Positions 1 to 64,000 of a DNA stretch of 64,000 bases are shown here, in pieces (the stretch's first letter is position 1; the number at the start of each line of letters is the position of its first letter). The stretch is taken from NCBI GenBank assembly GCA_963422735.1, contig OY730476.1:704001-768000 (forward strand), read 5' to 3'. Under the pieces are notes generated by a model. The model was not told the DNA's origin, did no database searches, and worked only from the letters and a program-made list of their open reading frames with translations. The translations under genes and the position numbers were made by a program. The DNA comes from Candidatus Latescibacterota bacterium. Its GTDB lineage: Bacteria; Latescibacterota; UBA2968; UBA8231.

Positions 1-483
1 ATCAACGAAGATGGCTTTGTTTTTTTGCAGCGCGAGCACGTGCCGTATGGCGCGATACTAATCGACTTGCCCGATCCCCGCGAGGAGAGCTTGGCCAAGC
101 TCTATTCGGTCGAGGCCTATAGGCTGTGCCGCAAGTTGCTCAGCCCGCAAGGCGTCTTGGCGACCCAAGCTTCCAGCCCGTACCACGTCCGCGAGGCGTA
201 CTGGAGCATTGCCGCCGCCTTGGAGGAAGCGGGCTTTGCCATCCACTCTTATCACTTGCACGTGCCCTCTTTTGGCGAGTGGGGATTCCACTTGGCGGGA
301 CCCGCCGGGCTAGATCCGACGGCAGTCGCCTTTGCGGTTCCCACTCGCTATCTCGACCGCCAAGTCTGGGGTGCTCTCGCGGTTTTTGACGGCGATATGG
401 CCCGCTTGCCCGTGCAGGCCAACCGACTTGATAGGCCGGTGCTGGCGCGTTATTATCGACAGGGTTGGGGTACTCAGTTTTGA
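1..483 (+). CDS. Spermidine synthase-like polyamine aminopropyltransferase, C-terminal part (5' end outside window)
   Basis: ILIDLPDP..LAKLYS.E.Y and HVPSFGEWGF motifs of membrane-type SpeE-like proteins; frame open from base 1. Confidence 0.85.
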   Translation: MNEDGFVFLQREHVPYGAILIDLPDPREESLAKLYSVEAYRLCRKLLSPQGVLATQASSPYHVREAYWSIAAALEEAGFAIHSYHLHVPSFGEWGFHLAGPAGLDPTAVAFAVPTRYLDRQVWGALAVFDGDMARLPVQANRLDRPVLARYYRQGWGTQF

Positions 484-496
484 AAGGACATGCCAG

Positions 497-1045
497 ATGG
501 GTTTAAGGAAATGGTTCGGCGGTCGCCAAAGCGAAGACGAACAGGCGTATGAGGAGTATTCGCTCAGCACCATGAAAGCAGGATTCTTAGTCGATTACGA
601 CCTCAAAACCTGGCAAGTCATAGGCCGTGGAACCTATGACTACGATGGTTATACTACCGAGGAATGGGAATTGCAGGCCGATGATCAGGTGCGCTTCTTA
701 GAGCGCGCCGTAGAAGATGGCAAAGTCTATTGGACCTTGACGCGGGCGATTGGCATCGATGAGGTTGAGGGCGACATTGCGGCGGCGATTATCGCCAACG
801 GCGACCCGCCTGAAGCCGTGCGATTTGCGGGCGATGAATACGTGGGGAGCACGAGCGAGGCCGGCCTGTACCGCAAAGACGGCACCGATGCAGAGCGCGA
901 ATTTGTCAATTGGTCGTTTGAAGGGGAAGAAGGCAAGGTGCTCTTCATCAGCCAGTGGGGCGAGCGCGAATTTGCCGCATACGCGGGCTTGGAGGTAGAG
1001 GAATACCAATTCACCGACATCTTGCCGGTGGAGGAGGGCACTTGA
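497..1045 (+). CDS. DUF4178-family protein
   Basis: ATG at 497 after AAAGGA; GFLVDYDLKTWQV, EEWEL and LFISQWGE patterns; typical DUF350/SpeE-like neighbourhood. Confidence 0.7.
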   Translation: MGLRKWFGGRQSEDEQAYEEYSLSTMKAGFLVDYDLKTWQVIGRGTYDYDGYTTEEWELQADDQVRFLERAVEDGKVYWTLTRAIGIDEVEGDIAAAIIANGDPPEAVRFAGDEYVGSTSEAGLYRKDGTDAEREFVNWSFEGEEGKVLFISQWGEREFAAYAGLEVEEYQFTDILPVEEGT

Positions 1046-1046
1046 A

Positions 1047-1754
1047 ATGGCTTGGCGCATAGCGGTCTTGGTGCTGTGGGGTCTGATTGCCTGTGGGGGT
1101 TCCAAAGACCCAGTGAGAAAGCTAGTGCGCGATTTAGATCGCTACCCCGAGTATTCCCTGATCGTCGATGATACCCGCATCGAAGATGGCTCGTTTTTTC
1201 CCGACTACGCCCTGCGCTTTCAGGTGTTGACCGCTTCGGGACAGCGCGTCGCCGGGCGCGACACCATCGTCTATCAGGAGCGCCGCACCGATTGGATGGA
1301 AGTCAGCGAAGAGATATTCTACCGCTACGAAAACTACGTTGGCATGGTGGTGGCCTCCAAGTCGCTAGACGGCCGCCGCACCGGTACCAATCAAGCCCAC
1401 CCGCCCGGCTATCAGTACGTCGGCAATCCCCAATACGGGTTTTGGGGCGGCGGCGGGTTTTGGCAATTCTACGGCCAGTACGCCCTGATGCGCGACTTAA
1501 TGGGGGGGTGGGGCGTTGGCCGGGGCGATTGGGAGGACTACCGCCGCTCTCGAGAACGGGGCAGCCCGTACTACGGGCCGGTAAAAGGAGGCCGGCCCGC
1601 TTTTGGGTCGCGCGGCTCGCAAACCCAAAAGACGCGACCACAATTCTACCAGCGTCAGCAAAGCCGCCGCCAAGCCTTTAGTGGCCAAGTCAAAAACCGC
1701 ATGGGCCGCACCACTTCCGGGTGGGGACGCGGTGCCTCGCGCTCTGGAAAATAG
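1047..1754 (+). CDS. Lipoprotein with Gly/Tyr/Arg-rich low-complexity C-terminus
   Basis: Lipobox LIAC; PPGYQYVGNPQYG.W..FWQFYGQYA motif; tail GWGRGASRSGK. Confidence 0.7.
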   Translation: MAWRIAVLVLWGLIACGGSKDPVRKLVRDLDRYPEYSLIVDDTRIEDGSFFPDYALRFQVLTASGQRVAGRDTIVYQERRTDWMEVSEEIFYRYENYVGMVVASKSLDGRRTGTNQAHPPGYQYVGNPQYGFWGGGGFWQFYGQYALMRDLMGGWGVGRGDWEDYRRSRERGSPYYGPVKGGRPAFGSRGSQTQKTRPQFYQRQQSRRQAFSGQVKNRMGRTTSGWGRGASRSGK

Positions 1755-1764
1755 GGAGAACGCA

Positions 1765-2607
1765 GTGGACAATATAGTGCAGATGGCCCAGACCTTAGTC
1801 TATCTCTTAGAGGCTTTTGTCTTGCTCTTTGTCGCCAAGCAGGTCTATGCCCGGGTTTTTCGCCGGGTCGATCTCAAGGACGAACTCTATGGCCGCAACA
1901 ACCACGCGCTGGCCGTGGCGGTAGGCGGTTATTGCTTTGGGATTTGCTTGGCGCTGGGGGGGGCGTTGAGCGGCCCTTCGCTCGGCTGGCAAGACGACCT
2001 GCTTGGCATCGCCCAGTACGGCCTCTTGGCGATTGTCTTGATGCTCGTCGCCGGCGTACTCTGCGAGCGAGTGCTCCTACCCCACTTCGACAATCGCAAG
2101 GAGGTCGTCGAGGATCAGAATATGGGGACGGCCTTTGTCGAGGCGGGGATGCACATCGCCAATGGCCTGATTGTCCTAGCCATCATGCAGGGCGAGGGGC
2201 CGCTGTGGAGCGGCGTGGCTTTCTGGCTACTGGCCCAAGTGGTGCTGGTGGTGGCCGGGTTGCTCTACGAGTGGATTACCCCGCATTCGGTCCACCGCGA
2301 GCTAGAGCGCGATAATGCCGCGGTCGGCTTGGCGTTCGGCGGTGTGCTGGTGGGCATGGGCAATATCGTCAGCATCGCCGTGGCCGGCGACTACGCAGGG
2401 TGGATCGTCGGCCTCCAAACCTTTGGCGTGGATGTGGGGTTTGGTTTTGTCGCGCTCTACGCCATCCACAAATTGACCGATGTGCTCTTGGCACCTAGTG
2501 TTCGCTTGGGTGCCGAACAGGTCGAGGAGCAGCCTAATGTGGGGGCTGGGCTTATAGAGGCCTTTGGCTACGTGGGCGGATCGACCCTAGTCGTCTGGAT
2601 CTTCTGA
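1765..2607 (+). CDS. DUF350 (YjfL-like) multi-pass membrane protein with repeated units
   Basis: GTG start after GGGAG; repeated 'EL/EV..D/N.N.A.A/G' units with TM helices. Confidence 0.75.
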   Translation: MDNIVQMAQTLVYLLEAFVLLFVAKQVYARVFRRVDLKDELYGRNNHALAVAVGGYCFGICLALGGALSGPSLGWQDDLLGIAQYGLLAIVLMLVAGVLCERVLLPHFDNRKEVVEDQNMGTAFVEAGMHIANGLIVLAIMQGEGPLWSGVAFWLLAQVVLVVAGLLYEWITPHSVHRELERDNAAVGLAFGGVLVGMGNIVSIAVAGDYAGWIVGLQTFGVDVGFGFVALYAIHKLTDVLLAPSVRLGAEQVEEQPNVGAGLIEAFGYVGGSTLVVWIF

Positions 2608-2617
2608 ACTATCTCCG

Positions 2618-3622
2618 CTAACTTCGACGCCACTGCCACAGCAGAGTCGGCCCGCCGAGGAGGATGTAGGTCAGGGTTGCTAAAGCATGGGTCAACGTGG
2701 CGCAGGCCAAAGCGGTGGCAAGGGGCACTGTGTAGAGGCGGTGCAGGGCCTCGCCGAAGAGAAGGTGATACGAGCCGATCGCCCCCGGCGTCGGAACGAT
2801 CACTCCTATGGACGATATGGCCATGACTACCAATGCTGCTGCTGCATCGAGATCGTATGTTTGGTGCAAACCCATGCCGATAAAGGCCGCGTAAACAATG
2901 AACACGTAGGCTGCGTTGAGCAGGATCGAACTGACGAGGATTTCGAGGTGCGCCGTCGGCTGTTGCCGCAGGGCGGAAAGCCCGCTGATGAAGGTCTCGA
3001 TGATTTCGAGGACCCGCTCGCCGTGCCCCCAAGCGAGCCGAACGAGCAGCGGGCGCATTCTAGCTAAAATGTTTTCCCGATAAACCGATACCAAGACCAA
3101 GGCACTCAGCGCGACCAAGCACCCGGCTAGGGCCAACAGGCCGATAGTGTCCCGATCTGCACCGGCCGGCATCCAAAGCACGGGCAGGGCAATATCGATA
3201 TAGACAATGAGCCAAAACAAGACGATGAGCCAAAACAGATCGAGAATGCGCTCCACCACTATCGTGGCCATCAAAGCGCTAATGCTCGCCCCAGAGGTCC
3301 ACTTGAGGCTGACACACCGCAGGACCTCGCCCGAGCGCGGCACGATCACATTAGCTGCATAGCATATAGCTAAGGCGAGCGACGCATTGAGGTTGCTCAC
3401 TTGCGGCGCAAAGGGCCGCATGAGGACCATCCAGCGCCAAGCCCTCAAGACCAAGGTCCCCAGCGTCGCGACGCATATAACAGCGGCCCAAACCGGCGAA
3501 ATGCCGGTCATGGCATCCCATAGTTCTCCGCGATTTATTCCCTCAAAGGCCCAAAAAATAAAAAGCCCCATCAAGCCTAGGCTTAGCCCATACTGAAGGG
3601 CTTGTCTCAGTATCTTGTGCAT
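2618..3622 (-). CDS. Lysylphosphatidylglycerol synthase TM-domain / UPF0104 flippase-like protein
   Basis: LRAWRW..L, N.IVP.RSGEVLR, VVERILD and PTPGAIG motifs. Confidence 0.85.
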   Translation of the reverse strand: MHKILRQALQYGLSLGLMGLFIFWAFEGINRGELWDAMTGISPVWAAVICVATLGTLVLRAWRWMVLMRPFAPQVSNLNASLALAICYAANVIVPRSGEVLRCVSLKWTSGASISALMATIVVERILDLFWLIVLFWLIVYIDIALPVLWMPAGADRDTIGLLALAGCLVALSALVLVSVYRENILARMRPLLVRLAWGHGERVLEIIETFISGLSALRQQPTAHLEILVSSILLNAAYVFIVYAAFIGMGLHQTYDLDAAAALVVMAISSIGVIVPTPGAIGSYHLLFGEALHRLYTVPLATALACATLTHALATLTYILLGGPTLLWQWRRS

Positions 3623-3698
3623 CGCGCTTGCAAACGCAAAACAGGGCGTCTGGCGATCCCTTGGTGCATGGCGGAAGGAATAGGCTGGGTAGGTTTGT

Positions 3699-4319
3699 TC
3701 AAGCCTGTATGGGTTGAATTTTGCCCATTCTCTCTAATAGGTCGATGATCTGCGCGGCCGCCTCCGAGGGCGTTGCTGTGTCGGTTTCGATGACCAACTC
3801 GGGATTTTCTGGATCCTCATAAGGGTCTGAAACACCGGTAAAATTGGGTATCTCACCGGCTTGTGCTTTTTTGTAGAGGCCCTTGGGGTCGCGCTCGGCG
3901 CATACTTCGACCGGAGCGCTGATGAAAATTTCGACGAAATCGCCTTCTGCCATAAGGGATCGCACCCCGTCGCGGTCGGCTCGATAGGGGCTGACAAAGC
4001 TGGCGAGGATTAGGAACCCCCCATCGACGAAAAGCTTTCCTACCTCGCCGATCCGCCGGATATTTTCCGCCCGGTCCTCGGCAGAAAAGCCCAGGTTTTT
4101 GTTGAGCCCAAAGCGGATGTTGTCGCCGTCTAGCACATAGGCCAAATGGCCGCGGGCGACCAAGGCGTGTTCGACGGTATAGGCAATCGTGCTTTTGCCC
4201 GAACTCGGCAAGCCTGTCAGCCAGAGCAATACCCCTTGTTGGCGCAACAAGCTCTCGCGTTGCTCGCGGCTGACATGGCCCTCGTGTCGGACGATATTGG
4301 TCGCTTTAATAGCGGTCAA
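3699..4319 (-). CDS. cysC: Adenylyl-sulfate kinase
   Basis: WLTGLPSSGKST, LDGDNIR, RDPKGLY and FTGVSDPYE motifs. Confidence 0.95.
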   Translation of the reverse strand: MTAIKATNIVRHEGHVSREQRESLLRQQGVLLWLTGLPSSGKSTIAYTVEHALVARGHLAYVLDGDNIRFGLNKNLGFSAEDRAENIRRIGEVGKLFVDGGFLILASFVSPYRADRDGVRSLMAEGDFVEIFISAPVEVCAERDPKGLYKKAQAGEIPNFTGVSDPYEDPENPELVIETDTATPSEAAAQIIDLLERMGKIQPIQA

Positions 4320-4517
4320 AGTTCACCTCGTGAGTTTAGAAGCTGTCTGAAAATCCCTCGCGGCCTGTCGCGCCTGCTTCGCCCTGCCTTTAGGCAGGAC
4401 CGGCGCGGTGAAGCAGACCGCTTCTTAGAGATAAATTCCATAGAAAACTCATAATAACGACCATACGGCCTCGGTTCGTCAAGGAATTGGCAGCGGCGCG
4501 AGCAGGGCTGTTTTTAA

Positions 4518-4547
4518 TTGACGGCTAATAGTCTATATATTTATACT
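4518..4547 (+). promoter_or_regulatory. Sigma70-type promoter (TTGACG-18-TATACT)
   Basis: Near-consensus hexamers upstream of ATG 4599. Confidence 0.55.
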
Positions 4548-4598
4548 AATGGCAATGCACAGTACAAGCGCATCTCACCAAGTGGAGGAGGCAAGCAT

Positions 4599-5525
4599 AT
4601 GAAAATTGCAATTAGCATCACCTGTGCGGCCCTGCTGGCAACGGCAAGTGACGGGGTCGTCAACATTCAGAATGTGGGTTCGGGGGCACGGGCCCAGGGG
4701 TTGGGCAACAGCTTTGTGGCGGTGGCCGACAATGCGGATGCCGTGTTTGCCAATCCGGCCGGGTTGGGTCAGGTGGCTCAGCGTCAGGTGGCCTACACCA
4801 ATGTATCGCTTTTGTATGCGGGTATTGAAGGCGACGATCTGGGTCAGCACGTGGTCTCCTATGCACAGCCTTTGGGTGACCGGATGGGCTTGGGTTTGGG
4901 TTATGAGCGGATTGGCTCGTCGCTGATGAGCGAGAACGGGGCGTTTGTGTCGCTGTCGTATCAGGTGCAGCGTCGGCTGCAGGTGGGGTTGTCGGCCAAG
5001 TATCTGTTTTGGAGTGTGGGGTCAATTCCCGACGATGAGGGTCGGCCTGATCCGCTGTCGAACCAGCGTGCGGGCAACGTAGGCTTGGATTTGGGTTTGC
5101 TGTGGCAGAGTCCGGTGCAAGGGGCACAGGTGGGGGTGTTGTTGAAGAATATCAACCAGCCGAATGTGGCGTATGGCGAGGTTGCAGGGGACGCGGATGC
5201 GGGTACGTTGCCGATGGATGTGCATGTGGGGGTGGGGTATCGTCTGAGCAGTCAGTCGTTGGTGTCGGTTCAATACGTGCGTCGGGACTTGACGGGGGAG
5301 GGCTCGGATCAGGGGTTGGTTGTTGGTGGGGAGACGCAGTTGGTGGAGGGGTTGCTGTTGCGGGCGGGGGGTCGTCGTTTGTTGTCTGAGGACGCCGGAG
5401 GGGGCTTGAATGCGGGGTTGGGCTATCAGTGGAATCAGTTGGTGTTCGACTATGCCTATGACATCGGCTTGGATCTGACCGAGACCAATGGCGCACACCG
5501 GTTTTCCTTTGCTTATGAATTCTAA
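4599..5525 (+). CDS. Outer-membrane beta-barrel, PorV/PorQ (FadL-like) family
   Basis: SD GGAGG; signal peptide; GARAQGLGNSFVAVADNADAVFANPAGL; ends HRFSFAYEF (C-terminal Phe). Confidence 0.8.
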   Translation: MKIAISITCAALLATASDGVVNIQNVGSGARAQGLGNSFVAVADNADAVFANPAGLGQVAQRQVAYTNVSLLYAGIEGDDLGQHVVSYAQPLGDRMGLGLGYERIGSSLMSENGAFVSLSYQVQRRLQVGLSAKYLFWSVGSIPDDEGRPDPLSNQRAGNVGLDLGLLWQSPVQGAQVGVLLKNINQPNVAYGEVAGDADAGTLPMDVHVGVGYRLSSQSLVSVQYVRRDLTGEGSDQGLVVGGETQLVEGLLLRAGGRRLLSEDAGGGLNAGLGYQWNQLVFDYAYDIGLDLTETNGAHRFSFAYEF

Positions 5526-5545
5526 ACCCAAAAAAGACTCTGATT

Positions 5546-5581
5546 AAAAAAGGCCGTCCCCGAAGCGGGATGGCCTTTTTG
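5546..5581. terminator. Bidirectional rho-independent terminator
   Basis: AAAAAAGGCCGTCCC-CGAAGC-GGGATGGCCTTTTT between convergent genes. Confidence 0.85.
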
Positions 5582-5582
5582 T

Positions 5583-6317
5583 CTATTCTACTATGTCTTC
5601 ATCCACATCCGTCACTAGGGTGCCCAAGTCTTGACCGCGACAGATGCGCAAAATGGTTCCCTTGTCAGAGAAGTCAAAAAAGTGCATGGGTATCTTGTGA
5701 TCGCGCGCTAACAGAACCGAGGATTGATCGGCGATGGTGAGGTTTTCTTGGATGATCGTGTTGTAGTGCATCCGCCGGTACAGCCTCGCGTGGGGATCGG
5801 TGTGGGGGTCGGAGGTAAAGATGCCGCCGACTTGATTTTTGGCAAAAAGCAGGGCTTGGGACCGCGTCTCAATCGCGCGATGGGCCGCCGTGTAATCCGT
5901 AGTGACGTACGGATTGCCAATACCGGCGGCAAAGATGACGATGTAGTGCTTCTCTAGGTGGTGAATCGCGCGCAGTCGAATAAAAGGCTCGGCTACCGCG
6001 TTGATGGGAATGGCGCTCATCACCCGGACTTCGACATCGGATTTAGAGGTGAGGACCCCGCGCAGCATCAGACTGTTGATCACCGTACCCATCATGCCGA
6101 TGTTGTCGGCTTCGGCCCGTTCAATACCCCACTGACTGGCGAGTGTGCCGCGGAATATATTGCCGCCGCCAATAACGACGGATATTTCGACCCCACAGGC
6201 GTGCAAGCTGAGGGCTTCGTCGGCAATGTACTCTAGGGATTCGGGATCGAAGCCCACGTCGTGCGGGCCGGAGATGGCTTCCCCGCTCAGCTTGAGCAGG
6301 ACTCGCTGGTATCGCAT
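5583..6317 (-). CDS. pyrH: UMP kinase
   Basis: RVLLKLSGEA, GGGNIFRG, ADNIGMMGTVINS and NPYVTTD; start moved to ATG 6317. Confidence 0.9.
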   Translation of the reverse strand: MRYQRVLLKLSGEAISGPHDVGFDPESLEYIADEALSLHACGVEISVVIGGGNIFRGTLASQWGIERAEADNIGMMGTVINSLMLRGVLTSKSDVEVRVMSAIPINAVAEPFIRLRAIHHLEKHYIVIFAAGIGNPYVTTDYTAAHRAIETRSQALLFAKNQVGGIFTSDPHTDPHARLYRRMHYNTIIQENLTIADQSSVLLARDHKIPMHFFDFSDKGTILRICRGQDLGTLVTDVDEDIVE

Positions 6318-6322
6318 GGAAG

Positions 6323-7750
6323 TCAGAGCAGTCGCCCCTTTTCGATTGTGTGCGCTTCTGGATAGGCTGCGGCCAATTCCTCTACCCGGCCGACGAAAAG
6401 CTCGACTTGCTGGGTGGCCGCGCCCGTGAGGCAACGACTGCGGGAGACCGTGGTGGCGATCTCCTCTTCGCTGAGTGGAAAGCGAGGATCCGCACCCAAG
6501 CGACGCGCCAGCTCGCTGGTGTTCCGGCCTTGTTCGCGCATATCGATAGCCGCGGCCAGTGCATGCTCTCTAAGTGCGGTGTGGGCCTGTTCGCGGCCGG
6601 CACCGCGTTGGATGGCTTCCATCAGCAGCGTCGTGGTGGCAAGGAAGGGCAGATAGCGGTCTAGATCGCGGGCAATTACCGCTTCATAGACGCCCATCTC
6701 GTCGAGGATGTGGAGCGTGGTTTCGAGCATGCCATCAAAAGCAAAGAACCCATCGGGGAGGGCCACGCGGCGCACGACTGAGCAGGAGACATCCCCTTCA
6801 AACCACTGGTCGCCGGCCAGTGCGCCCAACATGTGGACATAACCGCCGAGGACGACCTGCAACCCATTGACCCGCTCGCTGCTGCGGGTATTCATTTTGT
6901 GCGGCATGGCCGAAGAGCCGACCTGCCCGGCAGCAAAGCCCTCGGTTAGCATGTCGTGGCCGGCCATCAGGCGGATCGCACGGGCCAGATTGGCAATGCC
7001 AGCCCCGAGCTGGTAGAGGCAGCTCAGCACCTCAAAGTCAAGGCTGCGGGGATAGACTTGGCCGACAGCCCCCAGTTCCCGTTGGAAGCCGAGGTGGTGC
7101 CGCACTCGGCTTTGGAGTTGGCCGAGCTTGTCGGCGTTGTTGGCGAGCAAAGTCAGTTGATCGATAGCTGTGCCGACTGCGCCCTTTAGGCCCCGCAGGG
7201 GATAGCGTTGGCCGAGCTCGTTGAGGCGGTCAAAGGCGACTAGCATTTCCTCGCCGAACATGGCGAGGCGCTTGCCAAGCGTCGTGGGTTGCGCGGCCGC
7301 GTAGTGGGTCCGGCCGGCGACCGCGAGATCCTTCCATTGCAGCGCCCGTTGGCCTAGGCGCAAAAGGAGGGCCACGTACTTCACCTGCATTTGCTGCAAG
7401 GAGCGAAGAATCTGGTACTGCTCGACATTGTCGGTCAGATCGCGGCTGGTCATCCCCTTGTGAATGTGCTCGCAGCCGGCCAAGCTGCAAAACTCTTCGA
7501 TGCGCGCTTTGACATCGTGCCGCAAAACGGCTTCGCGGTGCGCGATGGATTTGAGGTCAACTTGATCCTTGACGCGCTCGTAGGCGCTTATGGCTGCGGC
7601 GGACACATCGAGCTTTAGGTCGCGCTGTGCTTTGAGGATGGCAATCCACAACTCGCGCTCGAGGACGATGCGACCCCGTTCAGACCACAGGTCTTGAATT
7701 GCTTGGCTAGCGTAGCGCTGGGCGAGGACATTGGCGATGGTTGTAGGCAT
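6323..7750 (-). CDS. purB: Adenylosuccinate lyase
   Basis: RHDVKA, HKGMTSRD, AQPTTLGKR and GSSAMPHKMN. Confidence 0.93.
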   Translation of the reverse strand: MPTTIANVLAQRYASQAIQDLWSERGRIVLERELWIAILKAQRDLKLDVSAAAISAYERVKDQVDLKSIAHREAVLRHDVKARIEEFCSLAGCEHIHKGMTSRDLTDNVEQYQILRSLQQMQVKYVALLLRLGQRALQWKDLAVAGRTHYAAAQPTTLGKRLAMFGEEMLVAFDRLNELGQRYPLRGLKGAVGTAIDQLTLLANNADKLGQLQSRVRHHLGFQRELGAVGQVYPRSLDFEVLSCLYQLGAGIANLARAIRLMAGHDMLTEGFAAGQVGSSAMPHKMNTRSSERVNGLQVVLGGYVHMLGALAGDQWFEGDVSCSVVRRVALPDGFFAFDGMLETTLHILDEMGVYEAVIARDLDRYLPFLATTTLLMEAIQRGAGREQAHTALREHALAAAIDMREQGRNTSELARRLGADPRFPLSEEEIATTVSRSRCLTGAATQQVELFVGRVEELAAAYPEAHTIEKGRLL

Positions 7751-7797
7751 GACGTGATTTATCATAAGCATTGCGCATCATCAATGCCAATAGCGCG

Positions 7798-9303
7798 TCA
7801 AATCAGCCCTAGCAGTCGCCAATAGAGCAGATTAAGCGGACAGAGCAAGAGCAAGGATGTCGTGGAAATAAGGCCTTGGGCAAGGACGATCTGCTGCATG
7901 GAGAGTTGCCGAAAACCATAGGCCACCATGAAAGGTGCCGACTGGTAGGGCAAGAAGGCTAGGGTCGTGGCCATAGCCACGCTGAATGCTGCTGGCAGCG
8001 GCGCGATCCCATGCTGAGCACCTAATTCGATCAGGGGGATGGTCGCCACGCCAGCCACCGCGGCGATATCCATCAGGAAATCGAGCGGCAGGGCGACCAA
8101 ACAAAGCGACAGGTGCTTGCCCAGCCAGCCGTATTCCTCCAACGCCAGATACTCGCCGAAAGACGCGATGAACAGGTGGTTAAATCCGGCCTCGTCCAAG
8201 GTGTGCCCCAACGTGAGCAGAGCGACAATGTAGGCGAGGAGCGCGAACCTTATCTTTAGCAAATCGCCAAAACGGAGCAGCCCCCAGCGCGGCCAGACGG
8301 ACAATACCACTAGACCCAAGCCAACATAGGCGGGTTGGATGTGATGTAAGAGATCGGTGGCCCACAAGCTTACTCCCGCAAGGAGAATGTATAGGGTGCG
8401 CCGCTGGACGCGAGTCAGCGGTGCGCTGCTCGGGGAAGGGGCCCGTTGGATGACATGGCCGTCGAGGTAACGGCCGAAAAGCAGCCATATCGCGCCGAGT
8501 GATACCAACGTTCGCAAAAAGCCGATGACCGGAAACATCCAATACAGCCAAGTGGCCCAAAATATGGGTGCGCCTTGGATTTTTTCATATTGGCCGGCCA
8601 AGACCAAGTTGGGCACGGAGCCGGTCAAAAGCCCACAACCACCGAAATACGTGCTGCAAAGCAGGGAGAGCAGCACGGCGGCCTTAAGATGCGACGATGG
8701 GCGAACGTGCAAACGCTCGATGAGGGCGATGCCAATCGGCATCAAGAACAGGACGCGGATTACCCCGGATGGAATCAGGAAGGCCGTCACCAGCCCGATC
8801 AGGTGCAATTGGCAGAGTAGGAAGAAGGGGCGTTGCGACAGACGAGACTGAAGCCAAGAAGCCAGCGCGTCTCCGAGGCCCGTTTTGGCCACCCCCAAGC
8901 TCAGGGCCATGCCAGCGAGGATGAGCCAGACAGTCTTGGAGAACAAAGCGGCTAGGCTCTGCTCAAAGCTCAGCAGACCAACGGCCGGGATCAGGACGAG
9001 CACCCCCGCCGAACTCAGCGCAATAGGTATGGGTTCCGTAGTCCAAAAAAATAGGGCAAACAGGGCGATGCCAAGGGCGTTTTGCACCGGGCTAGGTAGC
9101 GCGGCCAGAGGAGCGGCAAAGCCCAAGAAGAGGGCCGTGGTTCCAAACAGCAAGCCTACCCATTGTTTGGGTGCTAGCAGAGAGAGTCGGCGGAACAAGG
9201 GACCTTGTGGGACTTGGGGTGGAGCACAAATTAAAAAAAGGCTGGATTTTGGAAAGCGGCTCAAGCCTATTATTTTGCATAGAGGATACGTGCAATGGCT
9301 CAA
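7798..9303 (-). CDS. SLC13/DASS-family anion permease (true start probably near 9180)
   Basis: WTTEPIP, LIPSG..R and LTGSVPN motifs; many TM helices. Confidence 0.75.
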   Translation of the reverse strand: MSHCTYPLCKIIGLSRFPKSSLFLICAPPQVPQGPLFRRLSLLAPKQWVGLLFGTTALFLGFAAPLAALPSPVQNALGIALFALFFWTTEPIPIALSSAGVLVLIPAVGLLSFEQSLAALFSKTVWLILAGMALSLGVAKTGLGDALASWLQSRLSQRPFFLLCQLHLIGLVTAFLIPSGVIRVLFLMPIGIALIERLHVRPSSHLKAAVLLSLLCSTYFGGCGLLTGSVPNLVLAGQYEKIQGAPIFWATWLYWMFPVIGFLRTLVSLGAIWLLFGRYLDGHVIQRAPSPSSAPLTRVQRRTLYILLAGVSLWATDLLHHIQPAYVGLGLVVLSVWPRWGLLRFGDLLKIRFALLAYIVALLTLGHTLDEAGFNHLFIASFGEYLALEEYGWLGKHLSLCLVALPLDFLMDIAAVAGVATIPLIELGAQHGIAPLPAAFSVAMATTLAFLPYQSAPFMVAYGFRQLSMQQIVLAQGLISTTSLLLLCPLNLLYWRLLGLI

Positions 9304-10746
9304 TTAAAGTCGATCCGCCTGCGCTTAGACAAGCCTTTGACCGGGCCGTACGACCGGCTTTTTCGCCGCCCCGGTCCCGAAGTCGCTGCACTGGCAGCGG
9401 GCGAAACGATGGCGATCATCCGCGGCACGCGGCTGCTGAAAGCCATGCCGTTATGGGAAAGCACGGCCGCGTGTTATTACGCCAAGGGCAAGGCGGGCAC
9501 CGGATGGTCGCCGGAAGATTTTAGGGACGCAGAGCAAGCCGAGCACTGGGCAGAGAAAGGGCTGGTGAACTCGCTGGCCGTGCCCATAGGCTACTTCAAG
9601 CTGCCCAATGCCGCTTGGGTCAGCGCGCTGGCGGCCGAACTGACGCCGTGGACGGCCCAACCTGTCGAAGCATGGCGGGCGGGGATTGAGCGGGACATTT
9701 GGCTGACGGTGCTGAGGGTGTATCGCTGTGCGTCCGTCCAACCGAAATTCTTGCGTCAAGGAATGGGCCTCCAGCGCGTCAGGCCCTTTGAGGTTGAGCA
9801 ATTGCAGCCGGTCATTTCAGAAAGTGAACTCAAGCGGCGAATGGAACAGATACAAGAAGCCGTAGAGCGGCATGCTCGTGGCGGCACTCGTGCAGATGCA
9901 CACTACGATGCCCAGGCCCTCGCCGCGGAGACCGGCTACACTGCCGACCAACTAAAGGGCTGGATTGACCAACTGCGGCGCAAGCAGCAGCTCATCCTAT
10001 ACGGCCCGCCCGGCACTGGCAAGACGTACTTGGCCGAGCGCTTGGCGCGCTATCTGGTGGCTGGCGGCGGTTTTAGCGAACTGGTCCAATTCCACGCCTC
10101 GTACGCGTATGAGGATTTCGTCCAGGGGATTCGGCCCCAGGTGGTAGAGGGCGCACTGCACTACGAATTGACTGCCGGGTGCTTTCTGCGGTTTTGCGAC
10201 AAGGCGCGCCAAGCCGGAGAAAAGCCCTGTGTGCTGATCATCGACGAAATAAACCGCGCAAACCTCGCGCGCGTTTTCGGCGAGCTAATGTACCTGTTGG
10301 AATACCGCCATCGCCCGATCGCGCTGGCCGGTGGCGGCGAAGAGTTTTCGATTCCCGCCAACGTCTATCTCGTCGGCACGATGAACACGGCCGACCGCTC
10401 GATCTCTTTAGTTGACCAAGCCATGCGGCGGCGATTCAGCTTTGTCCGCCTGCGCCCCAACTACCAGCTCCTGGCAAATTATCTCGCGAACAGGAGCTTA
10501 TCCTCGGAGAAGTTGGTCGCGTTACTAAAAGAAGTAAATCAATCCATTGGAGACGAGGACTGCGAGTTGGGCATTTCTTTTTTCATGGTCGCCGATATCG
10601 CCACGGCGCTGGCGCATATTTGGCAAGGCGAGGTCGAGCCGTATCTGGAGGAAGTGTTTTTCGATCGCCCGGACCAGATGGCGCGCTTTCGCTGGCCCAA
10701 GATGGCCGGGCGTTTGCCGGGTTGGGCGTGCGACGCTACGAGTTGA
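9295..10746 (+). CDS. mcrB: McrB-like AAA+ GTPase with atypical N-terminal domain
   Basis: GPPGTGKT, VQFHASYAYEDFVQG, IDEINRAN, MNTADRS and AMRRRF. Confidence 0.9.
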   Translation: MAQLKSIRLRLDKPLTGPYDRLFRRPGPEVAALAAGETMAIIRGTRLLKAMPLWESTAACYYAKGKAGTGWSPEDFRDAEQAEHWAEKGLVNSLAVPIGYFKLPNAAWVSALAAELTPWTAQPVEAWRAGIERDIWLTVLRVYRCASVQPKFLRQGMGLQRVRPFEVEQLQPVISESELKRRMEQIQEAVERHARGGTRADAHYDAQALAAETGYTADQLKGWIDQLRRKQQLILYGPPGTGKTYLAERLARYLVAGGGFSELVQFHASYAYEDFVQGIRPQVVEGALHYELTAGCFLRFCDKARQAGEKPCVLIIDEINRANLARVFGELMYLLEYRHRPIALAGGGEEFSIPANVYLVGTMNTADRSISLVDQAMRRRFSFVRLRPNYQLLANYLANRSLSSEKLVALLKEVNQSIGDEDCELGISFFMVADIATALAHIWQGEVEPYLEEVFFDRPDQMARFRWPKMAGRLPGWACDATS

Positions 10747-11888
10747 TCGAAGAGGAAGTGGCTGCGATTCCGGCCGCCGAGCTTGCGGTCGAACAGGTCC
10801 TGCACCTGCATGCCCAATACGCAAAAGAGTTGGAGTTCGGCTTCCCCAGCCCGCTCAATGGCCAGTGTTATCAGCTCAGGTCGCGGGGCTATGTCGGCGT
10901 GGTGCCATTGGGCGCGGATGCCGCCTTAGAAATCAATCCCAAAATACGTTGCTCACTGCTCATGCCCATGCTGGAGTACGCCTATCAGTTGCCCAAGATT
11001 AGCGGGTACAAGGCCCCAGCCACTATGGGGGATATCTACGAGTTTTGGGCCGAGGTACTCGCGCGCAAGGTCCTGCAACGGGTGCGGCGCGGGCTGTTTT
11101 GGGATTACCAAACCCGCGAAGGCCCCAGTCGGTGGGTGCGGGGGCGCATGTACCCCGAGCGCAGCAATCTGGGCGTTCACCCCTACTGTCGCTTTGCAGA
11201 GCACACGCCAGACATCATCGACAATCGCATCTTGGCCAACGCGCTGTACGGCCTGAGGTGCTTTGCCTTTCGCCGCGAAAGCACTCGGCAGATGGTCGGT
11301 CGAGCTTGGTGGGTGCTGAGCGAGCTAAATTACCGCCACATTCGCCCCGCAGATTGCCTCGGTGTAGCGTACCACAGGCTAAACGAGGACTACCAACCCA
11401 TGCATGCCCTGTGTTATCCCTTGCTCCAACAGCGAAGTCCGGCTTGGGGGCTGGGGGCCAAGGAAGGGCCGGCGTACCTGCTGCACATGCCGACCTTATT
11501 CGAACGGTTTTGCACGGCGTTCATCGACCACAAGCTAAATCACAGAGTCGAGCTAAAAGCCCAGTATCACACGCGACTAAAGGGAACGGAGCGGCTTTCT
11601 TTTCGCTTGGATATGGCCCTGTTTTCAGCGGCAACTGGGCAGCCGCTGGCAGTAGTTGATGCCAAGTACAAGGTCGGCGGTCCCTCGGAAAACGATGTGC
11701 AGCAGGTGGTTGCCTATGCGGTGCAGCTAGGTACGCGCCGCGCCTTTTTGCTCTATCCGAGCAGCGATATGGACGAGCAGTTTGAGGTCGGTTTAGTAAC
11801 GGTACAAGCACTCGGGTACGATTTTGAAGCCGAGGATCTAGAAAGAGCGGGCCAGCGCGTGATCCGCAAAATAGAAAATGCTATATAA
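10728..11888 (+). CDS. mcrC: McrC-like PD-(D/E)xK nuclease subunit
   Basis: YVGVV..LEINPK, MPTLFERF, LDMAL..VVDAKYK and DVQQVVAYA; GTG start overlaps mcrB. Confidence 0.88.
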   Translation: MRRYELIEEEVAAIPAAELAVEQVLHLHAQYAKELEFGFPSPLNGQCYQLRSRGYVGVVPLGADAALEINPKIRCSLLMPMLEYAYQLPKISGYKAPATMGDIYEFWAEVLARKVLQRVRRGLFWDYQTREGPSRWVRGRMYPERSNLGVHPYCRFAEHTPDIIDNRILANALYGLRCFAFRRESTRQMVGRAWWVLSELNYRHIRPADCLGVAYHRLNEDYQPMHALCYPLLQQRSPAWGLGAKEGPAYLLHMPTLFERFCTAFIDHKLNHRVELKAQYHTRLKGTERLSFRLDMALFSAATGQPLAVVDAKYKVGGPSENDVQQVVAYAVQLGTRRAFLLYPSSDMDEQFEVGLVTVQALGYDFEAEDLERAGQRVIRKIENAI

Positions 11889-11905
11889 AAATTAATATGT
11901 AAATA
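11878..11905 (+). repeat. dif-like site A: ATGCTATATAA-AAATTA-ATATGTAAATA
   Basis: 11-6-11 layout; right arm resembles the XerD arm TTATGTAAACT; mcrC stop TAA lies in the left arm; 20 bp identical to site B. Confidence 0.65.
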
Positions 11906-11921
11906 CAATATTAGAAAAAAA

Positions 11922-13175
11922 TCAAGACTCAACGAGAAACAAACTCAACTCAGCCCAGTAAGTAATCACAACTAAGCAAGCCAACAGAATCAACAGAAAA
12001 GGCAAGGAAACGCGGTAGAGCCGATGTACGGGCTGTTCAAAGCGAATGCTGGCAATAAAGAGATTGAGCCCAATCGGCGGCGTCGAGTAGCCGATTTCCA
12101 AGTTGGTCAAAAAAATGATCCCGAGGTGAATGGGATGCACATCGTATGCTGCGGCGATGGGCACGATCAGGGGCACGACGATGAGGAGGGCAGAGAACAT
12201 GTCGATCATACAGCCCACAGCTAGCAGAAATACATTGAGGAGAATCAAGAAGAGCGGGCGGCTGCTGATGTGAGTCTCTATATAGGCGAGCAAGCGCGTT
12301 GGAATTTCCGCATCAACGAGGTAGTTGGTATAGGCCATGGCGGCGGCCAAGACAACGAAAATGCCGCCGACGAGCACCATGCTGTCGCAGATGATTTTTG
12401 GCAGTTGCCCGATAGAGACCTCACGGCGGATTAGCACCACCACCACCAGAGCGTACAGAGTGCTCAAGGCCGCAGCCTCGCTGACGGCGATGATCCCCCC
12501 GTAGATCCCCCCGAAGATCACCAGCGGCAAAAGAAGCTCCCAACTACACTCGACAAAGGCCTGCGGCAATTGGTGCCACCCGATGGGGTGCTCGGGCGCG
12601 GCACTGCGCCGGCCTTGGAATAAGCTGTAGCAAGACAGCGCACCTACCAAAAGCAGGCCGGGGGCGATGCCCGCGATGAAAAGCTGATCTACCGGCGTCT
12701 CGGATACGATGCCGTAGATGATCAGCGGCAGGCTCGGGGGGAAGAGCAATCCCAAGCTGCCCGAGGTGGTAATCAGCCCGAGGGAAAACGAATCGGGCAG
12801 GCGCTGTTGTCGCAGAGCGGGCAAGAGCAGCCCACCGAGCGCGACGATCGTCATTCCCGAAGCCCCAGTCAAAGCAGTGAAGAGGGCGCAGACGACAATG
12901 GCCATAATGGCCAGCCCCCCTGGTAGCCAGCCGAGCAAAGCTTGGGAGAAGCGCACTAGCCGGGCCGGTGCGCCGCTTTCAGCGAGGACGAAACCCGTGA
13001 GGGCGAAGAGCGGAATAGCCGTTAAGGTCGGCGTTTCGGCTATCCGGTACATCTCGATGAAGACGACGGTTAAATCGATCTCGGCGAAGGAGAAGTGCAG
13101 AAGGGCCATCGCGCTGATGACCACAAAGAGCGGGACCCCGGCTAGGGCGGCTAGGGCGGCTAGGAGGCTGCTCAC
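11922..13175 (-). CDS. dctM: TRAP transporter large permease
   Basis: AIPLFAL.G, GSLGLLFPPS, DQLFIAGIAPG and TPPIGLNLF; GTG start at 13175. Confidence 0.9.
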   Translation of the reverse strand: MSSLLAALAALAGVPLFVVISAMALLHFSFAEIDLTVVFIEMYRIAETPTLTAIPLFALTGFVLAESGAPARLVRFSQALLGWLPGGLAIMAIVVCALFTALTGASGMTIVALGGLLLPALRQQRLPDSFSLGLITTSGSLGLLFPPSLPLIIYGIVSETPVDQLFIAGIAPGLLLVGALSCYSLFQGRRSAAPEHPIGWHQLPQAFVECSWELLLPLVIFGGIYGGIIAVSEAAALSTLYALVVVVLIRREVSIGQLPKIICDSMVLVGGIFVVLAAAMAYTNYLVDAEIPTRLLAYIETHISSRPLFLILLNVFLLAVGCMIDMFSALLIVVPLIVPIAAAYDVHPIHLGIIFLTNLEIGYSTPPIGLNLFIASIRFEQPVHRLYRVSLPFLLILLACLVVITYWAELSLFLVES

Positions 13176-13648
13176 GGGCGATCTGCGGGGGCGCGGAGGC
13201 GTCGCCCGCCCTGCAAGAGGAAGCGCAGCCCCATCAGGCCAAAGACGAGGGGAAAGCACAATTGGGCGATCCAAGCGGGGACGGCAAAGAAAGCCATCGT
13301 GCCGAATGCGCGTTCGTCGAGTACGAAGCACCCGGCGATATAGGCTAGATAGGCGCAAAGCGCGACGGCAAAAAAGTCCGCGCCACTCAAGACGATGGCT
13401 CGCACCCGGGCGGGTAGCAGGCGCAACGCAGCGTCAATGCGGATGTGTTTGTCGAGCCGGGTGGCCATCAAAGCACCGGCTAGCCCAATCCACAACACGA
13501 GATGCCGCACGAGGCTTTCGGTGCCCAAGAAGGTGATGGAAAACAGGTTGCGCATGAGAATCTGTCCGCAGGTCAGCACTAGCAAGCAGGTTACCAAAAG
13601 GACGAGGAAGCCGGTCTCGAATCGGTGGAGGAAGTGCTGACCGCTCAA
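13172..13648 (-). CDS. dctQ: TRAP transporter small permease
   Basis: QILMRN and KHIRID motifs; 4 TM. Confidence 0.85.
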   Translation of the reverse strand: MSGQHFLHRFETGFLVLLVTCLLVLTCGQILMRNLFSITFLGTESLVRHLVLWIGLAGALMATRLDKHIRIDAALRLLPARVRAIVLSGADFFAVALCAYLAYIAGCFVLDERAFGTMAFFAVPAWIAQLCFPLVFGLMGLRFLLQGGRRLRAPADRP

Positions 13649-14649
13649 GGGGAAGTCCGGCGGAAGTCCTGAAGGTGTCGCGCTATTTGCTCGTGGGCCG
13701 CACGGGAAAAGGCCCGGCCTACAAGCTCGGCTTCGGCACTGGGTACGAGGCTCTTGAAGGTCTCTACATCTTTAGGGCTAACCTCAACCAGCGACAGGCC
13801 ATTTTTCTGTAACACGGCCATGGCCTCGTCGTTTTCTCGGCGGTTGTGCTGCCCTAAGGCGGCCAGGTGCTGCTGCGCTATGCGGTGGATGCGCTCGCGG
13901 TCGGCGGCGGGAATTTTGTCAAAAACCCGCTTGTCGAGCAAGAGAGCGCCTAGGATGTAGTTGATGGGAAGTTGGGTGACGTATTTTGCGCGGGTAAACC
14001 ATTGAAGAAGGATGGTCGCCGACGGTGAGGCGTACACTACATCGATTAGGTTGGTCTGCAAGCCGAGGAGAACATCCGGGATGTTCAAGGGAACCGAAGT
14101 AACGCCGGCTAAACGGAAAAGCACGGAGGTAATTGGTTCATCGGGTAGCTGCCATACCTTTTGGGTGCGCATGTCCTCGACGGTAGCTACGGGTTGCTGC
14201 GAGAGAATGTGGACAAAGCCGATGTCGGCCCAACCGAGCAAGACATAGCCTTGTTCCTCGTATCCCCGCCGATAAAAGGCCTCCATTTTCTCGAGCACGT
14301 AATCTACTTCGGCATAGCTGTCGAAGAGGAAGGGCATTTCCAGCGCGAGGACATCGGGAAAGGTCTGGCTGATGCCTAGGCCGCCAAAATTACCGCCGTG
14401 GAGCTGGCCGATGCGCATCTTGCGCAAGACGACTTTCTCTTCGCCTTGGACGCCGCCGGGATAGATTTTGAACCCCACGTTGTCGCCCGTCTCTCGCCGC
14501 ACATCTGCATCAATGGTGCGGAGGGTCTTGGCATAGCTGCTGCCCTCCGGGGCAAGGGTTGCAATTTTGAGGAGGTGATTGGGTTGGGCCGCGACAGAGT
14601 TGGCTATGAGTGCGGCGGCGACCGCGAGAAGCCCCTTAAAAGAAATCAT
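13645..14649 (-). CDS. dctP: TRAP substrate-binding protein (TatP type)
   Basis: KIATLAPEGS, YPGGVQG.E..VLRKMRIGQL and GLQTNLID. Confidence 0.9.
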   Translation of the reverse strand: MISFKGLLAVAAALIANSVAAQPNHLLKIATLAPEGSSYAKTLRTIDADVRRETGDNVGFKIYPGGVQGEEKVVLRKMRIGQLHGGNFGGLGISQTFPDVLALEMPFLFDSYAEVDYVLEKMEAFYRRGYEEQGYVLLGWADIGFVHILSQQPVATVEDMRTQKVWQLPDEPITSVLFRLAGVTSVPLNIPDVLLGLQTNLIDVVYASPSATILLQWFTRAKYVTQLPINYILGALLLDKRVFDKIPAADRERIHRIAQQHLAALGQHNRRENDEAMAVLQKNGLSLVEVSPKDVETFKSLVPSAEAELVGRAFSRAAHEQIARHLQDFRRTSP

Positions 14650-15505
14650 CGGCTTGGTCTAGCAGGATCTGCGCCTGTTTTTGGGCGGCGATGTTTTGCA
14701 AGGTAAGCTCGGGTACGGCGTCCGCCGGGCTGGTTAGGGCTTGGTTGAGCAGGGATTCGTATAGCCCCCGGTCAAAAGTGTTTCGGGCATAGAACTTGGC
14801 CTTGGCTACGTACACTATGAGCACCTGTCCTTTGCTGATGGCCACTGCTCGATCGAAGTGTTCGGCGGCCTTTTCCGGGTCGCCACCCAACATCGGCGGC
14901 AGGGCTGCGTAATAGGACCCCAAAAAGACATGGGGACTCCCGTATTGAAAAGTCTCGTCTTGGGCCACGATCCACTGCATGAGTTTAATGACTTTGGGCA
15001 ATTCGGCCAGCGCCGCCATGGATTCAATATTGGCACTAATCCAAGCACCCCAGCTCGAAGCGGCCCAGAACACGACCGGCAGGTCTGATGCCTCTAAAGC
15101 ATCGGCGACGCGGATAAATTCAGCATAAGGTGCTTGGAGTAAACCGGGTTGACTAAGGTGCTGAGCAAGGGCTTTGAGGCCGTACTCCTTGGCCCGGTAG
15201 TACAGGTGCTTGGCCCGTTGAGGATCATCGACTTCGACCAAAGTGGCGTAGGAAGTATAGGTCTCAGCAGCACTTAAGAGCAATTGTGGGTCTTGGGGAT
15301 TGGCCTCTAGCAGCCCCTCTAATAAGAGCAGGAAGGTAGGTACGCCCGAGACGACCAAATCCAAGTCGTCGTGGCGGGCTGTGGCCACACTGACGTCCTC
15401 TATCAGCGAACCCACTAGCGCGGACTGCAACCTAGCAGCGCACCCGAGCGGCCCAAAGGCAAAGGCCGCCAGCAAGACCGTTGTCAAAATGTGTTTAGCT
15501 ACCAT
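14636..15505 (-). CDS. TRAP-associated TatT lipoprotein
   Basis: Lipobox GPLGC; LPPMLGGDPEKAAEHFDRA; directly upstream of dctP. Confidence 0.8.
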   Translation of the reverse strand: MVAKHILTTVLLAAFAFGPLGCAARLQSALVGSLIEDVSVATARHDDLDLVVSGVPTFLLLLEGLLEANPQDPQLLLSAAETYTSYATLVEVDDPQRAKHLYYRAKEYGLKALAQHLSQPGLLQAPYAEFIRVADALEASDLPVVFWAASSWGAWISANIESMAALAELPKVIKLMQWIVAQDETFQYGSPHVFLGSYYAALPPMLGGDPEKAAEHFDRAVAISKGQVLIVYVAKAKFYARNTFDRGLYESLLNQALTSPADAVPELTLQNIAAQKQAQILLDQADDFF

Positions 15506-15534
15506 TCGGACTCAAGAAATCGGCTAAAAGGATG

Positions 15535-16599
15535 CTAGAACGAGTTCCTCGCTTCCTCAGCCTCTATTGTGACGCGTAAGCACTCATAGGGGTCGCCGTC
15601 TTCAGCACAGGCCGCAAAAATCTCCAAGGCACCGGCCAAGTCCTCGCCGCGGGCGCGATACACAGCGGAAAAAAGTGCTAGATTGGCGTTGTAGCGACGA
15701 TAAGACAGAAGCCGTGCATTGTTTAGTTCCCACTGGAGGAACCCATCGTACTGGTTGTGGGTAAACTGCGTTCTAATGAGGGCGAAATCGCGCTGGCACT
15801 GGGCAAAAACAACCTGCCTGTCGCGCAGAACAACGCTGCGGGGTAAGCCCAGCGAGTAGAGGCTGTCTAGTGCTGCCACGGTCTCGGCCATAAAGTGCCG
15901 AAAGAGAGCCGCGTCCGCTCGGTGCGCTTCGGCCTGTTGCAAGAGCGGGGTATCGGTGCCGAAGTGCCGCACCAAGAAGAGCAGGGATCCTTGGCGGCCG
16001 ACGAAGGTCGCCAAGCTCTCGTTGTAATCGGTCTGCCCTCGGGCATAGACGAGGGCGTGAGTCAGTTCGTGGAGGATTAAATCGGCTAGCTGGTCGGGTG
16101 CGTAGCCGACCATTGAGCTGAGAATTGGATCGGAGAAAATTCCCAAGGTGCTGTAGGCACTGACTGGGCGAACGATTGCGTCATATCCTGCGGCGGCAAG
16201 GGCATCGCGCTGCTCATCGGCCAAATCGAGGCGAAAGAAACCTTTGTAGGGGACCTCGCCGACGAGCGGAAAATCCCAAGTATAGGGCGAGAAGCGATCG
16301 GGCGGAGAAGCACTGACATTCCAACTGATCGGGTCGCCACCTGTATCGTAGAAGGTCGTGTAATGATCGTCTGTTTTCAGACCCACACTTTCGGCGTAGC
16401 GAAGAATGGCTTGGATTAGCTCCAGTTGCGTCCGAGTTTGCTCGGCTAAGTCGGGTCGGGCGAGGAGGGCTTGGACTGAGATGCGCTTGTACACCACGCG
16501 GCTTTGGCCGCGGGCTAGATGCCAATAGTAATTGAGATTGCAGCCACAGACGCCCAATAGGCTAAGTCCGATGAGAACTCGATATAGACGAGACATCAA
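15535..16599 (-). CDS. Putative Zn aminopeptidase lipoprotein
   Basis: W.FPLVG.VPYKGFF, AYSTLG.F.DP, HELTH and YNESLATFV. Confidence 0.8.
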   Translation of the reverse strand: MMSRLYRVLIGLSLLGVCGCNLNYYWHLARGQSRVVYKRISVQALLARPDLAEQTRTQLELIQAILRYAESVGLKTDDHYTTFYDTGGDPISWNVSASPPDRFSPYTWDFPLVGEVPYKGFFRLDLADEQRDALAAAGYDAIVRPVSAYSTLGIFSDPILSSMVGYAPDQLADLILHELTHALVYARGQTDYNESLATFVGRQGSLLFLVRHFGTDTPLLQQAEAHRADAALFRHFMAETVAALDSLYSLGLPRSVVLRDRQVVFAQCQRDFALIRTQFTHNQYDGFLQWELNNARLLSYRRYNANLALFSAVYRARGEDLAGALEIFAACAEDGDPYECLRVTIEAEEARNSF

Positions 16600-16656
16600 G
16601 TCGGATCGCGGCCAGCAGCCACTTGTGCGTCTTAATAGGAGAGCAAGCCAGCTAAC

Positions 16657-17142
16657 CTAGAGTTTGCCGACGATCCTTTCTCCATCGAAGACCACATTGC
16701 CTTCTTTGTCGAGGACGCGGCCGTCGCTGGTAAACTCGTACTTCATGGATTGACCCAAGGTCAGGTGGCGTTGCACTTCATCTAAGTCTTGGTATTTCTC
16801 GATAAGCTTTTCAATCGGCCCTTCAAACGAAGTCTGCTGCCACTTAGGACGATCCTTGTTGTGGGCGGCCCGCTCCTCAGCCGTCATGATGGGCAGGCGC
16901 TCGGCAGCGGGGGTAAATCGTCCGGCCATGGCCTGTTGGCGGCGATATTTCTCGTGGCGTTTCTCCGATTCGGTCAGCATTTCTTCGGGAATGGCCTCGA
17001 AGCCAGTATCTTGGTCGGCCCCTTGTTCCCGGCGTTTTTGCTGTTCTTCTTGGACCTCGCGCGAAAGGCGCTGTTGGCGCTCGTGGTCCAAGCTATTGTC
17101 GGTACCTAATCTCCGCAGTACATGTAGCGCGGCTTTGTTCAT
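16657..17142 (-). CDS. Hypothetical charged protein
   Basis: 161-aa ORF with upstream GGAGG; no motif recognised. Confidence 0.6.
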   Translation of the reverse strand: MNKAALHVLRRLGTDNSLDHERQQRLSREVQEEQQKRREQGADQDTGFEAIPEEMLTESEKRHEKYRRQQAMAGRFTPAAERLPIMTAEERAAHNKDRPKWQQTSFEGPIEKLIEKYQDLDEVQRHLTLGQSMKYEFTSDGRVLDKEGNVVFDGERIVGKL

Positions 17143-17344
17143 AGCGAATGCGCTGCCTCCCTGAAAATTGCGTACAGTGTGTCCAAAATTAGCTAGTGCT
17201 AGAAGATATAAGGGGGCGGGTGATTTGGCAAATCCAAATCACCTTGGTTATTATAGATTAGGTAGTAACAGATGCTCTCTATGCCGGGGTGCTCAGAACC
17301 AAGGCTACAGAGTCGAGATTTAACTTTTTGGATGGAGATATAGG

Positions 17345-18364
17345 ATGAGTTTTTTATCGCGTTTCTTTTCGCATGAAATAGGTATAGACTTGGGCACCGC
17401 CAATACCTTGGTGTTGGTCAAAGACAAGGGAATCGTCCTCAACGAGCCCTCGGTTGTAGCCCGCCAAGTCTCCACCCAAAAAATCATTGCCGTCGGTAAA
17501 GAGGCCAAGCAGATGATGGGGCGTGAAAACGCCGGCATTCAAATAATTCGCCCACTGAAGGACGGCGTCATCGCCGATTTTGAAGTTACCGAAGAGATGA
17601 TTCGCCACTTTATCCGCAAAGTAAAAAAGACCAAACTCTTTGTGCGGCCCAAGATCGTGGTGGCGGTCCCGGCAGGCAGCACTGAAGTAGAGAAGCGGGC
17701 CGTGCGAAACTCCTGCGAGCGCGTGGGGGCCAGAGAAGTCCATCTGGTCAGCGAGCCTATGGCCGCGGCCATAGGCATGGGATTGCCGGTCGATCAAGCT
17801 GTCGGCTCAATGGTCATCGATATCGGCGGCGGGACGACGGAGGTTGCCGTAATCGCCCTTTCAGGTCTCGTCGAACACGAGTCGTTGCGGGTGGCCGGAG
17901 ACGCCATGGATCAGGCAATTATCGAGTGGATGCGCAGAAAGCACAACCTGCTTATTGGCGTCCAAGGTGCCGAGTCCATCAAATGGAAAATCGGGTCAGT
18001 GATGGAGTTGGATGCAGAAGAGAGTGTCTCGGTGAGCGGTCGCGATTCCGTAGCCGGATTACCCAAAACCTTACCGGTGGACTCAGTTGAGATAAGAGAA
18101 GCCCTATCCAGTTCCGTAACCCAAATCGTCGCCAGTGTGCTCAGAGTGTTAGAGAGGATACCGCCCGACTTGGCGGCGGATATCCTCGATAGGGGCATGG
18201 TGCTCTGTGGCGGTGGGAGCATGCTGCGGGGGCTGAAGGAGCATCTGTTTGAGAAGACGAATTTGCCTACTTATGTCGATAGTGAAGACCCCCTTTCGGC
18301 CGTAGTGCGGGGCAATGCCTGTATTCTTGAAGAGTTTGATAACTATCGCCAAGTTTTGATCTAA
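17345..18364 (+). CDS. mreB: Rod shape-determining protein MreB
   Basis: IGIDLGTANT, PLKDGVIADF and DIGGGTTEVA. Confidence 0.96.
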   Translation: MSFLSRFFSHEIGIDLGTANTLVLVKDKGIVLNEPSVVARQVSTQKIIAVGKEAKQMMGRENAGIQIIRPLKDGVIADFEVTEEMIRHFIRKVKKTKLFVRPKIVVAVPAGSTEVEKRAVRNSCERVGAREVHLVSEPMAAAIGMGLPVDQAVGSMVIDIGGGTTEVAVIALSGLVEHESLRVAGDAMDQAIIEWMRRKHNLLIGVQGAESIKWKIGSVMELDAEESVSVSGRDSVAGLPKTLPVDSVEIREALSSSVTQIVASVLRVLERIPPDLAADILDRGMVLCGGGSMLRGLKEHLFEKTNLPTYVDSEDPLSAVVRGNACILEEFDNYRQVLI

Positions 18365-19147
18365 TTGACTATGGCCAATACCCGGGAGCTCCTCGTTATT
18401 GGGCTAGCCGTTGCCTGTGCCTTGATTTTAATGAGCTTACCTCGCCCCTATAAGGCCTACATTGCCGAACAGTGCCAAGTCGGTTTATTGGCATCAGGTC
18501 AAGCACTGTTTTCGCAAGTTATCCGCTCTGCCCGCAACGAGGAAAAGAGCCGTTTTCTCCTGACTCAAAACGCAGTCCTAGCCCTCGACAACATGCAGCT
18601 ACAGGAAGCTGGATGGGAAAATGTGCGTCTGCGCAAGGCCTTGTCCTTTCGGCCTCTAGATGGGGACACACGCGTTATTTCTGCCGAGGTGATCGGCCGA
18701 GACCCCGACCACATTTACGACACGATCGTCATCAATGTTGGTCGTGACCTCGGTGTAGATAAGGATATGCCCGTGGTAACCCCCGAAGGGCTCGTCGGGC
18801 ACATTGCCCAAGTGGGCGCATCGGACTCGGTCGTGCAGTTGTTGATGCGCACGAGGGTTAGTGCTCTCATCCAAGCGACGCGCGCCCAAGGCATTGTTTC
18901 GTGGATCGATGGCCATCGGTTCCGGTTGCGATTCGTCGAAGCGAGCAACTTGGTGCGGGAGGGCGATTTAGTCGTGTCGTCGGGGTTGGGTGGGCGCTAC
19001 CCCAAGGGCATACCGATTGGCGCGGTGGTAGAGGTTAATCAGGAGAAACGGGCCCCGGTCTTTTTGCAGGTTATCCTCAAATCGGTTGTGGATTTCTCTG
19101 TACTCGAAGCGGTTTTCGTACTCGACAAAGACCTCGGCTCGGGCTAA
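18365..19147 (+). CDS. mreC: Rod shape-determining protein MreC
   Basis: EN.RLR..L, VIGRDP, GLVG and SSGLGGRYPKGIPIG. Confidence 0.9.
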   Translation: MTMANTRELLVIGLAVACALILMSLPRPYKAYIAEQCQVGLLASGQALFSQVIRSARNEEKSRFLLTQNAVLALDNMQLQEAGWENVRLRKALSFRPLDGDTRVISAEVIGRDPDHIYDTIVINVGRDLGVDKDMPVVTPEGLVGHIAQVGASDSVVQLLMRTRVSALIQATRAQGIVSWIDGHRFRLRFVEASNLVREGDLVVSSGLGGRYPKGIPIGAVVEVNQEKRAPVFLQVILKSVVDFSVLEAVFVLDKDLGSG

Positions 19148-19163
19148 GAGGATGCTGCTTGCC

Positions 19164-19192
19164 TTGACAGAGCATGAGCAGTGCCATATCCT
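19164..19192 (+). promoter_or_regulatory. Sigma70-type promoter (TTGACA-17-TATCCT) for HU-bS22-tRNA unit
   Basis: Consensus -35 and 17-bp spacer. Confidence 0.6.
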
Positions 19193-19256
19193 TTAAAACT
19201 GTTTGTTGGCGTGATAGTTAACGCGATTTCAATCCACCCAAATAGAGAGTACGGTC

Positions 19257-19598
19257 TTGACGAAAGCTGATATCGTGCGTCTAATCGCCGAGGGGACAGG
19301 GCTTACCAAGACGGATACTGCGGCTGTTGTCGAGGGCTTTATTGAATCCGTAGTCGAGGCTTTGGGACGGGAAGATCACATTGAAGTTCGCGGTTTTGGC
19401 ACCTTCAAAGTCGTCGAGCGAGCACCGCGCACAGGTCGCAATCCACGCACGGGTACCGAAGTAAGAATCGCCGGTCGCAAGGCCCCGACATTTAAGCCTT
19501 CAAAGGGACTGCGGGCGCGTGTCAATGGGGAAAACGTAGAGAACAAAGGTCCAGGAGACAAAAAAGATGCCCTGTGGCAGGAAGAGAAAGCGGCATAA
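19257..19598 (+). CDS. hup: HU/IHF-family DNA-binding protein
   Basis: MTKADIV, GFGTFKV and RTGRNPRTG. Confidence 0.92.
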   Translation: MTKADIVRLIAEGTGLTKTDTAAVVEGFIESVVEALGREDHIEVRGFGTFKVVERAPRTGRNPRTGTEVRIAGRKAPTFKPSKGLRARVNGENVENKGPGDKKDALWQEEKAA

Positions 19599-19662
19599 GA
19601 TCGCTACGCATAAGCGCAAAAAGAGACTGCGCAAGAATCGACACAAGAAGAAGAATATCTAG
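19567..19662 (+). CDS. Small basic protein MPCGRKRKRHKIATHKRKKRLRKNRHKKKNI, bS22/mS38 (AURKAIP1/COX24-domain) ribosomal protein
   Basis: Hand-translated 31 aa with upstream AGGAG; matches the Bacteroidota-type MP.GKKRKRHK.ATHKRKKR pattern. Confidence 0.85.
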   Translation: MPCGRKRKRHKIATHKRKKRLRKNRHKKKNI

Positions 19663-19668
19663 ACTAAG

Positions 19669-19745
19669 GGGCTAATAGCTCAGCTGGATAGAGCGCCGGT
19701 CTCCGGAACCGGAGGTCCCAGGTTCGAATCCTGGTTAGCTCACCA
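19669..19745 (+). tRNA. tRNA-Arg(CCG)
   Basis: Cloverleaf GGGCTAA/TTAGCTC, anticodon loop CT-CCG-GA, GTTCGAATC, CCA end. Confidence 0.95.
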
Positions 19746-19778
19746 TTTTGTCGCCAGAGTATGGTCGGATAATTGAGT

Positions 19779-19856
19779 CGGGGTGTGGCGCAGCCCGGCT
19801 AGCGCGCTTCCTTGGGGTGGAAGAGGTCGCTGGTTCAAATCCAGTCACCCCGACCA
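19779..19856 (+). tRNA. tRNA-Pro(GGG)
   Basis: CGGGGTG/CACCCCG stem, loop TT-GGG-GT, CCA end. Confidence 0.95.
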
Positions 19857-19897
19857 TTTTTATATTTTATAAGATCGCAGCTTTTGCTTGTCCATGT

Positions 19898-19975
19898 CGG
19901 GGTGTAGCGCAGCCCGGCTAGCGCACCTGCTTCGGGAGCAGGGGGTCGCCGGTTCAAATCCGGCCACCCCGACCA
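19898..19975 (+). tRNA. tRNA-Pro(CGG)
   Basis: CGGGGTG/CACCCCG stem, loop TT-CGG-GA, CCA end. Confidence 0.95.
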
Positions 19976-19977
19976 CC

Positions 19978-20023
19978 AATTAAGTCCCTGTGAGCTTTTG
20001 ACTTACAGGGACTTAATTTTTTT
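19978..20023 (+). terminator. Rho-independent terminator after tRNAs
   Basis: AATTAAGTCCCTGTGAG..CTTACAGGGACTTAATT followed by a T tract. Confidence 0.85.
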
Positions 20024-20035
20024 ACAATACGAGAT

Positions 20036-21127
20036 ATGGCTTTATCCATCGGCATAATCGGCTTGCCCAATGTAGGTAAATCAACGCTCTTCAACGCGCT
20101 AACAGGAGATGGAGTCGAGGTATCTAATTACCCATTTTGCACAGTGGCACCCAATGTGGGTACCGTCGGGGTCCCGGATCCGCGATTAGAGGGGCTGAGC
20201 GAGGTTATACAGCCGGAATCCACAACGCCTACGAGCATCCGCTTTGTCGATATTGCTGGATTGGTGCGGGGCGCGAACCAAGGGGCCGGATTGGGTAACC
20301 AATTTCTCGCCCATGTCCGAGACGCCGATGCCCTAGTCCATGTGGTGCGCTGTTTTGACGACGCACAGATAAGCCATGTAGATGGGGCGATTGATCCCTT
20401 GCGCGATATTGAGACCATTGAAACGGAGTTGCTACTCGCTGATCTGGCGGTCATGGAAAAGGCCGTGCCCTCTCTAGATAAAGTGGTCCGCTCTGAGCCG
20501 CGGAGTACGCGCACACACGAGTTGGCGGCCTGTGCCAAGGTCTTAGAAGGATTGCAGCGCGGAACGGGCGCAGCGGCGATGGGGTTGACTATAGAAGAAA
20601 AGGACGCGCTCGCTCCGTATCGCTTGCTGACAGCAAGGCCGGTGCTTTATGCGGCCAATATCGGGGAAGCGGAGGCCGATCCACTAGGGCCATGGGTGGA
20701 TCGACTGGTCGAGAGCTATGGAGCGGATCAAGTGCTGGTCGTCTCGGCGCAGCTTGAAGCGGAGATGGCTGGTCTGAGCCGGGAGGAGAGAGCGGAGTTC
20801 GTCAGGGAATTGGGGCTGGAGCATGGGGGGGTAGAACGATTAGTCCAGGCCGGATACAAACTGCTGGATCTGATTACCTTCTATACGCTCGCCAACGGCA
20901 AGCTGCAGGCTTGGCAGTTCCCGCGCGGGGAAAAGGCATCGCGAGCGGCCGGGCGGATCCACACGGATATGGAAAAGGGGTTTATCCGCGCCGAACTCGC
21001 CTCCTGCGATCAGCTGCTCACTATGGGTGGGTGGGCACCGCTGAAAGCGGCCGGGCAATTGCGGAGCGAAGGCCGGGATTACACCATCGCCGATGGGGAC
21101 GTCATCACCTTCCTTTTTAAGGCTTGA
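20036..21127 (+). CDS. ychF: Ribosome-binding ATPase YchF
   Basis: GLPNVGKSTLFNALT, NYPFCT, DIAGLV and GRIHTDMEKGFIRAE. Confidence 0.93.
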   Translation: MALSIGIIGLPNVGKSTLFNALTGDGVEVSNYPFCTVAPNVGTVGVPDPRLEGLSEVIQPESTTPTSIRFVDIAGLVRGANQGAGLGNQFLAHVRDADALVHVVRCFDDAQISHVDGAIDPLRDIETIETELLLADLAVMEKAVPSLDKVVRSEPRSTRTHELAACAKVLEGLQRGTGAAAMGLTIEEKDALAPYRLLTARPVLYAANIGEAEADPLGPWVDRLVESYGADQVLVVSAQLEAEMAGLSREERAEFVRELGLEHGGVERLVQAGYKLLDLITFYTLANGKLQAWQFPRGEKASRAAGRIHTDMEKGFIRAELASCDQLLTMGGWAPLKAAGQLRSEGRDYTIADGDVITFLFKA

Positions 21128-21525
21128 GACTCAGAAGAAAGCGCGGAGCGCTAGGCTTAGTATAGCGGCGTTGTCCTAGTCGTCCTGGGGAACGCTTTTT
21201 TTGTATTTTAAAACGCGCTGGCGGTGAGATTGGGGGTTGGGGGTCAGGAAGCTATCGAGGCCAATCGGGACGCGGCTTCTCTCGTCCTCTGCGGCTCGGT
21301 CGTACGGCAGGCTCGGCTTGAGCGGCGTGCGACTGCGGCGGCAAAGACCCAACAAACGCGACATCGCAGTTCTGTGAGAAGTACGCTAAAAAAAGGCCAA
21401 ATGCGAGGGAGCATCAGGCATATAAAGCAGTATAAAAACAAGGAATAGAGTAGCTTGACTGAAGGTGTTGGGTCGCCTATCTTCTGCCGTCTAAACAAGA
21501 GCGAAACAGACCAATAGGACGCGCC

Positions 21526-21807
21526 TTGGGCATGATTGAAACCCTCGGCTGGGTGGCTATGGTCGAAGCGGCAGAAGCCATGGTCAAAGCCGCTGAGGTC
21601 GAGGTGGTCGGCTGGCAGCAAGTAGGCGGCGGGCTGGTCTTGGTCGTCGCCCGCGGAGATGTGGCCGCTGTGCGCGTAGCTACTGAGGCGGGTGCCGTGG
21701 CCGCGGCGAGCGCGGGTGAAATAGTCGCACTCAGTATCATTCCCCGGCCGCATGAGAGCACGGAAGCTGCGTTGCCCCTAATCCGCCCTCCGGCGACTGC
21801 ATGTTAA
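21526..21807 (+). CDS. Bacterial microcompartment shell protein (BMC-H); start uncertain
   Basis: (A)LGMIET.G, AAEAMVKAA, RGDVAAV and IIPRPH. Confidence 0.9.
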   Translation: MGMIETLGWVAMVEAAEAMVKAAEVEVVGWQQVGGGLVLVVARGDVAAVRVATEAGAVAAASAGEIVALSIIPRPHESTEAALPLIRPPATAC

Positions 21808-22631
21808 TTTGGGCAAAAATCATCTTGGCAACGGCCCTGATCGGCTGGGCCGCATGGTACCTCGAACCGGCTGCCCTACTTGCGGCCGCTGGGCAGGTCG
21901 GTAGGGACAAAGTGCTTATCTGCGGGGCGATTGCCCTAGTAGGCATCGGCGTGCAGTGGATTAAGTGGCAGTTGTTGTTGCGCAACCAAATCCCCAACGT
22001 CAATGGGCAGGATGCGCTCTATTCGTTGTTGGGCGGCGCAGCCCTCGGTCTGGTGACACCCAGCCGTTTAGGTGAGCTGGGGCGCGGCGTTTTCTTGGGG
22101 CGGAGCCGGGCCAAGGCCGCGTTGCTGACGGCCGTGGACAAGCTGAGTTCGGCCGCGGTCACGTTGGGATTGGGGGCCGTAGCTGCATGGATTTTATGGC
22201 CCCATCTCAGGGGCTTTTTGCTGTTGCTATTCTGCATTCTCGGCGCGCTGCTGTATTGGGGTTGGTGCCGCCGGGAAGCGAGCGGGCCGGTTGCATGGGG
22301 GGCCATCGCCGGGTTATCCGTCTTGTTCAACATGGTATTCATGGCACAATTTTTTTATTTGGTAACCACCAGTGTGGGCACCGACTCAGCGGTTGTGTTG
22401 GCGGTGCCGGTGGTATTTGCCCTGAAAACCCTGTTGCCCTTGGGATTTTTGGATCTAGGGGTCCGCGAGGCGGCGGCCATTTTGGTATTTAGCAGCCTCG
22501 GCTTAGAGCCGCAACCCGCTTTTGTGGCCAGCATCTTGATTTTTGTCTGCAATGTGTGCTTGCCGGCTGGCTTGGGATGGCTGTGGATTGGTAGCCGCCG
22601 ACTGCGGACGATGAGAAAGGTCGCCTTATGA
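21801..22631 (+). CDS. Lysylphosphatidylglycerol synthase-domain / flippase-like membrane protein
   Basis: KWQLLL, TPSRLGELGR and LGVREAA. Confidence 0.75.
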   Translation: MLIWAKIILATALIGWAAWYLEPAALLAAAGQVGRDKVLICGAIALVGIGVQWIKWQLLLRNQIPNVNGQDALYSLLGGAALGLVTPSRLGELGRGVFLGRSRAKAALLTAVDKLSSAAVTLGLGAVAAWILWPHLRGFLLLLFCILGALLYWGWCRREASGPVAWGAIAGLSVLFNMVFMAQFFYLVTTSVGTDSAVVLAVPVVFALKTLLPLGFLDLGVREAAAILVFSSLGLEPQPAFVASILIFVCNVCLPAGLGWLWIGSRRLRTMRKVAL

Positions 22632-23350
22632 ATTCGGCGTATGCGATAAAAAAAGAAATATGCGAAGTAGGGCACAGAGTCTATCAGCGAGGGTACGTAG
22701 CGGCCAATGACGGCAATATCAGCGTCCGTATAGAGGACGACCTAGTGCTATGTACGCCGACCGGGGTGAGCAAGGGCTATCTGAGCGCAGACATGCTGGC
22801 CACCTGCGATATGGAGGGCCGGCAAGTAGCGGGCGCGAAGAAAATATCGTCGGAAATCCGCATGCACCTCGAAATCTACAAGTTACGGCCCGATGTCCGC
22901 GCAGTCGTTCATGCGCATCCGCCGACAGCGACCGGTTTTGCCGTCGCTGGCATTGAGCTGACTCGGTGCGTATTGCCCGAAGTCATCGTCAGCCTTGGAG
23001 GGATTCCACTCGCGGACTACGGCACGCCCGGCGGCCCCGATATCGTCGAGCCGATGAAGCCGCTTTTGCGGCAATACGACGCTGTTCTAATGGCCAATCA
23101 CGGAGTGGTAACCGTGGGCCAACACGTCATGGACACCCATTTCAAGATGGAGACCGTCGAACACTTTGCCCAAATCGCCTTGGTGGCGCACCAACTCGGC
23201 GGGATACGTACGCTTGGAGGTAAAGATGTGGAAGATCTCACAAACCTGAGGGAGCGCTTTGGAATTGGGGATCGGCCGTCCTGCGAGCCGGCCGGAGAAA
23301 GCGATATAGTCGAGCGGATTACCGAGGAAGTCCTGCGCCAACTGCGCTAG
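22628..23350 (+). CDS. Class II aldolase (fuculose/rhamnulose-1-P aldolase-like) with C-terminal amphipathic helix
   Basis: AANDGNIS, SSEIRMHL, VVHAHPP and LMANHG; tail DIVERITEEVLRQLR. Confidence 0.88.
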   Translation: MNSAYAIKKEICEVGHRVYQRGYVAANDGNISVRIEDDLVLCTPTGVSKGYLSADMLATCDMEGRQVAGAKKISSEIRMHLEIYKLRPDVRAVVHAHPPTATGFAVAGIELTRCVLPEVIVSLGGIPLADYGTPGGPDIVEPMKPLLRQYDAVLMANHGVVTVGQHVMDTHFKMETVEHFAQIALVAHQLGGIRTLGGKDVEDLTNLRERFGIGDRPSCEPAGESDIVERITEEVLRQLR

Positions 23351-23373
23351 CTCAGGACGCGATGTGAGGAAGT

Positions 23374-24378
23374 ATGAGGTTTATAGGACTGATCGCCGCT
23401 GTAGCTGTAATAGGGATAGCAACTCCGGCGAGCGGTCAAGACATCGTCGAGGCGGTCCAGCACGGAGACTCCCTGTTGGCGCAGGGGCTTCCTAAGCAGG
23501 CGTTAGTTGAATACGAAAAGGCGCGCGAACTGGGTGCTGGCAGCGCGATGTTTCTCAATCGCTTGGCCAGCCTCTACATGCAGACCGGCGGCTATAAGCA
23601 GGCGGCTGAATCGCTGCAAGAATCACTCGCCGAAGACCCTAGGCAGCTACCCGTATATTCGGCGTTGGGGGAGGCCTTTTTGGCCATGGGCCAGCTAGAT
23701 TCGTCTATTTTTTACGTTGAACAAGCGAGTATTCTAGCCCCTTCCTCAACTAAAGTCCACAGCACCCTTGGTTATCTCTACATGCAGTCCGGGCAGAGCG
23801 AAAGGGCGCGCGAACGCCTTGACCGGGCCTTGGTACTGGACGACAAAAATTCGGAAGCCTATCGCCTATATGGATATTACTACGCGCAAAAAGACTCGGT
23901 AAATCGGGCCATTGAATACTATCAAAAGTTGGCGGGATTATCGCCGGAGAATGTCGAAGCCTACAACAACATCGCGTTCCTTCTCGCCGAGGCCGGGCGC
24001 TATCCCGAAGCGCTCGAGTACTACAAATTGGCTAAAGACCGGGCGCAGGATCCCTACCTAGCCCAGGCGGTCGCGGCCAAAATCGAAGAGATGCAGGCGA
24101 TTATGGCCGGTGAGATGCGGGTGCGCTACATATTGGTCGAAACAGAAGCGTCCGCACTTGAAGTCCTCGAAAAAGTGGCTCAAGGAGCCGATTTTTCTCA
24201 GCTAGCGCAGCAGCTTTCCATCGCGCCCAACGCCAGTCAAGGCGGGGATTTGGGGTTTTTTGGCCTAGGCGAACTCATGCCCGAAATTGAGGGAGTCGTA
24301 GTGCAACTGAAAGTTGGAGAAATAAGTCCAGTCGTGGAATTACCCATGGGGTACATCGTAGTACAGAGATTGAACTAA
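23374..24378 (+). CDS. Exported TPR protein with PpiC-type peptidyl-prolyl isomerase domain
   Basis: Signal peptide, TPR repeats, FSQLAQQLS..GGDLGFF. Confidence 0.8.
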   Translation: MRFIGLIAAVAVIGIATPASGQDIVEAVQHGDSLLAQGLPKQALVEYEKARELGAGSAMFLNRLASLYMQTGGYKQAAESLQESLAEDPRQLPVYSALGEAFLAMGQLDSSIFYVEQASILAPSSTKVHSTLGYLYMQSGQSERARERLDRALVLDDKNSEAYRLYGYYYAQKDSVNRAIEYYQKLAGLSPENVEAYNNIAFLLAEAGRYPEALEYYKLAKDRAQDPYLAQAVAAKIEEMQAIMAGEMRVRYILVETEASALEVLEKVAQGADFSQLAQQLSIAPNASQGGDLGFFGLGELMPEIEGVVVQLKVGEISPVVELPMGYIVVQRLN

Positions 24379-24541
24379 AAATAAAATAAGTCGCGGCCAG
24401 GGCACCCGTAGATGCACCTGGCCGCTGGGAGGGATACGAACCATGACCGGAATGGCTCGCATAGATTAAACGCTCCGAGCAGAGAAGGGTTCCACGTTAA
24501 TAATATTTTTTGAATGTTCAATATTTCCAGAGGCAGCAAGG

Positions 24542-25015
24542 ATGAACGCGGATGACTTGCGCGATGTGGCGGAGCGGCTCGAAGCCTTGGAATCGCTGGC
24601 CAAGCTGTTCGGAAATTCATGGCTCGATTACGCCAAGAACCAGATACAGGACGAAAAAATAAGAGCGTATCTGACGGTTTTTGACGATGCCTTTCCCGGG
24701 ATGGAGCACGTCGTCGAATTTGTGCGCCAAAATGCCCAAGCACTCGCTGCAGGGGAGGGTGTCCAAGAAAATTTTGCTAAATTGGCACAGGTGCTTTTAC
24801 AGCGAGAAATCGACGACGAGGGTTTTATCACAGCAGAGAGCGACGCGGAAGTCGTGGAAGAGATCGCCGCGCCCGAGGAAGAGGACACCACCAGTGCAGA
24901 CGCCGAGGAGAACATCGAGGCCGTACTCGACGACGAGCAAGAGGACGCAAGAAAACCGACGAGCGATGAAGAAGAGTTGAAAAACGAGGACGAAATAAAT
25001 GCCCTTTTTGGCTGA
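24542..25015 (+). CDS. Hypothetical protein with acidic C-terminus
   Basis: 157 aa; D/E-rich tail ending DEINALFG. Confidence 0.6.
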   Translation: MNADDLRDVAERLEALESLAKLFGNSWLDYAKNQIQDEKIRAYLTVFDDAFPGMEHVVEFVRQNAQALAAGEGVQENFAKLAQVLLQREIDDEGFITAESDAEVVEEIAAPEEEDTTSADAEENIEAVLDDEQEDARKPTSDEEELKNEDEINALFG

Positions 25016-25050
25016 ACAAGCCCTGATTCATCCCAACAGAGCGAGTTGGC

Positions 25051-26415
25051 ATGCCCTATTCCTATAATGCTTGGTTCCAGTGTATCGATTGCGACGACGA
25101 GCACTATCCGCTAAACGAAATAGTCTATCACTGTCAAAAATGTGGGGGGCTGCTCGAAGTACGTCACGATATGGAATCCTTACAGCAGCGCTCAGGCGGC
25201 GAGTGGCGGGCGCTGTTTGATCAGCGCTACATGAGTTCGGTACATCCTTATGGGAGTTCGGTTTGGGGCAAGAAAGAGATGGTTTGTCCCCTCGTCGGAG
25301 ACGAGAACGTGGTCTCCATGTACGAGGGGGGGAGCAATCTGCTCTGGGCCGAGCGCTTGGGTGCCGAACTGGGTATGGAGGATCTGTGGATAAAGCAATG
25401 TGGCAATAGCCACACGGGTTCGTTTAAGGACCTAGGCATGACCGTATTGGTTTCCATGGTCAACCAGATGATTGCCGAGGGCCAGTTTATACCCGCGGTG
25501 GCCTGCGCTTCAACCGGGGACACTTCGGCGGCGTTGGCCGCGTATTGTGCAGCCGCCGGCATTCCGGCGATCGTGTTGTTGCCCAAAGACATGATCTCCA
25601 TTGCCCAACTCATCCAGCCCATAGCCAACGGTGCACTGACGCTCGCTTTGCGCACCGATTTCGACGGGTGCATGGCCTTGGTGCAGGAAATCTGTCGCCG
25701 CGACCAAATCTATCTGGCTAACTCAATGAATTCGCTCCGCATTGAAGGGCAGAAGACCATAGCGATTGAGCTGTTACAGCAATTTCACTGGGAGGTCCCC
25801 GACTGGATCATTATTCCAGGCGGCAATCTAGGCAATGTCAGTGCCTTGGGGAAGGGGTTTATCGAGGGCAAGGAAATGGGGCTTATAGACAAGCTACCGC
25901 GCATTGCCGTCGCCCAAGCAGCCCAAGCCAATCCGCTCTATCTCAGTTATCTCGACGGGTTCCGCACCTTTGAATCGCAAACAGCCCGCGACACCTTGGC
26001 CAGCGCCATAAAGATCGGCAATCCCGTAAGCAGGGAGCGGGCCATTCGCACCTTGCAGCACTTCGACGGCATCGTCGAAGAGGCCACGGAGGACGAATTG
26101 GCCAACGCCTGTGCAAGGGCCGACCGCAATGGACTATTCACCTGTCCACACACGGGCGTTGCCTTGGCCGCGCTGAGCAAAATGATCGCAGCCGGGCACG
26201 TCGAGTCCAAGAGTCGGGTGATCGTAATATCCACGGCGCATGGGCTGAAGTTTCCGGATTTCAAGGTGAAGTACCACGAAGACCAACTGCGGGAGCTCCA
26301 TGTCGAGCCACAGCATCGCAACGTGCCCATTGAGATCGAAGCCGAATACGAAGCCGTGCATCGGGTCGTCCTCAAGGCCGTAGAGCAGCGGACGCTGGCC
26401 ACTGCCCGCCACTGA
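25051..26415 (+). CDS. thrC: Threonine synthase
   Basis: HTGSFKDLGM, CASTGDTSAAL and PGGNLGN. Confidence 0.93.
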   Translation: MPYSYNAWFQCIDCDDEHYPLNEIVYHCQKCGGLLEVRHDMESLQQRSGGEWRALFDQRYMSSVHPYGSSVWGKKEMVCPLVGDENVVSMYEGGSNLLWAERLGAELGMEDLWIKQCGNSHTGSFKDLGMTVLVSMVNQMIAEGQFIPAVACASTGDTSAALAAYCAAAGIPAIVLLPKDMISIAQLIQPIANGALTLALRTDFDGCMALVQEICRRDQIYLANSMNSLRIEGQKTIAIELLQQFHWEVPDWIIIPGGNLGNVSALGKGFIEGKEMGLIDKLPRIAVAQAAQANPLYLSYLDGFRTFESQTARDTLASAIKIGNPVSRERAIRTLQHFDGIVEEATEDELANACARADRNGLFTCPHTGVALAALSKMIAAGHVESKSRVIVISTAHGLKFPDFKVKYHEDQLRELHVEPQHRNVPIEIEAEYEAVHRVVLKAVEQRTLATARH

Positions 26416-26428
26416 AAGAGCAAACACA

Positions 26429-27616
26429 ATGAACCGCACCGACGATGGTTTTGCAGGAGAATCGACCCGTTCCGTACACGGGGGCGTGGAACGAGATAAG
26501 TTCGCCCAGTCCCTCATTGACCCCATTGCCCAGACGGCTACCTATACTTTTGCCGATCTAGATGAATTTGCCGCCTTTAAGGCCGGCGAAAAGTCGCTCT
26601 ACGAATACGGGCGCTATGGCAATCCGACCCAACGGGCAGCCGAGCGCAAAATAGCTGCCCTAGAAAACGCCGAAGCCGCCTTGCTCTTTTCATCGGGCAT
26701 GAGCGCGATTACCTCGGTGCTCTATGCGATGCTGCGCAGTGGGCAACACTTGGTACTCATGGAAGATTGCTATCGCATGACGGCCAAGTTCTGCGAGATT
26801 TTGGCCAAATTTGGCATTGAATCCACCCTAGTTAAACCCGGTGATATGGATTCGTTGGCGGCTGCGGTGCGTCCGGAGACCCGCTTGATCTTTACTGAGT
26901 CCCCGACCAATCCCCACCTGCATGTCCTCGACTTGGAACAGCTCGTCGCTTTTGCCAAACAACGGCGTCTCAAGGTTATCATCGACAGCACCTTGGCTAC
27001 GCCAGTCAATCAGAGGCCGCTCGATTTCGGGGTTGATCTGGTCATCCACAGTGCCACCAAATACCTCGGCGGGCACAACGATCTGATGGCGGGTGCCGTC
27101 TGTGGCAAGGCTCCTTTAGTCGAGGCCATTGGCGAATACCAACGAATCACTGGCGGGATCGTTGATCCCAATACCTCGTATTTATTGATCCGGGGGTTAA
27201 AGACGCTCGCATTGCGCGTTCTGCGGCAAAACGATACAGCCCTGACGATGGCCCGGTTCCTAGCAGATCATCCCAAAGTTCGCCAGGTCTTTTACCCGGG
27301 GCTCGAAAGCCACGTTGATTATCTCGTCGCCAAAGAGCAAATGCGCGGTTTTGGCGGGCTAATCAGCTTTGAGATCGATGGCACCCTCGAGCAGACGCGG
27401 GATTTTGTCCATCGTCTAGCCGTGCCTTATATCGCGCCGAGCTTGGGGGGGGTGGAGACGCTGGTCTCGCATCCGGCGACCGTTTCCTATCACGATTTGA
27501 GCCGGAAGGAGCGGCTAGCCATTGGCATCACTGACCAGTTGGTGCGCTATGCTGTGGGCATTGAGGACGCCGCCGAACTCGTCGGCGATCTAGAGGGGGC
27601 GCTTGCGGAGGTCTAA
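26429..27616 (+). CDS. metB: Cystathionine gamma-synthase-family PLP enzyme
   Basis: YGRYGNPT, ESPTNP, HSATKYLGGHND and SLGGVETL. Confidence 0.85.
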   Translation: MNRTDDGFAGESTRSVHGGVERDKFAQSLIDPIAQTATYTFADLDEFAAFKAGEKSLYEYGRYGNPTQRAAERKIAALENAEAALLFSSGMSAITSVLYAMLRSGQHLVLMEDCYRMTAKFCEILAKFGIESTLVKPGDMDSLAAAVRPETRLIFTESPTNPHLHVLDLEQLVAFAKQRRLKVIIDSTLATPVNQRPLDFGVDLVIHSATKYLGGHNDLMAGAVCGKAPLVEAIGEYQRITGGIVDPNTSYLLIRGLKTLALRVLRQNDTALTMARFLADHPKVRQVFYPGLESHVDYLVAKEQMRGFGGLISFEIDGTLEQTRDFVHRLAVPYIAPSLGGVETLVSHPATVSYHDLSRKERLAIGITDQLVRYAVGIEDAAELVGDLEGALAEV

Positions 27617-27620
27617 GGGA

Positions 27621-28049
27621 TCAGAAATTCAAGTTGGCCAAAAGCGCGGTCCAGGGCAGGGAGGCGACTTTGCGGTACAGATCGCTGTCGCTGGTCACGG
27701 CTTGGCAGCGGAGATGGGCACCTAAGGCAATGAAGCCGGCGGCGTACATGCTGATGGAATGCTCAAAGGCGATTTGAGTGGCTTTGCGGGTAATTTCGGG
27801 ATTGTAGGGCACGATATCCAAGTGCATGTACTCCAAGCTGGCCAAGGCGTCGTCGATATGGGTCCGATCGAATTGTCGGCTTTCCTTGAGGACATGGGCT
27901 AGCTCGTATATAGACTGGTCAAGCACGGTTAGCTCGACCCTTTCCGCTAGCTGCTCTTGGCGGAGTCCAAGGGCCTTGTGGGTATCCACATCGTGCGCTG
28001 GAGAAAACCACCTCAACATAACGGAGGTATCTAGCGCGTAGCGAATCAC
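27621..28049 (-). CDS. PIN-domain (VapC-like) toxin
   Basis: LDTSV..W, YEL..VL and VTSD..L; GTG start overlaps the antitoxin stop. Confidence 0.8.
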   Translation of the reverse strand: MIRYALDTSVMLRWFSPAHDVDTHKALGLRQEQLAERVELTVLDQSIYELAHVLKESRQFDRTHIDDALASLEYMHLDIVPYNPEITRKATQIAFEHSISMYAAGFIALGAHLRCQAVTSDSDLYRKVASLPWTALLANLNF

Positions 28050-28303
28050 TGCGCTTGCCGTTCCGCACGCAGTATCTTGAGAGGATCCCAGGGTAGTGCC
28101 TTTTTGCGCAGACTGTCTTGGAGGGTCATTCCGTGTTCGATAGCTGCCTGTTTCCGCTGGTACTCGTATGTTGCTTCCCTTTGTTGGCAGTACGCCATAA
28201 AGGCCAATCGAAGGAGTTTGCTGCGGCTTACACCCTCCTGCTGTGCAACTTGATCGATGCGTTCGAGCAGATCGTCCGGCAGCATGATATTTACGCGCGC
28301 CAT
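28046..28303 (-). CDS. Ribbon-helix-helix (CopG/VapB-like) antitoxin
   Basis: RVNIMLPDDLLERID..A..GVSRSKLLR. Confidence 0.8.
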   Translation of the reverse strand: MARVNIMLPDDLLERIDQVAQQEGVSRSKLLRLAFMAYCQQREATYEYQRKQAAIEHGMTLQDSLRKKALPWDPLKILRAERQAQ

Positions 28304-28461
28304 AAGCCTCTTTCCTTGCACCGCCTACGGCGGCGAGAAGGATATTATCGCCTAGCAAGCGGGCGTAAAGCTGCCAAGTTAGCTTTGGACCAACGGGCTG
28401 TCAAGGCGGCCCTCTTGCCTTAGTTTTGGCCGGTCTTTAATGTTACAATTGGGATTAGAGC

Positions 28462-29412
28462 ATGAAAAATCACCTAAAGATATTGTCGGGTTCGAGCAAT
28501 CCAGAACTGGCCCAAGAAATATGCGATTACTTGGCCATCACGCCCGCTCGTCGCCAGATTGTCCGGGAGCCCAACGACAATATAAAGGTTAAAATTGAGG
28601 AGAACGTGCGCGAAGACGACGTCTTCATCATCCAGACGTCAGCATCCCCGGTCAATCACCACTTCATTGAACTGCTGTTGCTAATCGACGCGCTTAGGTA
28701 CGCATCGTCGCGCCGGATTACGGCCGTGCTACCTTATTATCCTTATGTGCGCTCCGACAAAAAGGACGAGCCCCGCATTTCTATTAGCGCCCGCCTCGTC
28801 GCCGACCTGCTCCAAATAGCTGGGGCCGACAGGATCTTGACGATCACCTTGCACAGCCCACAAATCGTGGCGTTCTCGCGGATTCCGGTTGACCAACTGT
28901 GGGCTACGAGCCTACTGTGCAATTTCATGCAGATGAAAGACCTCAGCAACGCCGTAGTCGTGTCGCCCGACGTGGGAAGTGCCGATGAAGCCAGCGCGTA
29001 TGCGCGTCGGCTCGGCTTGCCGCTGGCCATTATGGACAAACGCCGCCACGCGGACGACGAAAAGGCCGAAATCAAAAATATGATCGGCGAAGTCGAAGGC
29101 CGCGACGCCTTGCTCTTCGACGACGAGGTACTGACAGGGGGGTCCATGATAGAGTCGATACGGGTCCTCAAAGAAAGGGGCGCGCACCGAATATTGGCCG
29201 GTTGTACACACGGCGTTTTTTCCGGGCGCGCCCTAGAGAGGATTGATGCCTCCTCGGTGGAATCGTTCGCCACCACGAATACCATTCCCTTGCCCGCGGG
29301 CAAGCCGAGGCGCAAAATCGCCGTATTGAGCGTCGCCCGATTGTTGGGGGATGCGATCAAAGCCATTCACCACGGTGAATCAGTGAGCCGCTTGATTGAG
29401 TGGGAGGGCTAG
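28462..29412 (+). CDS. prs: Ribose-phosphate pyrophosphokinase
   Basis: PYYPYVRSDKK, VVSPDVG, DKRR and DDEVLTGGS. Confidence 0.92.
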   Translation: MKNHLKILSGSSNPELAQEICDYLAITPARRQIVREPNDNIKVKIEENVREDDVFIIQTSASPVNHHFIELLLLIDALRYASSRRITAVLPYYPYVRSDKKDEPRISISARLVADLLQIAGADRILTITLHSPQIVAFSRIPVDQLWATSLLCNFMQMKDLSNAVVVSPDVGSADEASAYARRLGLPLAIMDKRRHADDEKAEIKNMIGEVEGRDALLFDDEVLTGGSMIESIRVLKERGAHRILAGCTHGVFSGRALERIDASSVESFATTNTIPLPAGKPRRKIAVLSVARLLGDAIKAIHHGESVSRLIEWEG

Positions 29413-29415
29413 GTG

Positions 29416-29577
29416 ATGCCAAGTAGATTGAGTATTTTCTCTGAGTTATGGGATTTTATGAAGGTCCGCAAAAAGTGGTGGTTGGGGCCGATATTTGTCA
29501 CTTTGATCCTGTTAGGGCTGTTAATTGTCACAACTCAAGGGTCGGCGGTAGCTCCCTTTATTTACGCGCTGTTTTAA
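29416..29577 (+). CDS. DUF5989/SxtK-like small membrane protein (53 aa)
   Basis: Hand-translated MPSRLSIFSELWDFMKVRKKWWLGPIFVTLILLGLLIVTTQGSAVAPFIYALF. Confidence 0.85.
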   Translation: MPSRLSIFSELWDFMKVRKKWWLGPIFVTLILLGLLIVTTQGSAVAPFIYALF

Positions 29578-29603
29578 AACTTATAAAAATTAATATGTAA
29601 AAT
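29576..29603 (+). repeat. dif-like site B: AAAACTTATAA-AAATTA-ATATGTAAAAT
   Basis: Fills the whole gap between the DUF5989 stop and the apt ATG; 20 bp identical to site A. Confidence 0.65.
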
Positions 29604-30114
29604 GAATATAAAAGAACTCATCCGCGAAATCCCCAATTTCCCGCAAGACGGCGTCTCATACAAAGACATCACGCCGCTGCTCAAAAGCCCCGCTGGTTTA
29701 TCCGTCGCGGTCCAAACCATGCTTGCCCCCTTTGCGGACGCCGGAGTGGACCTAGTCGTGGGCATAGAGGCCCGTGGATTTGTGTTCGCGACGCCCATAG
29801 CACTCGAATTGGGATGTGGTTTTGTGCCAGTGCGCAAACCGGGCAAGCTGCCGGCGGCCACGCTGCGCCGCGACTACGCGCTCGAATACGGCGAGACATC
29901 CTTGGAAATACACACCGATGCTATCGCACCGAGGCAAAAGGTATTGGTCGTGGATGACGTTTTGGCCACCGGCGGGACCTTGGTGGCAACGTGTCAAGTG
30001 CTTGAAAAACTAGGGGCGGTCGTCGAGGGCATCAGCGTTTTGGCCGAGTTGAGCTTTCTGTCGGGCCGAGACTTGTTGCGCGGGTACAAATTGGAAAGTG
30101 CTATCGTCTATTAA
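29602..30114 (+). CDS. apt: Adenine phosphoribosyltransferase
   Basis: KDITPLL, EARGF, RKPGKLP and VDDVLATGGT. Confidence 0.95.
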   Translation: MNIKELIREIPNFPQDGVSYKDITPLLKSPAGLSVAVQTMLAPFADAGVDLVVGIEARGFVFATPIALELGCGFVPVRKPGKLPAATLRRDYALEYGETSLEIHTDAIAPRQKVLVVDDVLATGGTLVATCQVLEKLGAVVEGISVLAELSFLSGRDLLRGYKLESAIVY

Positions 30115-30150
30115 AACCCGTACCTAAAACTTTGGAGACTCCATACCTTC

Positions 30151-30819
30151 ATGTCGAGTGAACGCCGTAAACTGAGCAAGAGCGAACTCCGCGAAGATGA
30201 GTTCGTCGAATGGATCATGCAGGCCGTCGAGTACGTCAAGGAGCGCGCCCGCTTCTTTGGCAGTGGGGTCGTTGCCGTACTCGCGGTCATTATGGCCATC
30301 AATTATTTCATCGAGTCCAAGGAGGCCGATCGGCTCAAAGCGGCGGCCCTACTCGGCGATGTGCTGAGGGTCGAGCAAGGCGGCGAGCCGACCGAGGCGA
30401 TCCGCTCGGCCGAAGAATTGGTGTTTTCCTATGCCGGGACCCCGGCTGCAGCCCAAGGAAACGTGCTTTTGGCCAATCTCCACTATGCACAGGGTCGCTA
30501 TGCCGAGGCTCGGGGCTATTACCAAAGCTACTTGGACAACTATGAGCCTTTGGATGTGTTGGTCTATGCGGCCCAAAGCGGTCTTGGTGCCTGTCTCGAA
30601 GCCGAAGGGCAGCTCTTGGCCGCGGCCCAGCACTACGAAGCCTATGCGGCCCAACAAGCCGGGACCATCCACGAGGCCATGGCGCGGATGGAAGCAGCTC
30701 GCATATATGGGTTGATTGGCGAGCGCGACAGGCAACAAGCTCTACTCGAACAGGTCAGTCGCACGTTCGCTCAATACCCGATTGCTGCTCAAGCCCGTGC
30801 TGCACTAGCCATGTTCTAA
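30151..30819 (+). CDS. Membrane-anchored TPR protein (YfgM-like)
   Basis: ELREDEF N-terminus, single TM, TPR helices. Confidence 0.7.
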   Translation: MSSERRKLSKSELREDEFVEWIMQAVEYVKERARFFGSGVVAVLAVIMAINYFIESKEADRLKAAALLGDVLRVEQGGEPTEAIRSAEELVFSYAGTPAAAQGNVLLANLHYAQGRYAEARGYYQSYLDNYEPLDVLVYAAQSGLGACLEAEGQLLAAAQHYEAYAAQQAGTIHEAMARMEAARIYGLIGERDRQQALLEQVSRTFAQYPIAAQARAALAMF

Positions 30820-30827
30820 GAGGCTTA

Positions 30828-31754
30828 TTGATGGGGAGTACGGATCTCAAGGTTTTCGCCGGGCGGAGCAATTCCGCACTGGCTGAGGGCATTTACCAAT
30901 CGCTGGCCATCGAGCCGGGGCGCATTGAGTTCATCGACTTTAGCAATGAGAATATAAAGGTAAAGATCTGTGAAAACGTGCGCGGTCGCGATGTATTCTT
31001 TATTCAAACCTCGTGTCCGCCCGTCAGTTCCTACTTGATGGAGCTGCTCATAGCTCTCGACGCCCTAAAATACGCCTCGGCTGGCCGCATCACCGCGGTC
31101 TTGCCGTACTATCCGTATGCTATGGCCGACAGCAAGGACGAGCCGAGGATTTCCGTGGCGGGCCGCTTGGTGGCCGATCTGATCGCCGAAGCCGGAGCGG
31201 ACCGGATTCTCACCATGACCTTACACAGCCCGCAGACTATGGGCTTTAGCCGGATTCTAGTGGACCAACTGAGCGGCGTCCCGGCGATATGCGCCTATTA
31301 CGCCGACCTCGACCGAGACAACTTGGTCGCGGCCGCTCCAGACATCAGCCGCGCCAAGGTCACCGAGACCTATGCCCAGCGGTTGGGGTTGCCCCTCGTC
31401 GTCGTTGATCAGGGTGCCGGGAAAAACAGAGTTATTGGCGACGTAGCCGACCGGGATGTCGTATTCTTCGACGACGCGATCATTACCGGCACTTCCATTC
31501 TCAAAGGAGCCGCCGCCGTCAAGGAGTGCGGGGCACGCAAAATCTACGCTGGTTGCGTCCACGGCACCCTAACCAAGGAGACGATAGCCCGGCTGGATCA
31601 ATCCAGCCTCCAAGCTCTCGCCATTACCGATACGATTCCCCTGTCGGCGGACGCCCGCACCTCCATGATGCAGGTGTGCTCCGTGGCCCCTCTCTTTGCC
31701 AACGCCATCCGCGCTATCCACGAAGAAACATCCATTAGCGCACTATTCAACTGA
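30828..31754 (+). CDS. prs: Second, divergent ribose-phosphate pyrophosphokinase paralog
   Basis: Prs fold motifs present, but YAMADSKD and a shortened loop lacking KRR. Confidence 0.85.
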   Translation: MMGSTDLKVFAGRSNSALAEGIYQSLAIEPGRIEFIDFSNENIKVKICENVRGRDVFFIQTSCPPVSSYLMELLIALDALKYASAGRITAVLPYYPYAMADSKDEPRISVAGRLVADLIAEAGADRILTMTLHSPQTMGFSRILVDQLSGVPAICAYYADLDRDNLVAAAPDISRAKVTETYAQRLGLPLVVVDQGAGKNRVIGDVADRDVVFFDDAIITGTSILKGAAAVKECGARKIYAGCVHGTLTKETIARLDQSSLQALAITDTIPLSADARTSMMQVCSVAPLFANAIRAIHEETSISALFN

Positions 31755-31765
31755 GGCGGCCCCCT

Positions 31766-32488
31766 TTGAAGATCGCAGTGCTCGCCGATATTCACGCCAA
31801 TCTCGAAGCGCTAGAGGCCGTATTGATCGCCGCAGCTAACGCCGGGGCCGAGCGCATTATCTGCTTGGGGGACATCGTGGGGTACGGTCCCGATCCTTTG
31901 GGCTGTATCTATCGGCTCAAGGAGGTAGAGGCACAGATCGTGCTGGGCAACCACGACCAAGCTGTGCTGGAGCCGATGCACATCCAGTCTTTTAACCCGA
32001 TGGCCCGCCCTTCGCTCTACCAAGCATGCGAGGTGTTGGGGGAGGAAGAGTGCGACTTTTTGCGGCAAGGGGTCTTTCGGCGCGTGGAGCGCAATGCGGC
32101 TTTATCCCACGCCAACCCCCTCAAGCCTGAAGAATGGGAACCCCTCCTCATGTACGATCGCGTCACTTGGTGCATGAGCCGACTCAAGTGGCCATTAGCT
32201 TTTGTCGGCCACACGCACGAAGCGCGCATTTATTGCAATATGCGCGACGACCCCGTGCCGCTGACCTCGGCCACGGTCGCCATAGGGGAGCACCAATACT
32301 TAGTCGCCGTCGGCAGCGTCGGCCAACCCCGCGATGGCGACTGGCGGTCAGCCTATACCCTGTGGGATCCCGACGAGCAATGGGTCGAACTCCAGCGCGT
32401 CGAATACCCGGTCAAGCTGACCCAACAGAAGATCGACAATCTCGGCTACCCCAACTATCTAGCCGAGCGCCTTGCCAAAGGGGAGTAG
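31766..32488 (+). CDS. Calcineurin-like metallophosphoesterase
   Basis: DIHAN, GDIVGYG, GNHD, GHTH and GSVGQPRDGD. Confidence 0.9.
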   Translation: MKIAVLADIHANLEALEAVLIAAANAGAERIICLGDIVGYGPDPLGCIYRLKEVEAQIVLGNHDQAVLEPMHIQSFNPMARPSLYQACEVLGEEECDFLRQGVFRRVERNAALSHANPLKPEEWEPLLMYDRVTWCMSRLKWPLAFVGHTHEARIYCNMRDDPVPLTSATVAIGEHQYLVAVGSVGQPRDGDWRSAYTLWDPDEQWVELQRVEYPVKLTQQKIDNLGYPNYLAERLAKGE

Positions 32489-32504
32489 GCAGAGGCGGGC
32501 GCTT

Positions 32505-33410
32505 ATGCAGGGCCGCATCATCAGAGTCTCTGGGCTACAGTGCCTCGTCGAGGTCGAGCAAAGCCACTGGCAATGCGAGATTAGAGGCCGTCTCAAGGCC
32601 GGATGCCGCAAGACCAGCTCTCCGGTCGTCGCCGGCGATTGGGTTGATGTCGTACCTACGGCCGAACGGACGGGCGTCATCGAAGCGGTACATCCCCGAT
32701 CTTCCAAGTTCTCGCGCGGAGCCAGTGGGACGCGCCCGTTTGAGCAGATCCTCTTTGTCAATATGGAGCAATTGGTCGTCGTCATAGCCGCTTGCCAACC
32801 AAGCCCCCGCCGCGGCTTTATCGACCGAGCGATTGTCATGGCCGTAAAGGGAAATCTCCAGCCCGTGGTCTGCATCAACAAGGTCGATTTAGTCTCCCCA
32901 GCGGCCGTGGGAACCCTGACCGCGCCCTACGAGGCCCTCGGTTATCCAATCTATCGCACCAGTGCCCTACGAGGCGACGGCATGGGCGCGTTCAAAGAAG
33001 CCCTGATCAATCGCAGTACGGCCGTGGTCGGTCAATCTGGGGTCGGCAAATCGACCTTGCTCAACGGCATCGAGCCGGGGTTGGGACTAAAGACAAAAGA
33101 AATAATGAAGCGCCACGACCGGGGCCGGCACACGACCACGACCGTGCATTTGTTCAAGTTGCAACAAGGCGGCTATGTGGCCGATACGCCGGGGGTTAAA
33201 GAACTCCGCTTATGGGGAGTAAAACCCGCCGAGCTAGAGACGTATTATCCCGAGCTAGACCCCCTGCGTGGCCAGTGTCAATTCGGCGATTGCAGCCACT
33301 TGCACGAACCCGGTTGCGCGGTTCGTGCGGCCGTGGCGGCCGGCCATGTGGCGTCGGCGCGCTACGAAGGATACCGGCGTATCTTCGAAAGCTTAAGTAG
33401 CGATGAGTGA
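32505..33410 (+). CDS. rsgA: Ribosome small subunit-dependent GTPase A
   Basis: NKVD, GQSGVGKS, GRHTTT, DTPG and C.F.DC.H..EPGC. Confidence 0.93.
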   Translation: MQGRIIRVSGLQCLVEVEQSHWQCEIRGRLKAGCRKTSSPVVAGDWVDVVPTAERTGVIEAVHPRSSKFSRGASGTRPFEQILFVNMEQLVVVIAACQPSPRRGFIDRAIVMAVKGNLQPVVCINKVDLVSPAAVGTLTAPYEALGYPIYRTSALRGDGMGAFKEALINRSTAVVGQSGVGKSTLLNGIEPGLGLKTKEIMKRHDRGRHTTTTVHLFKLQQGGYVADTPGVKELRLWGVKPAELETYYPELDPLRGQCQFGDCSHLHEPGCAVRAAVAAGHVASARYEGYRRIFESLSSDE

Positions 33411-34344
33411 ACTGACTATCAAGGATCTACTAGCCACCTACGGGCAGCAACTGAAGCTGAAGCTCATCGCCGGCACCAAGGGGCTACAGCGGACTATTAA
33501 CAACAGCGACATCCATCGCCCCGGCTTGGCTCTGACGGGCTTCGTCGAGCTGTTTACCTTGGATCAAGTGCAGATATTGGGCAATACCGAAGTGGAGTAC
33601 CTACGCAGCTTGTCCCTAGACCGACGGCGGCAGGCTCTCAAAATCATATATCAATTCGATATTCCATGCGTGGTCTTGACCAGTCGGGGGCGCGTGTACT
33701 CCGAGTTGCGGCAGCTAGCCGATGAGTGCGCGGTTCCGTTGCTGAAGTCCGAATTCAACACAGCCGAGTTTACCCATCTCATCCGCTTTTACCTCGACGA
33801 GGTGTTTGCGCCCCAAGTGTCCGTACATGGGACGCTGGTCGACGTCTCTGGAGTAGGGCTGCTCTTTCGCGGCCGCAGCGGCATTGGCAAAAGCGAGGTC
33901 GCCTTGGATTTGGTCGAGCGCGGGCATCGGCTGGTAGCCGACGATATAGTCATCATCAATCGCAAGCCCCAAGGTATTTTGGTGGGGCGTAGCTCGGAGA
34001 TGCTCCAAGACCAGATCGAAATTCGCGGCATCGGCATCCTAGACGTAAAGAAGATGTTTGGCGCGTGGGGGACTCGGCGGCAGAAGCGGGTGGAGGTATT
34101 GGTCAACCTCGTCGATTGGGATGAAAAATATGCCTACGAACGCCTCGGCCTCGAAGACAATAAGGTGGTAATCCTCGGTGTCGAGGTGCCCGAGGTCTTC
34201 ATCCCTTTGTTTCCCGGCAAAAATATCACGGTACTCGCCGAGACCATAGCGATAGATTATCTCTTGCGCTTGGACGGGGAGTACGCGGCGCAGGCGTTTA
34301 GCGAGCGGCTCCGCGAGCGGATTAAGGCGGGCAGGAAACCATGA
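33403..34344 (+). CDS. hprK: HPr kinase/phosphorylase
   Basis: HRPGLALTG, GRSGIGKSE, GHRLVADD and EIRGIGI. Confidence 0.93.
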   Translation: MSELTIKDLLATYGQQLKLKLIAGTKGLQRTINNSDIHRPGLALTGFVELFTLDQVQILGNTEVEYLRSLSLDRRRQALKIIYQFDIPCVVLTSRGRVYSELRQLADECAVPLLKSEFNTAEFTHLIRFYLDEVFAPQVSVHGTLVDVSGVGLLFRGRSGIGKSEVALDLVERGHRLVADDIVIINRKPQGILVGRSSEMLQDQIEIRGIGILDVKKMFGAWGTRRQKRVEVLVNLVDWDEKYAYERLGLEDNKVVILGVEVPEVFIPLFPGKNITVLAETIAIDYLLRLDGEYAAQAFSERLRERIKAGRKP

Positions 34345-35150
34345 TGACGCTCGGCGTGGCAGGCCATGCCCGCGAGGTAGCCGTCCATCGGGATGCCTTG
34401 CGGGGCTGCCGCGATATCCAGCTCGTACACCAAGCCGACTGCGCCGCGGTTTTGGAGCAGAAAATAGATGGCCTAGTGCTGTTGCACGTGGACGATAAAT
34501 CGCATTGGATCGGCGTGGCCATAGCGTCTGGTCTGCCCGTTATGGCTACCCATCCCGTACAGGATCCGTTTGCAAATAGCCATCCCAATGTGTGCGTGCT
34601 GTCCTTGGGGAGGCATACGCACTTTTGCACGGCTCTGGCCGCCCGACAGGGCATAGCGCATTATTCCTTGGAGCTTTCTTTTGATTCGGCTTCATTCGAT
34701 CCGATTGACCGCGCGACGATCTGCAACCAAGCAGCTTTGGACGTATGCGACTTGCTGCTGAGCACTTGGGGGCCGGTAGATGTGCTGTACAGTAGGATGT
34801 GCAACTTCTTTCATCCCGGTCGCATGGAGGACGTGTCGGTCGCGTTGCTAAGGATGCGCAACGGCGTCGAAGGCTCGGTTGCGCTCCTCGACTTTCCGGC
34901 TGTAGCCCCGGCTTTGCGGACCCGCGCGTATGCACAGGGCGAAATATTCGATACGTCTTGGCCTTGGGCATGGGAAGTGGACGATCTAGCGGTGTACTAT
35001 CGCAATTTCATCGCCTGTATCCAAGGGCGTACCCAGCCGCTGTTGGGTTTGGGACAGGTGGCCGAAAGCTATAGTCTTTTGGAATGGATGCGTATGTCGG
35101 CGAGACAAGATGCGGTTTTAAGCCGCAGACAAGTAAACAAGCGTTTATGA
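34341..35150 (+). CDS. Divergent Gfo/Idh/MocA-like oxidoreductase
   Basis: Weak EDVSVALLRMRNGVEG C-terminal pattern; NAD-binding and EKP motifs eroded. Confidence 0.45.
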   Translation: MMTLGVAGHAREVAVHRDALRGCRDIQLVHQADCAAVLEQKIDGLVLLHVDDKSHWIGVAIASGLPVMATHPVQDPFANSHPNVCVLSLGRHTHFCTALAARQGIAHYSLELSFDSASFDPIDRATICNQAALDVCDLLLSTWGPVDVLYSRMCNFFHPGRMEDVSVALLRMRNGVEGSVALLDFPAVAPALRTRAYAQGEIFDTSWPWAWEVDDLAVYYRNFIACIQGRTQPLLGLGQVAESYSLLEWMRMSARQDAVLSRRQVNKRL

Positions 35151-35154
35151 ATGA

Positions 35155-35182
35155 ATGTCTTATAAAATTTTTTATGTAAATC
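35155..35182 (+). repeat. dif-like site C: ATGTCTTATAA-AATTTT-TTATGTAAATC
   Basis: Right arm matches 9/11 of the B. subtilis XerD arm TTATGTAAACT; left arm 10/11 identical to sites D and E. Confidence 0.75.
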
Positions 35183-35207
35183 AAAAATAAAAATCAGCAT
35201 ATATATA

Positions 35208-35732
35208 ATGAATGAACCATCCACGCCACCCACATACTTCGCTCTTGCATTAGCAAGCTTCTTATTAGCAATCGTGTTGCTGTTCAACTTGCTCAGCCCT
35301 ATGGCCATGCAGGTTACCAAGGAGCAGTTCGCTCAGATAAGAGAGGCCGATCTCATCGAGTATCTGATCGTGCAACCCCGGGGATTTACTTGGCAGCTCA
35401 AAAGGGCTGTGCGCGTCCAAGGGACCAACGGCGCGACGATGGCGGAGCGTATCGCGCTAGCTGAGCCCGACCCAGCCGTGGCCGAAGATTGGCGACAAAA
35501 GGGAGGAGCGGTGCGCCAAGAGCAAGATACCTCTTGGGGGGGGGGTGCAGTCTTCATCGCCTTGTTGCTCAGCGTGGGGGGATGGCACATCTGGTCCCAA
35601 ATACGGCTGGATCTCAAAGGGGGAGGGGGGCCACGCCGCCGCTTGCGCGACTTGGAAACCGCGCTCAAACAAGGCAAGATTACCCAAGCCGAATTCCGGC
35701 AGCAGGCCGAGCGGCTCTGGGCCGAATTGTGA
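35208..35732 (+). CDS. Two-TM membrane protein with SHOCT-like C-terminus
   Basis: Two hydrophobic helices; L..GKITQAEF tail. Confidence 0.6.
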   Translation: MNEPSTPPTYFALALASFLLAIVLLFNLLSPMAMQVTKEQFAQIREADLIEYLIVQPRGFTWQLKRAVRVQGTNGATMAERIALAEPDPAVAEDWRQKGGAVRQEQDTSWGGGAVFIALLLSVGGWHIWSQIRLDLKGGGGPRRRLRDLETALKQGKITQAEFRQQAERLWAEL

Positions 35733-35738
35733 GGATAT

Positions 35739-37481
35739 ATGGTGGGTAGCATTCGCGTTCTCGACGAAAGTCTCATTGGAAAAATCGCCGCCGGCGAGGT
35801 AGTGGAACGGCCGGCCTCGGTCGTGAAGGAGTTGGTTGAAAACTCGATCGATGCGGGTGCCGCTGAAATCCGCGTGGAAATCAAGGCCGGTGGCAAGCAG
35901 TCGATTGTCGTGACCGACGATGGATCGGGTATGAACAGGGAGGATATTGCTTTGTGCGTACACCGGCATGCCACGAGCAAGATGGCCTCGGTGGCGGACC
36001 TGTTTCGCATTCAGACGTTGGGGTTCCGCGGCGAGGCCCTAGCCAGCATTGGTGCGGTTGCCTACTTGGCGATAGAATCGCGCACACAGCAAAACGAAGC
36101 AGGGACGCGCTTGGTCGTGGAAGGGGGGATAGAGCGAGAGATGCACAGTATCGGCCGAGCGCACGGCACGACCATTATAGTAAAGAACTTGTTTTTTAAT
36201 ACGCCTGCGCGACGCAAGTTCCTCCGGTCCGTCGATGTGGAAGCCCGCCACGTGGCACAGACCATCATCCATTTATCCGCTGGCTACCCGGCCCTTGGCT
36301 TTGAACTAGCACGAGAAGATCGCCAAGTCTTGAGCTACGCCCCGGCATCTCGTCGAGAGCGGGCAGCCGAGTTGTTAGGGATTCAAGCGGCCGAATTGTT
36401 GGATCTCGCTTACGAGGAGGAAGGTCTCAAAATCGAAGGAGTCTTGGCCGGTCCCGAACACTGCGGCCGAAGCAAGGGCAAGCAGTACCTCATCGTACAG
36501 GGGCGGCCCATTTCTTCGCGACTGATGGCCAACGCCGTACAGCGGTGCTTTGAGGGGCTGCTGCCCGAAGGACATCATCCGGTATTTATGCTCTGGATCG
36601 ATATGGATCCCAAGAAAATCGACGTCAATGTCCATCCGACAAAGCGGGAGATTCGCTTGGCCAACGAAGGGCAAGTCATCGCGGCCATTGATAACAGCGT
36701 CCGGCAGAAGCTCAGGCTGCCCGATATGCAATCCTTTGTCTATGCTGCGGCCCCAATTCTGAGGCCGGACAGGATCCGCGTGGGCGAACCGGCGTCGCCG
36801 GTGTTGCACAGCCTACCCGCACCCGGCGAGCCCGAGTTAGCAGCAACCCATGATGTAGATGATCAACTTTCTCTGACTCTCGTCGCTCCGGCCGCGGCCA
36901 GAGTCGCCATAACCGAAGACGCCGCGATGTGGCAGGTCCACAACCAGTATATCCTCGTCGAGGTGGCCGATGGCTTGCTCTTTGTCGATCAGCAGGCCGC
37001 GCACGAACGCATTAACTACGATCGGGCCATGGCGCAAATGGACGGCGTGGCCGGCGAGAGTCAGCAGTTGCTCTTTCCCATACAGCTAGAAATGGGCGCA
37101 GCGGATTTTGAGGTCTTCAACCAAGTGCGGGCCGACATTGCCAAGCTGGGCTTTGTCGTGCGGGATTTTGGTACGCGGACGGTGTTGGTGGAAGCTGTCC
37201 CGGCTGAATTGGATCGCTTTGGCGAAGGCGATGTTTTCTATCAACTACTGAACGACATGCACGATGGCCAGCATTCGGGCCGGTCTTGGCGCGAAGCACT
37301 CGTCTTGGCGTACGTGCATAAAGCGAGCATCAAAAAAGGGCAGAAACTGAACGCCGAGGAAATGGCACACTTGATCGACGAATTGCTAAAGGTTGACACG
37401 CCGCACATAAGCCCGACGGACAAGCCGGTTATGACGCGGATGAAGTTGGGCGATATGGAGCGTCTGTTGCGGAAGTTCTAG
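35739..37481 (+). CDS. mutL: DNA mismatch repair protein MutL
   Basis: IAAGEVVERPASVVKELVENSIDAGA, GFRGEALASI and DVNVHPTK. Confidence 0.95.
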   Translation: MVGSIRVLDESLIGKIAAGEVVERPASVVKELVENSIDAGAAEIRVEIKAGGKQSIVVTDDGSGMNREDIALCVHRHATSKMASVADLFRIQTLGFRGEALASIGAVAYLAIESRTQQNEAGTRLVVEGGIEREMHSIGRAHGTTIIVKNLFFNTPARRKFLRSVDVEARHVAQTIIHLSAGYPALGFELAREDRQVLSYAPASRRERAAELLGIQAAELLDLAYEEEGLKIEGVLAGPEHCGRSKGKQYLIVQGRPISSRLMANAVQRCFEGLLPEGHHPVFMLWIDMDPKKIDVNVHPTKREIRLANEGQVIAAIDNSVRQKLRLPDMQSFVYAAAPILRPDRIRVGEPASPVLHSLPAPGEPELAATHDVDDQLSLTLVAPAAARVAITEDAAMWQVHNQYILVEVADGLLFVDQQAAHERINYDRAMAQMDGVAGESQQLLFPIQLEMGAADFEVFNQVRADIAKLGFVVRDFGTRTVLVEAVPAELDRFGEGDVFYQLLNDMHDGQHSGRSWREALVLAYVHKASIKKGQKLNAEEMAHLIDELLKVDTPHISPTDKPVMTRMKLGDMERLLRKF

Positions 37482-37542
37482 CCGGTTATTGGAGTTTTAG
37501 CAGGATGGTTATTAGGGTGCCGACTTGGGCAACAAGTTGTCC

Positions 37543-37571
37543 TTGACTTTTATTTTCTTGTAAGTTATACT
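37543..37571 (+). promoter_or_regulatory. Sigma70 promoter of recombinase gene (TTGACT-17-TATACT)
   Basis: Near-consensus hexamers with 17-bp spacer. Confidence 0.65.
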
Positions 37572-37626
37572 ATCTATAACAGGCATTATCGGTAGTATAA
37601 AAACCAATAGCCCCTGCGAGCATTCA

Positions 37627-38607
37627 ATGAGCGAAACACTTAATCCGGTCGTCAACAGGCTGACGCCAACTCCAGCGTTAGCATTAGCAGCGGACGATCC
37701 TTTGGAACAATTTCTCAGCGGCCAACTCAGCGAGCGCACGCGGCGTGCGTATTACGCTGATCTCCAGCATTTCTTTTTTTCTATCGGCATGGAGCTAAAT
37801 GAAGTCTCCCTCACCATCTTGCAGTCAATCACCTTTGAGCACGTGGTCGCCTTTAGAAATCAACTCGCCAGCGCAGGCTACAAACGCAGCAGCATCAACA
37901 GAAAATTGTCCAGCCTGAAGTCGTTGTTCAAGATGTTAGTCGCTTTAGGCCACATTGAGAAAAATCCCGCTGACTCCACCTTGGTACGCGGCTACAAGGT
38001 GGACGAAACACTGGCCGGCAAAGCGCTTTCTAATGAGGTGCTGAATAAGCTCCAGCAAGCTATTGCCCAAGAAAAAGACGACTTGGTCCGCACTCGGGAT
38101 GCGGCCATGTTCCATTTGCTCACTTTTGGCGGGCTGCGCCGCTCCGAAGTGGCAGGGGTCGCTTGGGAGGATATATCCTTGGAGGGCGTTTTTCACATCC
38201 TGAACCTGCCCCAAACTAAATCAGGCGTGGCTCAGGAAATCAAACTACAAAACATCGTCTTACATTATCTCGAACTATACAAACAACAACTACAAGTAGC
38301 GGGCTTGCCGACGACCGGCAAGGTCTTTATCAGCCTGTCGCGCAACCATTCTCACGGCCAGCCGCTGACTGACCAATCGGTCAATCACATCGTCAAGAAG
38401 TACGCCCTGCGCGTCGGCCTCTCCCAAAACGTCACCGCGCACATGTTCCGCCACACCTGCTGCACCTTGGCGATTGAAGGCGGAGCCAAGCCCCAGCAGG
38501 TGCAAGCCCATTTGCGTCACAAGGATCTAAAGACAACCATGCGCTACTACGAAAATCGCGAGAAGCTGCTCGATAATGCGTCTGATTATATTAGGATTAG
38601 TAGTTGA
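37627..38607 (+). CDS. Tyrosine recombinase (Xer-like size, not canonical XerC/XerD)
   Basis: SERTRRAY N-domain; GLRRSEV (R), TKSG (K), HMFRH, LRH and TTMRY catalytic set intact. Confidence 0.92.
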   Translation: MSETLNPVVNRLTPTPALALAADDPLEQFLSGQLSERTRRAYYADLQHFFFSIGMELNEVSLTILQSITFEHVVAFRNQLASAGYKRSSINRKLSSLKSLFKMLVALGHIEKNPADSTLVRGYKVDETLAGKALSNEVLNKLQQAIAQEKDDLVRTRDAAMFHLLTFGGLRRSEVAGVAWEDISLEGVFHILNLPQTKSGVAQEIKLQNIVLHYLELYKQQLQVAGLPTTGKVFISLSRNHSHGQPLTDQSVNHIVKKYALRVGLSQNVTAHMFRHTCCTLAIEGGAKPQQVQAHLRHKDLKTTMRYYENREKLLDNASDYIRISS

Positions 38608-38615
38608 TTATTTTT

Positions 38616-38643
38616 TGTTTACATATTAAATAGTATAAGACAT
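38616..38643 (-). repeat. dif-like site D: ATGTCTTATAC-TATTTA-ATATGTAAACA (candidate chromosomal dif)
   Basis: 8 bp after the recombinase stop, abuts the leuS stop, lies where gene orientation converges. Confidence 0.75.
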
Positions 38644-41573
38644 TACACCACGATATTTACAATTTTATTCGGCACCCATATAAACCGTTTTATCGCTGTC
38701 TCATCTGCTACGTATTTCTGGATGCTCTCCATGTCGAGCACCAAGGATTTTATCTCATCTTCTCCGGTGTGGACCGGCACTTCGACTTGGCCGCGCATTT
38801 TGCCATTAACCTGAATGGGCAAAACGATCGTGTCCTCGGCGGCTTTTGCTGCATCCCACTCGGGCCAGTTCCGGCGACTGACCCCTTCCGTCCCGAAACC
38901 CGCCATTTCCCATAGCTCCTCGGCAATGTGCGGAGCAAAGGGCGCGAGCAGGATCAAGAAGGGCTTAGCGATGGCCTGTGGCACCTCGTCTAAAGGAACC
39001 AACAGGTTGTTTAACTCGATCAAGGCGGCAATGGCCGTATTAAACCGAAGCCCCTCTATATCCTCGGTTACCTTTTGGATGGTTTGATGCAGCTTTCTTT
39101 CCAGCTCCGGCGCAAGCGCAGTGCTCTCCCCTATTTTCACCTGTCGATCCGCATCGACAAAGTTGCGCCAAACGCGCTGCAAGAAGCGCTGCATCCCGCG
39201 AATGCCTTCCATGCTCCACGGCGCACTCGCTTCGAGCGGCCCCATGTACATTTCGTACAGCCGCAAAGTATCCACGCCAAATTCCTCGCCAACCTCTTCG
39301 GGCGGCAGCCCGTTTTTGTAACGTTTGCCCATTTTGCCGGGAGACCGGCGCAGCGTCTTCCCCGTCCCTTTCTCAATAGGCTCTCCGTCGCGGAACTCAA
39401 CTTCGCGAATGTCGATATACACGCCGCGATCGTCCTGAAAAGCATCTGCGGTCATCATACCTTGATTGAACAGCTTCTTAAACGGCTCGGGCGTGGATAC
39501 GTGCCCTAAGTCGTAGAGGGCCTTGTGCCAAAACCGGGCGTAGAGCAAGTGCAACACGGCGTGTTCAGCGCCGCCGATGTAGAGATCAACGGGCATGAAG
39601 TAGCCCTCCTTGGCCAAGTCGCAGAAGGCTTCTTCGTTGTGTGGGTCAATAAAGCGGAGATAGTACCAGCAAGAACCGGCCCATTGGGGCATGACATTGA
39701 GTTCGCGCTGGCAGGCCACCCCGTCAATTTCCACCGTCATCCACTCCGCTCCGGCCCGGTGCAGCGGAGGCGAAACGGGGCGGGCGGGATCGTCGGAGGT
39801 CTCCGGTCTAAAATCCTCTATATCCGGCAGTGCCACCGGAGGCGCGACCGCTACGGAATATCCATCGGGATGCGTGGCCAGTGGAAAAGGTTCGCCCCAA
39901 TAGCGCTGCCGCGCGAAGGTCCAGTCGCGCAGTTTGTGGTTTACCGCAGATTGGCCGCGCCCTTGGGCGACTAGTGCAGCGACAATCTGGACTTTGGCCG
40001 CGGCCGTTGGCAATCCGTTAATGGCATACGGACTATCGCCGCTATCATCCTTCCGTGACGGAGGCGAATTGATCGCGGTTCCCTCCCCAGCATACCACTC
40101 TGTCTCGCCAGCACTGGCGAGACAGAGCACGGTCTCCTCTTCCCCGGTAACTACCTTCACAATGTCCAAGTTATAGGCAGTGGCGAAGGCGAAATCGCGC
40201 TCGTCGTGGGCCGGCACGGCCATAATCGCTCCCGAGCCGTAGTCCATACTGATGTAGTCGGCGACGAAAACGGGAATTTTTTGTCCACTGACTGGATTGC
40301 GGGCGTAGATGCCGGAGAAGATGCCCGTTTTTTCCTCGGTTTCATCTGCAGTGGAGACAGCAGCCTGAGCGACGTACTGGGCTACAGCTTCCCGAATGGG
40401 ATTCCCTCCCCCCTTCCCCTTCCACTGCTGAGGCGTCCTGTCGGGCCAAGTGCTGGGAACCAAGTAGGATTCCTCAGCAGGATCCACCAGCGGATGCTGA
40501 GGCGCAACGGCCATAAAGGTCGCCCCAAAGAGCGTATCGGGCCGGGTCGTGAACACGGGTAACTGCCCAGCGACCACATCGCTTTGCGGATCGAGGATAT
40601 CAAAGTACACTTCAGCCCCTTCGCTACGACCAATCCAGTTGCGCTGCATCCGCTTGATAGGTTCTGGCCAATCGAGCCGGAAGGGCTCGCCGTTGCGATC
40701 CTCTAGCTCGAAGTCCAAGTCCTCTAAGAGCCGCTCGGCGTAGGCTGTTATACGCATTGTCCACTGCCGCAGCGGTTTGCGATATACGGGAAAAGCGCCC
40801 CGCTCGCTGCGGCCTTCGTTGGTTACCTCCTCGTTGGCCAACACAGTGCCCAAGCCTGGGCACCAGTTGACGACGGCCTCTTGTTGGTACGCTAGCCGGT
40901 AGTTGTTTAGCACGGCTTGGTGCTCGGCCGCACTGAGTGCTGACCAGTCAGCATCAGTGCCGAGTACTTCGCGATCTGCAACCGACAATGCCCTGCCAGC
41001 CGCAAATTGGTCCTCTAAGTCGGCGATAGGCTTGGCCCGCCCTTTTATTTGCCGTCTATTGCCGTCTTCCCAGATCTCGTCTGCGTCGAAATAGCTATCG
41101 AAAAGTTGGGCAAAAATCCACTGGGTCCAGCGGTAGTACGATACCCGCGACGTGACCTGTTCGCGGGCCCAGTCAAACGACAGCCCGAGGAACTGCAATT
41201 GGCCGCGCATCGCATCAATATTTTGCTCGGTAACAGCCGCTGGATGAATGTTGTGTTCGATGGCGTATTGCTCGGCCGGCAATCCGAAACTGTCGAACCC
41301 CATCGGATGCAGGACGTTAAATCCCTGCATCCTTTTGTAGCGGCTGTAGATGTCGCTGGCGATATACCCTTTGGGATGGCCGATGTGCAACCCCGCGCCG
41401 CTTGGATAGGGAAACATATCGAGGACGTAGCACTTGGGTTTGCTGTCATCGAAACCGGGGTCTCCCGGTCCCAGCGTTTGATAAGTCTTCTCCTGATCCC
41501 AGTGGGACCGCCATTTGGCTTCGATAGTTTGGAAGTTGTAGTTGTATTGGCCTTTTTTTGATTTTGTTGACAT
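38643..41573 (-). CDS. leuS: Leucine--tRNA ligase
   Basis: LDMFPYPSGAGLHIGH, TTRPDT, GGAEHAVLHLLYARFW and KMGKR. Confidence 0.96.
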   Translation of the reverse strand: MSTKSKKGQYNYNFQTIEAKWRSHWDQEKTYQTLGPGDPGFDDSKPKCYVLDMFPYPSGAGLHIGHPKGYIASDIYSRYKRMQGFNVLHPMGFDSFGLPAEQYAIEHNIHPAAVTEQNIDAMRGQLQFLGLSFDWAREQVTSRVSYYRWTQWIFAQLFDSYFDADEIWEDGNRRQIKGRAKPIADLEDQFAAGRALSVADREVLGTDADWSALSAAEHQAVLNNYRLAYQQEAVVNWCPGLGTVLANEEVTNEGRSERGAFPVYRKPLRQWTMRITAYAERLLEDLDFELEDRNGEPFRLDWPEPIKRMQRNWIGRSEGAEVYFDILDPQSDVVAGQLPVFTTRPDTLFGATFMAVAPQHPLVDPAEESYLVPSTWPDRTPQQWKGKGGGNPIREAVAQYVAQAAVSTADETEEKTGIFSGIYARNPVSGQKIPVFVADYISMDYGSGAIMAVPAHDERDFAFATAYNLDIVKVVTGEEETVLCLASAGETEWYAGEGTAINSPPSRKDDSGDSPYAINGLPTAAAKVQIVAALVAQGRGQSAVNHKLRDWTFARQRYWGEPFPLATHPDGYSVAVAPPVALPDIEDFRPETSDDPARPVSPPLHRAGAEWMTVEIDGVACQRELNVMPQWAGSCWYYLRFIDPHNEEAFCDLAKEGYFMPVDLYIGGAEHAVLHLLYARFWHKALYDLGHVSTPEPFKKLFNQGMMTADAFQDDRGVYIDIREVEFRDGEPIEKGTGKTLRRSPGKMGKRYKNGLPPEEVGEEFGVDTLRLYEMYMGPLEASAPWSMEGIRGMQRFLQRVWRNFVDADRQVKIGESTALAPELERKLHQTIQKVTEDIEGLRFNTAIAALIELNNLLVPLDEVPQAIAKPFLILLAPFAPHIAEELWEMAGFGTEGVSRRNWPEWDAAKAAEDTIVLPIQVNGKMRGQVEVPVHTGEDEIKSLVLDMESIQKYVADETAIKRFIWVPNKIVNIVV

Positions 41574-41592
41574 AATAATCCTTATAAGACAC
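41565..41592 (-). repeat. dif-like site E: GTGTCTTATAA-GGATTA-TTATGTCAACA
   Basis: Begins right after the asnS stop; the right arm contains the leuS ATG. Confidence 0.72.
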
Positions 41593-42897
41593 TTATGGAT
41601 AGAGGCGCTGCATCATGCGCGGAAATGGAATGGTCTCGCGCACATGCTTGACGCCGCACAACCAAGCGACCACCCGCTCGATTCCCATGCCAAAGCCAGC
41701 GTGCTCTACCGAGCCATAGCGCCGCAAGTCGAGATACCAACTAAAGGCTTCTAGGGGCAACTGATGCGCGGCGATCTTGGGCTGCAAGACGGCGAGATCG
41801 TCTTCGCGTTGCCCGCCTCCGATGATTTCCCCGTATCCTTCGGGAGCCAACAGGTCCATGCACAGGGCCAAGCGGCGATCTTGGGCATCTTCCTTCATGT
41901 AGAATGCTTTGACTGCGCTGGGATAGCGGTGGACGAAAACCGGTGACTCAAACTCGGAGGCGAGGACGGTTTCATCGTCCCCACCCAGATCACTCCCCCA
42001 TGTGATGTCGTTACCAAGAGCTGTCAAGCGCTCGACAGCTTCATCGTACGTTATGTGCGGAAAGGGCCGGCTGATCCGTTCCAGCTTGGCGATGTCTCGG
42101 TCGAGGTGCTTTAGCTCTTCGCGGCGGCGGTTGAGCACGCGGTCGAGCACGTACAGGACCATGTCCTCGGCTAAGACCATAGCACCCTCTAAATCGCAAT
42201 ACGCCATTTCCGGCTCGATCATCCAGAACTCGGTCAGGTGCCGGCGAGTCTTGGACTTTTCAGCGCGGAATGTCGGCCCAAAACAATAGACCTTACCCAA
42301 GGCCATGGCGGCTGCTTCCATATAGAGCTGACCGCTCTGGGTCAAATAAGCCGTGTCGTCGAAATACGCGGTCTCAAACAGGGTCGAGGTCCCTTCACAG
42401 GCCGCAGGCGTAAAAATCGGCGCATCGACGAGAACAAAGCCGCGCACTTCCATGAAGTCGCGGCAGGCTTTGCAAATTTCGCTGCGGATCTTGAGAATGG
42501 CCCCGGGCCGCCTCGACCGCAGCCACAAGTGGCGGTGGTCGAGGAGAAAGGACACCCCGTGTTCCTTGGGGGCGATGGGGTATGGCTCGGCCTCCTGCAC
42601 GACGTCGAGGTGGCAGACCCCCACCTCATAGCCGATGGGCGCACGCGCCTCCCGCCGCACTTGGCCGCGGACTACGAGCGAAGATTCTTGGGGCAAGTGA
42701 TCGCACCGCTCGAATAACTCGGACTCGACATCCCCCTTAAAAACAACGCATTGTACCACGCCGCTGCCGTCGCGTAGCTGCAGAAAATGCAGCTTGCCGC
42801 TGGAGCGCTTGTTGTACAACCAACCGCGCAGTTTTACTTCTCGACCCTCGTAGCGGCCGATGTCAGCCACCTGAATCGACTCCATTTGCTTATTCAT
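41593..42897 (-). CDS. asnS: Asparagine--tRNA ligase
   Basis: [35 protein letters not shown] and GFGMGIER. Confidence 0.93.
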
Positions 42898-42912
42898 ATA
42901 CCATATAATAGG

Positions 42913-42941
42913 AAAAGACTATCGAGATGGACTCGATAGCC
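42913..42941 (-). terminator. Terminator after pnp
   Basis: GGCTATCGAG-TCCAT-CTCGATAGTC-TTTT on the minus strand. Confidence 0.65.
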
Positions 42942-42969
42942 TTCTCATCCTGTGGCTTAAGACCAACAC

Positions 42970-45039
42970 CTACTTCTTTAGTAGGGCCTTGTGGCTGAGC
43001 CGCATCTTGCCGCCGGTGTCGATTTCGAGGACCTTGACGGCGATCGTGTCCCCTTGTCCAACGACATCCTCAACCTTGTCCACGCGCCGATGCGCTAGCT
43101 CGGAGATGTGCAACAGGCCCTCCTTGCCGGGCAGAATCTCGACGAAGGCTCCAAAGGGCATGACCCGCTTGACCACCCCGTCGTACTCTTTACCGACCTC
43201 GGCGTCGGCGGTGATTGCCTCAATCATGCGCCGAGCCTGTTCGGCTGGACCGGCCTCAACAGAGGCAATGGTAATCGTGCCGTCTTCATCAACATTGACC
43301 GTGGCACCGGTCTTTTCGATCTCGCGGATGGTTTTGCCACCTGGTCCGATGACCGCGCCGATTTTGCTCTGGTCGATCTTGACAAACTCAATGCGCGGTG
43401 CCCAGCGCGAAAGTTCGGGCCGCGCCTCGCTCAGGCATTCGTTCATACTAGCTAAGACCTTGTCGCGCCCCTCCTTGGCGCGATCGAGGGCCTCCTTGAA
43501 AATATCGAGCTGCAAGCCTTGGATTTTAATATCCATCTGGATCGCGGTAATCCCGTCCTTGGTGCCAGCGACCTTGAGGTCCATGTCGCCGAGAAAATCT
43601 TCGGCGTCGCGGATGTCGGTCAGCAGCTCGTACTCGTCCCCCTCCTTGACTAAGCCCACGCCCGTGCCGCATACCGCGGTTTTGACGGGAATTCCGGCGT
43701 CCATCAAGGCGAGGGAGCAGCCACACACCGTGGCCATGGAACTGGAGCTGCTCGACTCGGTAATATCCGACACCAACCGAATCGTATAGGGAAAGGACTC
43801 GACCGATGGGATAACCGGTTCTAGGGCGCGTTCGGCCAGATGACCGTGGCCGATATCCCGACGCCCTGGACCGCGCTCAAAGCGCACTTCGCCGACCGAA
43901 TACGGAGGAAAGTTGTAATCTAAATAATAGGACTTAAACCGCTTGCCCTGCAGGTCGTCGGCCATGCGCTCGTCTAGCTTGGTACCCAGCGTTGCCACGC
44001 AGAGCGCTTGCGTCTGCCCACGGGTAAAAAGTGCCGATCCGTGCGTCCGCGGCAACACAGTGCTTTCGCAGGCGACGTCGCGCACAGCATCAAGCGCCCG
44101 CCCGTCGATGCGCCGCTTCTCCTCGATGATCATGGTGCGCATGTCGGCCTTGAGCAGCACCTCCAACTCGTCCTTGATATGCTTTTCAGAGTCTGGAAAG
44201 CGCTCGGCCAAGCTCCCCAAGACCTCGGCATTAATCGCGTCGATGCGCTCTTGTCGCTCTTCTTTGAGCGGGCTTCTGTTGGCCTCGGCGATCCGCTCTT
44301 GCGCCAGCTCGGCTACGGCATGGACCAGTTCGGGATCGGCTTCCTCGATCTCAATGGCAATCTTCTCCTTGCCGACTTCGGCGACAAGCTGCTCCTGTAA
44401 CTCGGCCAATTCGGCGATGCACTCGTGGCCAAAGGCCAGCGCATCCACTAGATCTTGCTCGGCAATCTCGTGGGCACCTCCTTCGACGCTGACGATGGAA
44501 TCGGCCGTGCCACAAACTATGATTTCGAGATCAGAATCATCTAGCTCGGCGGAGGTTGGATTGGCGACGAACTCGCCGTTGAGCCGCCCGACTCGCACGG
44601 CTCCCATGGGGCCGGCAAAGGGAATGTCGGAGATACTCAGGGCCGCCGAGGCCCCGATCAAACCCAAGACATCGGCGTCGTTTTCTCTGTCGTACGAAAA
44701 CACCGAAACATAGACTTGGATCTCATAGGGGAACTTCTTGGGAAACATCGGCCGAATGGGATGATCTATTAATCGAGCACTCAGGGTCTCCTTTTCGGAG
44801 GGGCGCCCTTCGCGCTTGAAGATGTTGCCCGGTATCTTGCCGCCAGCGTAGGCTTTTTCCCGGTAATCGACGATCAAGGGCAAAAAGCCCCGATCCTCCG
44901 GGGTCTTAGTCCGACAGGCCGTTACGAGCACTACGGTCTCCCCGTATTGCAGCCACACGGCCCCGTTGGCTTGCTTGGCGATTCTGCCCGTTTCGATCGA
45001 CAGACTCCGCCCGCCTATTTCACATTCGAGTTTAGTCAT
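42970..45039 (-). CDS. pnp: Polyribonucleotide nucleotidyltransferase
   Basis: ETGRIAKQANG, HGSALFTRGQTQ, GDMDLKVAG, KH and S1 domains. Confidence 0.96.
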   Translation of the reverse strand: MTKLECEIGGRSLSIETGRIAKQANGAVWLQYGETVVLVTACRTKTPEDRGFLPLIVDYREKAYAGGKIPGNIFKREGRPSEKETLSARLIDHPIRPMFPKKFPYEIQVYVSVFSYDRENDADVLGLIGASAALSISDIPFAGPMGAVRVGRLNGEFVANPTSAELDDSDLEIIVCGTADSIVSVEGGAHEIAEQDLVDALAFGHECIAELAELQEQLVAEVGKEKIAIEIEEADPELVHAVAELAQERIAEANRSPLKEERQERIDAINAEVLGSLAERFPDSEKHIKDELEVLLKADMRTMIIEEKRRIDGRALDAVRDVACESTVLPRTHGSALFTRGQTQALCVATLGTKLDERMADDLQGKRFKSYYLDYNFPPYSVGEVRFERGPGRRDIGHGHLAERALEPVIPSVESFPYTIRLVSDITESSSSSSMATVCGCSLALMDAGIPVKTAVCGTGVGLVKEGDEYELLTDIRDAEDFLGDMDLKVAGTKDGITAIQMDIKIQGLQLDIFKEALDRAKEGRDKVLASMNECLSEARPELSRWAPRIEFVKIDQSKIGAVIGPGGKTIREIEKTGATVNVDEDGTITIASVEAGPAEQARRMIEAITADAEVGKEYDGVVKRVMPFGAFVEILPGKEGLLHISELAHRRVDKVEDVVGQGDTIAVKVLEIDTGGKMRLSHKALLKK

Positions 45040-45128
45040 TAGATATATCTTTTGCTCTTTCCTTTAGGGTTTTAAGATCTGTGCAACACCCGTTCCAACG
45101 AGCACTGCGGTGAGTCGCTCAGTACGAG

Positions 45129-45401
45129 CTAACGGCGCAATCCAAGATCGCGGATCAACGCCGCATACGCTTGCGGGTTTTTCTTGTGGTAGTAGCTCTG
45201 CAATCGCCTCCTTTTGCCTATGAGTGTGAGTAACCCCCGCCGCGTGGCAAAGTCCTTTTGCTGGTCTTTGAGGTGTTCGGTCAGGTTCCGGATGCGCTCG
45301 GTGAGAATAGCAATCTGCACCGGGGCGGATCCAGGGCCACCCTCTTGGCCGAACTTATCGATCAGTACTTTCTTGCGTTCAGTTGTTATCGACACCTTCA
45401 A
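45129..45401 (-). CDS. rpsO: 30S ribosomal protein S15 (true start may be a few codons downstream)
   Basis: GS..VQIAILTERI..LTEH, RRGLL and LGLRR. Confidence 0.93.
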   Translation of the reverse strand: MKVSITTERKKVLIDKFGQEGGPGSAPVQIAILTERIRNLTEHLKDQQKDFATRRGLLTLIGKRRRLQSYYHKKNPQAYAALIRDLGLRR

Positions 45402-45817
45402 CCTCCGTATTTCGCGCCGAGCTTTCCACCTTCAGCACTAGAGGAGAACAGGGCACGTGCTTGGTGAATATCTCTGCGGATTTGCGCTACCAGCTCGTCT
45501 GGACAGGCAAATGCGCGTTGGTCGCGCAGCTTTTTTACGAGGACGACCTGTAGGTTTTGTCCGTAGAGGTCGCCGGCAAAATCGAGTATGTGCAACTCGA
45601 CGACTATGGCTGCTTCGACAAATGTAGGCCGGGGGCCGATATGGGCCACGGCCTGGAAAACCCGACTGTTAGGGTATTGCACTTCAGCGGCAAATACCCC
45701 CTGCGGCAGGGGCTTATCGCCTTGAGGCAGCAAATTCGCCGTGGGAAACCCCAGTGTTCTACCGCGTCCTTGGCCCCTCGTGACGCGGCCGGAAAAATGA
45801 ACGCTAGCGCACTCCAT
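45398..45817 (-). CDS. Riboflavin kinase (RibF C-terminal domain only)
   Basis: GRGRTLGFPTAN, GPRPTF and ELHILDF..DLYG. Confidence 0.88.
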   Translation of the reverse strand: MECASVHFSGRVTRGQGRGRTLGFPTANLLPQGDKPLPQGVFAAEVQYPNSRVFQAVAHIGPRPTFVEAAIVVELHILDFAGDLYGQNLQVVLVKKLRDQRAFACPDELVAQIRRDIHQARALFSSSAEGGKLGAKYGG

Positions 45818-46714
45818 CTAAGGTTGGCGCAAAACGCAAAGGGGTCGCAACGCCCCCTTCTCCCACCGTGCGAGGCCAAACAAGGTTTCCGTAGCGTCAA
45901 AAACCGCGCAGACTTCGCGCGGCCCTGTGCCAACTGGATGCTCTATCGCCTTCCCATGGGCGAAATCGACCAGCTTGCCTTCGTTCAGCTCGACGGCCGC
46001 TAGCTCACTCAGCGCCAGTCGAGGATGGACGAGGGCCTTTTCAATTTGGCCCGCTCTACTGAGGCTTATTACTTGCTCCAATGTTAGGGCTTTGTCCAGC
46101 CCGAGACCACCGGCGCGGATCCGGCGCAATGCCGCCAAATAGGCACCGGTCCCCAAGGTGTGCCCCAGATCGGCGGCCAACGAGCGAATGTACGTTCCCG
46201 CAGAGCAGTGGATTCTCACGCTGAGTATAGGGAAATCGTAGCCGAGCAGGTCCATTGCGTGGATGTGAACCTGGCGAGCTTTGAGAACGACCTCATCCCC
46301 GCGACGTGCCCTCTTGTACGAGCGCACCCCGGCTACCTTTATAGCTGAATGCGCCGGCGGCACTTGGTCTATGGCACCCGTAAAATCGCGCAGGGCTTGG
46401 GCCACGCTTTGGTCGTCGGGAGGCGCACAGTCTTCTTGGAGGTAAATCGGGCCCTCAGCATCGCCTGTGGCACTTACAGCCCCCAGACAAATCTCGGCCT
46501 CATATTCCTTATCCGCGCCGCTGAGCCACCGGTTGAGCCGGGTATAACGCCCCAAGCAAACGACCAAGACGCCGCTGGCCAAGGGGTCCAGCGTGCCGCA
46601 GTGACCAATGCGCCGCAACTGCAATAGGCGTCTGAGCGAGGCGATTACGTCGTGGGAAGTGGGGCCTTTGTCTTTGTCGATGACCAAAACCCCGGTCAAG
46701 GCCGGATCAGCCAT
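45818..46714 (-). CDS. truB: tRNA pseudouridine(55) synthase
   Basis: TSHDV, GHCGTLDPLASGVL and GTYIRSL. Confidence 0.95.
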   Translation of the reverse strand: MADPALTGVLVIDKDKGPTSHDVIASLRRLLQLRRIGHCGTLDPLASGVLVVCLGRYTRLNRWLSGADKEYEAEICLGAVSATGDAEGPIYLQEDCAPPDDQSVAQALRDFTGAIDQVPPAHSAIKVAGVRSYKRARRGDEVVLKARQVHIHAMDLLGYDFPILSVRIHCSAGTYIRSLAADLGHTLGTGAYLAALRRIRAGGLGLDKALTLEQVISLSRAGQIEKALVHPRLALSELAAVELNEGKLVDFAHGKAIEHPVGTGPREVCAVFDATETLFGLARWEKGALRPLCVLRQP

Positions 46715-47060
46715 GCTGCGCTCCACCGAGGCTATCGATCAGGGCTGTGACGTGCGCGGCGCGCTCGGTGGTGTCGTCGTATGCAACCCCCAACTGAGGT
46801 GCGTAGCGCAAGCGCATGCGCTGGGCGATTTTTCGACGCATAAAACCCAAGCCCCGGTGCATTCCTTGGAGTACCTGCTTTTTGTCGTCTGCGTTGCCGA
46901 GTGTGCTGACAAAGATTGTGGCATAGCTCATGTCGGCGGAGAGTTCTACATCAACAACTTGGACTAGCTGCAGCCTCGGATCCTTCATCCGCCCTACGAT
47001 GTCGGTTAGCTCGCGCAGCAACTGACCGCGCACTCGGCTAATTCGTTGAGGGGAGGCCAC
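46707..47060 (-). CDS. rbfA: Ribosome-binding factor A
   Basis: KDPRL, VELSADMSYA and LRYAPQL; operon position. Confidence 0.9.
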   Translation of the reverse strand: MASPQRISRVRGQLLRELTDIVGRMKDPRLQLVQVVDVELSADMSYATIFVSTLGNADDKKQVLQGMHRGLGFMRRKIAQRMRLRYAPQLGVAYDDTTERAAHVTALIDSLGGAQHG

Positions 47061-47066
47061 CTGCGC

Positions 47067-47348
47067 TCAGTGTACTTCCATTTGGTAGTCGAGGATATGC
47101 ACCCGGGCATCGCCTTCGACGAAGTTGACGATTTTGGTTAGCATCTCGTCGCAGTGTTCAACGGCCGAACTCACCACGGCAACCCCCAGCACCGCCCGCT
47201 GCCAGAGCGCGTGGTCATCTACTTCGGCCACGGCCGCGTTAAAGCGGTTGCGGATGCGCCCCTTGAGGCTATTGAGGACTTGCCGCTTGTCTTTGAGCGA
47301 ATGGCTATCGCCGATATAGATTTGCACCGCACAACTCATAACGATCAA
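47067..47348 (-). CDS. DUF503 (YlxP) protein
   Basis: SLKDKRQVL..RFN..VAEV..D.W.R. Confidence 0.85.
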   Translation of the reverse strand: MIVMSCAVQIYIGDSHSLKDKRQVLNSLKGRIRNRFNAAVAEVDDHALWQRAVLGVAVVSSAVEHCDEMLTKIVNFVEGDARVHILDYQMEVH

Positions 47349-47364
47349 AACAGAGCAACCGCCC

Positions 47365-49707
47365 TTAGAGCGTCCGCTCGGTCTCGACTACAACCAAGGA
47401 CTCGACAATGTCACCTTCTGCGATGTCGTCGAATCCCGCAAACCCCATGCCGCACTCAAAGCCTTCGAGGACCTCTCGCACGTCGTCCTTGAACCGCCGC
47501 AACGAAGTAAGCTCCCCGGTAAAGACGACTTGATCACCGCGCAAAATCCGCACCTGATTGCTGCGGGCAATGGTGCCGTCTTGCACCAAACAACCGCCGA
47601 TCGTCCCCATGCGGGACGAGGTAAAGATCTGACGGATTTCGGCCCGGCCAACCACCTGTTCTTCGGTCGTCGGGGCCAAAAGGCCAGCTAAGGCGGCCCG
47701 CACATCCTCGATGACCTCGTAGATGATTCGGTAGTTGCGAATTTCCACTCCCTCCTGTGCGGCGAGGTCGCGGACAGAAGGTTGGGTATTTACGTGGAAA
47801 CCGAGCAAAATGGCACTAGAGGCCGCCGCCAACAGCACATCCGATTCCGAGATGGCCCCCACTGCGCTGTGAATGACGTTGACCCGCACTTCCTCGTGGG
47901 TTATGCGGCCCAACTCTTCTGCGATGGCCTCGACCGATCCATCAACATCGCCTTTAACTATCACCCGCAGATCTTGGATGTGGCCCTGCTGGATTTGATC
48001 GTGTAAATCGCTGAGCGTGACCGTGTGCAGCTTGCGGTGATCCTGCTCGCGCTTGATGAGCTGCCGCCGCTGGCTCAGTTCCTTGGCTTCGCGCTCGGAA
48101 TTGGCAACGGCGAAAATATCTCCAGCTTGCGGGACCCCGGGCAACCCGAGCACTTGGACGGGTACCGAGGGCTTGGCTTCTTGGACGCGCTGGCCATGCT
48201 CGTCGAGAAGGGCGCGAACCCTGCCGCTATAGACTCCGGTAATAAAAGGCTCGCCGACGCGGAGCGTACCTTCTTGCACCAAGACCGTGGCCACGGGACC
48301 CCGCCCCTTGTCGAGGTGGGCTTCGACGATCGTCCCACGAGCTTTCTTATAAGGGTTGGCCTGCAACTCGAGCAACTCAGCCACAATAAGGAGAATTTCC
48401 AGCAAGTGGTCTATACCCTGTCCAGTCTTGGCAGAAATTTCGGCACAGGGAATCTGTCCTCCCCACTCTTCGACTAAGACCCCTCTTTCTGCCAACTCCC
48501 GCTTGATCTTGTCTGGGTCGGCCGTAGATAAATCTATTTTGTTAATCGCGACGACTAAAGGAACCTGCGCGGCCTTGGCGTGGTCGATCGCTTCAATGGT
48601 TTGCGGCATGACGCTGTCGTCGGCCGCGGCGACCAAGATCACAATGTCGGTTACCCTCGAACCGCGAGCCCGCATCGCCGTAAAGGCCGCATGCCCTGGG
48701 GTGTCGAGGAACGTCACGCCGCGACCGTCTTCCATGTTGATCACGTACGCCCCAATGTGCTGGGTAATGCCTCCAGACTCGCCTTCGGCCACCTTGCTTT
48801 CGCGCAAGTAGTCGAGCAACGAGGTCTTGCCATGATCGACGTGGCCCATGACGGTGATGACCGGCGGACGAGGCTCAGATTCGCCGATTTCTTCCTCCTC
48901 GACGATCTCATCCAACTCGGCTTCTTCAGCCTCCAGCGGGACCACTTCGCAACCCAACTCGTCGGCTAGCATCTGCATGGTGTCCATATCGAGGCGTTGA
49001 TTGATGGTCGCCATGGCACCCATCTGCAGGCACAGGGCGATCACTTCGCTGACCTTGACGCCGAGTTGTTCAGCAAATTCGCCAAGTGTGATAAACTCGC
49101 TGACCTTGATCTGGCGGAACTGGCCGTCTTCTCCGGCATCGTCTTCGCGCGGTCCGCGCTCGTAGCGACGGCGCACCCGGCCTTCGTTGAGTTGACTCAA
49201 GGTCCGCCGTACGCTTTCTTGGACCTCCTTGGCATCTGGCGTTCCTTTGCGCCGCTTCCCCCGCCGACGCTTTGTAGGCACCCCGGACAAGTTGGCTTGA
49301 GCGGTTACTTCCCGCTTTTCGCCCAATCCCTCGCGGGTGCTTTCCAATCCTTCTTGGCCCTTGCCACGGCGGCGGCCGCGACGACGACCTCCCTCGGCCT
49401 TGTCGGGCAGCGGCGCGGTGCGCTCTCCGGTGCTCTTCTTGCGGGTCCCCGGACCCTTTTCGCGGCGCTTTGGCCGAGGCCCATCGGCCTGTTTGCGGCT
49501 ATCCTCTTTGGCCTTCTGCCGCTTTACTTCCTCTATCGAGCTCTTCTTCTCTTCAGCCAGCTTGCGGTTGATGGCCTCCAGCATCTCGGGCGTAACTACG
49601 CTCATATGGCTTCTTACTTCCATATCCATGCCTTTGAGCATAGATATAAGCGCATCGCTGGACAGCTTCTGTTCTTTGGCTACCTGATAAACCCGACGCT
49701 TTTCCAA
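47365..49707 (-). CDS. infB: Translation initiation factor IF-2
   Basis: GHVDHGKTSLLD, GGITQHIG and DTPGHAAF. Confidence 0.96.
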   Translation of the reverse strand: MEKRRVYQVAKEQKLSSDALISMLKGMDMEVRSHMSVVTPEMLEAINRKLAEEKKSSIEEVKRQKAKEDSRKQADGPRPKRREKGPGTRKKSTGERTAPLPDKAEGGRRRGRRRGKGQEGLESTREGLGEKREVTAQANLSGVPTKRRRGKRRKGTPDAKEVQESVRRTLSQLNEGRVRRRYERGPREDDAGEDGQFRQIKVSEFITLGEFAEQLGVKVSEVIALCLQMGAMATINQRLDMDTMQMLADELGCEVVPLEAEEAELDEIVEEEEIGESEPRPPVITVMGHVDHGKTSLLDYLRESKVAEGESGGITQHIGAYVINMEDGRGVTFLDTPGHAAFTAMRARGSRVTDIVILVAAADDSVMPQTIEAIDHAKAAQVPLVVAINKIDLSTADPDKIKRELAERGVLVEEWGGQIPCAEISAKTGQGIDHLLEILLIVAELLELQANPYKKARGTIVEAHLDKGRGPVATVLVQEGTLRVGEPFITGVYSGRVRALLDEHGQRVQEAKPSVPVQVLGLPGVPQAGDIFAVANSEREAKELSQRRQLIKREQDHRKLHTVTLSDLHDQIQQGHIQDLRVIVKGDVDGSVEAIAEELGRITHEEVRVNVIHSAVGAISESDVLLAAASSAILLGFHVNTQPSVRDLAAQEGVEIRNYRIIYEVIEDVRAALAGLLAPTTEEQVVGRAEIRQIFTSSRMGTIGGCLVQDGTIARSNQVRILRGDQVVFTGELTSLRRFKDDVREVLEGFECGMGFAGFDDIAEGDIVESLVVVETERTL

Positions 49708-49721
49708 AACTATTCCCTCAG

Positions 49722-51113
49722 CTACTCGGCCCTTTGGTCTGCTTCATCTTCTCCACTCGTCCCCGCAGCGGGCGCGGCGAGCGTTTCTTCCCCTTCTTGC
49801 TCAGCCGCCTCTGCCTCCTCGGCAGCGATCAATGCCTCGATATCGACCTCCCCGCGTTCGGCAAGATACGCTGCTGCTGCCGCCTTTACCCCCTGGGCGG
49901 TTTCGGCCTGTTCTAAGCCTGGCACGGTCTGCAATAGTTCCGAATCGGCCTCGACGACCGAGGCAATAGAGTCGAAACCGGATGTGGTCAAACTCAGGGC
50001 AATCAGTTCGCTAATACCATCTATCTGGCGAAGTACCTGCTGGTACTTCTCCTGCTTGGCACGGCGCTCTTGGTATTGCTCATCGGTGATGATATCGAGA
50101 CCCCAACCTGTGAGTTGGCTAGCTAGTTTGGTATTTTGGCCACCCTTGCCAATGGCCAGCGATAGCTGCTCCTCTTCGACTATCGCGACGGCGTGCCGGC
50201 GGCGCGAATCCGTGATGCAGCGCACCACAGTGGCCGGGCTTAGCGCCCGGCCTATGAATATATCCGGCTCGTCGATCCAAGGAACGATATCTATGCGCTC
50301 GCCGCTCAATTCTCTGACGATGGCTTGGACTCGCGATCCTTTCACCCCGACACAGGCCCCCACTGGATCGACGCGTTCATCGCTGCTGCTGACCGCGATC
50401 TTTGCCCGCTCGCCCGGCTCGCGGGCCACGCCGTGAATATCGACGATGCCCTCGGCGATCTCCGGCACTTCTGTGGCAAAGAGCTTCCTGAGGAATTCGG
50501 GCCGGGTGCGGGAGAGCAAGACCTGAGGCCCCCGGCTCGACTTGAGCACCTCGTATATATAGCCCCGCACGGCATCGCCTTGGCGGTAGCGCTCGCGGCG
50601 GATTTGCTCTTTGTATGGAACAGCCGCCTCGGCCCGACCAAGGTTGAGGATGATGTCGCCATGGCTGATCTGCTGTACGGTACCGGATTCGACGAGGCCG
50701 ACCCGGCCGATGAATTCGTTGTATATTCGCTCGCGCTCGGCTTCGCGGACCCGCTGAATGAGAATTTGTTTTGCGGTCTGTATGGCGTTGCGGCCAAAGT
50801 CGGCGAAATTGAGTTGCTGCACTAGCACGGAGCCTAGCTGGGCATGGGGGTCGATGTCGCGGGCGTCGGCGAGGAGAATCTCCATGGACGGCTCAACGAC
50901 TTCTTCGACGACGGTCTTGCGGGCGTACACGGCCATCTTGCCTTGGGCCGCGTCGATGTCAACTTCGTAGTTCTCGGTATTGCCGTAGTGCCTTTTAGCG
51001 GCTGAAATCAGGGCGTCGGCGAGGGTCTGCACCACCAGTTCCCGGTCGACGTTTTTTTCGCGGGCAATCTGCCCCAAGGCTTCGACAATGTTCGCGTTAT
51101 TCATTTTGCTCAA
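49722..51113 (-). CDS. nusA: Transcription termination factor NusA
   Basis: FGRNAIQTAKQ, AREPGERAK, DPVGACVG and SLAIGKGGQN. Confidence 0.95.
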   Translation of the reverse strand: MSKMNNANIVEALGQIAREKNVDRELVVQTLADALISAAKRHYGNTENYEVDIDAAQGKMAVYARKTVVEEVVEPSMEILLADARDIDPHAQLGSVLVQQLNFADFGRNAIQTAKQILIQRVREAERERIYNEFIGRVGLVESGTVQQISHGDIILNLGRAEAAVPYKEQIRRERYRQGDAVRGYIYEVLKSSRGPQVLLSRTRPEFLRKLFATEVPEIAEGIVDIHGVAREPGERAKIAVSSSDERVDPVGACVGVKGSRVQAIVRELSGERIDIVPWIDEPDIFIGRALSPATVVRCITDSRRRHAVAIVEEEQLSLAIGKGGQNTKLASQLTGWGLDIITDEQYQERRAKQEKYQQVLRQIDGISELIALSLTTSGFDSIASVVEADSELLQTVPGLEQAETAQGVKAAAAAYLAERGEVDIEALIAAEEAEAAEQEGEETLAAPAAGTSGEDEADQRAE

Positions 51114-51130
51114 CCTTTACTACTTACAAT

Positions 51131-51583
51131 TTACAATTCTGGTTCGATGTTGGCTTTAGCAATATCGGCCCGCGCCACGGACTCGGCTGGGCTTTCGAGC
51201 TGAACCTGGTCGGCTTCCCAAGCGATCAGCCGGCCTTTGACAACTCGGCCGGACGTGAGCACGACTTTAAGCAAACGGCCACGGGCGCGGGTGAAATCCC
51301 CATCGGTCTTTAGGGGCCGGTCCAATCCTGGCGAGGTAACTTCGAGTCGATACCGTCCGGCAATGGGATCTTCTATGTCGAAAAGATCGGCCACTTCGCG
51401 ACTGATCGACTCGCAGGTGGCCAGTGTTATACCACAATTTTTGTGAACCAATAATCTGACTAGTTGACTGCCTTGGGCACCGCTGAGTTCGATATCGACG
51501 AGCTCGGCCTCGTGCTCGTGAATAATGGGTTCGACAAAAGCGGCTATATCGGCCTTTAATGCGAATTTATCTATGGCGGAAAT
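51131..51583 (-). CDS. rimP: Ribosome maturation factor RimP (apparent non-canonical ATT start)
   Basis: LEVTSPGLDRPL; frame extends upstream through ELVDIEL without ATG/GTG; SD AAGGGG 9 nt before ATT 51583. Confidence 0.85.
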   Translation of the reverse strand: MSAIDKFALKADIAAFVEPIIHEHEAELVDIELSGAQGSQLVRLLVHKNCGITLATCESISREVADLFDIEDPIAGRYRLEVTSPGLDRPLKTDGDFTRARGRLLKVVLTSGRVVKGRLIAWEADQVQLESPAESVARADIAKANIEPEL

Positions 51584-51601
51584 ACGCGCTTTCCCCTTAA
51601 A

Positions 51602-51627
51602 GAAAAAAGTGGGCTATGACGCCCACT
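51602..51627 (-). promoter_or_regulatory. rimP-leader hairpin/attenuator
   Basis: AGTGGGC-GTCATA-GCCCACT-TTTTT on the minus strand, matching the conserved GGGC..GCCC hairpin upstream of rimP. Confidence 0.65.
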
Positions 51628-51696
51628 GGGATTATAAAATATGGGATTGTATTGATTTAGGCAAGACGACTTAACAGTCCTAGCCAAATGCCAACG

Positions 51697-52119
51697 CTAG
51701 AGGAGGCGCAAAATTTCGCGCAACTCCTTTTTGGCTTCTTCGATCATTCTGAATGCGGCCTCCCGGTCCTGTGCAGATTTGCGGTTAGTCCGCTCCGGTG
51801 CTGCAGCGGGCCTGCTCTGCTGTTTAGCGCGCAAAACAGGGACTTGTTCCCCAACCTGGCACAGGAGCACGGGTTCGTCTTTGAGCTTCTTCTTTACGCC
51901 CTGCGTCGTGTAGCACTCCTCGTGGAGGAGGCGTTTGAGCAACAAGATGATCCCTATATCGCGCTCCCTATAGGCTCTGTTTTTACCACCGCGCGCACGG
52001 CGCGGCCGCAAACAGGAGAATTCCTTCTCCCATGCCCTAAGCGTATAGGGTTGTAGCTGTGTGAGTTCTGCGACTTCGCTAATGCTGTAATACAGCTTGT
52101 TTTGCAACGGATTCTTCAC
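51697..52119 (-). CDS. MerR-family HTH regulator
   Basis: KLYYSISEVAE..LRAWEKEF..R.Y. Confidence 0.85.
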   Translation of the reverse strand: MKNPLQNKLYYSISEVAELTQLQPYTLRAWEKEFSCLRPRRARGGKNRAYRERDIGIILLLKRLLHEECYTTQGVKKKLKDEPVLLCQVGEQVPVLRAKQQSRPAAAPERTNRKSAQDREAAFRMIEEAKKELREILRLL

Positions 52120-53471
52120 GATCGCACTTCTCTGTATCCTTTGCGCCGACGCCAGACAATGCGCAAGGGCGTTCCCTCGAAATCAAACTCCGACCTCAGT
52201 CGACTTTCGATGTGGCGTCGATAATTGCCCGGCACGGAGCGAGGCAGATTCGTAAAGATCGTAAACGCTGGCGGATTGATCGCGTGTTGGGTGGCGTAGA
52301 GCAGGCGGATGTCTCGGCCATCTTGAGTCGCCAAGTACTCGCCGGAGAGTTTCTGAATAATCTTGTTCAAGCGCGCAGTGGGAATCCGCGTCCGGCGCTT
52401 GTTGCCCACCACGGCTACCACTTCGAGACACTTGTGAACCCGCCGTCCGGTCAAGCCCGATATGCACAGCACTGGATAGTCGCGCAAAAAGGGATAGCGG
52501 TCGCGTAGCTCGCGGCGGTACTCAGCTGCGGTTTTCTCGGCGACTAAGTCCCATTTATTGATCGCCACCACTAAGCCGCATCCAGATTTTATCACCTGTT
52601 CCATGATGCGGGCGTCCTGCATGACCCATCCCTCGGCACTGTCTAGGAGCACGACCGCCACATCGGCTTGGACGATGCTGTTGGCCGCCCGGCGCGTGCT
52701 GTAGAATTCCACCGGATCATCGACCTTAGATCGCCTCCGCAAACCGGCCGTGTCCACGAACAGCAGGTGGTTATCCTGCCAAACCAAGCGCAGTTGGGTT
52801 GGGTCTCGGGTCGTACCGGGCCGTTCGTGAACGATGGAAACCTGATAGCCTGCGAGGCGGTTGATCAGCGTGGATTTGCCCACATTGGGCCGCCCGACCA
52901 AAGCGACCCGGATCGCCTCTTCATCCCATTCCGGCTCATAAGCCCCAGCCTCGTCGAAGAGCGCAATGAGCGCGTCGAGTAAATCGCCGGATCGCCGCCC
53001 GGTAACGGCTGAAACCGGCAGGGGATCCCCCAAGCCGAGCCGGTAGAATTCGTCGAGCGAAGCGACCGGCCCCACCCCATCAACCTTGTTGACGGCCAGC
53101 AAGCACTTCCCACTCCCACTGCGCAGCATGGCCCCCATCTCTTGGTCGAGATCGGTCACACCCGTGCTCCCATCGCAGAGAAAAATGGCTATATCTGCTT
53201 CTGCCAATGCCTTTGCCGCTTGGGAGCGCACGGCCGCGGTTAGCGCATCTTTGGCTCTGGGCATATAGCCTCCGGTATCGACCAAAGTGAAGGAGCGCCC
53301 TCCCCACTCAGCCGCGGCAAATATCTGATCGCGCGTGACCCCGGGCTGGCCATCGGTTATGGCCCATCGAGTCCCCAAGATGCGATTGAAAAGGGTCGAT
53401 TTGCCCACGTTGGGCCGACCAACAATCGCCACGATGGGTCGGCGATGGCTCTCGACGGTTTGGGTACTCAT
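52116..53471 (-). CDS. der: Ribosome biogenesis GTPase Der
   Basis: Two GRPNVGKST G-domains; FDFEGTPL. Confidence 0.95.
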   Translation of the reverse strand: MSTQTVESHRRPIVAIVGRPNVGKSTLFNRILGTRWAITDGQPGVTRDQIFAAAEWGGRSFTLVDTGGYMPRAKDALTAAVRSQAAKALAEADIAIFLCDGSTGVTDLDQEMGAMLRSGSGKCLLAVNKVDGVGPVASLDEFYRLGLGDPLPVSAVTGRRSGDLLDALIALFDEAGAYEPEWDEEAIRVALVGRPNVGKSTLINRLAGYQVSIVHERPGTTRDPTQLRLVWQDNHLLFVDTAGLRRRSKVDDPVEFYSTRRAANSIVQADVAVVLLDSAEGWVMQDARIMEQVIKSGCGLVVAINKWDLVAEKTAAEYRRELRDRYPFLRDYPVLCISGLTGRRVHKCLEVVAVVGNKRRTRIPTARLNKIIQKLSGEYLATQDGRDIRLLYATQHAINPPAFTIFTNLPRSVPGNYRRHIESRLRSEFDFEGTPLRIVWRRRKGYREVRS

Positions 53472-54826
53472 TTTTCGCGCCCTATGTAATAACCCAGCTC
53501 GGTTAGCTGCCGCCCTTCCCCCTGTACTTTCACATGCTGATCGGTCCAAAAGCGCTCAAACGATCCGACTAAGTCGTACCCCCCTACCGCAAGGGGGACG
53601 CCGACCTTTTCCGCGAGTTGGAGCACGGTCATGTCGTCTAGCGTCAAGCCCTCGCCATTGACGCAATTGGGCGGCAGCAAGACCAAATCTCGCTGGATTC
53701 CATCGCGCACTCTCGCCGCTATATCGCGGCCGGTTAACAGGCCCGATACAGTGATGCCGCGGCCGAAAAAGTCGTTATCTACCGGCAGGAGATCGACCTG
53801 TACGTTCTCGATAGCATTCAGCCTAGCCACTAGGGGCACGAGGATTGGCTCGGCCAAGCGCCCGGTCAGCAGGCCGACCCGCACGGCCTCGGCAGTGCGC
53901 CCGGGCAGCCTCTTTTTGGCCTCGTCCCAAGTGTCGAGGAAGGAGCGGACCATGCCGATGCCGTTTTCTAGCTGGGGAAACGCATCGTAATACGGTGCCT
54001 CTGGCAGAGGCCGGCCCGTCAGCAGAAAGATCTCGTCAGCCGCATAGACGAACCGCTCGCCAAAGCGAGCTTTGAATTGCAAACCCCACGCTTCGGCTGC
54101 GGCCGCGTACTCAGCGGCCCTAGCCGGGGTCACCGGATCGAGTTGGACGAGCTTGTGCCGATGATCGGTCAGCCCCACGGGCACGAGTGCCACCGAGCGG
54201 ACCGCGGGATAGTAAGTGGATAAATCGGCCACCGTGCGCTCTAGGTGCGGCCCGTCGTTCCAGCCCGGGCAGAGCACAACCTGGGTGTGCATTTCAATGC
54301 CGTTGGCAGCTAGTTTGCGCAAGCGCTCGTTGATATCGACGGTCGCTTTCGTGCGGCCGAGCATGACTTGCCTCAGCTCGGGGTCGGTGGCGTGGACTGA
54401 GATGTATTGCGGTGTTAGCCCTTGTTCAATGATGCGGTCGATATCGCTTTCGCGGACATTGGTCAGGGTTACGTACGAGCCGTGGAGAAAGGAGAGCCGA
54501 AAATCGTCGTCCTCAAAATACAGGCTGCGCCGCATGCCCTTGGGCATTTGGTGGATAAAGCAGAAGACGCATTTGTTGTTGCAGCTACGCAAGCGCATAT
54601 CCTCGAAGACGAGCCCTAGGGACTCGCCGCTCCGACGCTCAATCTCGGCCTCGTACAGGTCTTTGCCGCGCTCGATTTCTACGCAGATCACTTCCTCGGC
54701 GCTGTTGACCTGAACGTCGATCAAATCGCGCACTTCTTCGCCATTGATGCGCAAAATGCGATCGCCAATGCAAAATCCCGCACGCGCGCCGAGGCTGTCG
54801 GGTTCAATCTGTTTTACGACGACCAT
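53468..54826 (-). CDS. PDZ / radical-SAM-like DUF512 protein
   Basis: CNNKCVFCF, DDDFRLSFL.G and QLENGIG; adjacent to der. Confidence 0.88.
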   Translation of the reverse strand: MVVVKQIEPDSLGARAGFCIGDRILRINGEEVRDLIDVQVNSAEEVICVEIERGKDLYEAEIERRSGESLGLVFEDMRLRSCNNKCVFCFIHQMPKGMRRSLYFEDDDFRLSFLHGSYVTLTNVRESDIDRIIEQGLTPQYISVHATDPELRQVMLGRTKATVDINERLRKLAANGIEMHTQVVLCPGWNDGPHLERTVADLSTYYPAVRSVALVPVGLTDHRHKLVQLDPVTPARAAEYAAAAEAWGLQFKARFGERFVYAADEIFLLTGRPLPEAPYYDAFPQLENGIGMVRSFLDTWDEAKKRLPGRTAEAVRVGLLTGRLAEPILVPLVARLNAIENVQVDLLPVDNDFFGRGITVSGLLTGRDIAARVRDGIQRDLVLLPPNCVNGEGLTLDDMTVLQLAEKVGVPLAVGGYDLVGSFERFWTDQHVKVQGEGRQLTELGYYIGREK

Positions 54827-54920
54827 AGCGAACTAAGCAATTAATCTACGTATCGTAATGTGGGGCAAGATGTTCTATCGGTAAAGGTATATGGATATTC
54901 CGCCGACGGCAATACCTTGG

Positions 54921-54961
54921 GAAAAATAAAAAATCCGCCTGACCGAGTTGGCCAGGCGGAT
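54921..54961 (-). terminator. Terminator after tRNA-Gly
   Basis: ATCCGCCTGGCC-AACTC-GGTCAGGCGGAT-TTTTT on the minus strand. Confidence 0.8.
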
Positions 54962-54963
54962 GA

Positions 54964-55038
54964 TGGAGCGGGAGACGGGAATCGAACCCGCGACATCAAG
55001 CTTGGGAAGCTTGCGCTCTACCCCTGAGCTACTCCCGC
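54964..55038 (-). tRNA. tRNA-Gly(CCC)
   Basis: GCGGGAG/CTCCCGC stem, CAAGC-TT-CCC-AA-GCTTG, TCCA end. Confidence 0.95.
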
Positions 55039-55078
55039 TAATTTTGTGGCCCTAAGGTAGGAGAGGCCCCAACCGCTG

Positions 55079-56029
55079 TCAACCCGGATCGCTCCCCCAT
55101 CTGTACTCCCACTCGCCGACGATGCGCTGGACGACACCGGCCTTTCCCCATACGTCGAGGTCTAATTCGCGCAAGCGGCGGTCGCGGCGGCACCACGTCA
55201 CTTGTCGTTTGGCCAAGTGACGGGTGCGCCGTTTGGTCCGCTCAACGGCCTCCTTCCAAGGGCAATGCCCTGCCAGCGCACTGCATATTTCGAGATAGCC
55301 CAACGTCCCCAAGGCACTGGCACCTGGATCGTATCCCATTTCGCGCAAGGCGCGGACTTCCTCGACCCATCCCCGCTCTATCATTTGCTCGACCCGCTGG
55401 TCGATCCGATCGTAGAGTCGACTGCGCGCCATGGTCAGGCTGATCGTTTGCGGCTGCCGCGCAAACGGCTGCCCCTTGCGCTCTCGCCATAGCTCGCTGA
55501 GGGTGCTCTTCCCACCTATGGCTACCTCCAAGGCCCGGAGGATCCGCTGCGTGTCTCCCGGCTGCAAACGCGCTTGCGCGATCGGATCCCGACAGCCCAA
55601 CTCATCGTATAGGGATGCAAGCCCTTCGCAATGCAGGCGATTTTTCAATTCAGCGCGGATCGGCGCGTATTCGGTCTCGTCCTCAAAACATCCGTCCAAT
55701 GCACTCTGCCAGTACAGGCCCGTTCCTCCAACCACTATGGGAAGGCCCCCTCTGTTCCAGATCTGCCCAATGATGTGCCTTGCAGCTCGAGCATACGCTC
55801 CCGCGCTATAGTTTTCCTCGGGACCGAGCACATCGAGCAAGTGATGGGTGCATTGGCTTTGCTGCTCAGCGGTTGGCTTGGCCGTGCCGATGTCCATGTA
55901 GCGGTAGATTTGCCGCGAGTCTGCCGAGATGATTTCCACTTTGGGCAAGTGCCGGGCCGCTTTGAGGGCTATTTCCGTTTTGCCGGTGGCCGTGGGGCCG
56001 GTGATCAGGATGAGAGGTTTGTTTAACAT
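55079..56029 (-). CDS. miaA: tRNA dimethylallyltransferase
   Basis: GPTATGKT, SADSRQIY..MDIGTAKP and GGTGLY. Confidence 0.95.
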   Translation of the reverse strand: MLNKPLILITGPTATGKTEIALKAARHLPKVEIISADSRQIYRYMDIGTAKPTAEQQSQCTHHLLDVLGPEENYSAGAYARAARHIIGQIWNRGGLPIVVGGTGLYWQSALDGCFEDETEYAPIRAELKNRLHCEGLASLYDELGCRDPIAQARLQPGDTQRILRALEVAIGGKSTLSELWRERKGQPFARQPQTISLTMARSRLYDRIDQRVEQMIERGWVEEVRALREMGYDPGASALGTLGYLEICSALAGHCPWKEAVERTKRRTRHLAKRQVTWCRRDRRLRELDLDVWGKAGVVQRIVGEWEYRWGSDPG

Positions 56030-56048
56030 ATTTTTAAATATAAATACA
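56021..56048 (-). repeat. dif-like site F: TGTATTTATAT-TTAAAA-ATATGTTAAAC
   Basis: Right arm matches 9/11 of the E. coli XerD arm TTATGTTAAAT and contains the miaA ATG; left arm more divergent. Confidence 0.55.
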
Positions 56049-56109
56049 ATTGAGGACCGTGGCGGTTTCTCTCTTTAATTCGGGGCAAAAGCGTCCCCTC
56101 GTGATGAGT

Positions 56110-57801
56110 TCACGGGGCCGAAGATATGCCATATTCTTCTTTTTTTAACAAGGCCGGCTCCACGACGATCGTTTTCTCGCGGCGCAACAGCGCCTGGCCG
56201 GGCGCACCTCCACGTGGCTTAGTGACGTGTTTTACCAAAGCGTACGCCACGGAGACCTTTTTCGCCGTTTTGCCCTTGCTCCAATACGCGGCTAAAGCTG
56301 CGGCCTCTTCAATAGTCTGCTTACTGGGGGCTTCTTTGCGGCCTTCGCTCCGCAGGACGACGTGCGATCCCGGGTACCCTTGGGCGTGAAACCACAGATC
56401 GTTTTGGGCGGATATTTTATGCGTCAGCACATCGTTCTCCTTGTTGTTGCGCCCAGCCCACACCGACCACCCGGTAGATGTCCTATAGCGCCGGGGATGG
56501 GCCTGGGGATGCTTGCTTGCCGTTTTGGCCGTTTTGTCGGCACTTATCATCTTACTCTCCAACCAGTTTTGCAGCGCGGCGTTGGCTTCCCAAGTACCGG
56601 CATCCACCGCGCCAATCCAATGCTCGTATTGGGTGCACTGATGCCTGAGCTGGGCCAGGAGCTGCGGCAGGACTTGTTGACGGCGTTCGTATTTTTTCGC
56701 GGCCTTTAGATAGGATGCGGCGTTTTTCGCCAAGCTGCGGTTTGCATCCAAGTCAATTCGCAGGATCGAGTACTCCTCTGAATCAAAGGGGTCGGCCAGT
56801 TCTACTTGCGTGGGTCGACCGGATAGCTGCCCTATGTTGGCCCATAGCGTGTGGCCCTTTCGCTTGTACTCCTCGGCGCGTGCAGCCTCGTCGAGTTCGA
56901 CTTGTATGGCGGCCAAACGCCGCCGGGCATTTTTCAGGGCTTGCCCCAGCCGCTTGCGAATTTGTTGCTGGGTCTGCTGTGCCTGGCGCTGTACCCGCTC
57001 TTTTTGGCACGCCGCCCATATCCCTCGGCTGACCGCGTCAAACTGCTCGTAGGCCCCTTGCAAACGGCGCGGTTCAAGGGCGGAAAAATGAAATCGGCCC
57101 GCCTCTTGCCACACGTAGCTCTGGCCGGCCACCGCGCCGGTGTACGCCTCCGTGGCCGCGCTCCACAAGGCTGTGGCCAGCCCGCCTTCCCCCTGCTGAC
57201 TGCGGAAGATCAATTCGCGCACCACCGAGGCGTCCGCTCCGGCCAGCCAGCGCCTCGCTGCCTTTTCCAAGGCCGCATCCGCGCTCGCCAGCCGGTCGCG
57301 CCACGCGCTGGGCACATCCGTGCCGGGCAGCAGTCGGCCCGACGGCTCGGGCGGCTGGTACGGCTCACCCAAGGGGGATCTGTCCTTGGCCGTGCCCCAG
57401 TAGCCCAAAATCGCGCCATCGGCTTGGCGATGGAGAACAAACCGCACCTTGTTGGGAATGAGCTCGCACACCAAGACGCCAAAGCTCGAGCGGCCGCCAC
57501 GGTCTCGGCGCTCTAGGCGCAAGCGCAAGAGGCGCTCGCGGTGCTCGGCTTCGACGGCTACAACCCGCGCTCGCACTAGGTACTTTTCCGGGCCATCGCT
57601 CGCTCGCCAAGGCCGTGGCCAAGCCTCCCGCCGCAGGCAGAGCAAACCCTCCCGGCCGCTCGCGCCGTACAGCCAATCACCTTCGTCAACTGAAAAGGCG
57701 AGTTCCGTAGGCTGGGCATAGGCCCGCTCGATGACCGCCCCCTGCAGAAACGCCTGTAACTCCTGCGCGAGGGCCTGAATGGTGAAGTAGTCAAACGCCA
57801 T
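56110..57801 (-). CDS. rqcH: NFACT / RqcH (FbpA-like) ribosome quality control protein
   Basis: MAFD N-terminus, GRNNKENDVLT, LWFHA..PGSHV and AAALAAYWSK. Confidence 0.85.
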   Translation of the reverse strand: MAFDYFTIQALAQELQAFLQGAVIERAYAQPTELAFSVDEGDWLYGASGREGLLCLRREAWPRPWRASDGPEKYLVRARVVAVEAEHRERLLRLRLERRDRGGRSSFGVLVCELIPNKVRFVLHRQADGAILGYWGTAKDRSPLGEPYQPPEPSGRLLPGTDVPSAWRDRLASADAALEKAARRWLAGADASVVRELIFRSQQGEGGLATALWSAATEAYTGAVAGQSYVWQEAGRFHFSALEPRRLQGAYEQFDAVSRGIWAACQKERVQRQAQQTQQQIRKRLGQALKNARRRLAAIQVELDEAARAEEYKRKGHTLWANIGQLSGRPTQVELADPFDSEEYSILRIDLDANRSLAKNAASYLKAAKKYERRQQVLPQLLAQLRHQCTQYEHWIGAVDAGTWEANAALQNWLESKMISADKTAKTASKHPQAHPRRYRTSTGWSVWAGRNNKENDVLTHKISAQNDLWFHAQGYPGSHVVLRSEGRKEAPSKQTIEEAAALAAYWSKGKTAKKVSVAYALVKHVTKPRGGAPGQALLRREKTIVVEPALLKKEEYGISSAP

Positions 57802-60561
57802 CTAGGCTTCGACGAGCTTGAGGCTAGCGTTTAACTTTTCCTGGGTGGCGCGATATTCGGCCTGGCGCTGGCGCTCCTGTGCGACGATTTCGGGCGGAGC
57901 TTTGGTGAGGAAGCACTCATTGGCGAGTTTGGCGTCTAGGCCCTTGAGCAAGCCGGCCAGCTTTTGGATTTCTCGTTTGAGCCGCTGCCGCTCTGCGGCT
58001 AGATCGATCAATCCCTCTAAGGGCACGAAAATCTCGGCCGCGGCCGTCATCGCGCTCCCCGAAGCCGGCGGCCGAACGAGCCCCTCGCCGACTTGCACGG
58101 ATGCGGCCCGGCTCAACAGAGCGATGTCGGGGACAGCTTGGCGCAGGGTCTGTTCCACCTCGTCTGAGGTGGCCGAAATCAAGACCTCGACTTTGCGCCC
58201 CGGCGGGACGTTCATCTCGCCGCGAATGATCCGCACTCCAGTCACCACCTCTTGCAGACACTGCATTTGCGCTTCAGCCTGCTGGTCTATCAGTGCGGCA
58301 TCGCATTCCGGCCAAGCCGCGACCATGATGCTATTAGCCGACGAGCCGTGGGGCAGGGCCTGCCACAAGGTCTCGGTGATAAAGGGCATAATAGGGTGCA
58401 ACAGCCGCAGGGCGGTTTCGAGTACCCGCACGAGATGCTCTTGGGCCGTGCGTCGTGCCTGGGGATCGCCTCCCTGCAAGCGCACCTTGGCCAATTCGAG
58501 GTACCAATCGCAATAGTCGCGCCAGACGAAGTCGTAGATCGCCCGCGTCAGGTCGCTGAAGCGATAGGATTGCAGGGCCTCGGTCATCTCGCGCACGGCC
58601 ACCTGCAACCGACTCCAGATCCAACGGTCAGCCAATTCGCTCCGCTCGCAAGGGCTTGGCTCGTAGCCATCGATGTTCATCAGCACGAAGCGGGTCGCAT
58701 TCCACAGCTTGTTGCCAAAGTTGCGGCCGGCCTCCGCGCTGGCCGAGGTCTGCACTTGGTTGTTGGCGACCACGGCATCAAAGCGCACGTCTTGCACGGC
58801 CCCGGCTTGTGCCAACAGACAGTAGCGGGTCGCATCCGCGCCGTAGCGCACGACCAAGTCGAGCGGGTTGAGGCCCGTGCCCAAGCTCTTACTCATGCGG
58901 CGGCCGTCTTGGGTCAGAATGGTCGGGTGAACCAGCACCGTCTTAAAGGGAATTTGCTCTATGCACTCTAGCGAGGTCATGGCCATCCGCAACACCCACA
59001 AATAGAGAATGTCGCGGGCTGTGATGAGCAAATCCGTGGGGTAAAAGTAATCCAGCGCATCGCGGCGCTGCGGCCAGCCGAGGGTGGCAAAGGGCCACAG
59101 AGCGGAAGAAAACCACGTGTCGAGCACATCTGGGTCCTGCACCCAATCTTGGCCACCACATTCGGCGCAGGCGGCTGGCTTAGCCGCGCTAACTACGGGC
59201 TGGGCACCGGCCGCGACTGAGACCCTAAAGTTGCCTTCTCGCAGGGCCTGTTCCCGGTCCAAATCGCTCATCGGGATCAGGCCATCGGCACTGCAATGGG
59301 TGCAATACCAAGCGGGAATGCGATGCCCCCACCAGATCTGCCGCGACAAGGGCCAATCGCGTATTTGGCCCAACCACTCGATGGCATAGTGGCGGAAGCG
59401 GTCGGGCGCGTATTGGATGTCCTGCTGCACGAGCACGGGTCTCGCCTTGGCCGCTAGCTCCTTCATGTTCATAAACCACTGCTCCATCGGCAGGGGTTCG
59501 ACGACCGTGCCGCACTTGTCGTGGTGAGGTACGGCGCGATGGTGATCCTCTATTTTTGCCATCAACCCCTCGGCTTCCAACGCCGCCACCACGGCCTCGC
59601 GGGCCGCGTAGCGATCCAACCCCGCAAAACGACCAGCCGCCTCGGTCATAACTCCGTCAAAGCCGATGACTTGGATTTGCGCTAGGCCGTGGCGCAGCCC
59701 GAGCTCGTAGTCGTTGGGATCGTGGGCTGGCGTGACCTTGACTGCGCCACTGCCCAACTCGGGGTCGGCGTATTCATCGGCGACAATGGGAATGGCTCTA
59801 TCTGTCAGCGGCAACTCGACTTGCAGGCCAATGGCCGCGCGCCAGCGGTCGTCGTTGGGGTGGACGGCTACGGCCGTGTCCCCAAGCATAGTCTCCGGCC
59901 GAGTGGTGGCGACCACGACTCGCAGCGCGCCCTCTTGGGCCGGGTAGAGAATGTGCCACAAGTGGCCGGAGACCTCGCGCTCTTCGGTCTCTAGATCGGA
60001 AATGACAGTGCGACACTGTGGGCACCAGTTGATCATGCGGGTGCTGCGGTAAATCCACCCTTTCTCCGCAAAGCGCGCGAAGGCCTGCAAGACGGCTTCG
60101 ACGTACTCCTCGTCGAGGGTGAACCGCTCCCATCGCCAATCGTAGCTGGCCCCGAGTTGGCGCAATTGGTGGTAGATGGCGTCCCCGTATTTTTCCTTCC
60201 ACTGCCAAATCCGATCGAGCATAGCGGCGCGCCCCAAGTCGTAGCGATTCTTGCCCTCGACCTGCAAAAGCTCCTGCTCGACCTTCATATGGGTGGCAAT
60301 GCCCGCGTGATCGGTGCCCGGCAGACAGAGCGTCTCAAAGCCCTGCATCCGCTTCCATCGCACCACTAAGTCGTGGATGGCGTGTTGAATCGCGTGGCCC
60401 ATGTGCAGCTCGCCCGTCACGTTGGGCGGGGGAATTACTATGCAGTAAGGAGGCTTGTCCGGGTTAATCCCCGCGTTAAAAAGGCCGTTTTCCTCCCAGA
60501 AATCGCACCACTTTTTTTCTATCGCCACCGGATCGTACGTCTTGGCCAATTCTTCCGTCAT
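57802..60561 (-). CDS. valS: Valine--tRNA ligase
   Basis: PPPNVTGELHMGHA, TTRPETMLGD, SRQIWWGH and RMSKSLG. Confidence 0.96.
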   Translation of the reverse strand: MTEELAKTYDPVAIEKKWCDFWEENGLFNAGINPDKPPYCIVIPPPNVTGELHMGHAIQHAIHDLVVRWKRMQGFETLCLPGTDHAGIATHMKVEQELLQVEGKNRYDLGRAAMLDRIWQWKEKYGDAIYHQLRQLGASYDWRWERFTLDEEYVEAVLQAFARFAEKGWIYRSTRMINWCPQCRTVISDLETEEREVSGHLWHILYPAQEGALRVVVATTRPETMLGDTAVAVHPNDDRWRAAIGLQVELPLTDRAIPIVADEYADPELGSGAVKVTPAHDPNDYELGLRHGLAQIQVIGFDGVMTEAAGRFAGLDRYAAREAVVAALEAEGLMAKIEDHHRAVPHHDKCGTVVEPLPMEQWFMNMKELAAKARPVLVQQDIQYAPDRFRHYAIEWLGQIRDWPLSRQIWWGHRIPAWYCTHCSADGLIPMSDLDREQALREGNFRVSVAAGAQPVVSAAKPAACAECGGQDWVQDPDVLDTWFSSALWPFATLGWPQRRDALDYFYPTDLLITARDILYLWVLRMAMTSLECIEQIPFKTVLVHPTILTQDGRRMSKSLGTGLNPLDLVVRYGADATRYCLLAQAGAVQDVRFDAVVANNQVQTSASAEAGRNFGNKLWNATRFVLMNIDGYEPSPCERSELADRWIWSRLQVAVREMTEALQSYRFSDLTRAIYDFVWRDYCDWYLELAKVRLQGGDPQARRTAQEHLVRVLETALRLLHPIMPFITETLWQALPHGSSANSIMVAAWPECDAALIDQQAEAQMQCLQEVVTGVRIIRGEMNVPPGRKVEVLISATSDEVEQTLRQAVPDIALLSRAASVQVGEGLVRPPASGSAMTAAAEIFVPLEGLIDLAAERQRLKREIQKLAGLLKGLDAKLANECFLTKAPPEIVAQERQRQAEYRATQEKLNASLKLVEA

Positions 60562-60698
60562 GCCGCGTCCTTATCCTTATGTTTACTATGAAGGTTAAAA
60601 TAAAAATATAACCCTTTCCCCTGCTCTGACAATTTTGCTCGACGCGCTCGGCTGTCTATTTTGTGTCAGTTCATATCATCTGTGCTAGGCGATTCAAT

Positions 60699-61625
60699 AT
60701 GGGCAACTGGTCCAAATTACAAACCGAGCAGCGCAATCCAGCCACTGAGCGCATCGACGAGGTCTCGACGCTAGAGATGTTGGCGATCATCAATCGAGAA
60801 GACGCCCTCGTGTCGGCCGCAGTCGCCACGCAATTGGGTCCCATCGCCGAGGCGGTTGACTTGGTGGCCAGCCAGTTCGGGAATGGAGGCCGCCTGTTCT
60901 ACCTCGGCGCGGGAACCAGCGGTCGGCTCGGCGTGCTAGATGCCGCTGAATGCCCCCCCACCTTTGGCGCGAATCCCCAGTTGGTACAGGGCCTGATCGC
61001 CGGCGGGCCAGCAGCCTTGGACCAAGCCGTAGAAGGCGCAGAAGACGACCGCGAGACCGCGCCCAGAAAATTGGCTCAGCGCGGCTTGGGGCCGTCCGAC
61101 GTAGTTATGGGCATTGCCGCTAGCGGCGTCACCCCTTTCGTTATCAGCGGAATGGAGTACGCCGCACAGCAGGGTTGTCCGACGATCTTTTTTACGTGTA
61201 GCCCCACGGCCGCCGAATCCGTTGCAGCCTCAATTAGGATCGTCCCCAAGGTCGGCCCGGAAGTCATCACCGGATCGACGCGGATGAAGGCTGGAACAGC
61301 GACCAAACTGGTGCTCAACATGATCAGCACCGGCACTATGGTGAAACTGGGCAAGACCTACGGCAACCTCATGGTCGATCTCCAACCCACTAATGCCAAG
61401 CTGCGCGACCGCGCCGAGCGCATCTTGGCGACGCTGACCGGGGCCTCGCCGCAAGTGGCTGCTGCCCGGTTGAAGGCGGCTGAAGGCGGCTTGAAGCTAG
61501 CGCTGGTCATGGAGTTGTGCCAGCTAGATCGCGCCCGAGCACAGCACCTCCTCGACGCCTGTGGTGGGAGCGTCAAGGCAGCCACCCTCGCCACCGGAGC
61601 AGCCCCTTGCAATACGCAAATCTAG
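60699..61625 (+). CDS. murQ: N-acetylmuramic acid 6-phosphate etherase
   Basis: TEQRNP, GAGTSGRLGVLDAAECPPTF and GSTRMKAGTA. Confidence 0.95.
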   Translation: MGNWSKLQTEQRNPATERIDEVSTLEMLAIINREDALVSAAVATQLGPIAEAVDLVASQFGNGGRLFYLGAGTSGRLGVLDAAECPPTFGANPQLVQGLIAGGPAALDQAVEGAEDDRETAPRKLAQRGLGPSDVVMGIAASGVTPFVISGMEYAAQQGCPTIFFTCSPTAAESVAASIRIVPKVGPEVITGSTRMKAGTATKLVLNMISTGTMVKLGKTYGNLMVDLQPTNAKLRDRAERILATLTGASPQVAAARLKAAEGGLKLALVMELCQLDRARAQHLLDACGGSVKAATLATGAAPCNTQI

Positions 61626-62551
61626 GCCGCACGAACCTGCGCCTGTCGGCCCTCGGCCTTGGCACTGTGCAATTGGGCATGGCGTATGGCTGGGATCACC
61701 AGCCGCCACCGCCAGATCACTGCGCGATTGGCCTGATCCGCCGCGCTTTGGATCTGGGCATCAACTACATCGACACGGCCTCGGCGTATGGCCGCAGCGA
61801 AAGCCTCGTAGGCCGCGCGTGTGCCGGGCTGAGCTGTCGGCCCGTGGTTGCCACCAAGCTCTCCATCCGGGATTCCGACAGCGCACAGCTATTGACCGGG
61901 CAGGCACTGCGCCAGTCCGTCGAGCAGGCGCTGTGCCAGAGCTTGCAGACACTCGGCGTCGAGGTCCTCGAACTCGTGCAGTTGCACAGCCTCGACACGC
62001 GCTTTGCTACCCCGGAACTGCTGGACCTGCTAGCGCAGTACTGCCAACGCGGCTGGGTCCGCTATTGGGGCATTACCACGTACGGCGAAGAGGCACCGCT
62101 CGACGCCTTAGATCATCCCGAGCTAATTTATGCACTGCAAATACCTTATAATGCGCTCGACCGTCGAATGGAACGCAAGGTGCTCCCCCGTGCCCAAGAG
62201 CAGGGTACAGGCGTCGTCCTGCGCTCCATCTTCCTCCAAGGCGTCCTGTCCCATCGGCTCGACTCGCTTCCGGCCGCGCTCGCTGATCTGGCACCCTTGG
62301 CTGCGCCCCTGCTGCGGCTAGCGCGGGACGCAGGTATGGAGCTGACCGAACTGGCTTTGCGCTTTGCCGCCTTTGCTCCCGGCGCTCACTCAGCTATTTT
62401 TGGCACCACAAGCGTCTCCGAACTCGAAGCCAATATCCGCGCAGTCGAGGCCGGTCCCTTACCGCCCGATCTAGTAGCAGCCATGCACGCAATCGCGGTC
62501 GCGAATTCAACTCTGCTCAACCCTGGCAACTGGAGGCTACCTACGCCGTGA
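61607..62551 (+). CDS. Aldo/keto reductase
   Basis: TTG start after GGAG; LGLGTVQLG, GINYIDTA.AYG.SE and RSIFLQG. Confidence 0.88.
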   Translation: MQYANLGRTNLRLSALGLGTVQLGMAYGWDHQPPPPDHCAIGLIRRALDLGINYIDTASAYGRSESLVGRACAGLSCRPVVATKLSIRDSDSAQLLTGQALRQSVEQALCQSLQTLGVEVLELVQLHSLDTRFATPELLDLLAQYCQRGWVRYWGITTYGEEAPLDALDHPELIYALQIPYNALDRRMERKVLPRAQEQGTGVVLRSIFLQGVLSHRLDSLPAALADLAPLAAPLLRLARDAGMELTELALRFAAFAPGAHSAIFGTTSVSELEANIRAVEAGPLPPDLVAAMHAIAVANSTLLNPGNWRLPTP

Positions 62552-63645
62552 ATGCACCCACGTCCGGCCAAGCAGTTGGCGATTTAGAGACCCCGGTGCT
62601 GCTGCTCGATCTCGAGCACTTTGAATCCAATGTGCGGCACTTGGCCGCGTATTGCCGCGACAACGGTAAGGCATGGCGGCCGCACAGCAAGGCGCATAAA
62701 TCCCCCGCCATAGCCCACATCGAACTGGCCAACGGAGCCTGCGGTATCACCTGCGCCAAATTGAGCGAAGCCGAGTGGATGGTCGCGCATGGCGTACCTT
62801 CCATCCTGTTGGCCAATCAGATCGTCAGTCCGGCGAAATTTGCCGCCCTAGCCCGCTTACAACACCGATCTGAAGTCATTGCCGCAGTGGATAATATCGC
62901 CGTCATTGAACCTATGGCCGCAGCGGCCACTGCCGAGGGCGTCTGCATCCCCGTGGTCGTGGAGATCGACATTGGCATGAAGCGGGTCGGCGTGGAGCCT
63001 GGTCCTCCTGTTCTCGCTTTGTCCGCGGCCATTAGCGACCAACCTAAGCTGGCGTTCAAGGGCCTGATGGGGTACGAGGGCCACGTGCTCGACTGCTGGC
63101 CGCACTCGGCCAAGCAAAAGGCCTGTTACCAAGCACTGGACCTATTAGTAGAATCGCGCAACTTACTCGAAGACAATGGAATATCAGTGGAGATTGTCAG
63201 CGCCGGCGGTACGGGTTCATACGAGCTCAGCGCCCTCCACGACGGGATCACTGAGCTTCAAGCCGGCGGCGGCGTGTTCATGGACGCCATGTATCGCCAC
63301 ACCTGTCACGTCGAAGCCCTCGCCCCTGCCCTAACGGTGCTCACCACGGTCACCAGCCGCGCTGCCGACCGAGTCGTCGTCGATGCCGGCTTTAAGACAT
63401 TGTCTTCCGGCCATCAGCCGCCGGAGGTGCTGGGCCGAGACGATTTGCACTTGCGTTACCTGTCTGCTGAACACGGCGTCTTCGACATTGCAGAAGGCCA
63501 AGCTGGACCGGCTTTGGGCGAGCGGATCGAATTGCTCGTCGGCTATTCGGATTCGACGACCTTCCTCCACAATTACTTCGTCGCCATCCGCAAGGGGCGC
63601 GTGGAAAAAATATGGGATATCTCAGCTCGGGGCCTCTTGCGCTAA
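62548..63645 (+). CDS. DSD1/D-threonine aldolase-family PLP enzyme
   Basis: TPVLLLD, RPHSKAHK, GLMGYEGH and SAEHG. Confidence 0.88.
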   Translation: MNAPTSGQAVGDLETPVLLLDLEHFESNVRHLAAYCRDNGKAWRPHSKAHKSPAIAHIELANGACGITCAKLSEAEWMVAHGVPSILLANQIVSPAKFAALARLQHRSEVIAAVDNIAVIEPMAAAATAEGVCIPVVVEIDIGMKRVGVEPGPPVLALSAAISDQPKLAFKGLMGYEGHVLDCWPHSAKQKACYQALDLLVESRNLLEDNGISVEIVSAGGTGSYELSALHDGITELQAGGGVFMDAMYRHTCHVEALAPALTVLTTVTSRAADRVVVDAGFKTLSSGHQPPEVLGRDDLHLRYLSAEHGVFDIAEGQAGPALGERIELLVGYSDSTTFLHNYFVAIRKGRVEKIWDISARGLLR

Positions 63646-63673
63646 CGCCGACTAACAGCAATGGAGCAAGCAA

Positions 63674-63958
63674 ATGACTAAAGCTGAGATCGCCCAGCAG
63701 CTAGCCCAGAGCACTGGGCTCTCCCAAGTGGACACTGCGGCTGTTATCGAGGGTTTCATCGAAGCCATAGCCCAAGCCCTCGAAGCGGGTGACCACGTCG
63801 AAATCCGCGGCTTTGGTACCTTCAAGGTCGTGGAGCGCGCACCGCGCACCGGACGCAACCCCAAAGCCGGTGCGGCTATCGCCATCCCCAGGCGCAAAAT
63901 CCCGACCTTCAAACCCTCCAACGCCGTAAAAAGCAGAATCGTCCAGCGCCAACCATGA
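63674..63958 (+). CDS. hup: HU/IHF-family DNA-binding protein (second copy)
   Basis: MTKAEIA and GFGTFKVVERAPRTGRNP. Confidence 0.92.
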   Translation: MTKAEIAQQLAQSTGLSQVDTAAVIEGFIEAIAQALEAGDHVEIRGFGTFKVVERAPRTGRNPKAGAAIAIPRRKIPTFKPSNAVKSRIVQRQP

Positions 63959-64000
63959 ACCTGCTATTGATTTCGGTCGATAGCCTGCGCTTGGACTTTG
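63955..64000 (+). CDS. Probable sulfatase-family protein, N-terminus only
   Basis: MNLLLISVDSLRLDF matches the sulfatase N-terminal motif. Confidence 0.55.
   Translation, partial: MNLLLISVDSLRLDF

Follow-up and report, generated by a model that had tools for sequence, protein, structure and literature searches.

The replication terminus of a Candidatus Latescibacterota chromosome carries a mirrored array of dif-type sites whose innermost pair, set in inverted orientation, encloses a gene for a tyrosine recombinase found in one family only, and the segment between these two sites has been inverted repeatedly within the genus, with breakpoints on the sites themselves. The array lies in a 64,000-nucleotide stretch of DNA, which is called the window here. 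We think it probable that these are genuine dif-type Xer sites that have multiplied at the terminus, that the inner inverted pair flips the recombinase cassette and that the outer sites are secondary.

The six 28-bp sites, each made of two 11-bp arms around a 6-bp spacer, were found in exactly the form and place given in an earlier, sequence-only reading of the window. Three are on the forward strand (bit scores are those of an independent matrix described below). Site A (11878..11905; 40.3 bits) occupies the gap between the stop codons of mcrC (+) and the TRAP gene dctM (-). Site B (29576..29603; 38.2 bits) separates prs from apt, its 27th base being the first base of the apt start codon, and site C (35155..35182; 42.8 bits) forms the left end of the cassette. 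The other three are on the reverse strand. Site D (38616..38643; 37.1 bits) begins 9 nt past the recombinase stop codon and abuts the stop codon of leuS (38643..41573, reverse strand), the sole gene between D and E. Site E (41565..41592; 31.9 bits) takes up the gap between asnS and leuS, the ATG of its right arm being the leuS start codon. Site F (56021..56048; 16.2 bits) is degenerate in the window genome, and its right-arm ATG is the start codon of miaA (IPP transferase; 55079-56029). Core genes (prs, apt, mutL, leuS, asnS and miaA) are interspersed among the sites, all right, XerD-like arms are directed inward at 35.2-38.6 kb and the strand switch coincides with the recombinase gene, as the sequence-only reading had described. 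It had also credited the right arms with 8 to 9 matches out of 11 to the XerD arm of E. coli or B. subtilis dif, and a hand count against the dif sequences given in PMC3025954 agrees.

That reading had proposed scanning the genome and its relatives with a matrix of the sites; the strong matches proved to be confined to the terminus rather than spread genome-wide. Over 4.95 Mb, or about 9.9 million positions counting both strands, a matrix derived from A-F gave 30 bits or more at those six sites only, the runner-up scoring 25.2. When each site was left out of its own matrix, A-E ranked 4th to 7th among these positions and F 461st. The independent matrix, trained on 36 sites that all came from other genomes and none from the window, placed A-E (31.9-42.8 bits) as the five best positions in the genome, with the next at 26.3. 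Chance is excluded as the origin of A-E. Site F scores in a range (16 bits or more) reached by 17 positions in the genome; we regard it as genuine because five congeners carry strong orthologous sites, of 22.8-35.6 bits, at the miaA start. The mirrored array is not an assembly artefact.

The right arm is nearly invariant, whereas the left arm differs by position class (that of site E is fully conserved) and the spacers are AT-rich and variable, so that the expected combination of conserved arms and variable spacers was borne out. The right-arm motif WTATGTMAA is common to the array sites and to the single dif of the sister families, AACCGGTATAA / GATACA / TTATGTAAACT, whose arms match those of the array sites. 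One dif with the GATACA spacer was present within the 4 kb examined in each of five sister-family genomes (f2 and f4), most sister families showed a single dif-type match, and the count of pattern matches was mostly one to three per genome. Closer to the window genome, the mirrored layout recurred in all five complete congeners checked, whose chromosomes have 4-7 exact pattern matches each, 26 of the 27 lying inside one mirrored array. It extends to genus g11, where three forward and three reverse sites flank the skew switch of genome G089 and A-, B- and F-like sites occupy the same gene junctions as in the window genome (the A-like site at 953692+); conservation of the layout in relatives was thus confirmed. 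Sites orthologous to B precede apt in both G089 and G086. Across related loci, 142 matrix matches follow the polarity and 5 break it, a count that includes neighbouring matches and for which these same loci had supplied part of the matrix's training set. In genera g13 and g14 the inner pair stands alone within 40 kb on either side, and in the 42 kb examined in G097 no site reached 18 bits. A 36-kb block (20036..56048) has one orientation in the window genus and the inverse one in four other genera. The outer inverted pair of sites bounds this block in G089; in the window genome a site stands at just one of its junctions, the second being a tRNA cluster in which no full site was found.

The cumulative GC skew reaches its maximum at the cassette and dnaA is 2.3-2.6 Mb distant, placing the array opposite the origin; the suggested restriction of the sites to the replication terminus therefore holds. 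The skew switch is also no more than 10 kb from the cassette in four genomes from other genera (G086, G095, G093 and G089). Neighbouring sites on the same arm of this chromosomal array are direct repeats and sites on opposite arms are inverted. Under mirror polarity alone would a crossover between opposite-arm sites yield an inversion spanning the terminus, and such an inversion would leave all genes co-oriented with replication.

A point absent from the sequence-only reading is that C and D constitute an inverted pair around a cassette of 3.46 kb (35183..38615), which comprises a gene for a 174-aa membrane protein (35208-35732), mutL (35739-37481) and the recombinase gene. In three congeneric loci (L005, L009 and L019) the segment 35201-38644 aligns forward and both flanks align in reverse; the breaks, at 35191/35201 on the left and 38643/38644 on the right, coincide with sites C and D. 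Among the 25 scorable genomes of the genus, the cassette is colinear with that of the window in 15 and flipped in 10. Its orientation changes at least five times on a leuS tree of 23 rows and differs between the members of sister pairs 2-9% apart, which makes at least five independent flips. C and D have identical spacers in 6 of 21 within-genome cases, compared with 33 of 420 for pairs from different genomes (permutation p 0.0025). Inverted sites, a segment present in both orientations and breakpoints on the sites are thus all observed between species. In contigs of four public runs, which drop rare variants, C and D were spanned in the window's orientation only and no joint at either site was found. 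In some congeners the cassette contains or adjoins additional cargo, for example leucine-rich-repeat genes in L054.

The recombinase of the cassette (37627..38607, forward strand; 326 aa) scores 130 bits against the XerC model, whose cut-off is 335, and is 25-26% identical to the XerC and XerD of the same genome. The latter score 316 bits, slightly below the XerC cut-off, and 336 bits, above that for XerD; FtsK-gamma and SMC are encoded as well. Since canonical XerC and XerD are present, the cassette protein is a third Xer-like enzyme and not the sole one. The sequence-only reading had overlooked XerC, XerD and FtsK-gamma. Membership in the XerS, XerH or XerA subfamilies was rejected on low model scores (83.5 bits against a cut-off of 267 for XerS, 105.9 against 220 for XerA) and a weak match to the XerH structure (E 0.0003 only). 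The catalytic residues (R, K, H, R, H and Y) do not vary among 30 homologues down to 60% identity. Orthologues occur, always in single copy, in 59 of 75 genomes from the family and in none of 56 from sister families. A reverse-strand site follows the recombinase stop codon within 400 nt in 43 of 55 related loci; in the other 12, no such site just past the stop reaches 20 bits. Exceptions among these 12 include L010, where the site is deleted, L003, where the spacer is 7 bp long, and three loci in which the site is reversed. The slot between the inverted pair is filled in genus g12 by a tyrosine recombinase that is not orthologous and belongs to a multi-copy, mobile-looking family; this slot is again the one between mutL and leuS in G092 and has different flanks in G090.

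These observations can be combined as follows. Within one family of Candidatus Latescibacterota, dif-type sites would have multiplied at the terminus, each pairing a variable XerC-type arm with a conserved XerD-type arm across a 6-bp spacer and probably serving both recombination and binding. At the core of the system would be the third, catalytically intact Xer-like recombinase gene, placed exactly on the GC-skew switch and enclosed by two inverted sites with inward-facing XerD-type arms. The cassette would flip when C and D recombine, and either site could presumably still resolve chromosome dimers. Xer proteins are likely to bind the sites, and the flip would be catalysed by the cassette enzyme, either by itself or together with XerC/XerD. 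The outer sites may be older or secondary copies, in the same mirror polarity, at which recombination is rare or absent. Because same-arm direct repeats surround essential genes, whose deletion by efficient recombination would be lethal, the outer sites must be less than fully active, and a binding function might account for their retention. The earlier proposal of an oriented-site recombination system thus gains indirect backing from the repeated site-bounded inversions; overall that reading is supported in part, and in it the binding of the sites by a Xer-type protein and a terminus-organising role are putative.

We rate the array as a variant on Xer/dif. It shares with XerCD/dif the 28-bp 11-6-11 site, the conserved XerD-type arm, the position at the GC-skew switch and the presence of XerC, XerD and FtsK-gamma. 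It differs in having AT-rich, variable spacers, in the inversion of the inner two sites around a third recombinase gene and in number: in the available part of PMC3025954, a single dif is predicted for each of 715 chromosomes, whereas the window genome has five strong sites plus F. Two oppositely oriented dif sites at a terminus have a precedent in Lactobacillus delbrueckii ssp. bulgaricus; as far as the accessible part of PMC5345009 goes, these copies lie within duplicated inverted repeats of 38-76 kb that were judged transient and had counterparts in none of 1373 other chromosomes. In our case, repetition is limited to the 28-bp sites, and the layout is family-wide and encloses a recombinase gene. 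XerS/difSL, XerH/difH and XerA likewise have a recombinase gene beside its presumed site; the present enzyme falls far under the XerS and XerA cut-offs, XerC and XerD are retained, and two inverted sites replace one. Short inverted sites, an adjacent recombinase gene and both orientations in nature also characterize the R64 shufflon with Rci, the fim switches and the integrase-driven chromosome inversions of Thermococcales (as described in the accessible part of PMC5495485). Compared with these, the sites here are of dif type and at the replication terminus, and the flipped segment includes the housekeeping gene mutL, with no evident expression switch.

It is possible, if on balance unlikely, that the outer sites A, B, E and F act as XerD-binding sites of the Bacillus subtilis kind, bound XerD unloading origin-derived SMC condensin and recombination not being their purpose. 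Such sites near the B. subtilis terminus reportedly unload SMC (Karaboja 2021), and they too are several, dif-like and conserved in their XerD arm. In the window genome, sites with a nearly invariant XerD-type arm and a left arm that varies by position class are clustered near the terminus, at most about 45 kb away from it, both SMC and XerD are encoded, and the maintenance of site A across genera in a convergent gap is otherwise unexplained. XerD is described as a sequence-specific unloader of SMC at the terminus in the available portions of PMC12322038 and PMC11840125. However, g13 and g14 have made do with the inner pair, the left arm of site E is fully conserved and the cassette recombinase is left without an explanation. 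Nor is any orientation requirement known for the Bacillus sites, whereas polarity here is strictly mirrored around a central extra recombinase gene and the inner sites appear to recombine.

It is doubtful that canonical XerC/XerD do everything, flips included, and that the cassette recombinase is a passenger, such as a domesticated integrase enclosed by inverted dif copies that are unable to excise it. The match between array arms and the single dif of sister families, the presence of XerC, XerD and FtsK-gamma and the mobile-looking occupant of the g12 slot all agree with such a view. Yet the cassette enzyme is single-copy and strongly conserved, with invariant catalytic residues, and where a non-orthologous gene has replaced it, the slot still contains a tyrosine recombinase. 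Moreover, all three genomes checked in genus g21 have an in-frame stop in their second canonical Xer match, and two of them keep the cassette enzyme.

One could also imagine, as an improbable elaboration, a Xer-derived machine in which the third recombinase binds the mirrored sites, forms a polar barrier or stop for forks, SMC or FtsK, and drives terminus-symmetric inversions. If true, this would represent an independently invented Ter-like fork trap made of recombination parts, and an enzymatic cause of the symmetric inversions seen around bacterial termini.

A polar fork trap of the Tus-Ter or RTP-Ter type, in which protein-bound sites let forks pass from the XerC-arm side and stop them from the XerD-arm side, seems quite improbable as an explanation of the array. 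Opposed groups of polar sites do surround the terminus (as two three-site groups in two genera), the skew switch is close to the cassette in the four genomes named above, and the gene for a putative site-binding protein lies between the innermost sites, much as tus and rtp adjoin their inner Ter sites. A search of the genome found no Tus or RTP homologue, with positive controls in E. coli and B. subtilis; this absence was counted in the reading's favour, and it also sets the array apart from both systems, as does the fact that its sites are recombination sites. Nevertheless, we know of no tyrosine recombinase that arrests replication forks, a sharp skew switch at dif is common even where there is no trap, several genera keep only two sites, and the enzyme retains all catalytic residues, which a mere barrier would not need.

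Very unlikely is the notion that the direct repeats on each arm were left behind by mobile elements integrated at dif via Xer, as in IMEX-type arrays. Successive integrations at two inverted sites would produce exactly the order + + + / - - -, and the extra cargo in or beside some cassettes would be in keeping with it. However, the intervals between directly repeated sites are filled by the core genes prs, apt, leuS, asnS and miaA instead of mobile DNA, and since the same gene order is kept in genera without outer sites, these genes are older than the sites. A prophage array was also rejected. Genes of phage or plasmid origin were not seen. Acinetobacter pdif modules are plasmid-borne, each bounded by XerC/D sites in inverted orientation, whereas same-arm neighbours here are direct repeats on a chromosome. 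Finally, AT-rich promoter or operator elements following gene starts are scarcely credible: B, C, E and F stand at the 5' ends of co-oriented genes and three overlap the start codon, but only five or six sites exist in 4.95 Mb, at odds with a motif tracking gene starts, A and D sit where two genes converge, conservation extends to both arms and to the 11-6-11 spacing, and inversion breakpoints fall on the sites.

A weak dif-like match of 14.1 bits (37553..37580, forward strand) between mutL and the recombinase gene may be the relic of a further dif-type site; in G095 and G093 a forward-strand site is positioned between the same two genes.

The six 28-bp sites, A at 11878(+), B at 29576(+), C at 35155(+), D at 38616(-), E at 41565(-) and F at 56021(-), are most likely dif-type Xer sites. 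Each is present in the window letter for letter as the sequence-only reading had spelled it out, and its claim that the right arms match the XerD arm of E. coli or B. subtilis dif at 8-9 of 11 positions held in a hand count against the sequences in the accessible part of PMC3025954. The genome is a single metagenome-assembled contig of 4.95 Mb with 59.5% G+C (completeness 95%, contamination 5%), of which the window covers 704001-768000. When both of its strands were scanned with a matrix built from the six sites, nothing besides A-F reached 30 bits, the runner-up standing at 25.2. Under leave-one-out matrices, A-E ranked 4th to 7th among about 9.9 million positions and F 461st. A second matrix, trained on 36 sites of other genomes and on none from the window, gave A-E 31.9-42.8 bits, against 26.3 for the best other position in the genome, and F 16.2 bits. 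Strong matches in these genome-wide scans, a check that the sequence-only reading had proposed, are restricted to the array. Degeneracy of F is confined to the window's genome; in five congeners, that is, genomes of the same genus, its orthologues at the miaA start score 22.8-35.6 bits and keep the left arm. A weak match at 42891-42918(+) (16.1 bits), at the asnS start, has the wrong orientation for its arm and is probably due to chance.

All six sites sit at gene boundaries. A separates the stop codons of mcrC (+) and a TRAP dctM gene (-), B lies between prs and apt, and E occupies the gap between asnS and leuS. C is found 25 nt upstream of a membrane-protein gene, which is followed by mutL and then by the recombinase gene (37627-38607(+)); D starts 9 nt past the recombinase stop and abuts the leuS stop. 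F overlaps the start of miaA. The right arms of both E and F contain an ATG that doubles as the start codon of the downstream gene. A promoter motif is ruled out, since A and D lie between convergent genes and only five or six copies exist in the genome. The product of the first gene (35208-35732) of the cassette bounded by C and D is 174 aa long, has two hydrophobic segments and matches GvpG only below threshold; tblastn at E 1e-15 against four other genera did not recover a counterpart. At the left end of the array, an mcrB-like AAA_5 ATPase gene and mcrC (9295-11888) end within site A, and the same pair adjoins the A-like site of G089, a genome of genus g11. An McrB-like protein was pulled down with dif-flanking DNA in a study of archaeal dif boundaries (PMC11840125, accessible part); this resemblance may be a coincidence.

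The array coincides with the replication terminus, as judged from the global maximum that cumulative GC skew reaches there, with a sign change within 36-40 kb of the window, and from the position of dnaA (3.07 Mb) beside the opposite sign change. From these positions the replichores come to about 2.6 Mb and 2.3 Mb. The skew switch of other genera likewise falls at the recombinase locus. The profile is irregular elsewhere in the genome; local reversals at 4.15-4.45 Mb and 1.55-1.75 Mb, distant from origin and terminus, suggest past rearrangements or assembly problems. Genes for SMC and FtsK-gamma are present, and none for Tus or RTP is encoded in the genome.

The 326-aa product of the cassette recombinase gene shows the fold signature of tyrosine recombinases, has both domains of the Xer type and scores far under the curated cut-offs for XerC, XerD, XerS and XerA. 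Its identity to the XerC-like and XerD proteins of the same genome, both encoded elsewhere, is 25-26%. The catalytic residues, arginine, lysine, histidine, arginine, histidine and tyrosine, line up with those of XerD and do not vary among 30 homologues with identities down to 60%, in which the C-terminal third is highly conserved. At E <=1e-40, orthologues occur in 59 of the 75 genomes of the same family, one in each, and in 0 of 56 genomes from three sister families of the class. In some genera one canonical Xer protein may have been lost. A search at E 1e-60 returned a single match in genera g12, g13, g19, g20 and g21, and a laxer one brought up weaker second matches, some with in-frame stops. 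In g21 the second XerC/D-like match (G136 C1:2237687-2238547; G135 C6:352405-353271; G133 C1:4123367-4124236) is weak (148-164 bits) and interrupted by one in-frame stop in all three genomes checked; it could represent a gene in decay, its function having passed to the cassette enzyme.

The polarity of the array recurs in relatives. In five complete congener chromosomes, 26 of 27 exact pattern matches fall in one array of 30-45 kb, and every (+) site precedes every (-) site in all five. G089 also has six sites, three (+) followed by three (-), and its A-, B- and F-like sites occupy gene junctions identical to those of the window. Other genera have fewer: in G095 (g14) and G093 (g13) two closely spaced inverted sites, separated by 1.1-1.6 kb, lie between mutL and leuS, and in G086 (g8) 11.6 kb separate a D-like from a B-like site. 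Genus g12, which has no orthologue of the cassette enzyme, encodes a different tyrosine recombinase of 309 aa (32% identity over 152 residues) between the members of an inverted pair (G090 C1:1834833-1836005; G092 C3:1707062-1708385), made of one canonical site and one TGTAA/TTTTGTAAA variant. This pair occupies the same mutL/leuS slot in G092 and has other flanking genes in G090. The g12 enzyme belongs to a multi-copy family (3-9 copies per genome); around four other copies checked we found no dif-like inverted ends, only low-identity GC-rich chance pairs. Among the sister families, f4 genomes mostly have a single exact pattern match, and f2 and f3 genomes one to three, with a maximum of six. 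Each of five f2/f4 genomes retrieved has one full dif, AACCGGTATAA / GATACA / TTATGTAAACT, with the GATACA spacer in all. Several f2 genomes (e.g., G027 C1:4608843 and G029 C1:3888986) possess a second conserved dif-like motif, of the ATAAGRGNAAATATGTCAA type, 0.3-0.7 Mb from the single dif.

The layout is not without exceptions. A (-) site of at least 20 bits directly past the recombinase stop is absent in 12 of 55 related loci. At locus L010 (10985-11010) D has been lost, which would leave C and E as the innermost inverted sites; at L003 (11011-11039) D has a 7-bp spacer. Three high-G+C loci have the site past the stop in the opposite orientation, which is the case in g21 (G133 C2:590983-592226, and likewise L039, L042 and L045). 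A weaker upstream site in g21 may form a direct repeat with it. The recombinase locus of G133 resides on a second replicon of 1.13 Mb, where GC skew is flat. In G097 a clear site was not found.

When related loci are oriented on the recombinase gene, they fall into two layouts. Blastn alignments of L005, L009 and L019 to the window show both flanks reversed and 35201-38644 forward, with breaks no more than about 20 nt from C, and at D. Among 26 genomes of the genus (25 loci and the window), 25 could be scored, 15 with a colinear and 10 with a flipped cassette. Well-supported branches of a leuS tree, built from the 23 loci with full leuS, require at least five changes of orientation; label shuffling gave a mean of 6.8 changes, 42 of 500 shuffles being as low as observed, so that cassette orientation is almost unlinked to phylogeny. 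Close sister pairs of opposite orientation include L011/L012, L015/L016, L008/L009 and L013/L017. The C and D spacers differ widely from one genome to the next; within a genome the two are identical in 6 of 21 cases, versus 33 of 420 cross-genome pairs (permutation p 0.0025, kin not being independent). That these layouts are assembly artefacts can be rejected because the repeats, at 28 bp, are shorter than any assembly word; many of the chromosomes are single contigs, and each orientation recurs in several. The sequence is listed in 20 public sequencing runs, none of them an RNA run. Logan contigs of four runs (X1, X2, X6 and X7) span C and D in the window's orientation and contain no joint at either site, rare forms being invisible to contigs.

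The inner pair, C and D, is most likely recombinogenic, its product being a harmless flip: flipped or not, the cassette lies downstream of a co-oriented operon and is co-directional with one replichore. XerC and XerD could be partners in this reaction or its true catalysts. We infer that the cassette enzyme is the catalyst, because a tyrosine recombinase is found in the slot in every case, including that of non-orthologous replacement, because the inverted pair is found only where such a gene is present, and because the catalytic residues are conserved.

Recombination has probably not been limited to the inner pair. Relative to G089, G095, G086 and G093, the window's genus has a block of 36 kb inverted, which extends from the gene at 20036 to miaA. 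In G089 the block ends at an F-like (+) site and at the sixth, (-) site, which lies 32 nt and 12 nt from its two flanking genes; in the window, F is kept at one junction, and the other holds three clustered tRNA genes and no full site. Since the G089 block is bounded by sites and F persists at one window junction, inversion by a crossover at the outer pair is likely. A precise site-to-site crossover could not be assigned with confidence: only F is left at a junction, and its left arm is nearer to that of G089's F than to that of the sixth site. The tRNA genes at the left junction (19669-19975) are Arg-CCG, Pro-GGG and Pro-CGG. The minus strand between two of them (19852-19880) carries a good half-site, composed of the left arm (TCTTATAA) and an AT spacer, the other half being a tRNA 3' end.

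With all XerD-type arms pointing inward, a crossover between sites of opposite arms would invert a terminus-spanning segment and leave genes oriented as before with respect to replication; a site in the wrong orientation would lead to deletion of the terminus or inversion within an arm. Direct repeats in the same arm flank essential genes, and the outer sites (A, B, E and F) must therefore be poor mutual substrates. Their XerD-type arm is almost invariant, their left arms are position-specific and their spacers variable, a pattern that reads as the signature of putative, selected protein binding. A displays this signature across genera in a convergent gap, where it is otherwise unexplained. 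Candidate roles for the outer sites include unloading SMC, stopping forks or FtsK, and regulating the genes they overlap.

Nearly all circular bacterial chromosomes maintain dif as a single copy in one precise position. The site was predicted to be unique in each of 715 chromosomes (PMC3025954, accessible part). Unlike this usual arrangement, the whole family studied here keeps at least two inverted copies around an extra Xer-like gene, some genera have six mirrored copies, and the terminus has been flipped at the sites many times. The array is a Xer/dif variant that resembles an inversion switch in some features and a fork trap in its geometry. The only natural inverted dif pair that we found in the literature searched is that of L. 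bulgaricus, where a large terminus inverted repeat contains two inverted dif sites and was called unprecedented (PMC5345009, accessible part). The same search gave no mirrored dif arrays, no recombinase gene between inverted dif sites and no dif in Latescibacterota. Multiple SMC-unloading XerD sites are known in Bacillus, according to the accessible parts of PMC12322038 and PMC11840125. If the outer sites are bound, the array would represent a second, independent multi-site Xer-based organisation of the terminus, and the first with strict polarity. How cells cope with multiple dif sites, whether polar barriers can be formed by Xer proteins, and whether site-specific recombination causes symmetric inversions around termini would all become testable. 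The parts are small enough for work in E. coli or in vitro despite the uncultured host.

Contigs of X1 and X2, which are independent runs, both end at 37536/37537, between mutL and the recombinase gene, and an alternative branch is present there in X2. The same place harbors a weak, putative relic site and is where insertions of 1.4-1.9 kb occur in L020 and L054. Extra DNA in or beside the cassette is found in some congeners, at 5540-6782, 8548-9995 and 10965-12084 of L054 and at 8064-9995 and 11024-11606 of L020. Two of the inserts in L054 encode leucine-rich-repeat proteins on the opposite strand; all the others are without a Pfam match.

Follow-up and report, generated by a model that had tools for sequence, protein, structure and literature searches.

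The dif consensus is about 28 bp long and consists of two imperfectly inverted 11-bp arms around a central region of 6-8 bp, with an XerD arm of the TTATGTnAA type. Opposed groups of polar sites around the terminus are known from the Tus-Ter and RTP-Ter systems, and invertible segments of the Hin/hix type carry their own serine invertase. In the terminus of Bacillus subtilis, XerD-specific sites (XDS) are said, following work by Karaboja et al. from 2021, to unload Smc-ScpAB. The passages that deal with XDS in two papers describe them as dif-like XerD-binding sites (PMC11840125, PMC11894783), and in streptococci and lactococci (XerS/difSL) as well as in Helicobacter and Campylobacter (XerH/difH) the Xer gene adjoins its dif site, according to an excerpt of PMC5357621. 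Outside a few model phyla, the organisation of the terminus is poorly known, be it for dimer resolution, SMC unloading or fork fusion.

The window analysed here, a stretch of 64,000 nucleotides from a Candidatus Latescibacterota chromosome, contains six sites of 28 bp, each built of an 11-bp arm, a 6-bp spacer and a second 11-bp arm, and all six have the imperfectly inverted arms and the TTATGTnAA-type XerD arm of dif. Like the XerS and XerH modules, as far as the excerpt of PMC5357621 describes them, the locus has an Xer-family gene immediately beside a dif-like site at the terminus. Unlike these modules, it has classical 11-6-11 dif sites with XerC- and XerD-type arms, and the site is doubled in mirror image around the gene, with more oriented sites flanking. 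Instead of the one dif site per chromosome there are six, and two of these, C and D, are full copies in inverted orientation at a distance of 3.4 kb. The features are as follows, with gene names confirmed by Pfam.

Site A, 11878..11905, plus strand: ATGCTATATAA AAATTA ATATGTAAATA; outermost site on the left.
Site B, 29576..29603, plus strand: AAAACTTATAA AAATTA ATATGTAAAAT.
Site C, 35155..35182, plus strand: ATGTCTTATAA AATTTT TTATGTAAATC; inner left site with full arms, left edge of the invertible segment.
3.4-kb segment, 35183..38615, no strand assigned: lies between the inverted sites C and D and carries orf174, mutL and the Xer-like recombinase gene.
orf174, 35208-35732: within the C-D segment.
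mutL, 35739-37481: within the C-D segment.
Xer-like tyrosine recombinase, 37627..38607, plus strand: 326 aa, phylum-specific, third Xer-type protein of the genome.
Site D, 38616..38643, minus strand: ATGTCTTATAC TATTTA ATATGTAAACA; inner right site, right edge of the invertible segment.
leuS, 38643..41573, minus strand: 976 aa, with the direct repeats D and E on either side.
Site E, 41565..41592, minus strand: GTGTCTTATAA GGATTA TTATGTCAACA; asnS-leuS junction.
Site F, 56021..56048, minus strand: TGTATTTATAT TTAAAA ATATGTTAAAC; outermost site on the right.

The sites are tightly fitted into gene junctions. An earlier note on this DNA had pointed out that leuS stands exactly between two directly repeated dif-like sites of 28 bp each, D and E, and the coordinates bear this out: the asnS stop (41595-41593) is followed at once by site E, the leuS ATG (41573-41571) forms bases 3-5 of the right arm of E, the leuS TAA (38645-38643) has its last base in common with site D, and the two repeats differ in their spacers (TATTTA vs GGATTA). 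Equally correct were the positions given for the other junctions, where the stop of the McrC-like ORF (10620-11888) lies within site A, site B takes up the entire gap between the DUF5989 gene (29416-29577) and apt (29602-30114), and the ATG of miaA (55079-56029) at position 56029 is supplied by the right arm of F. The spacer of E is also the source of an AAGGA Shine-Dalgarno-like sequence for leuS. A TAA comes after the ATG in the four sites A to D. The left arms of A, B and F are weaker, whereas E has full arms. Site D is placed between the convergent recombinase and leuS genes, at the switch of the GC skew.

A search with the D/E pattern, allowing up to 3 mismatches, gave 3 matches vs 0.00 expected from 100 shuffles, and a weight matrix, built from five of the six sites, found all six in the whole genome at 31.6-43.0 bits, with the next best match at 24.3 bits; site A, which had been left out of the matrix, still reached 35.1 bits. 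The genome of 4,953,052 bp holds just these six sites, all of them inside positions 11878-56048 of the window (44 kb). The same sites are present in 30 of the 31 genus genomes, and a control with the reversed pattern gave 0-1 matches per genome. All six keep their junctions and distances throughout the genus, so that, for example, an A-type site is found again about 23 kb from C and a site matching B at the DUF5989/apt junction (in some distant loci, L037 and L047, a site lies near apt). At these same junctions it is the spacers that drift, while the arms stay conserved, a pattern that speaks for the suggestion of the earlier note that candidate protein-binding sites have been squeezed into gene junctions. 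Distant complete genomes have 1-2 sites only, and the six-site array is therefore genus-specific.

The six-site cluster marks the replication terminus. The cumulative GC skew has its global maximum at 730-740 kb of the genome, with a local sign change at about 38 kb in the window, genes converge at site D, and dnaA (at 3,070,378) is 47% of the chromosome away from the cluster; in five other complete genomes of the genus this distance is 48-52%, based on rounded genome sizes. The array is mirrored: the plus strand carries the left-hand group (A, B and C) and the minus strand the right-hand group (D, E and F), every XerD-type arm faces inward, and the distances from the centre are roughly 2, 5-7 and 19-25 kb. 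Among the genus genomes that have sites of both signs in one cluster (n=24), this polarity is kept in 24 of 24, every plus-strand site coming before every minus-strand site. The orientation of the neighbouring genes always equals that of the sites, and polarity towards the terminus is thus inseparable from polarity with transcription. The earlier note was silent on the mirror orientation, on the terminus location and on the recombinase gene that ends 8 nt from D. As with the XDS, several dif-like sequences besides dif lie in the terminus region (here A, B, E and F) and ScpB is present, but, compared with the XDS as they are described in secondary passages, the sites here span 44 kb, have a strict mirror orientation, sit in gene junctions and are accompanied by a dedicated third recombinase.

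That recombinase has the catalytic residues R-K-H-R-H-Y, which are invariant in 18 aligned homologues, and it fits none of the described Xer groups well: the models for XerC (129.8 bits), XerD (120.1), XerA (105.9) and XerS (83.5 vs a cut-off of 267) all score far under their cut-offs, and no XerH model is among the NCBIfam matches. In further difference to XerS and XerH systems, where the enzyme is the only Xer protein of the genome, three Xer-type proteins are encoded here. A true XerD (337.1 bits, cut-off 329.6) and an XerC-like protein (316.3 bits; XerC cut-off 335.15, the PRK00283 cut-off of 279 being exceeded) are encoded elsewhere in the genome. FtsK with a gamma domain and ScpB are present too. 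Also in distant relatives a dif-like site follows the stop of the recombinase gene and is often canonical, as in locus L037 (ATGCCGCATAA AATTTT TTATGTAACTT); in most distant loci with a recognisable site the distance is about 20-120 nt, and in at least 10 of 33 distant loci an inverted second site lies upstream.

C and D are inverted repeats around orf174, mutL and the recombinase gene, and this 3.4-kb segment has flipped repeatedly during the evolution of the genus. In 15 loci including the window the order is orf269, C, orf174, mutL, recombinase, D, leuS, whereas in 10 loci the segment has the opposite orientation, with leuS before the site at orf174 and orf269 after the site at the recombinase gene. 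At least five orientation changes are seen on a tree of the flanking proteins (26 rows), in which strongly supported sister pairs differ. The breakpoints are inside the sites, as spacer and inner arm move with the segment and the flank stays. The spacers of C and D are identical within 6 of 23 genomes, vs 38 of 506 cross-genome pairs. In the genome of the window they differ (AATTTT in C vs TATTTA in D), which should hinder a complete two-step exchange, and the inversions could in principle also come from RecA-dependent exchange between short repeats. Contigs of four public runs from two studies bridge C and D in the orientation of the window only, with no alternative joints; flipping is therefore probably not frequent within those populations, although contigs drop rare variants. 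As in the Hin/hix type, a recombinase gene lies in a segment with inverted repeats at its ends, and the segment occurs in nature in either orientation. The differences are that the enzyme is a tyrosine recombinase of Xer type, that dif sites of the terminus serve as the repeats, that there is no evident switched promoter, and that the contigs show one orientation.

It is rather likely, with a probability of about 0.7, that the locus is a terminus array of candidate Xer binding sites, in which a mirrored, recombination-active central dif pair is combined with outer XDS-like sites. The six sites would be dif-type core sites for Xer-family tyrosine recombinases that together mark the terminus, arranged as a convergent array in which each XerC-like arm points towards the origin and each XerD-like arm towards the terminus. 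C and D, both complete dif sites, would mirror each other across orf174, mutL and the gene of the third Xer-like recombinase, and as a pair they probably serve as the locus of chromosome dimer resolution, for which the recurrent inversion among species and the presence of FtsK with a gamma domain are indirect evidence. As C and D are inverted, an occasional recombination between them would flip the segment, which has turned at least five times in the genus, and as either orientation is co-directional with one flanking operon, both forms would be viable. Sites A, B, E and F, which lie further out, may be non-recombining binding sites like the XDS of B. subtilis and would act on machines that head to the terminus, be it Smc-ScpAB, FtsK or replication forks. 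leuS would merely happen to lie between D and E in a compact genome that placed the sites into gene junctions, where the ATG of the XerD-like arm may have been adopted as start codon by leuS and miaA.

A more far-reaching version must be regarded as speculative and, as a whole, rather improbable. The Latescibacterota would then have a new Xer-built terminus, in which the third Xer protein is encoded inside a self-inverting mirror-image dif pair, so that motors arriving along either arm, be it FtsK, Smc-ScpAB or a fork, would run into a complete site on its XerD-type side. The outer, inward-pointing sites would be one-way gates, that is, a fork trap or an SMC-unloading array made of recombinase-DNA complexes, and the expression context of mutL, which is carried on the flipping segment, may change with orientation.

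In the literature searched, which covers few subscription journals, no account of a terminus with inverted dif pairs was found. The locus offers natural evidence that two inverted chromosomal dif-type sites recombine, and it represents a compact terminus module that is readable from sequence and conserved across an uncultured phylum, with an extremely conserved third Xer-type recombinase, a mirrored recombination-active dif pair and a polar array of extra sites. The 28-bp sites and the three recombinases are concrete substrates for tests in another host.

The alternative that survives best, although it is clearly the less likely one, is that the sites are operators or leaderless promoters with which a recombinase or some different protein controls leuS, miaA, apt and the operon of orf174, mutL and the recombinase, and that their location at the terminus is incidental. 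B, C, E and F are directly upstream of start codons or overlap them, a TTATAA in the left arm lies 7-8 nt upstream of the ATG of leuS and miaA like the -10 box of a leaderless gene, and site orientation always matches gene orientation. But no gene follows A or D on the same strand, and the motif is limited to 44 kb of 4.95 Mb; leaderless promoters, which the earlier note had considered for E and F, explain neither point. E moreover has an ordinary AAGGA ribosome-binding sequence and directly follows asnS, which suggests co-transcription, and regulation explains neither why the segment has inverted repeatedly with its breakpoints in the sites nor why a canonical dif-like site is found phylum-wide at the 3' end of the recombinase gene.

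Slightly less probable is a replication fork trap, in which the opposed polar groups act like Ter sites and a bound Xer-family protein forms a one-way barrier for forks. As in Tus-Ter and RTP-Ter, the terminus is enclosed by two opposed polar groups, here 3 + 3 mirrored and nested sites, and one of the inner sites has the gene for a candidate binding protein next to it. A search of the genome (95% complete) for homologues of Tus and RTP (PF05472, PF02334) found none, so that their role is unfilled. Against this, the site sequence is that of a classical dif and not of Ter, distant relatives carry 1-2 sites only, and co-orientation with the genes explains the geometry equally well. Fork arrest is putative, and no tyrosine recombinase is known to arrest forks.

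It is very unlikely that recombination of directly repeated sites moves leuS and other genes as cassettes, in the manner of dif modules or integrons, which was the first interpretation in the earlier note. The exact bracketing by D and E invites it, and genes bracketed by Xer-type sites are known from pdif modules of Acinetobacter plasmids, IMEX and integron cassettes, but exact bracketing by recombination sites is no proof of a cassette. Unlike those elements, the locus has fixed content and order, core genes with vertical inheritance, a place at the chromosomal terminus, and mirrored instead of tandem polarity. The order mutL, recombinase, site, leuS, asnS, pnp is fixed across Candidatus Latescibacterota, and in a comparison across the phylum leuS adjoins the recombinase gene and a site in 53 of 60 related loci, while six of the remaining seven end at a contig edge and one has truly lost leuS. 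Over 46 loci, the identity of LeuRS correlates with that of PNPase and of the recombinase (Spearman 0.87), and by these comparisons leuS has been passed on vertically and has kept its position. Core housekeeping functions are encoded between the sites, the sites keep their junctions and distances and resemble dif and not attC, and the recombinase is no integron integrase (38.1 and 19.2 bits with the integrase models, cut-offs 265 and 435).

The one true loss is at L037 in genome G047, where leuS is missing precisely from between its flanking sites and a single site now separates asnS from the recombinase gene. The sole LeuRS of G047 is 38-47% identical and encoded elsewhere, and dif-like sites, which were looked for around its gene, were not found. 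The loss came after a divergent LeuRS was present elsewhere and fits a single ancient deletion between E and D, which is not a demonstration of mobility. The remark of the earlier note that the differing spacers of D and E disfavour excision was reasonable.

That AT-rich junctions gave such sequences by chance, or that the assembly is at fault, could be argued from the AT-richness of the sites and their place in short gaps between genes, in a genome with 59.5% GC. Both ideas are refuted by the 0.00 matches expected from shuffles, by the presence in 30 of 31 genus genomes vs 0-1 control matches per genome, and by contigs from the four independent runs of two studies, which reproduce the sequence without any difference.

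The sequence from 704,001 to 768,000 belongs to a genome that is a single contig of 4,953,052 bp with 59.5% GC, and six dif-like sites of 28 bp (A to F; a XerC-like left arm of 11 bp, a spacer of 6 bp and a XerD-like right arm of 11 bp) are found in it within 44 kb. The earlier note had described leuS as exactly bracketed by the sites D and E and had placed further sites at gene junctions, and its coordinates are borne out throughout.

The six dif-like sites and the gene junctions in which they lie (window coordinates)
11878-11905, plus strand: site A, contains the stop of a McrC-like ORF (10620-11888, PF10117)
29576-29603, plus strand: site B, occupies the whole gap between the DUF5989 gene (29416-29577, PF19451) and apt (29602-30114)
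35155-35182, plus strand: site C, after orf269
38643-38616, minus strand: site D, ATGTCTTATAC TATTTA ATATGTAAACA, shares the last base of the leuS TAA (38645-38643)
41592-41565, minus strand: site E, GTGTCTTATAA GGATTA TTATGTCAACA, directly after the asnS stop (41595-41593), with the leuS ATG (41573-41571) as bases 3-5 of its right arm
56021-56048, minus strand: site F, contains the miaA ATG (56029)

With up to 3 mismatches, the D/E pattern matches three times in the window, and 0.00 matches are expected from 100 shuffles. The left arms of A, B and F are weaker, and E has full arms with a different spacer. Across the genus the arms are conserved and the spacers vary between species, as would be expected of a site that is bound by protein at two arms. 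The exception is site E, which keeps GGAT in its spacer and thereby, together with the preceding AA, the ribosome-binding sequence AAGGA for leuS. On the inner side of each site there is an A-rich run of 10-25 nt (e.g. 35183-35207, 38590-38615 and 41540-41564), which may be an accessory or DNA-bending element and which at site E codes for the Lys-rich N-terminus of LeuRS (MSTKSKK). Among the neighbouring genes, an McrB-like AAA ATPase (AAA_5) and the McrC-like gene form a restriction-type pair (9295-11888) that ends in site A, and since the A-C distance is conserved in the genus, this pair seems to be a stable resident. Two paralogous ribose-phosphate pyrophosphokinase genes (prs; 28462-29412 and 30828-31754) flank DUF5989, apt and a TPR gene, and a PIN-domain ORF (27621-28358, minus strand) runs counter to all neighbouring genes in the left replichore.

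The sites are confined to this region. In a weight-matrix scan of both strands of the whole genome they scored 31.6-43.0 bits and the next best match 24.3 bits; the matrix was built from five of the sites, with site A left out, which yet scored 35.1. A looser arm pattern gave 24 matches in the genome versus 14 for the reversed control and recovered five of the six sites, missing D because its left arm ends in C; no second canonical XerCD dif turned up with this pattern, as none of its matches outside the window has both arms. A general promoter or leaderless-start motif was rejected, since the motif is missing from the rest of the genome. Cumulative GC skew peaks globally at 730-740 kb of the genome, and locally the sign of the skew changes at about 38 kb of the window, but given its irregular course from about 1.4 to 3.0 Mb, the skew does not suffice by itself to place the terminus. 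Two other indications agree with it, namely the convergence of the genes, whose direction is rightward as far as the recombinase gene and leftward beginning with leuS, and the position relative to dnaA (3,070,378), from which the C/D pair is separated by 47% of the chromosome. For the cluster in five further complete genus genomes (G009, G010, G011, G022 and G044), the distance to dnaA is 48-52% of the chromosome, as computed with rounded genome sizes. The six sites thus lie at the replication terminus. In the stretch from 1.4 to 3.0 Mb, the strand bias of long ORFs is irregular as well as the cumulative skew, with several local reversals, which points to rearrangements in the past between the origin and the right replichore.

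The three plus-strand sites (A, B, C) precede the three minus-strand sites (D, E, F), and this polarity is general in the genus. The pattern WTATA-N8-TATGTNAA has matches in 30 of 31 genus genomes, with 0-1 per genome for the reversed control, and wherever one cluster contains both signs, as is the case in 24 genomes, the plus-strand sites all come ahead of the minus-strand ones, so that the XerD-like arms always point inward. Five distant complete genomes have 1-2 sites each by a looser pattern; in three of them the second site is 1.1-12 kb from the first and the pair is convergent, and one second match, 400 kb away, looks like chance. In five complete genomes of a sister family without the recombinase, the matches are dispersed and no more numerous than in the control, and each genome has one dif-like candidate; this hints weakly at a link between the mirrored pair and the recombinase. 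Site polarity coincides with gene direction in all cases, and a transcription-linked role of the sites, which may exist, is therefore compatible with the sequence.

Sites C and D, the inner pair, form inverted repeats that enclose orf174, mutL (35739-37481) and the gene of a tyrosine recombinase of 326 aa (37627-38607) that ends 8 nt from site D. For orf174 and orf269 no usable family was found in Pfam or NCBIfam, the best match of orf174 being GvpG with 22 bits, below the cut-off. Both Xer-type domains are present in the recombinase (PF02899 and PF00589), which is closest to E. coli XerD among solved structures (1a0p, E 2.8e-17); the cut-offs of all named NCBIfam models are far above its scores (XerC 129.8 bits with a cut-off of 335, XerD 120.1 with a cut-off of 330, XerA 105.9, XerS 83.5, integron integrase 38.1). 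As the genome encodes elsewhere a true XerD (337.1 bits, above the cut-off) and a XerC-like protein (316.3 bits, slightly under the XerC cut-off), the terminus recombinase is a third Xer-type protein; there is also one phage-type integrase elsewhere. A large protein collection contains 324 homologues at E <= 0.001, the best 120 of which have 60-100% identity, and in an alignment of 18 homologues the catalytic R, K, H-x-x-R, H and Y and nearly all of the C-terminal 60 residues are invariant. In species-representative genomes, 60 loci encode the recombinase (57-92% identity), with labels that include Candidatus Latescibacterota and MAGs of Gemmatimonadota/-etes, Gemmatimonadaceae, Gemmatimonas or Magnetovibrio. 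It is present in 22 of 24 other genomes of the genus, the two without a match being 58% and 92% complete, and 16 genomes from the other families of the class gave no match at E <= 1e-20.

The segment between C and D has been inverted repeatedly, with breakpoints in the sites. The order orf269-[site]-orf174-mutL-rec-[site]-leuS is found in the window and 14 genus-level loci, and leuS-[site]-orf174-mutL-rec-[site]-orf269 in 10 loci, both being present in records labelled as complete chromosomes. A maximum-likelihood tree was calculated from flanking proteins alone (LeuRS, PNPase, HprK and RsgA; 26 rows, with L024, L031 and L032 excluded as their contigs are too short), and at least 5 switches of orientation are needed on it, 5 of which are already forced by well-supported branches; shuffled orientation labels gave a mean of 7.0 switches, and 20-30 of 500 shuffles as few as 5. 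Opposite orientations are found in the sisters L021/L023 and L028/L030 (support 100) and in L015 versus L019/L038 (support 99). In the opposite-orientation pairs that were compared, the spacer and the inner arm move with the segment and the flank sequence stays, which places the breakpoints inside the 11-bp outer arm or at its edge. The spacers of C and D are identical in 6 of 23 genomes versus 38 of 506 cross-genome comparisons, and four genomes have an outer arm with the variant AAGTC in C as well as in D, which suggests that C and D exchange sequence; as related genomes are not independent, these two observations are supporting evidence only. Two loci deviate at the site beside leuS: it has a 7-bp spacer in L018 (~11039), and in L026 (10900-12200) no site is recognisable there (best score 12/22), with segment and flanks intact.

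In distant relatives, a dif-like site follows the stop of the recombinase gene and is often canonical, as are ATGCCGCATAA AATTTT TTATGTAACTT in L037 and AGAGCGCATAA AATATA ATATGTAATGT in L039. A second, inverted site is found upstream in at least 10 of 33 distant loci, mostly between mutL and the recombinase gene, which is then bracketed alone, and L037 shows an inversion, relative to both flanks, of just the recombinase gene. Within populations, Logan contigs of four public sequencing runs from two studies (X16, X17, X19 and X20) bridge C and D in the region 34000-40000, always in the orientation of the window. No alternative joints at C or D were found in these contigs, which can miss rare variants, and in those samples the segment thus does not flip at high frequency. 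Environmental labels are attached to several runs with small shares. In the mutL-recombinase spacer (37482-37626), which is where distant relatives have the upstream site, there is an insertion at 37536/37537 that is a population polymorphism: a contig of 396 nt in X17 and X19 agrees with the window over 30 nt to the left and to the right of this point, with about 336 other letters between, at depths of 89.8 versus 349.7 (X17) and 12.9 versus 30.4 (X19) for the form without the insert.

Xer recombination in E. coli is activated by FtsK asymmetrically, from the XerD side. ScpB is encoded in the genome, as is an FtsK that has a gamma domain, and neither Tus nor RTP was found in it. The C/D pair is probably the chromosome dimer-resolution locus, at which the adjacent recombinase would act alone or together with XerC and XerD, and the mirror arrangement may serve to let a translocase coming from either arm meet a complete site from the XerD-type side. 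The outer sites A, B, E and F would be non-recombining binding sites, and the different spacer of E would protect the essential leuS from excision. For additional dif-like sites in a terminus there is a precedent in Bacillus subtilis, where passages of PMC11840125 and PMC11894783 describe extra dif-like XDS sites at which XerD unloads Smc-ScpAB. Also the adjacency of gene and site has parallels, as in XerS/difSL and XerH/difH the recombinase gene adjoins its dif site, according to passages of PMC5357621; the terminus recombinase belongs to neither family, and unlike their members it is encoded alongside XerC and XerD. The resemblance to XDS arrays, fork traps and Hin-type invertible segments is in single features in each case. 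No description of inverted dif pairs at a terminus was found in the literature searched, and none of the top-ranked literature matches, judged by titles and abstract openings, links Latescibacteria with Xer or dif.

The observation on leuS itself was correct, but the interpretation as a dif-module or integron-like mobile cassette is wrong, and the locus is more interesting than that reading suggested. In tblastn searches with ten window proteins, the order apt ... rsgA-hprK-(orf269)-(orf174)-mutL-recombinase, followed by the convergent leuS-asnS-pnp, was the same from the closest to the most distant loci; leuS adjoins the recombinase gene in 53 of 60 loci, and the other seven are six contig ends and one true absence (L037). 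LeuRS identity (61-89%) tracks that of PNPase and of the recombinase (Spearman 0.87 each, 46 loci), as would be expected from vertical descent. With this fixed synteny and a LeuRS that diverges along with its neighbours, leuS is not a cassette. In the genus, moreover, all six sites are at the same junctions and distances (D-E ~2.9 kb, C-D ~3.5 kb, E-F ~14.5 kb, A-C ~23 kb).

Only L037 is in line with the cassette reading: leuS is absent there precisely from between asnS and the recombinase gene (9440-10060), and one site, ATGCCGTATAA TATATT TTACGTAAATA, remains after the asnS stop. The sole LeuRS match of that genome (G047; L073-L075) is an open frame of 844 aa at another locus, 38-47% identical to the LeuRS of the window. 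A transposition of leuS as a cassette was rejected, as there are no dif-like sites near this other LeuRS, which argues for replacement plus loss. It looks as if the resident leuS was lost once a second LeuRS was available, possibly by recombination between the two direct sites, and as if an essential synthetase was displaced by a divergent copy; this loss is one event among 54 informative loci. In L034, L035 and L065, there is no asnS between leuS and pnp, and in L034 and L035 a dif-like site lies directly between these two genes.
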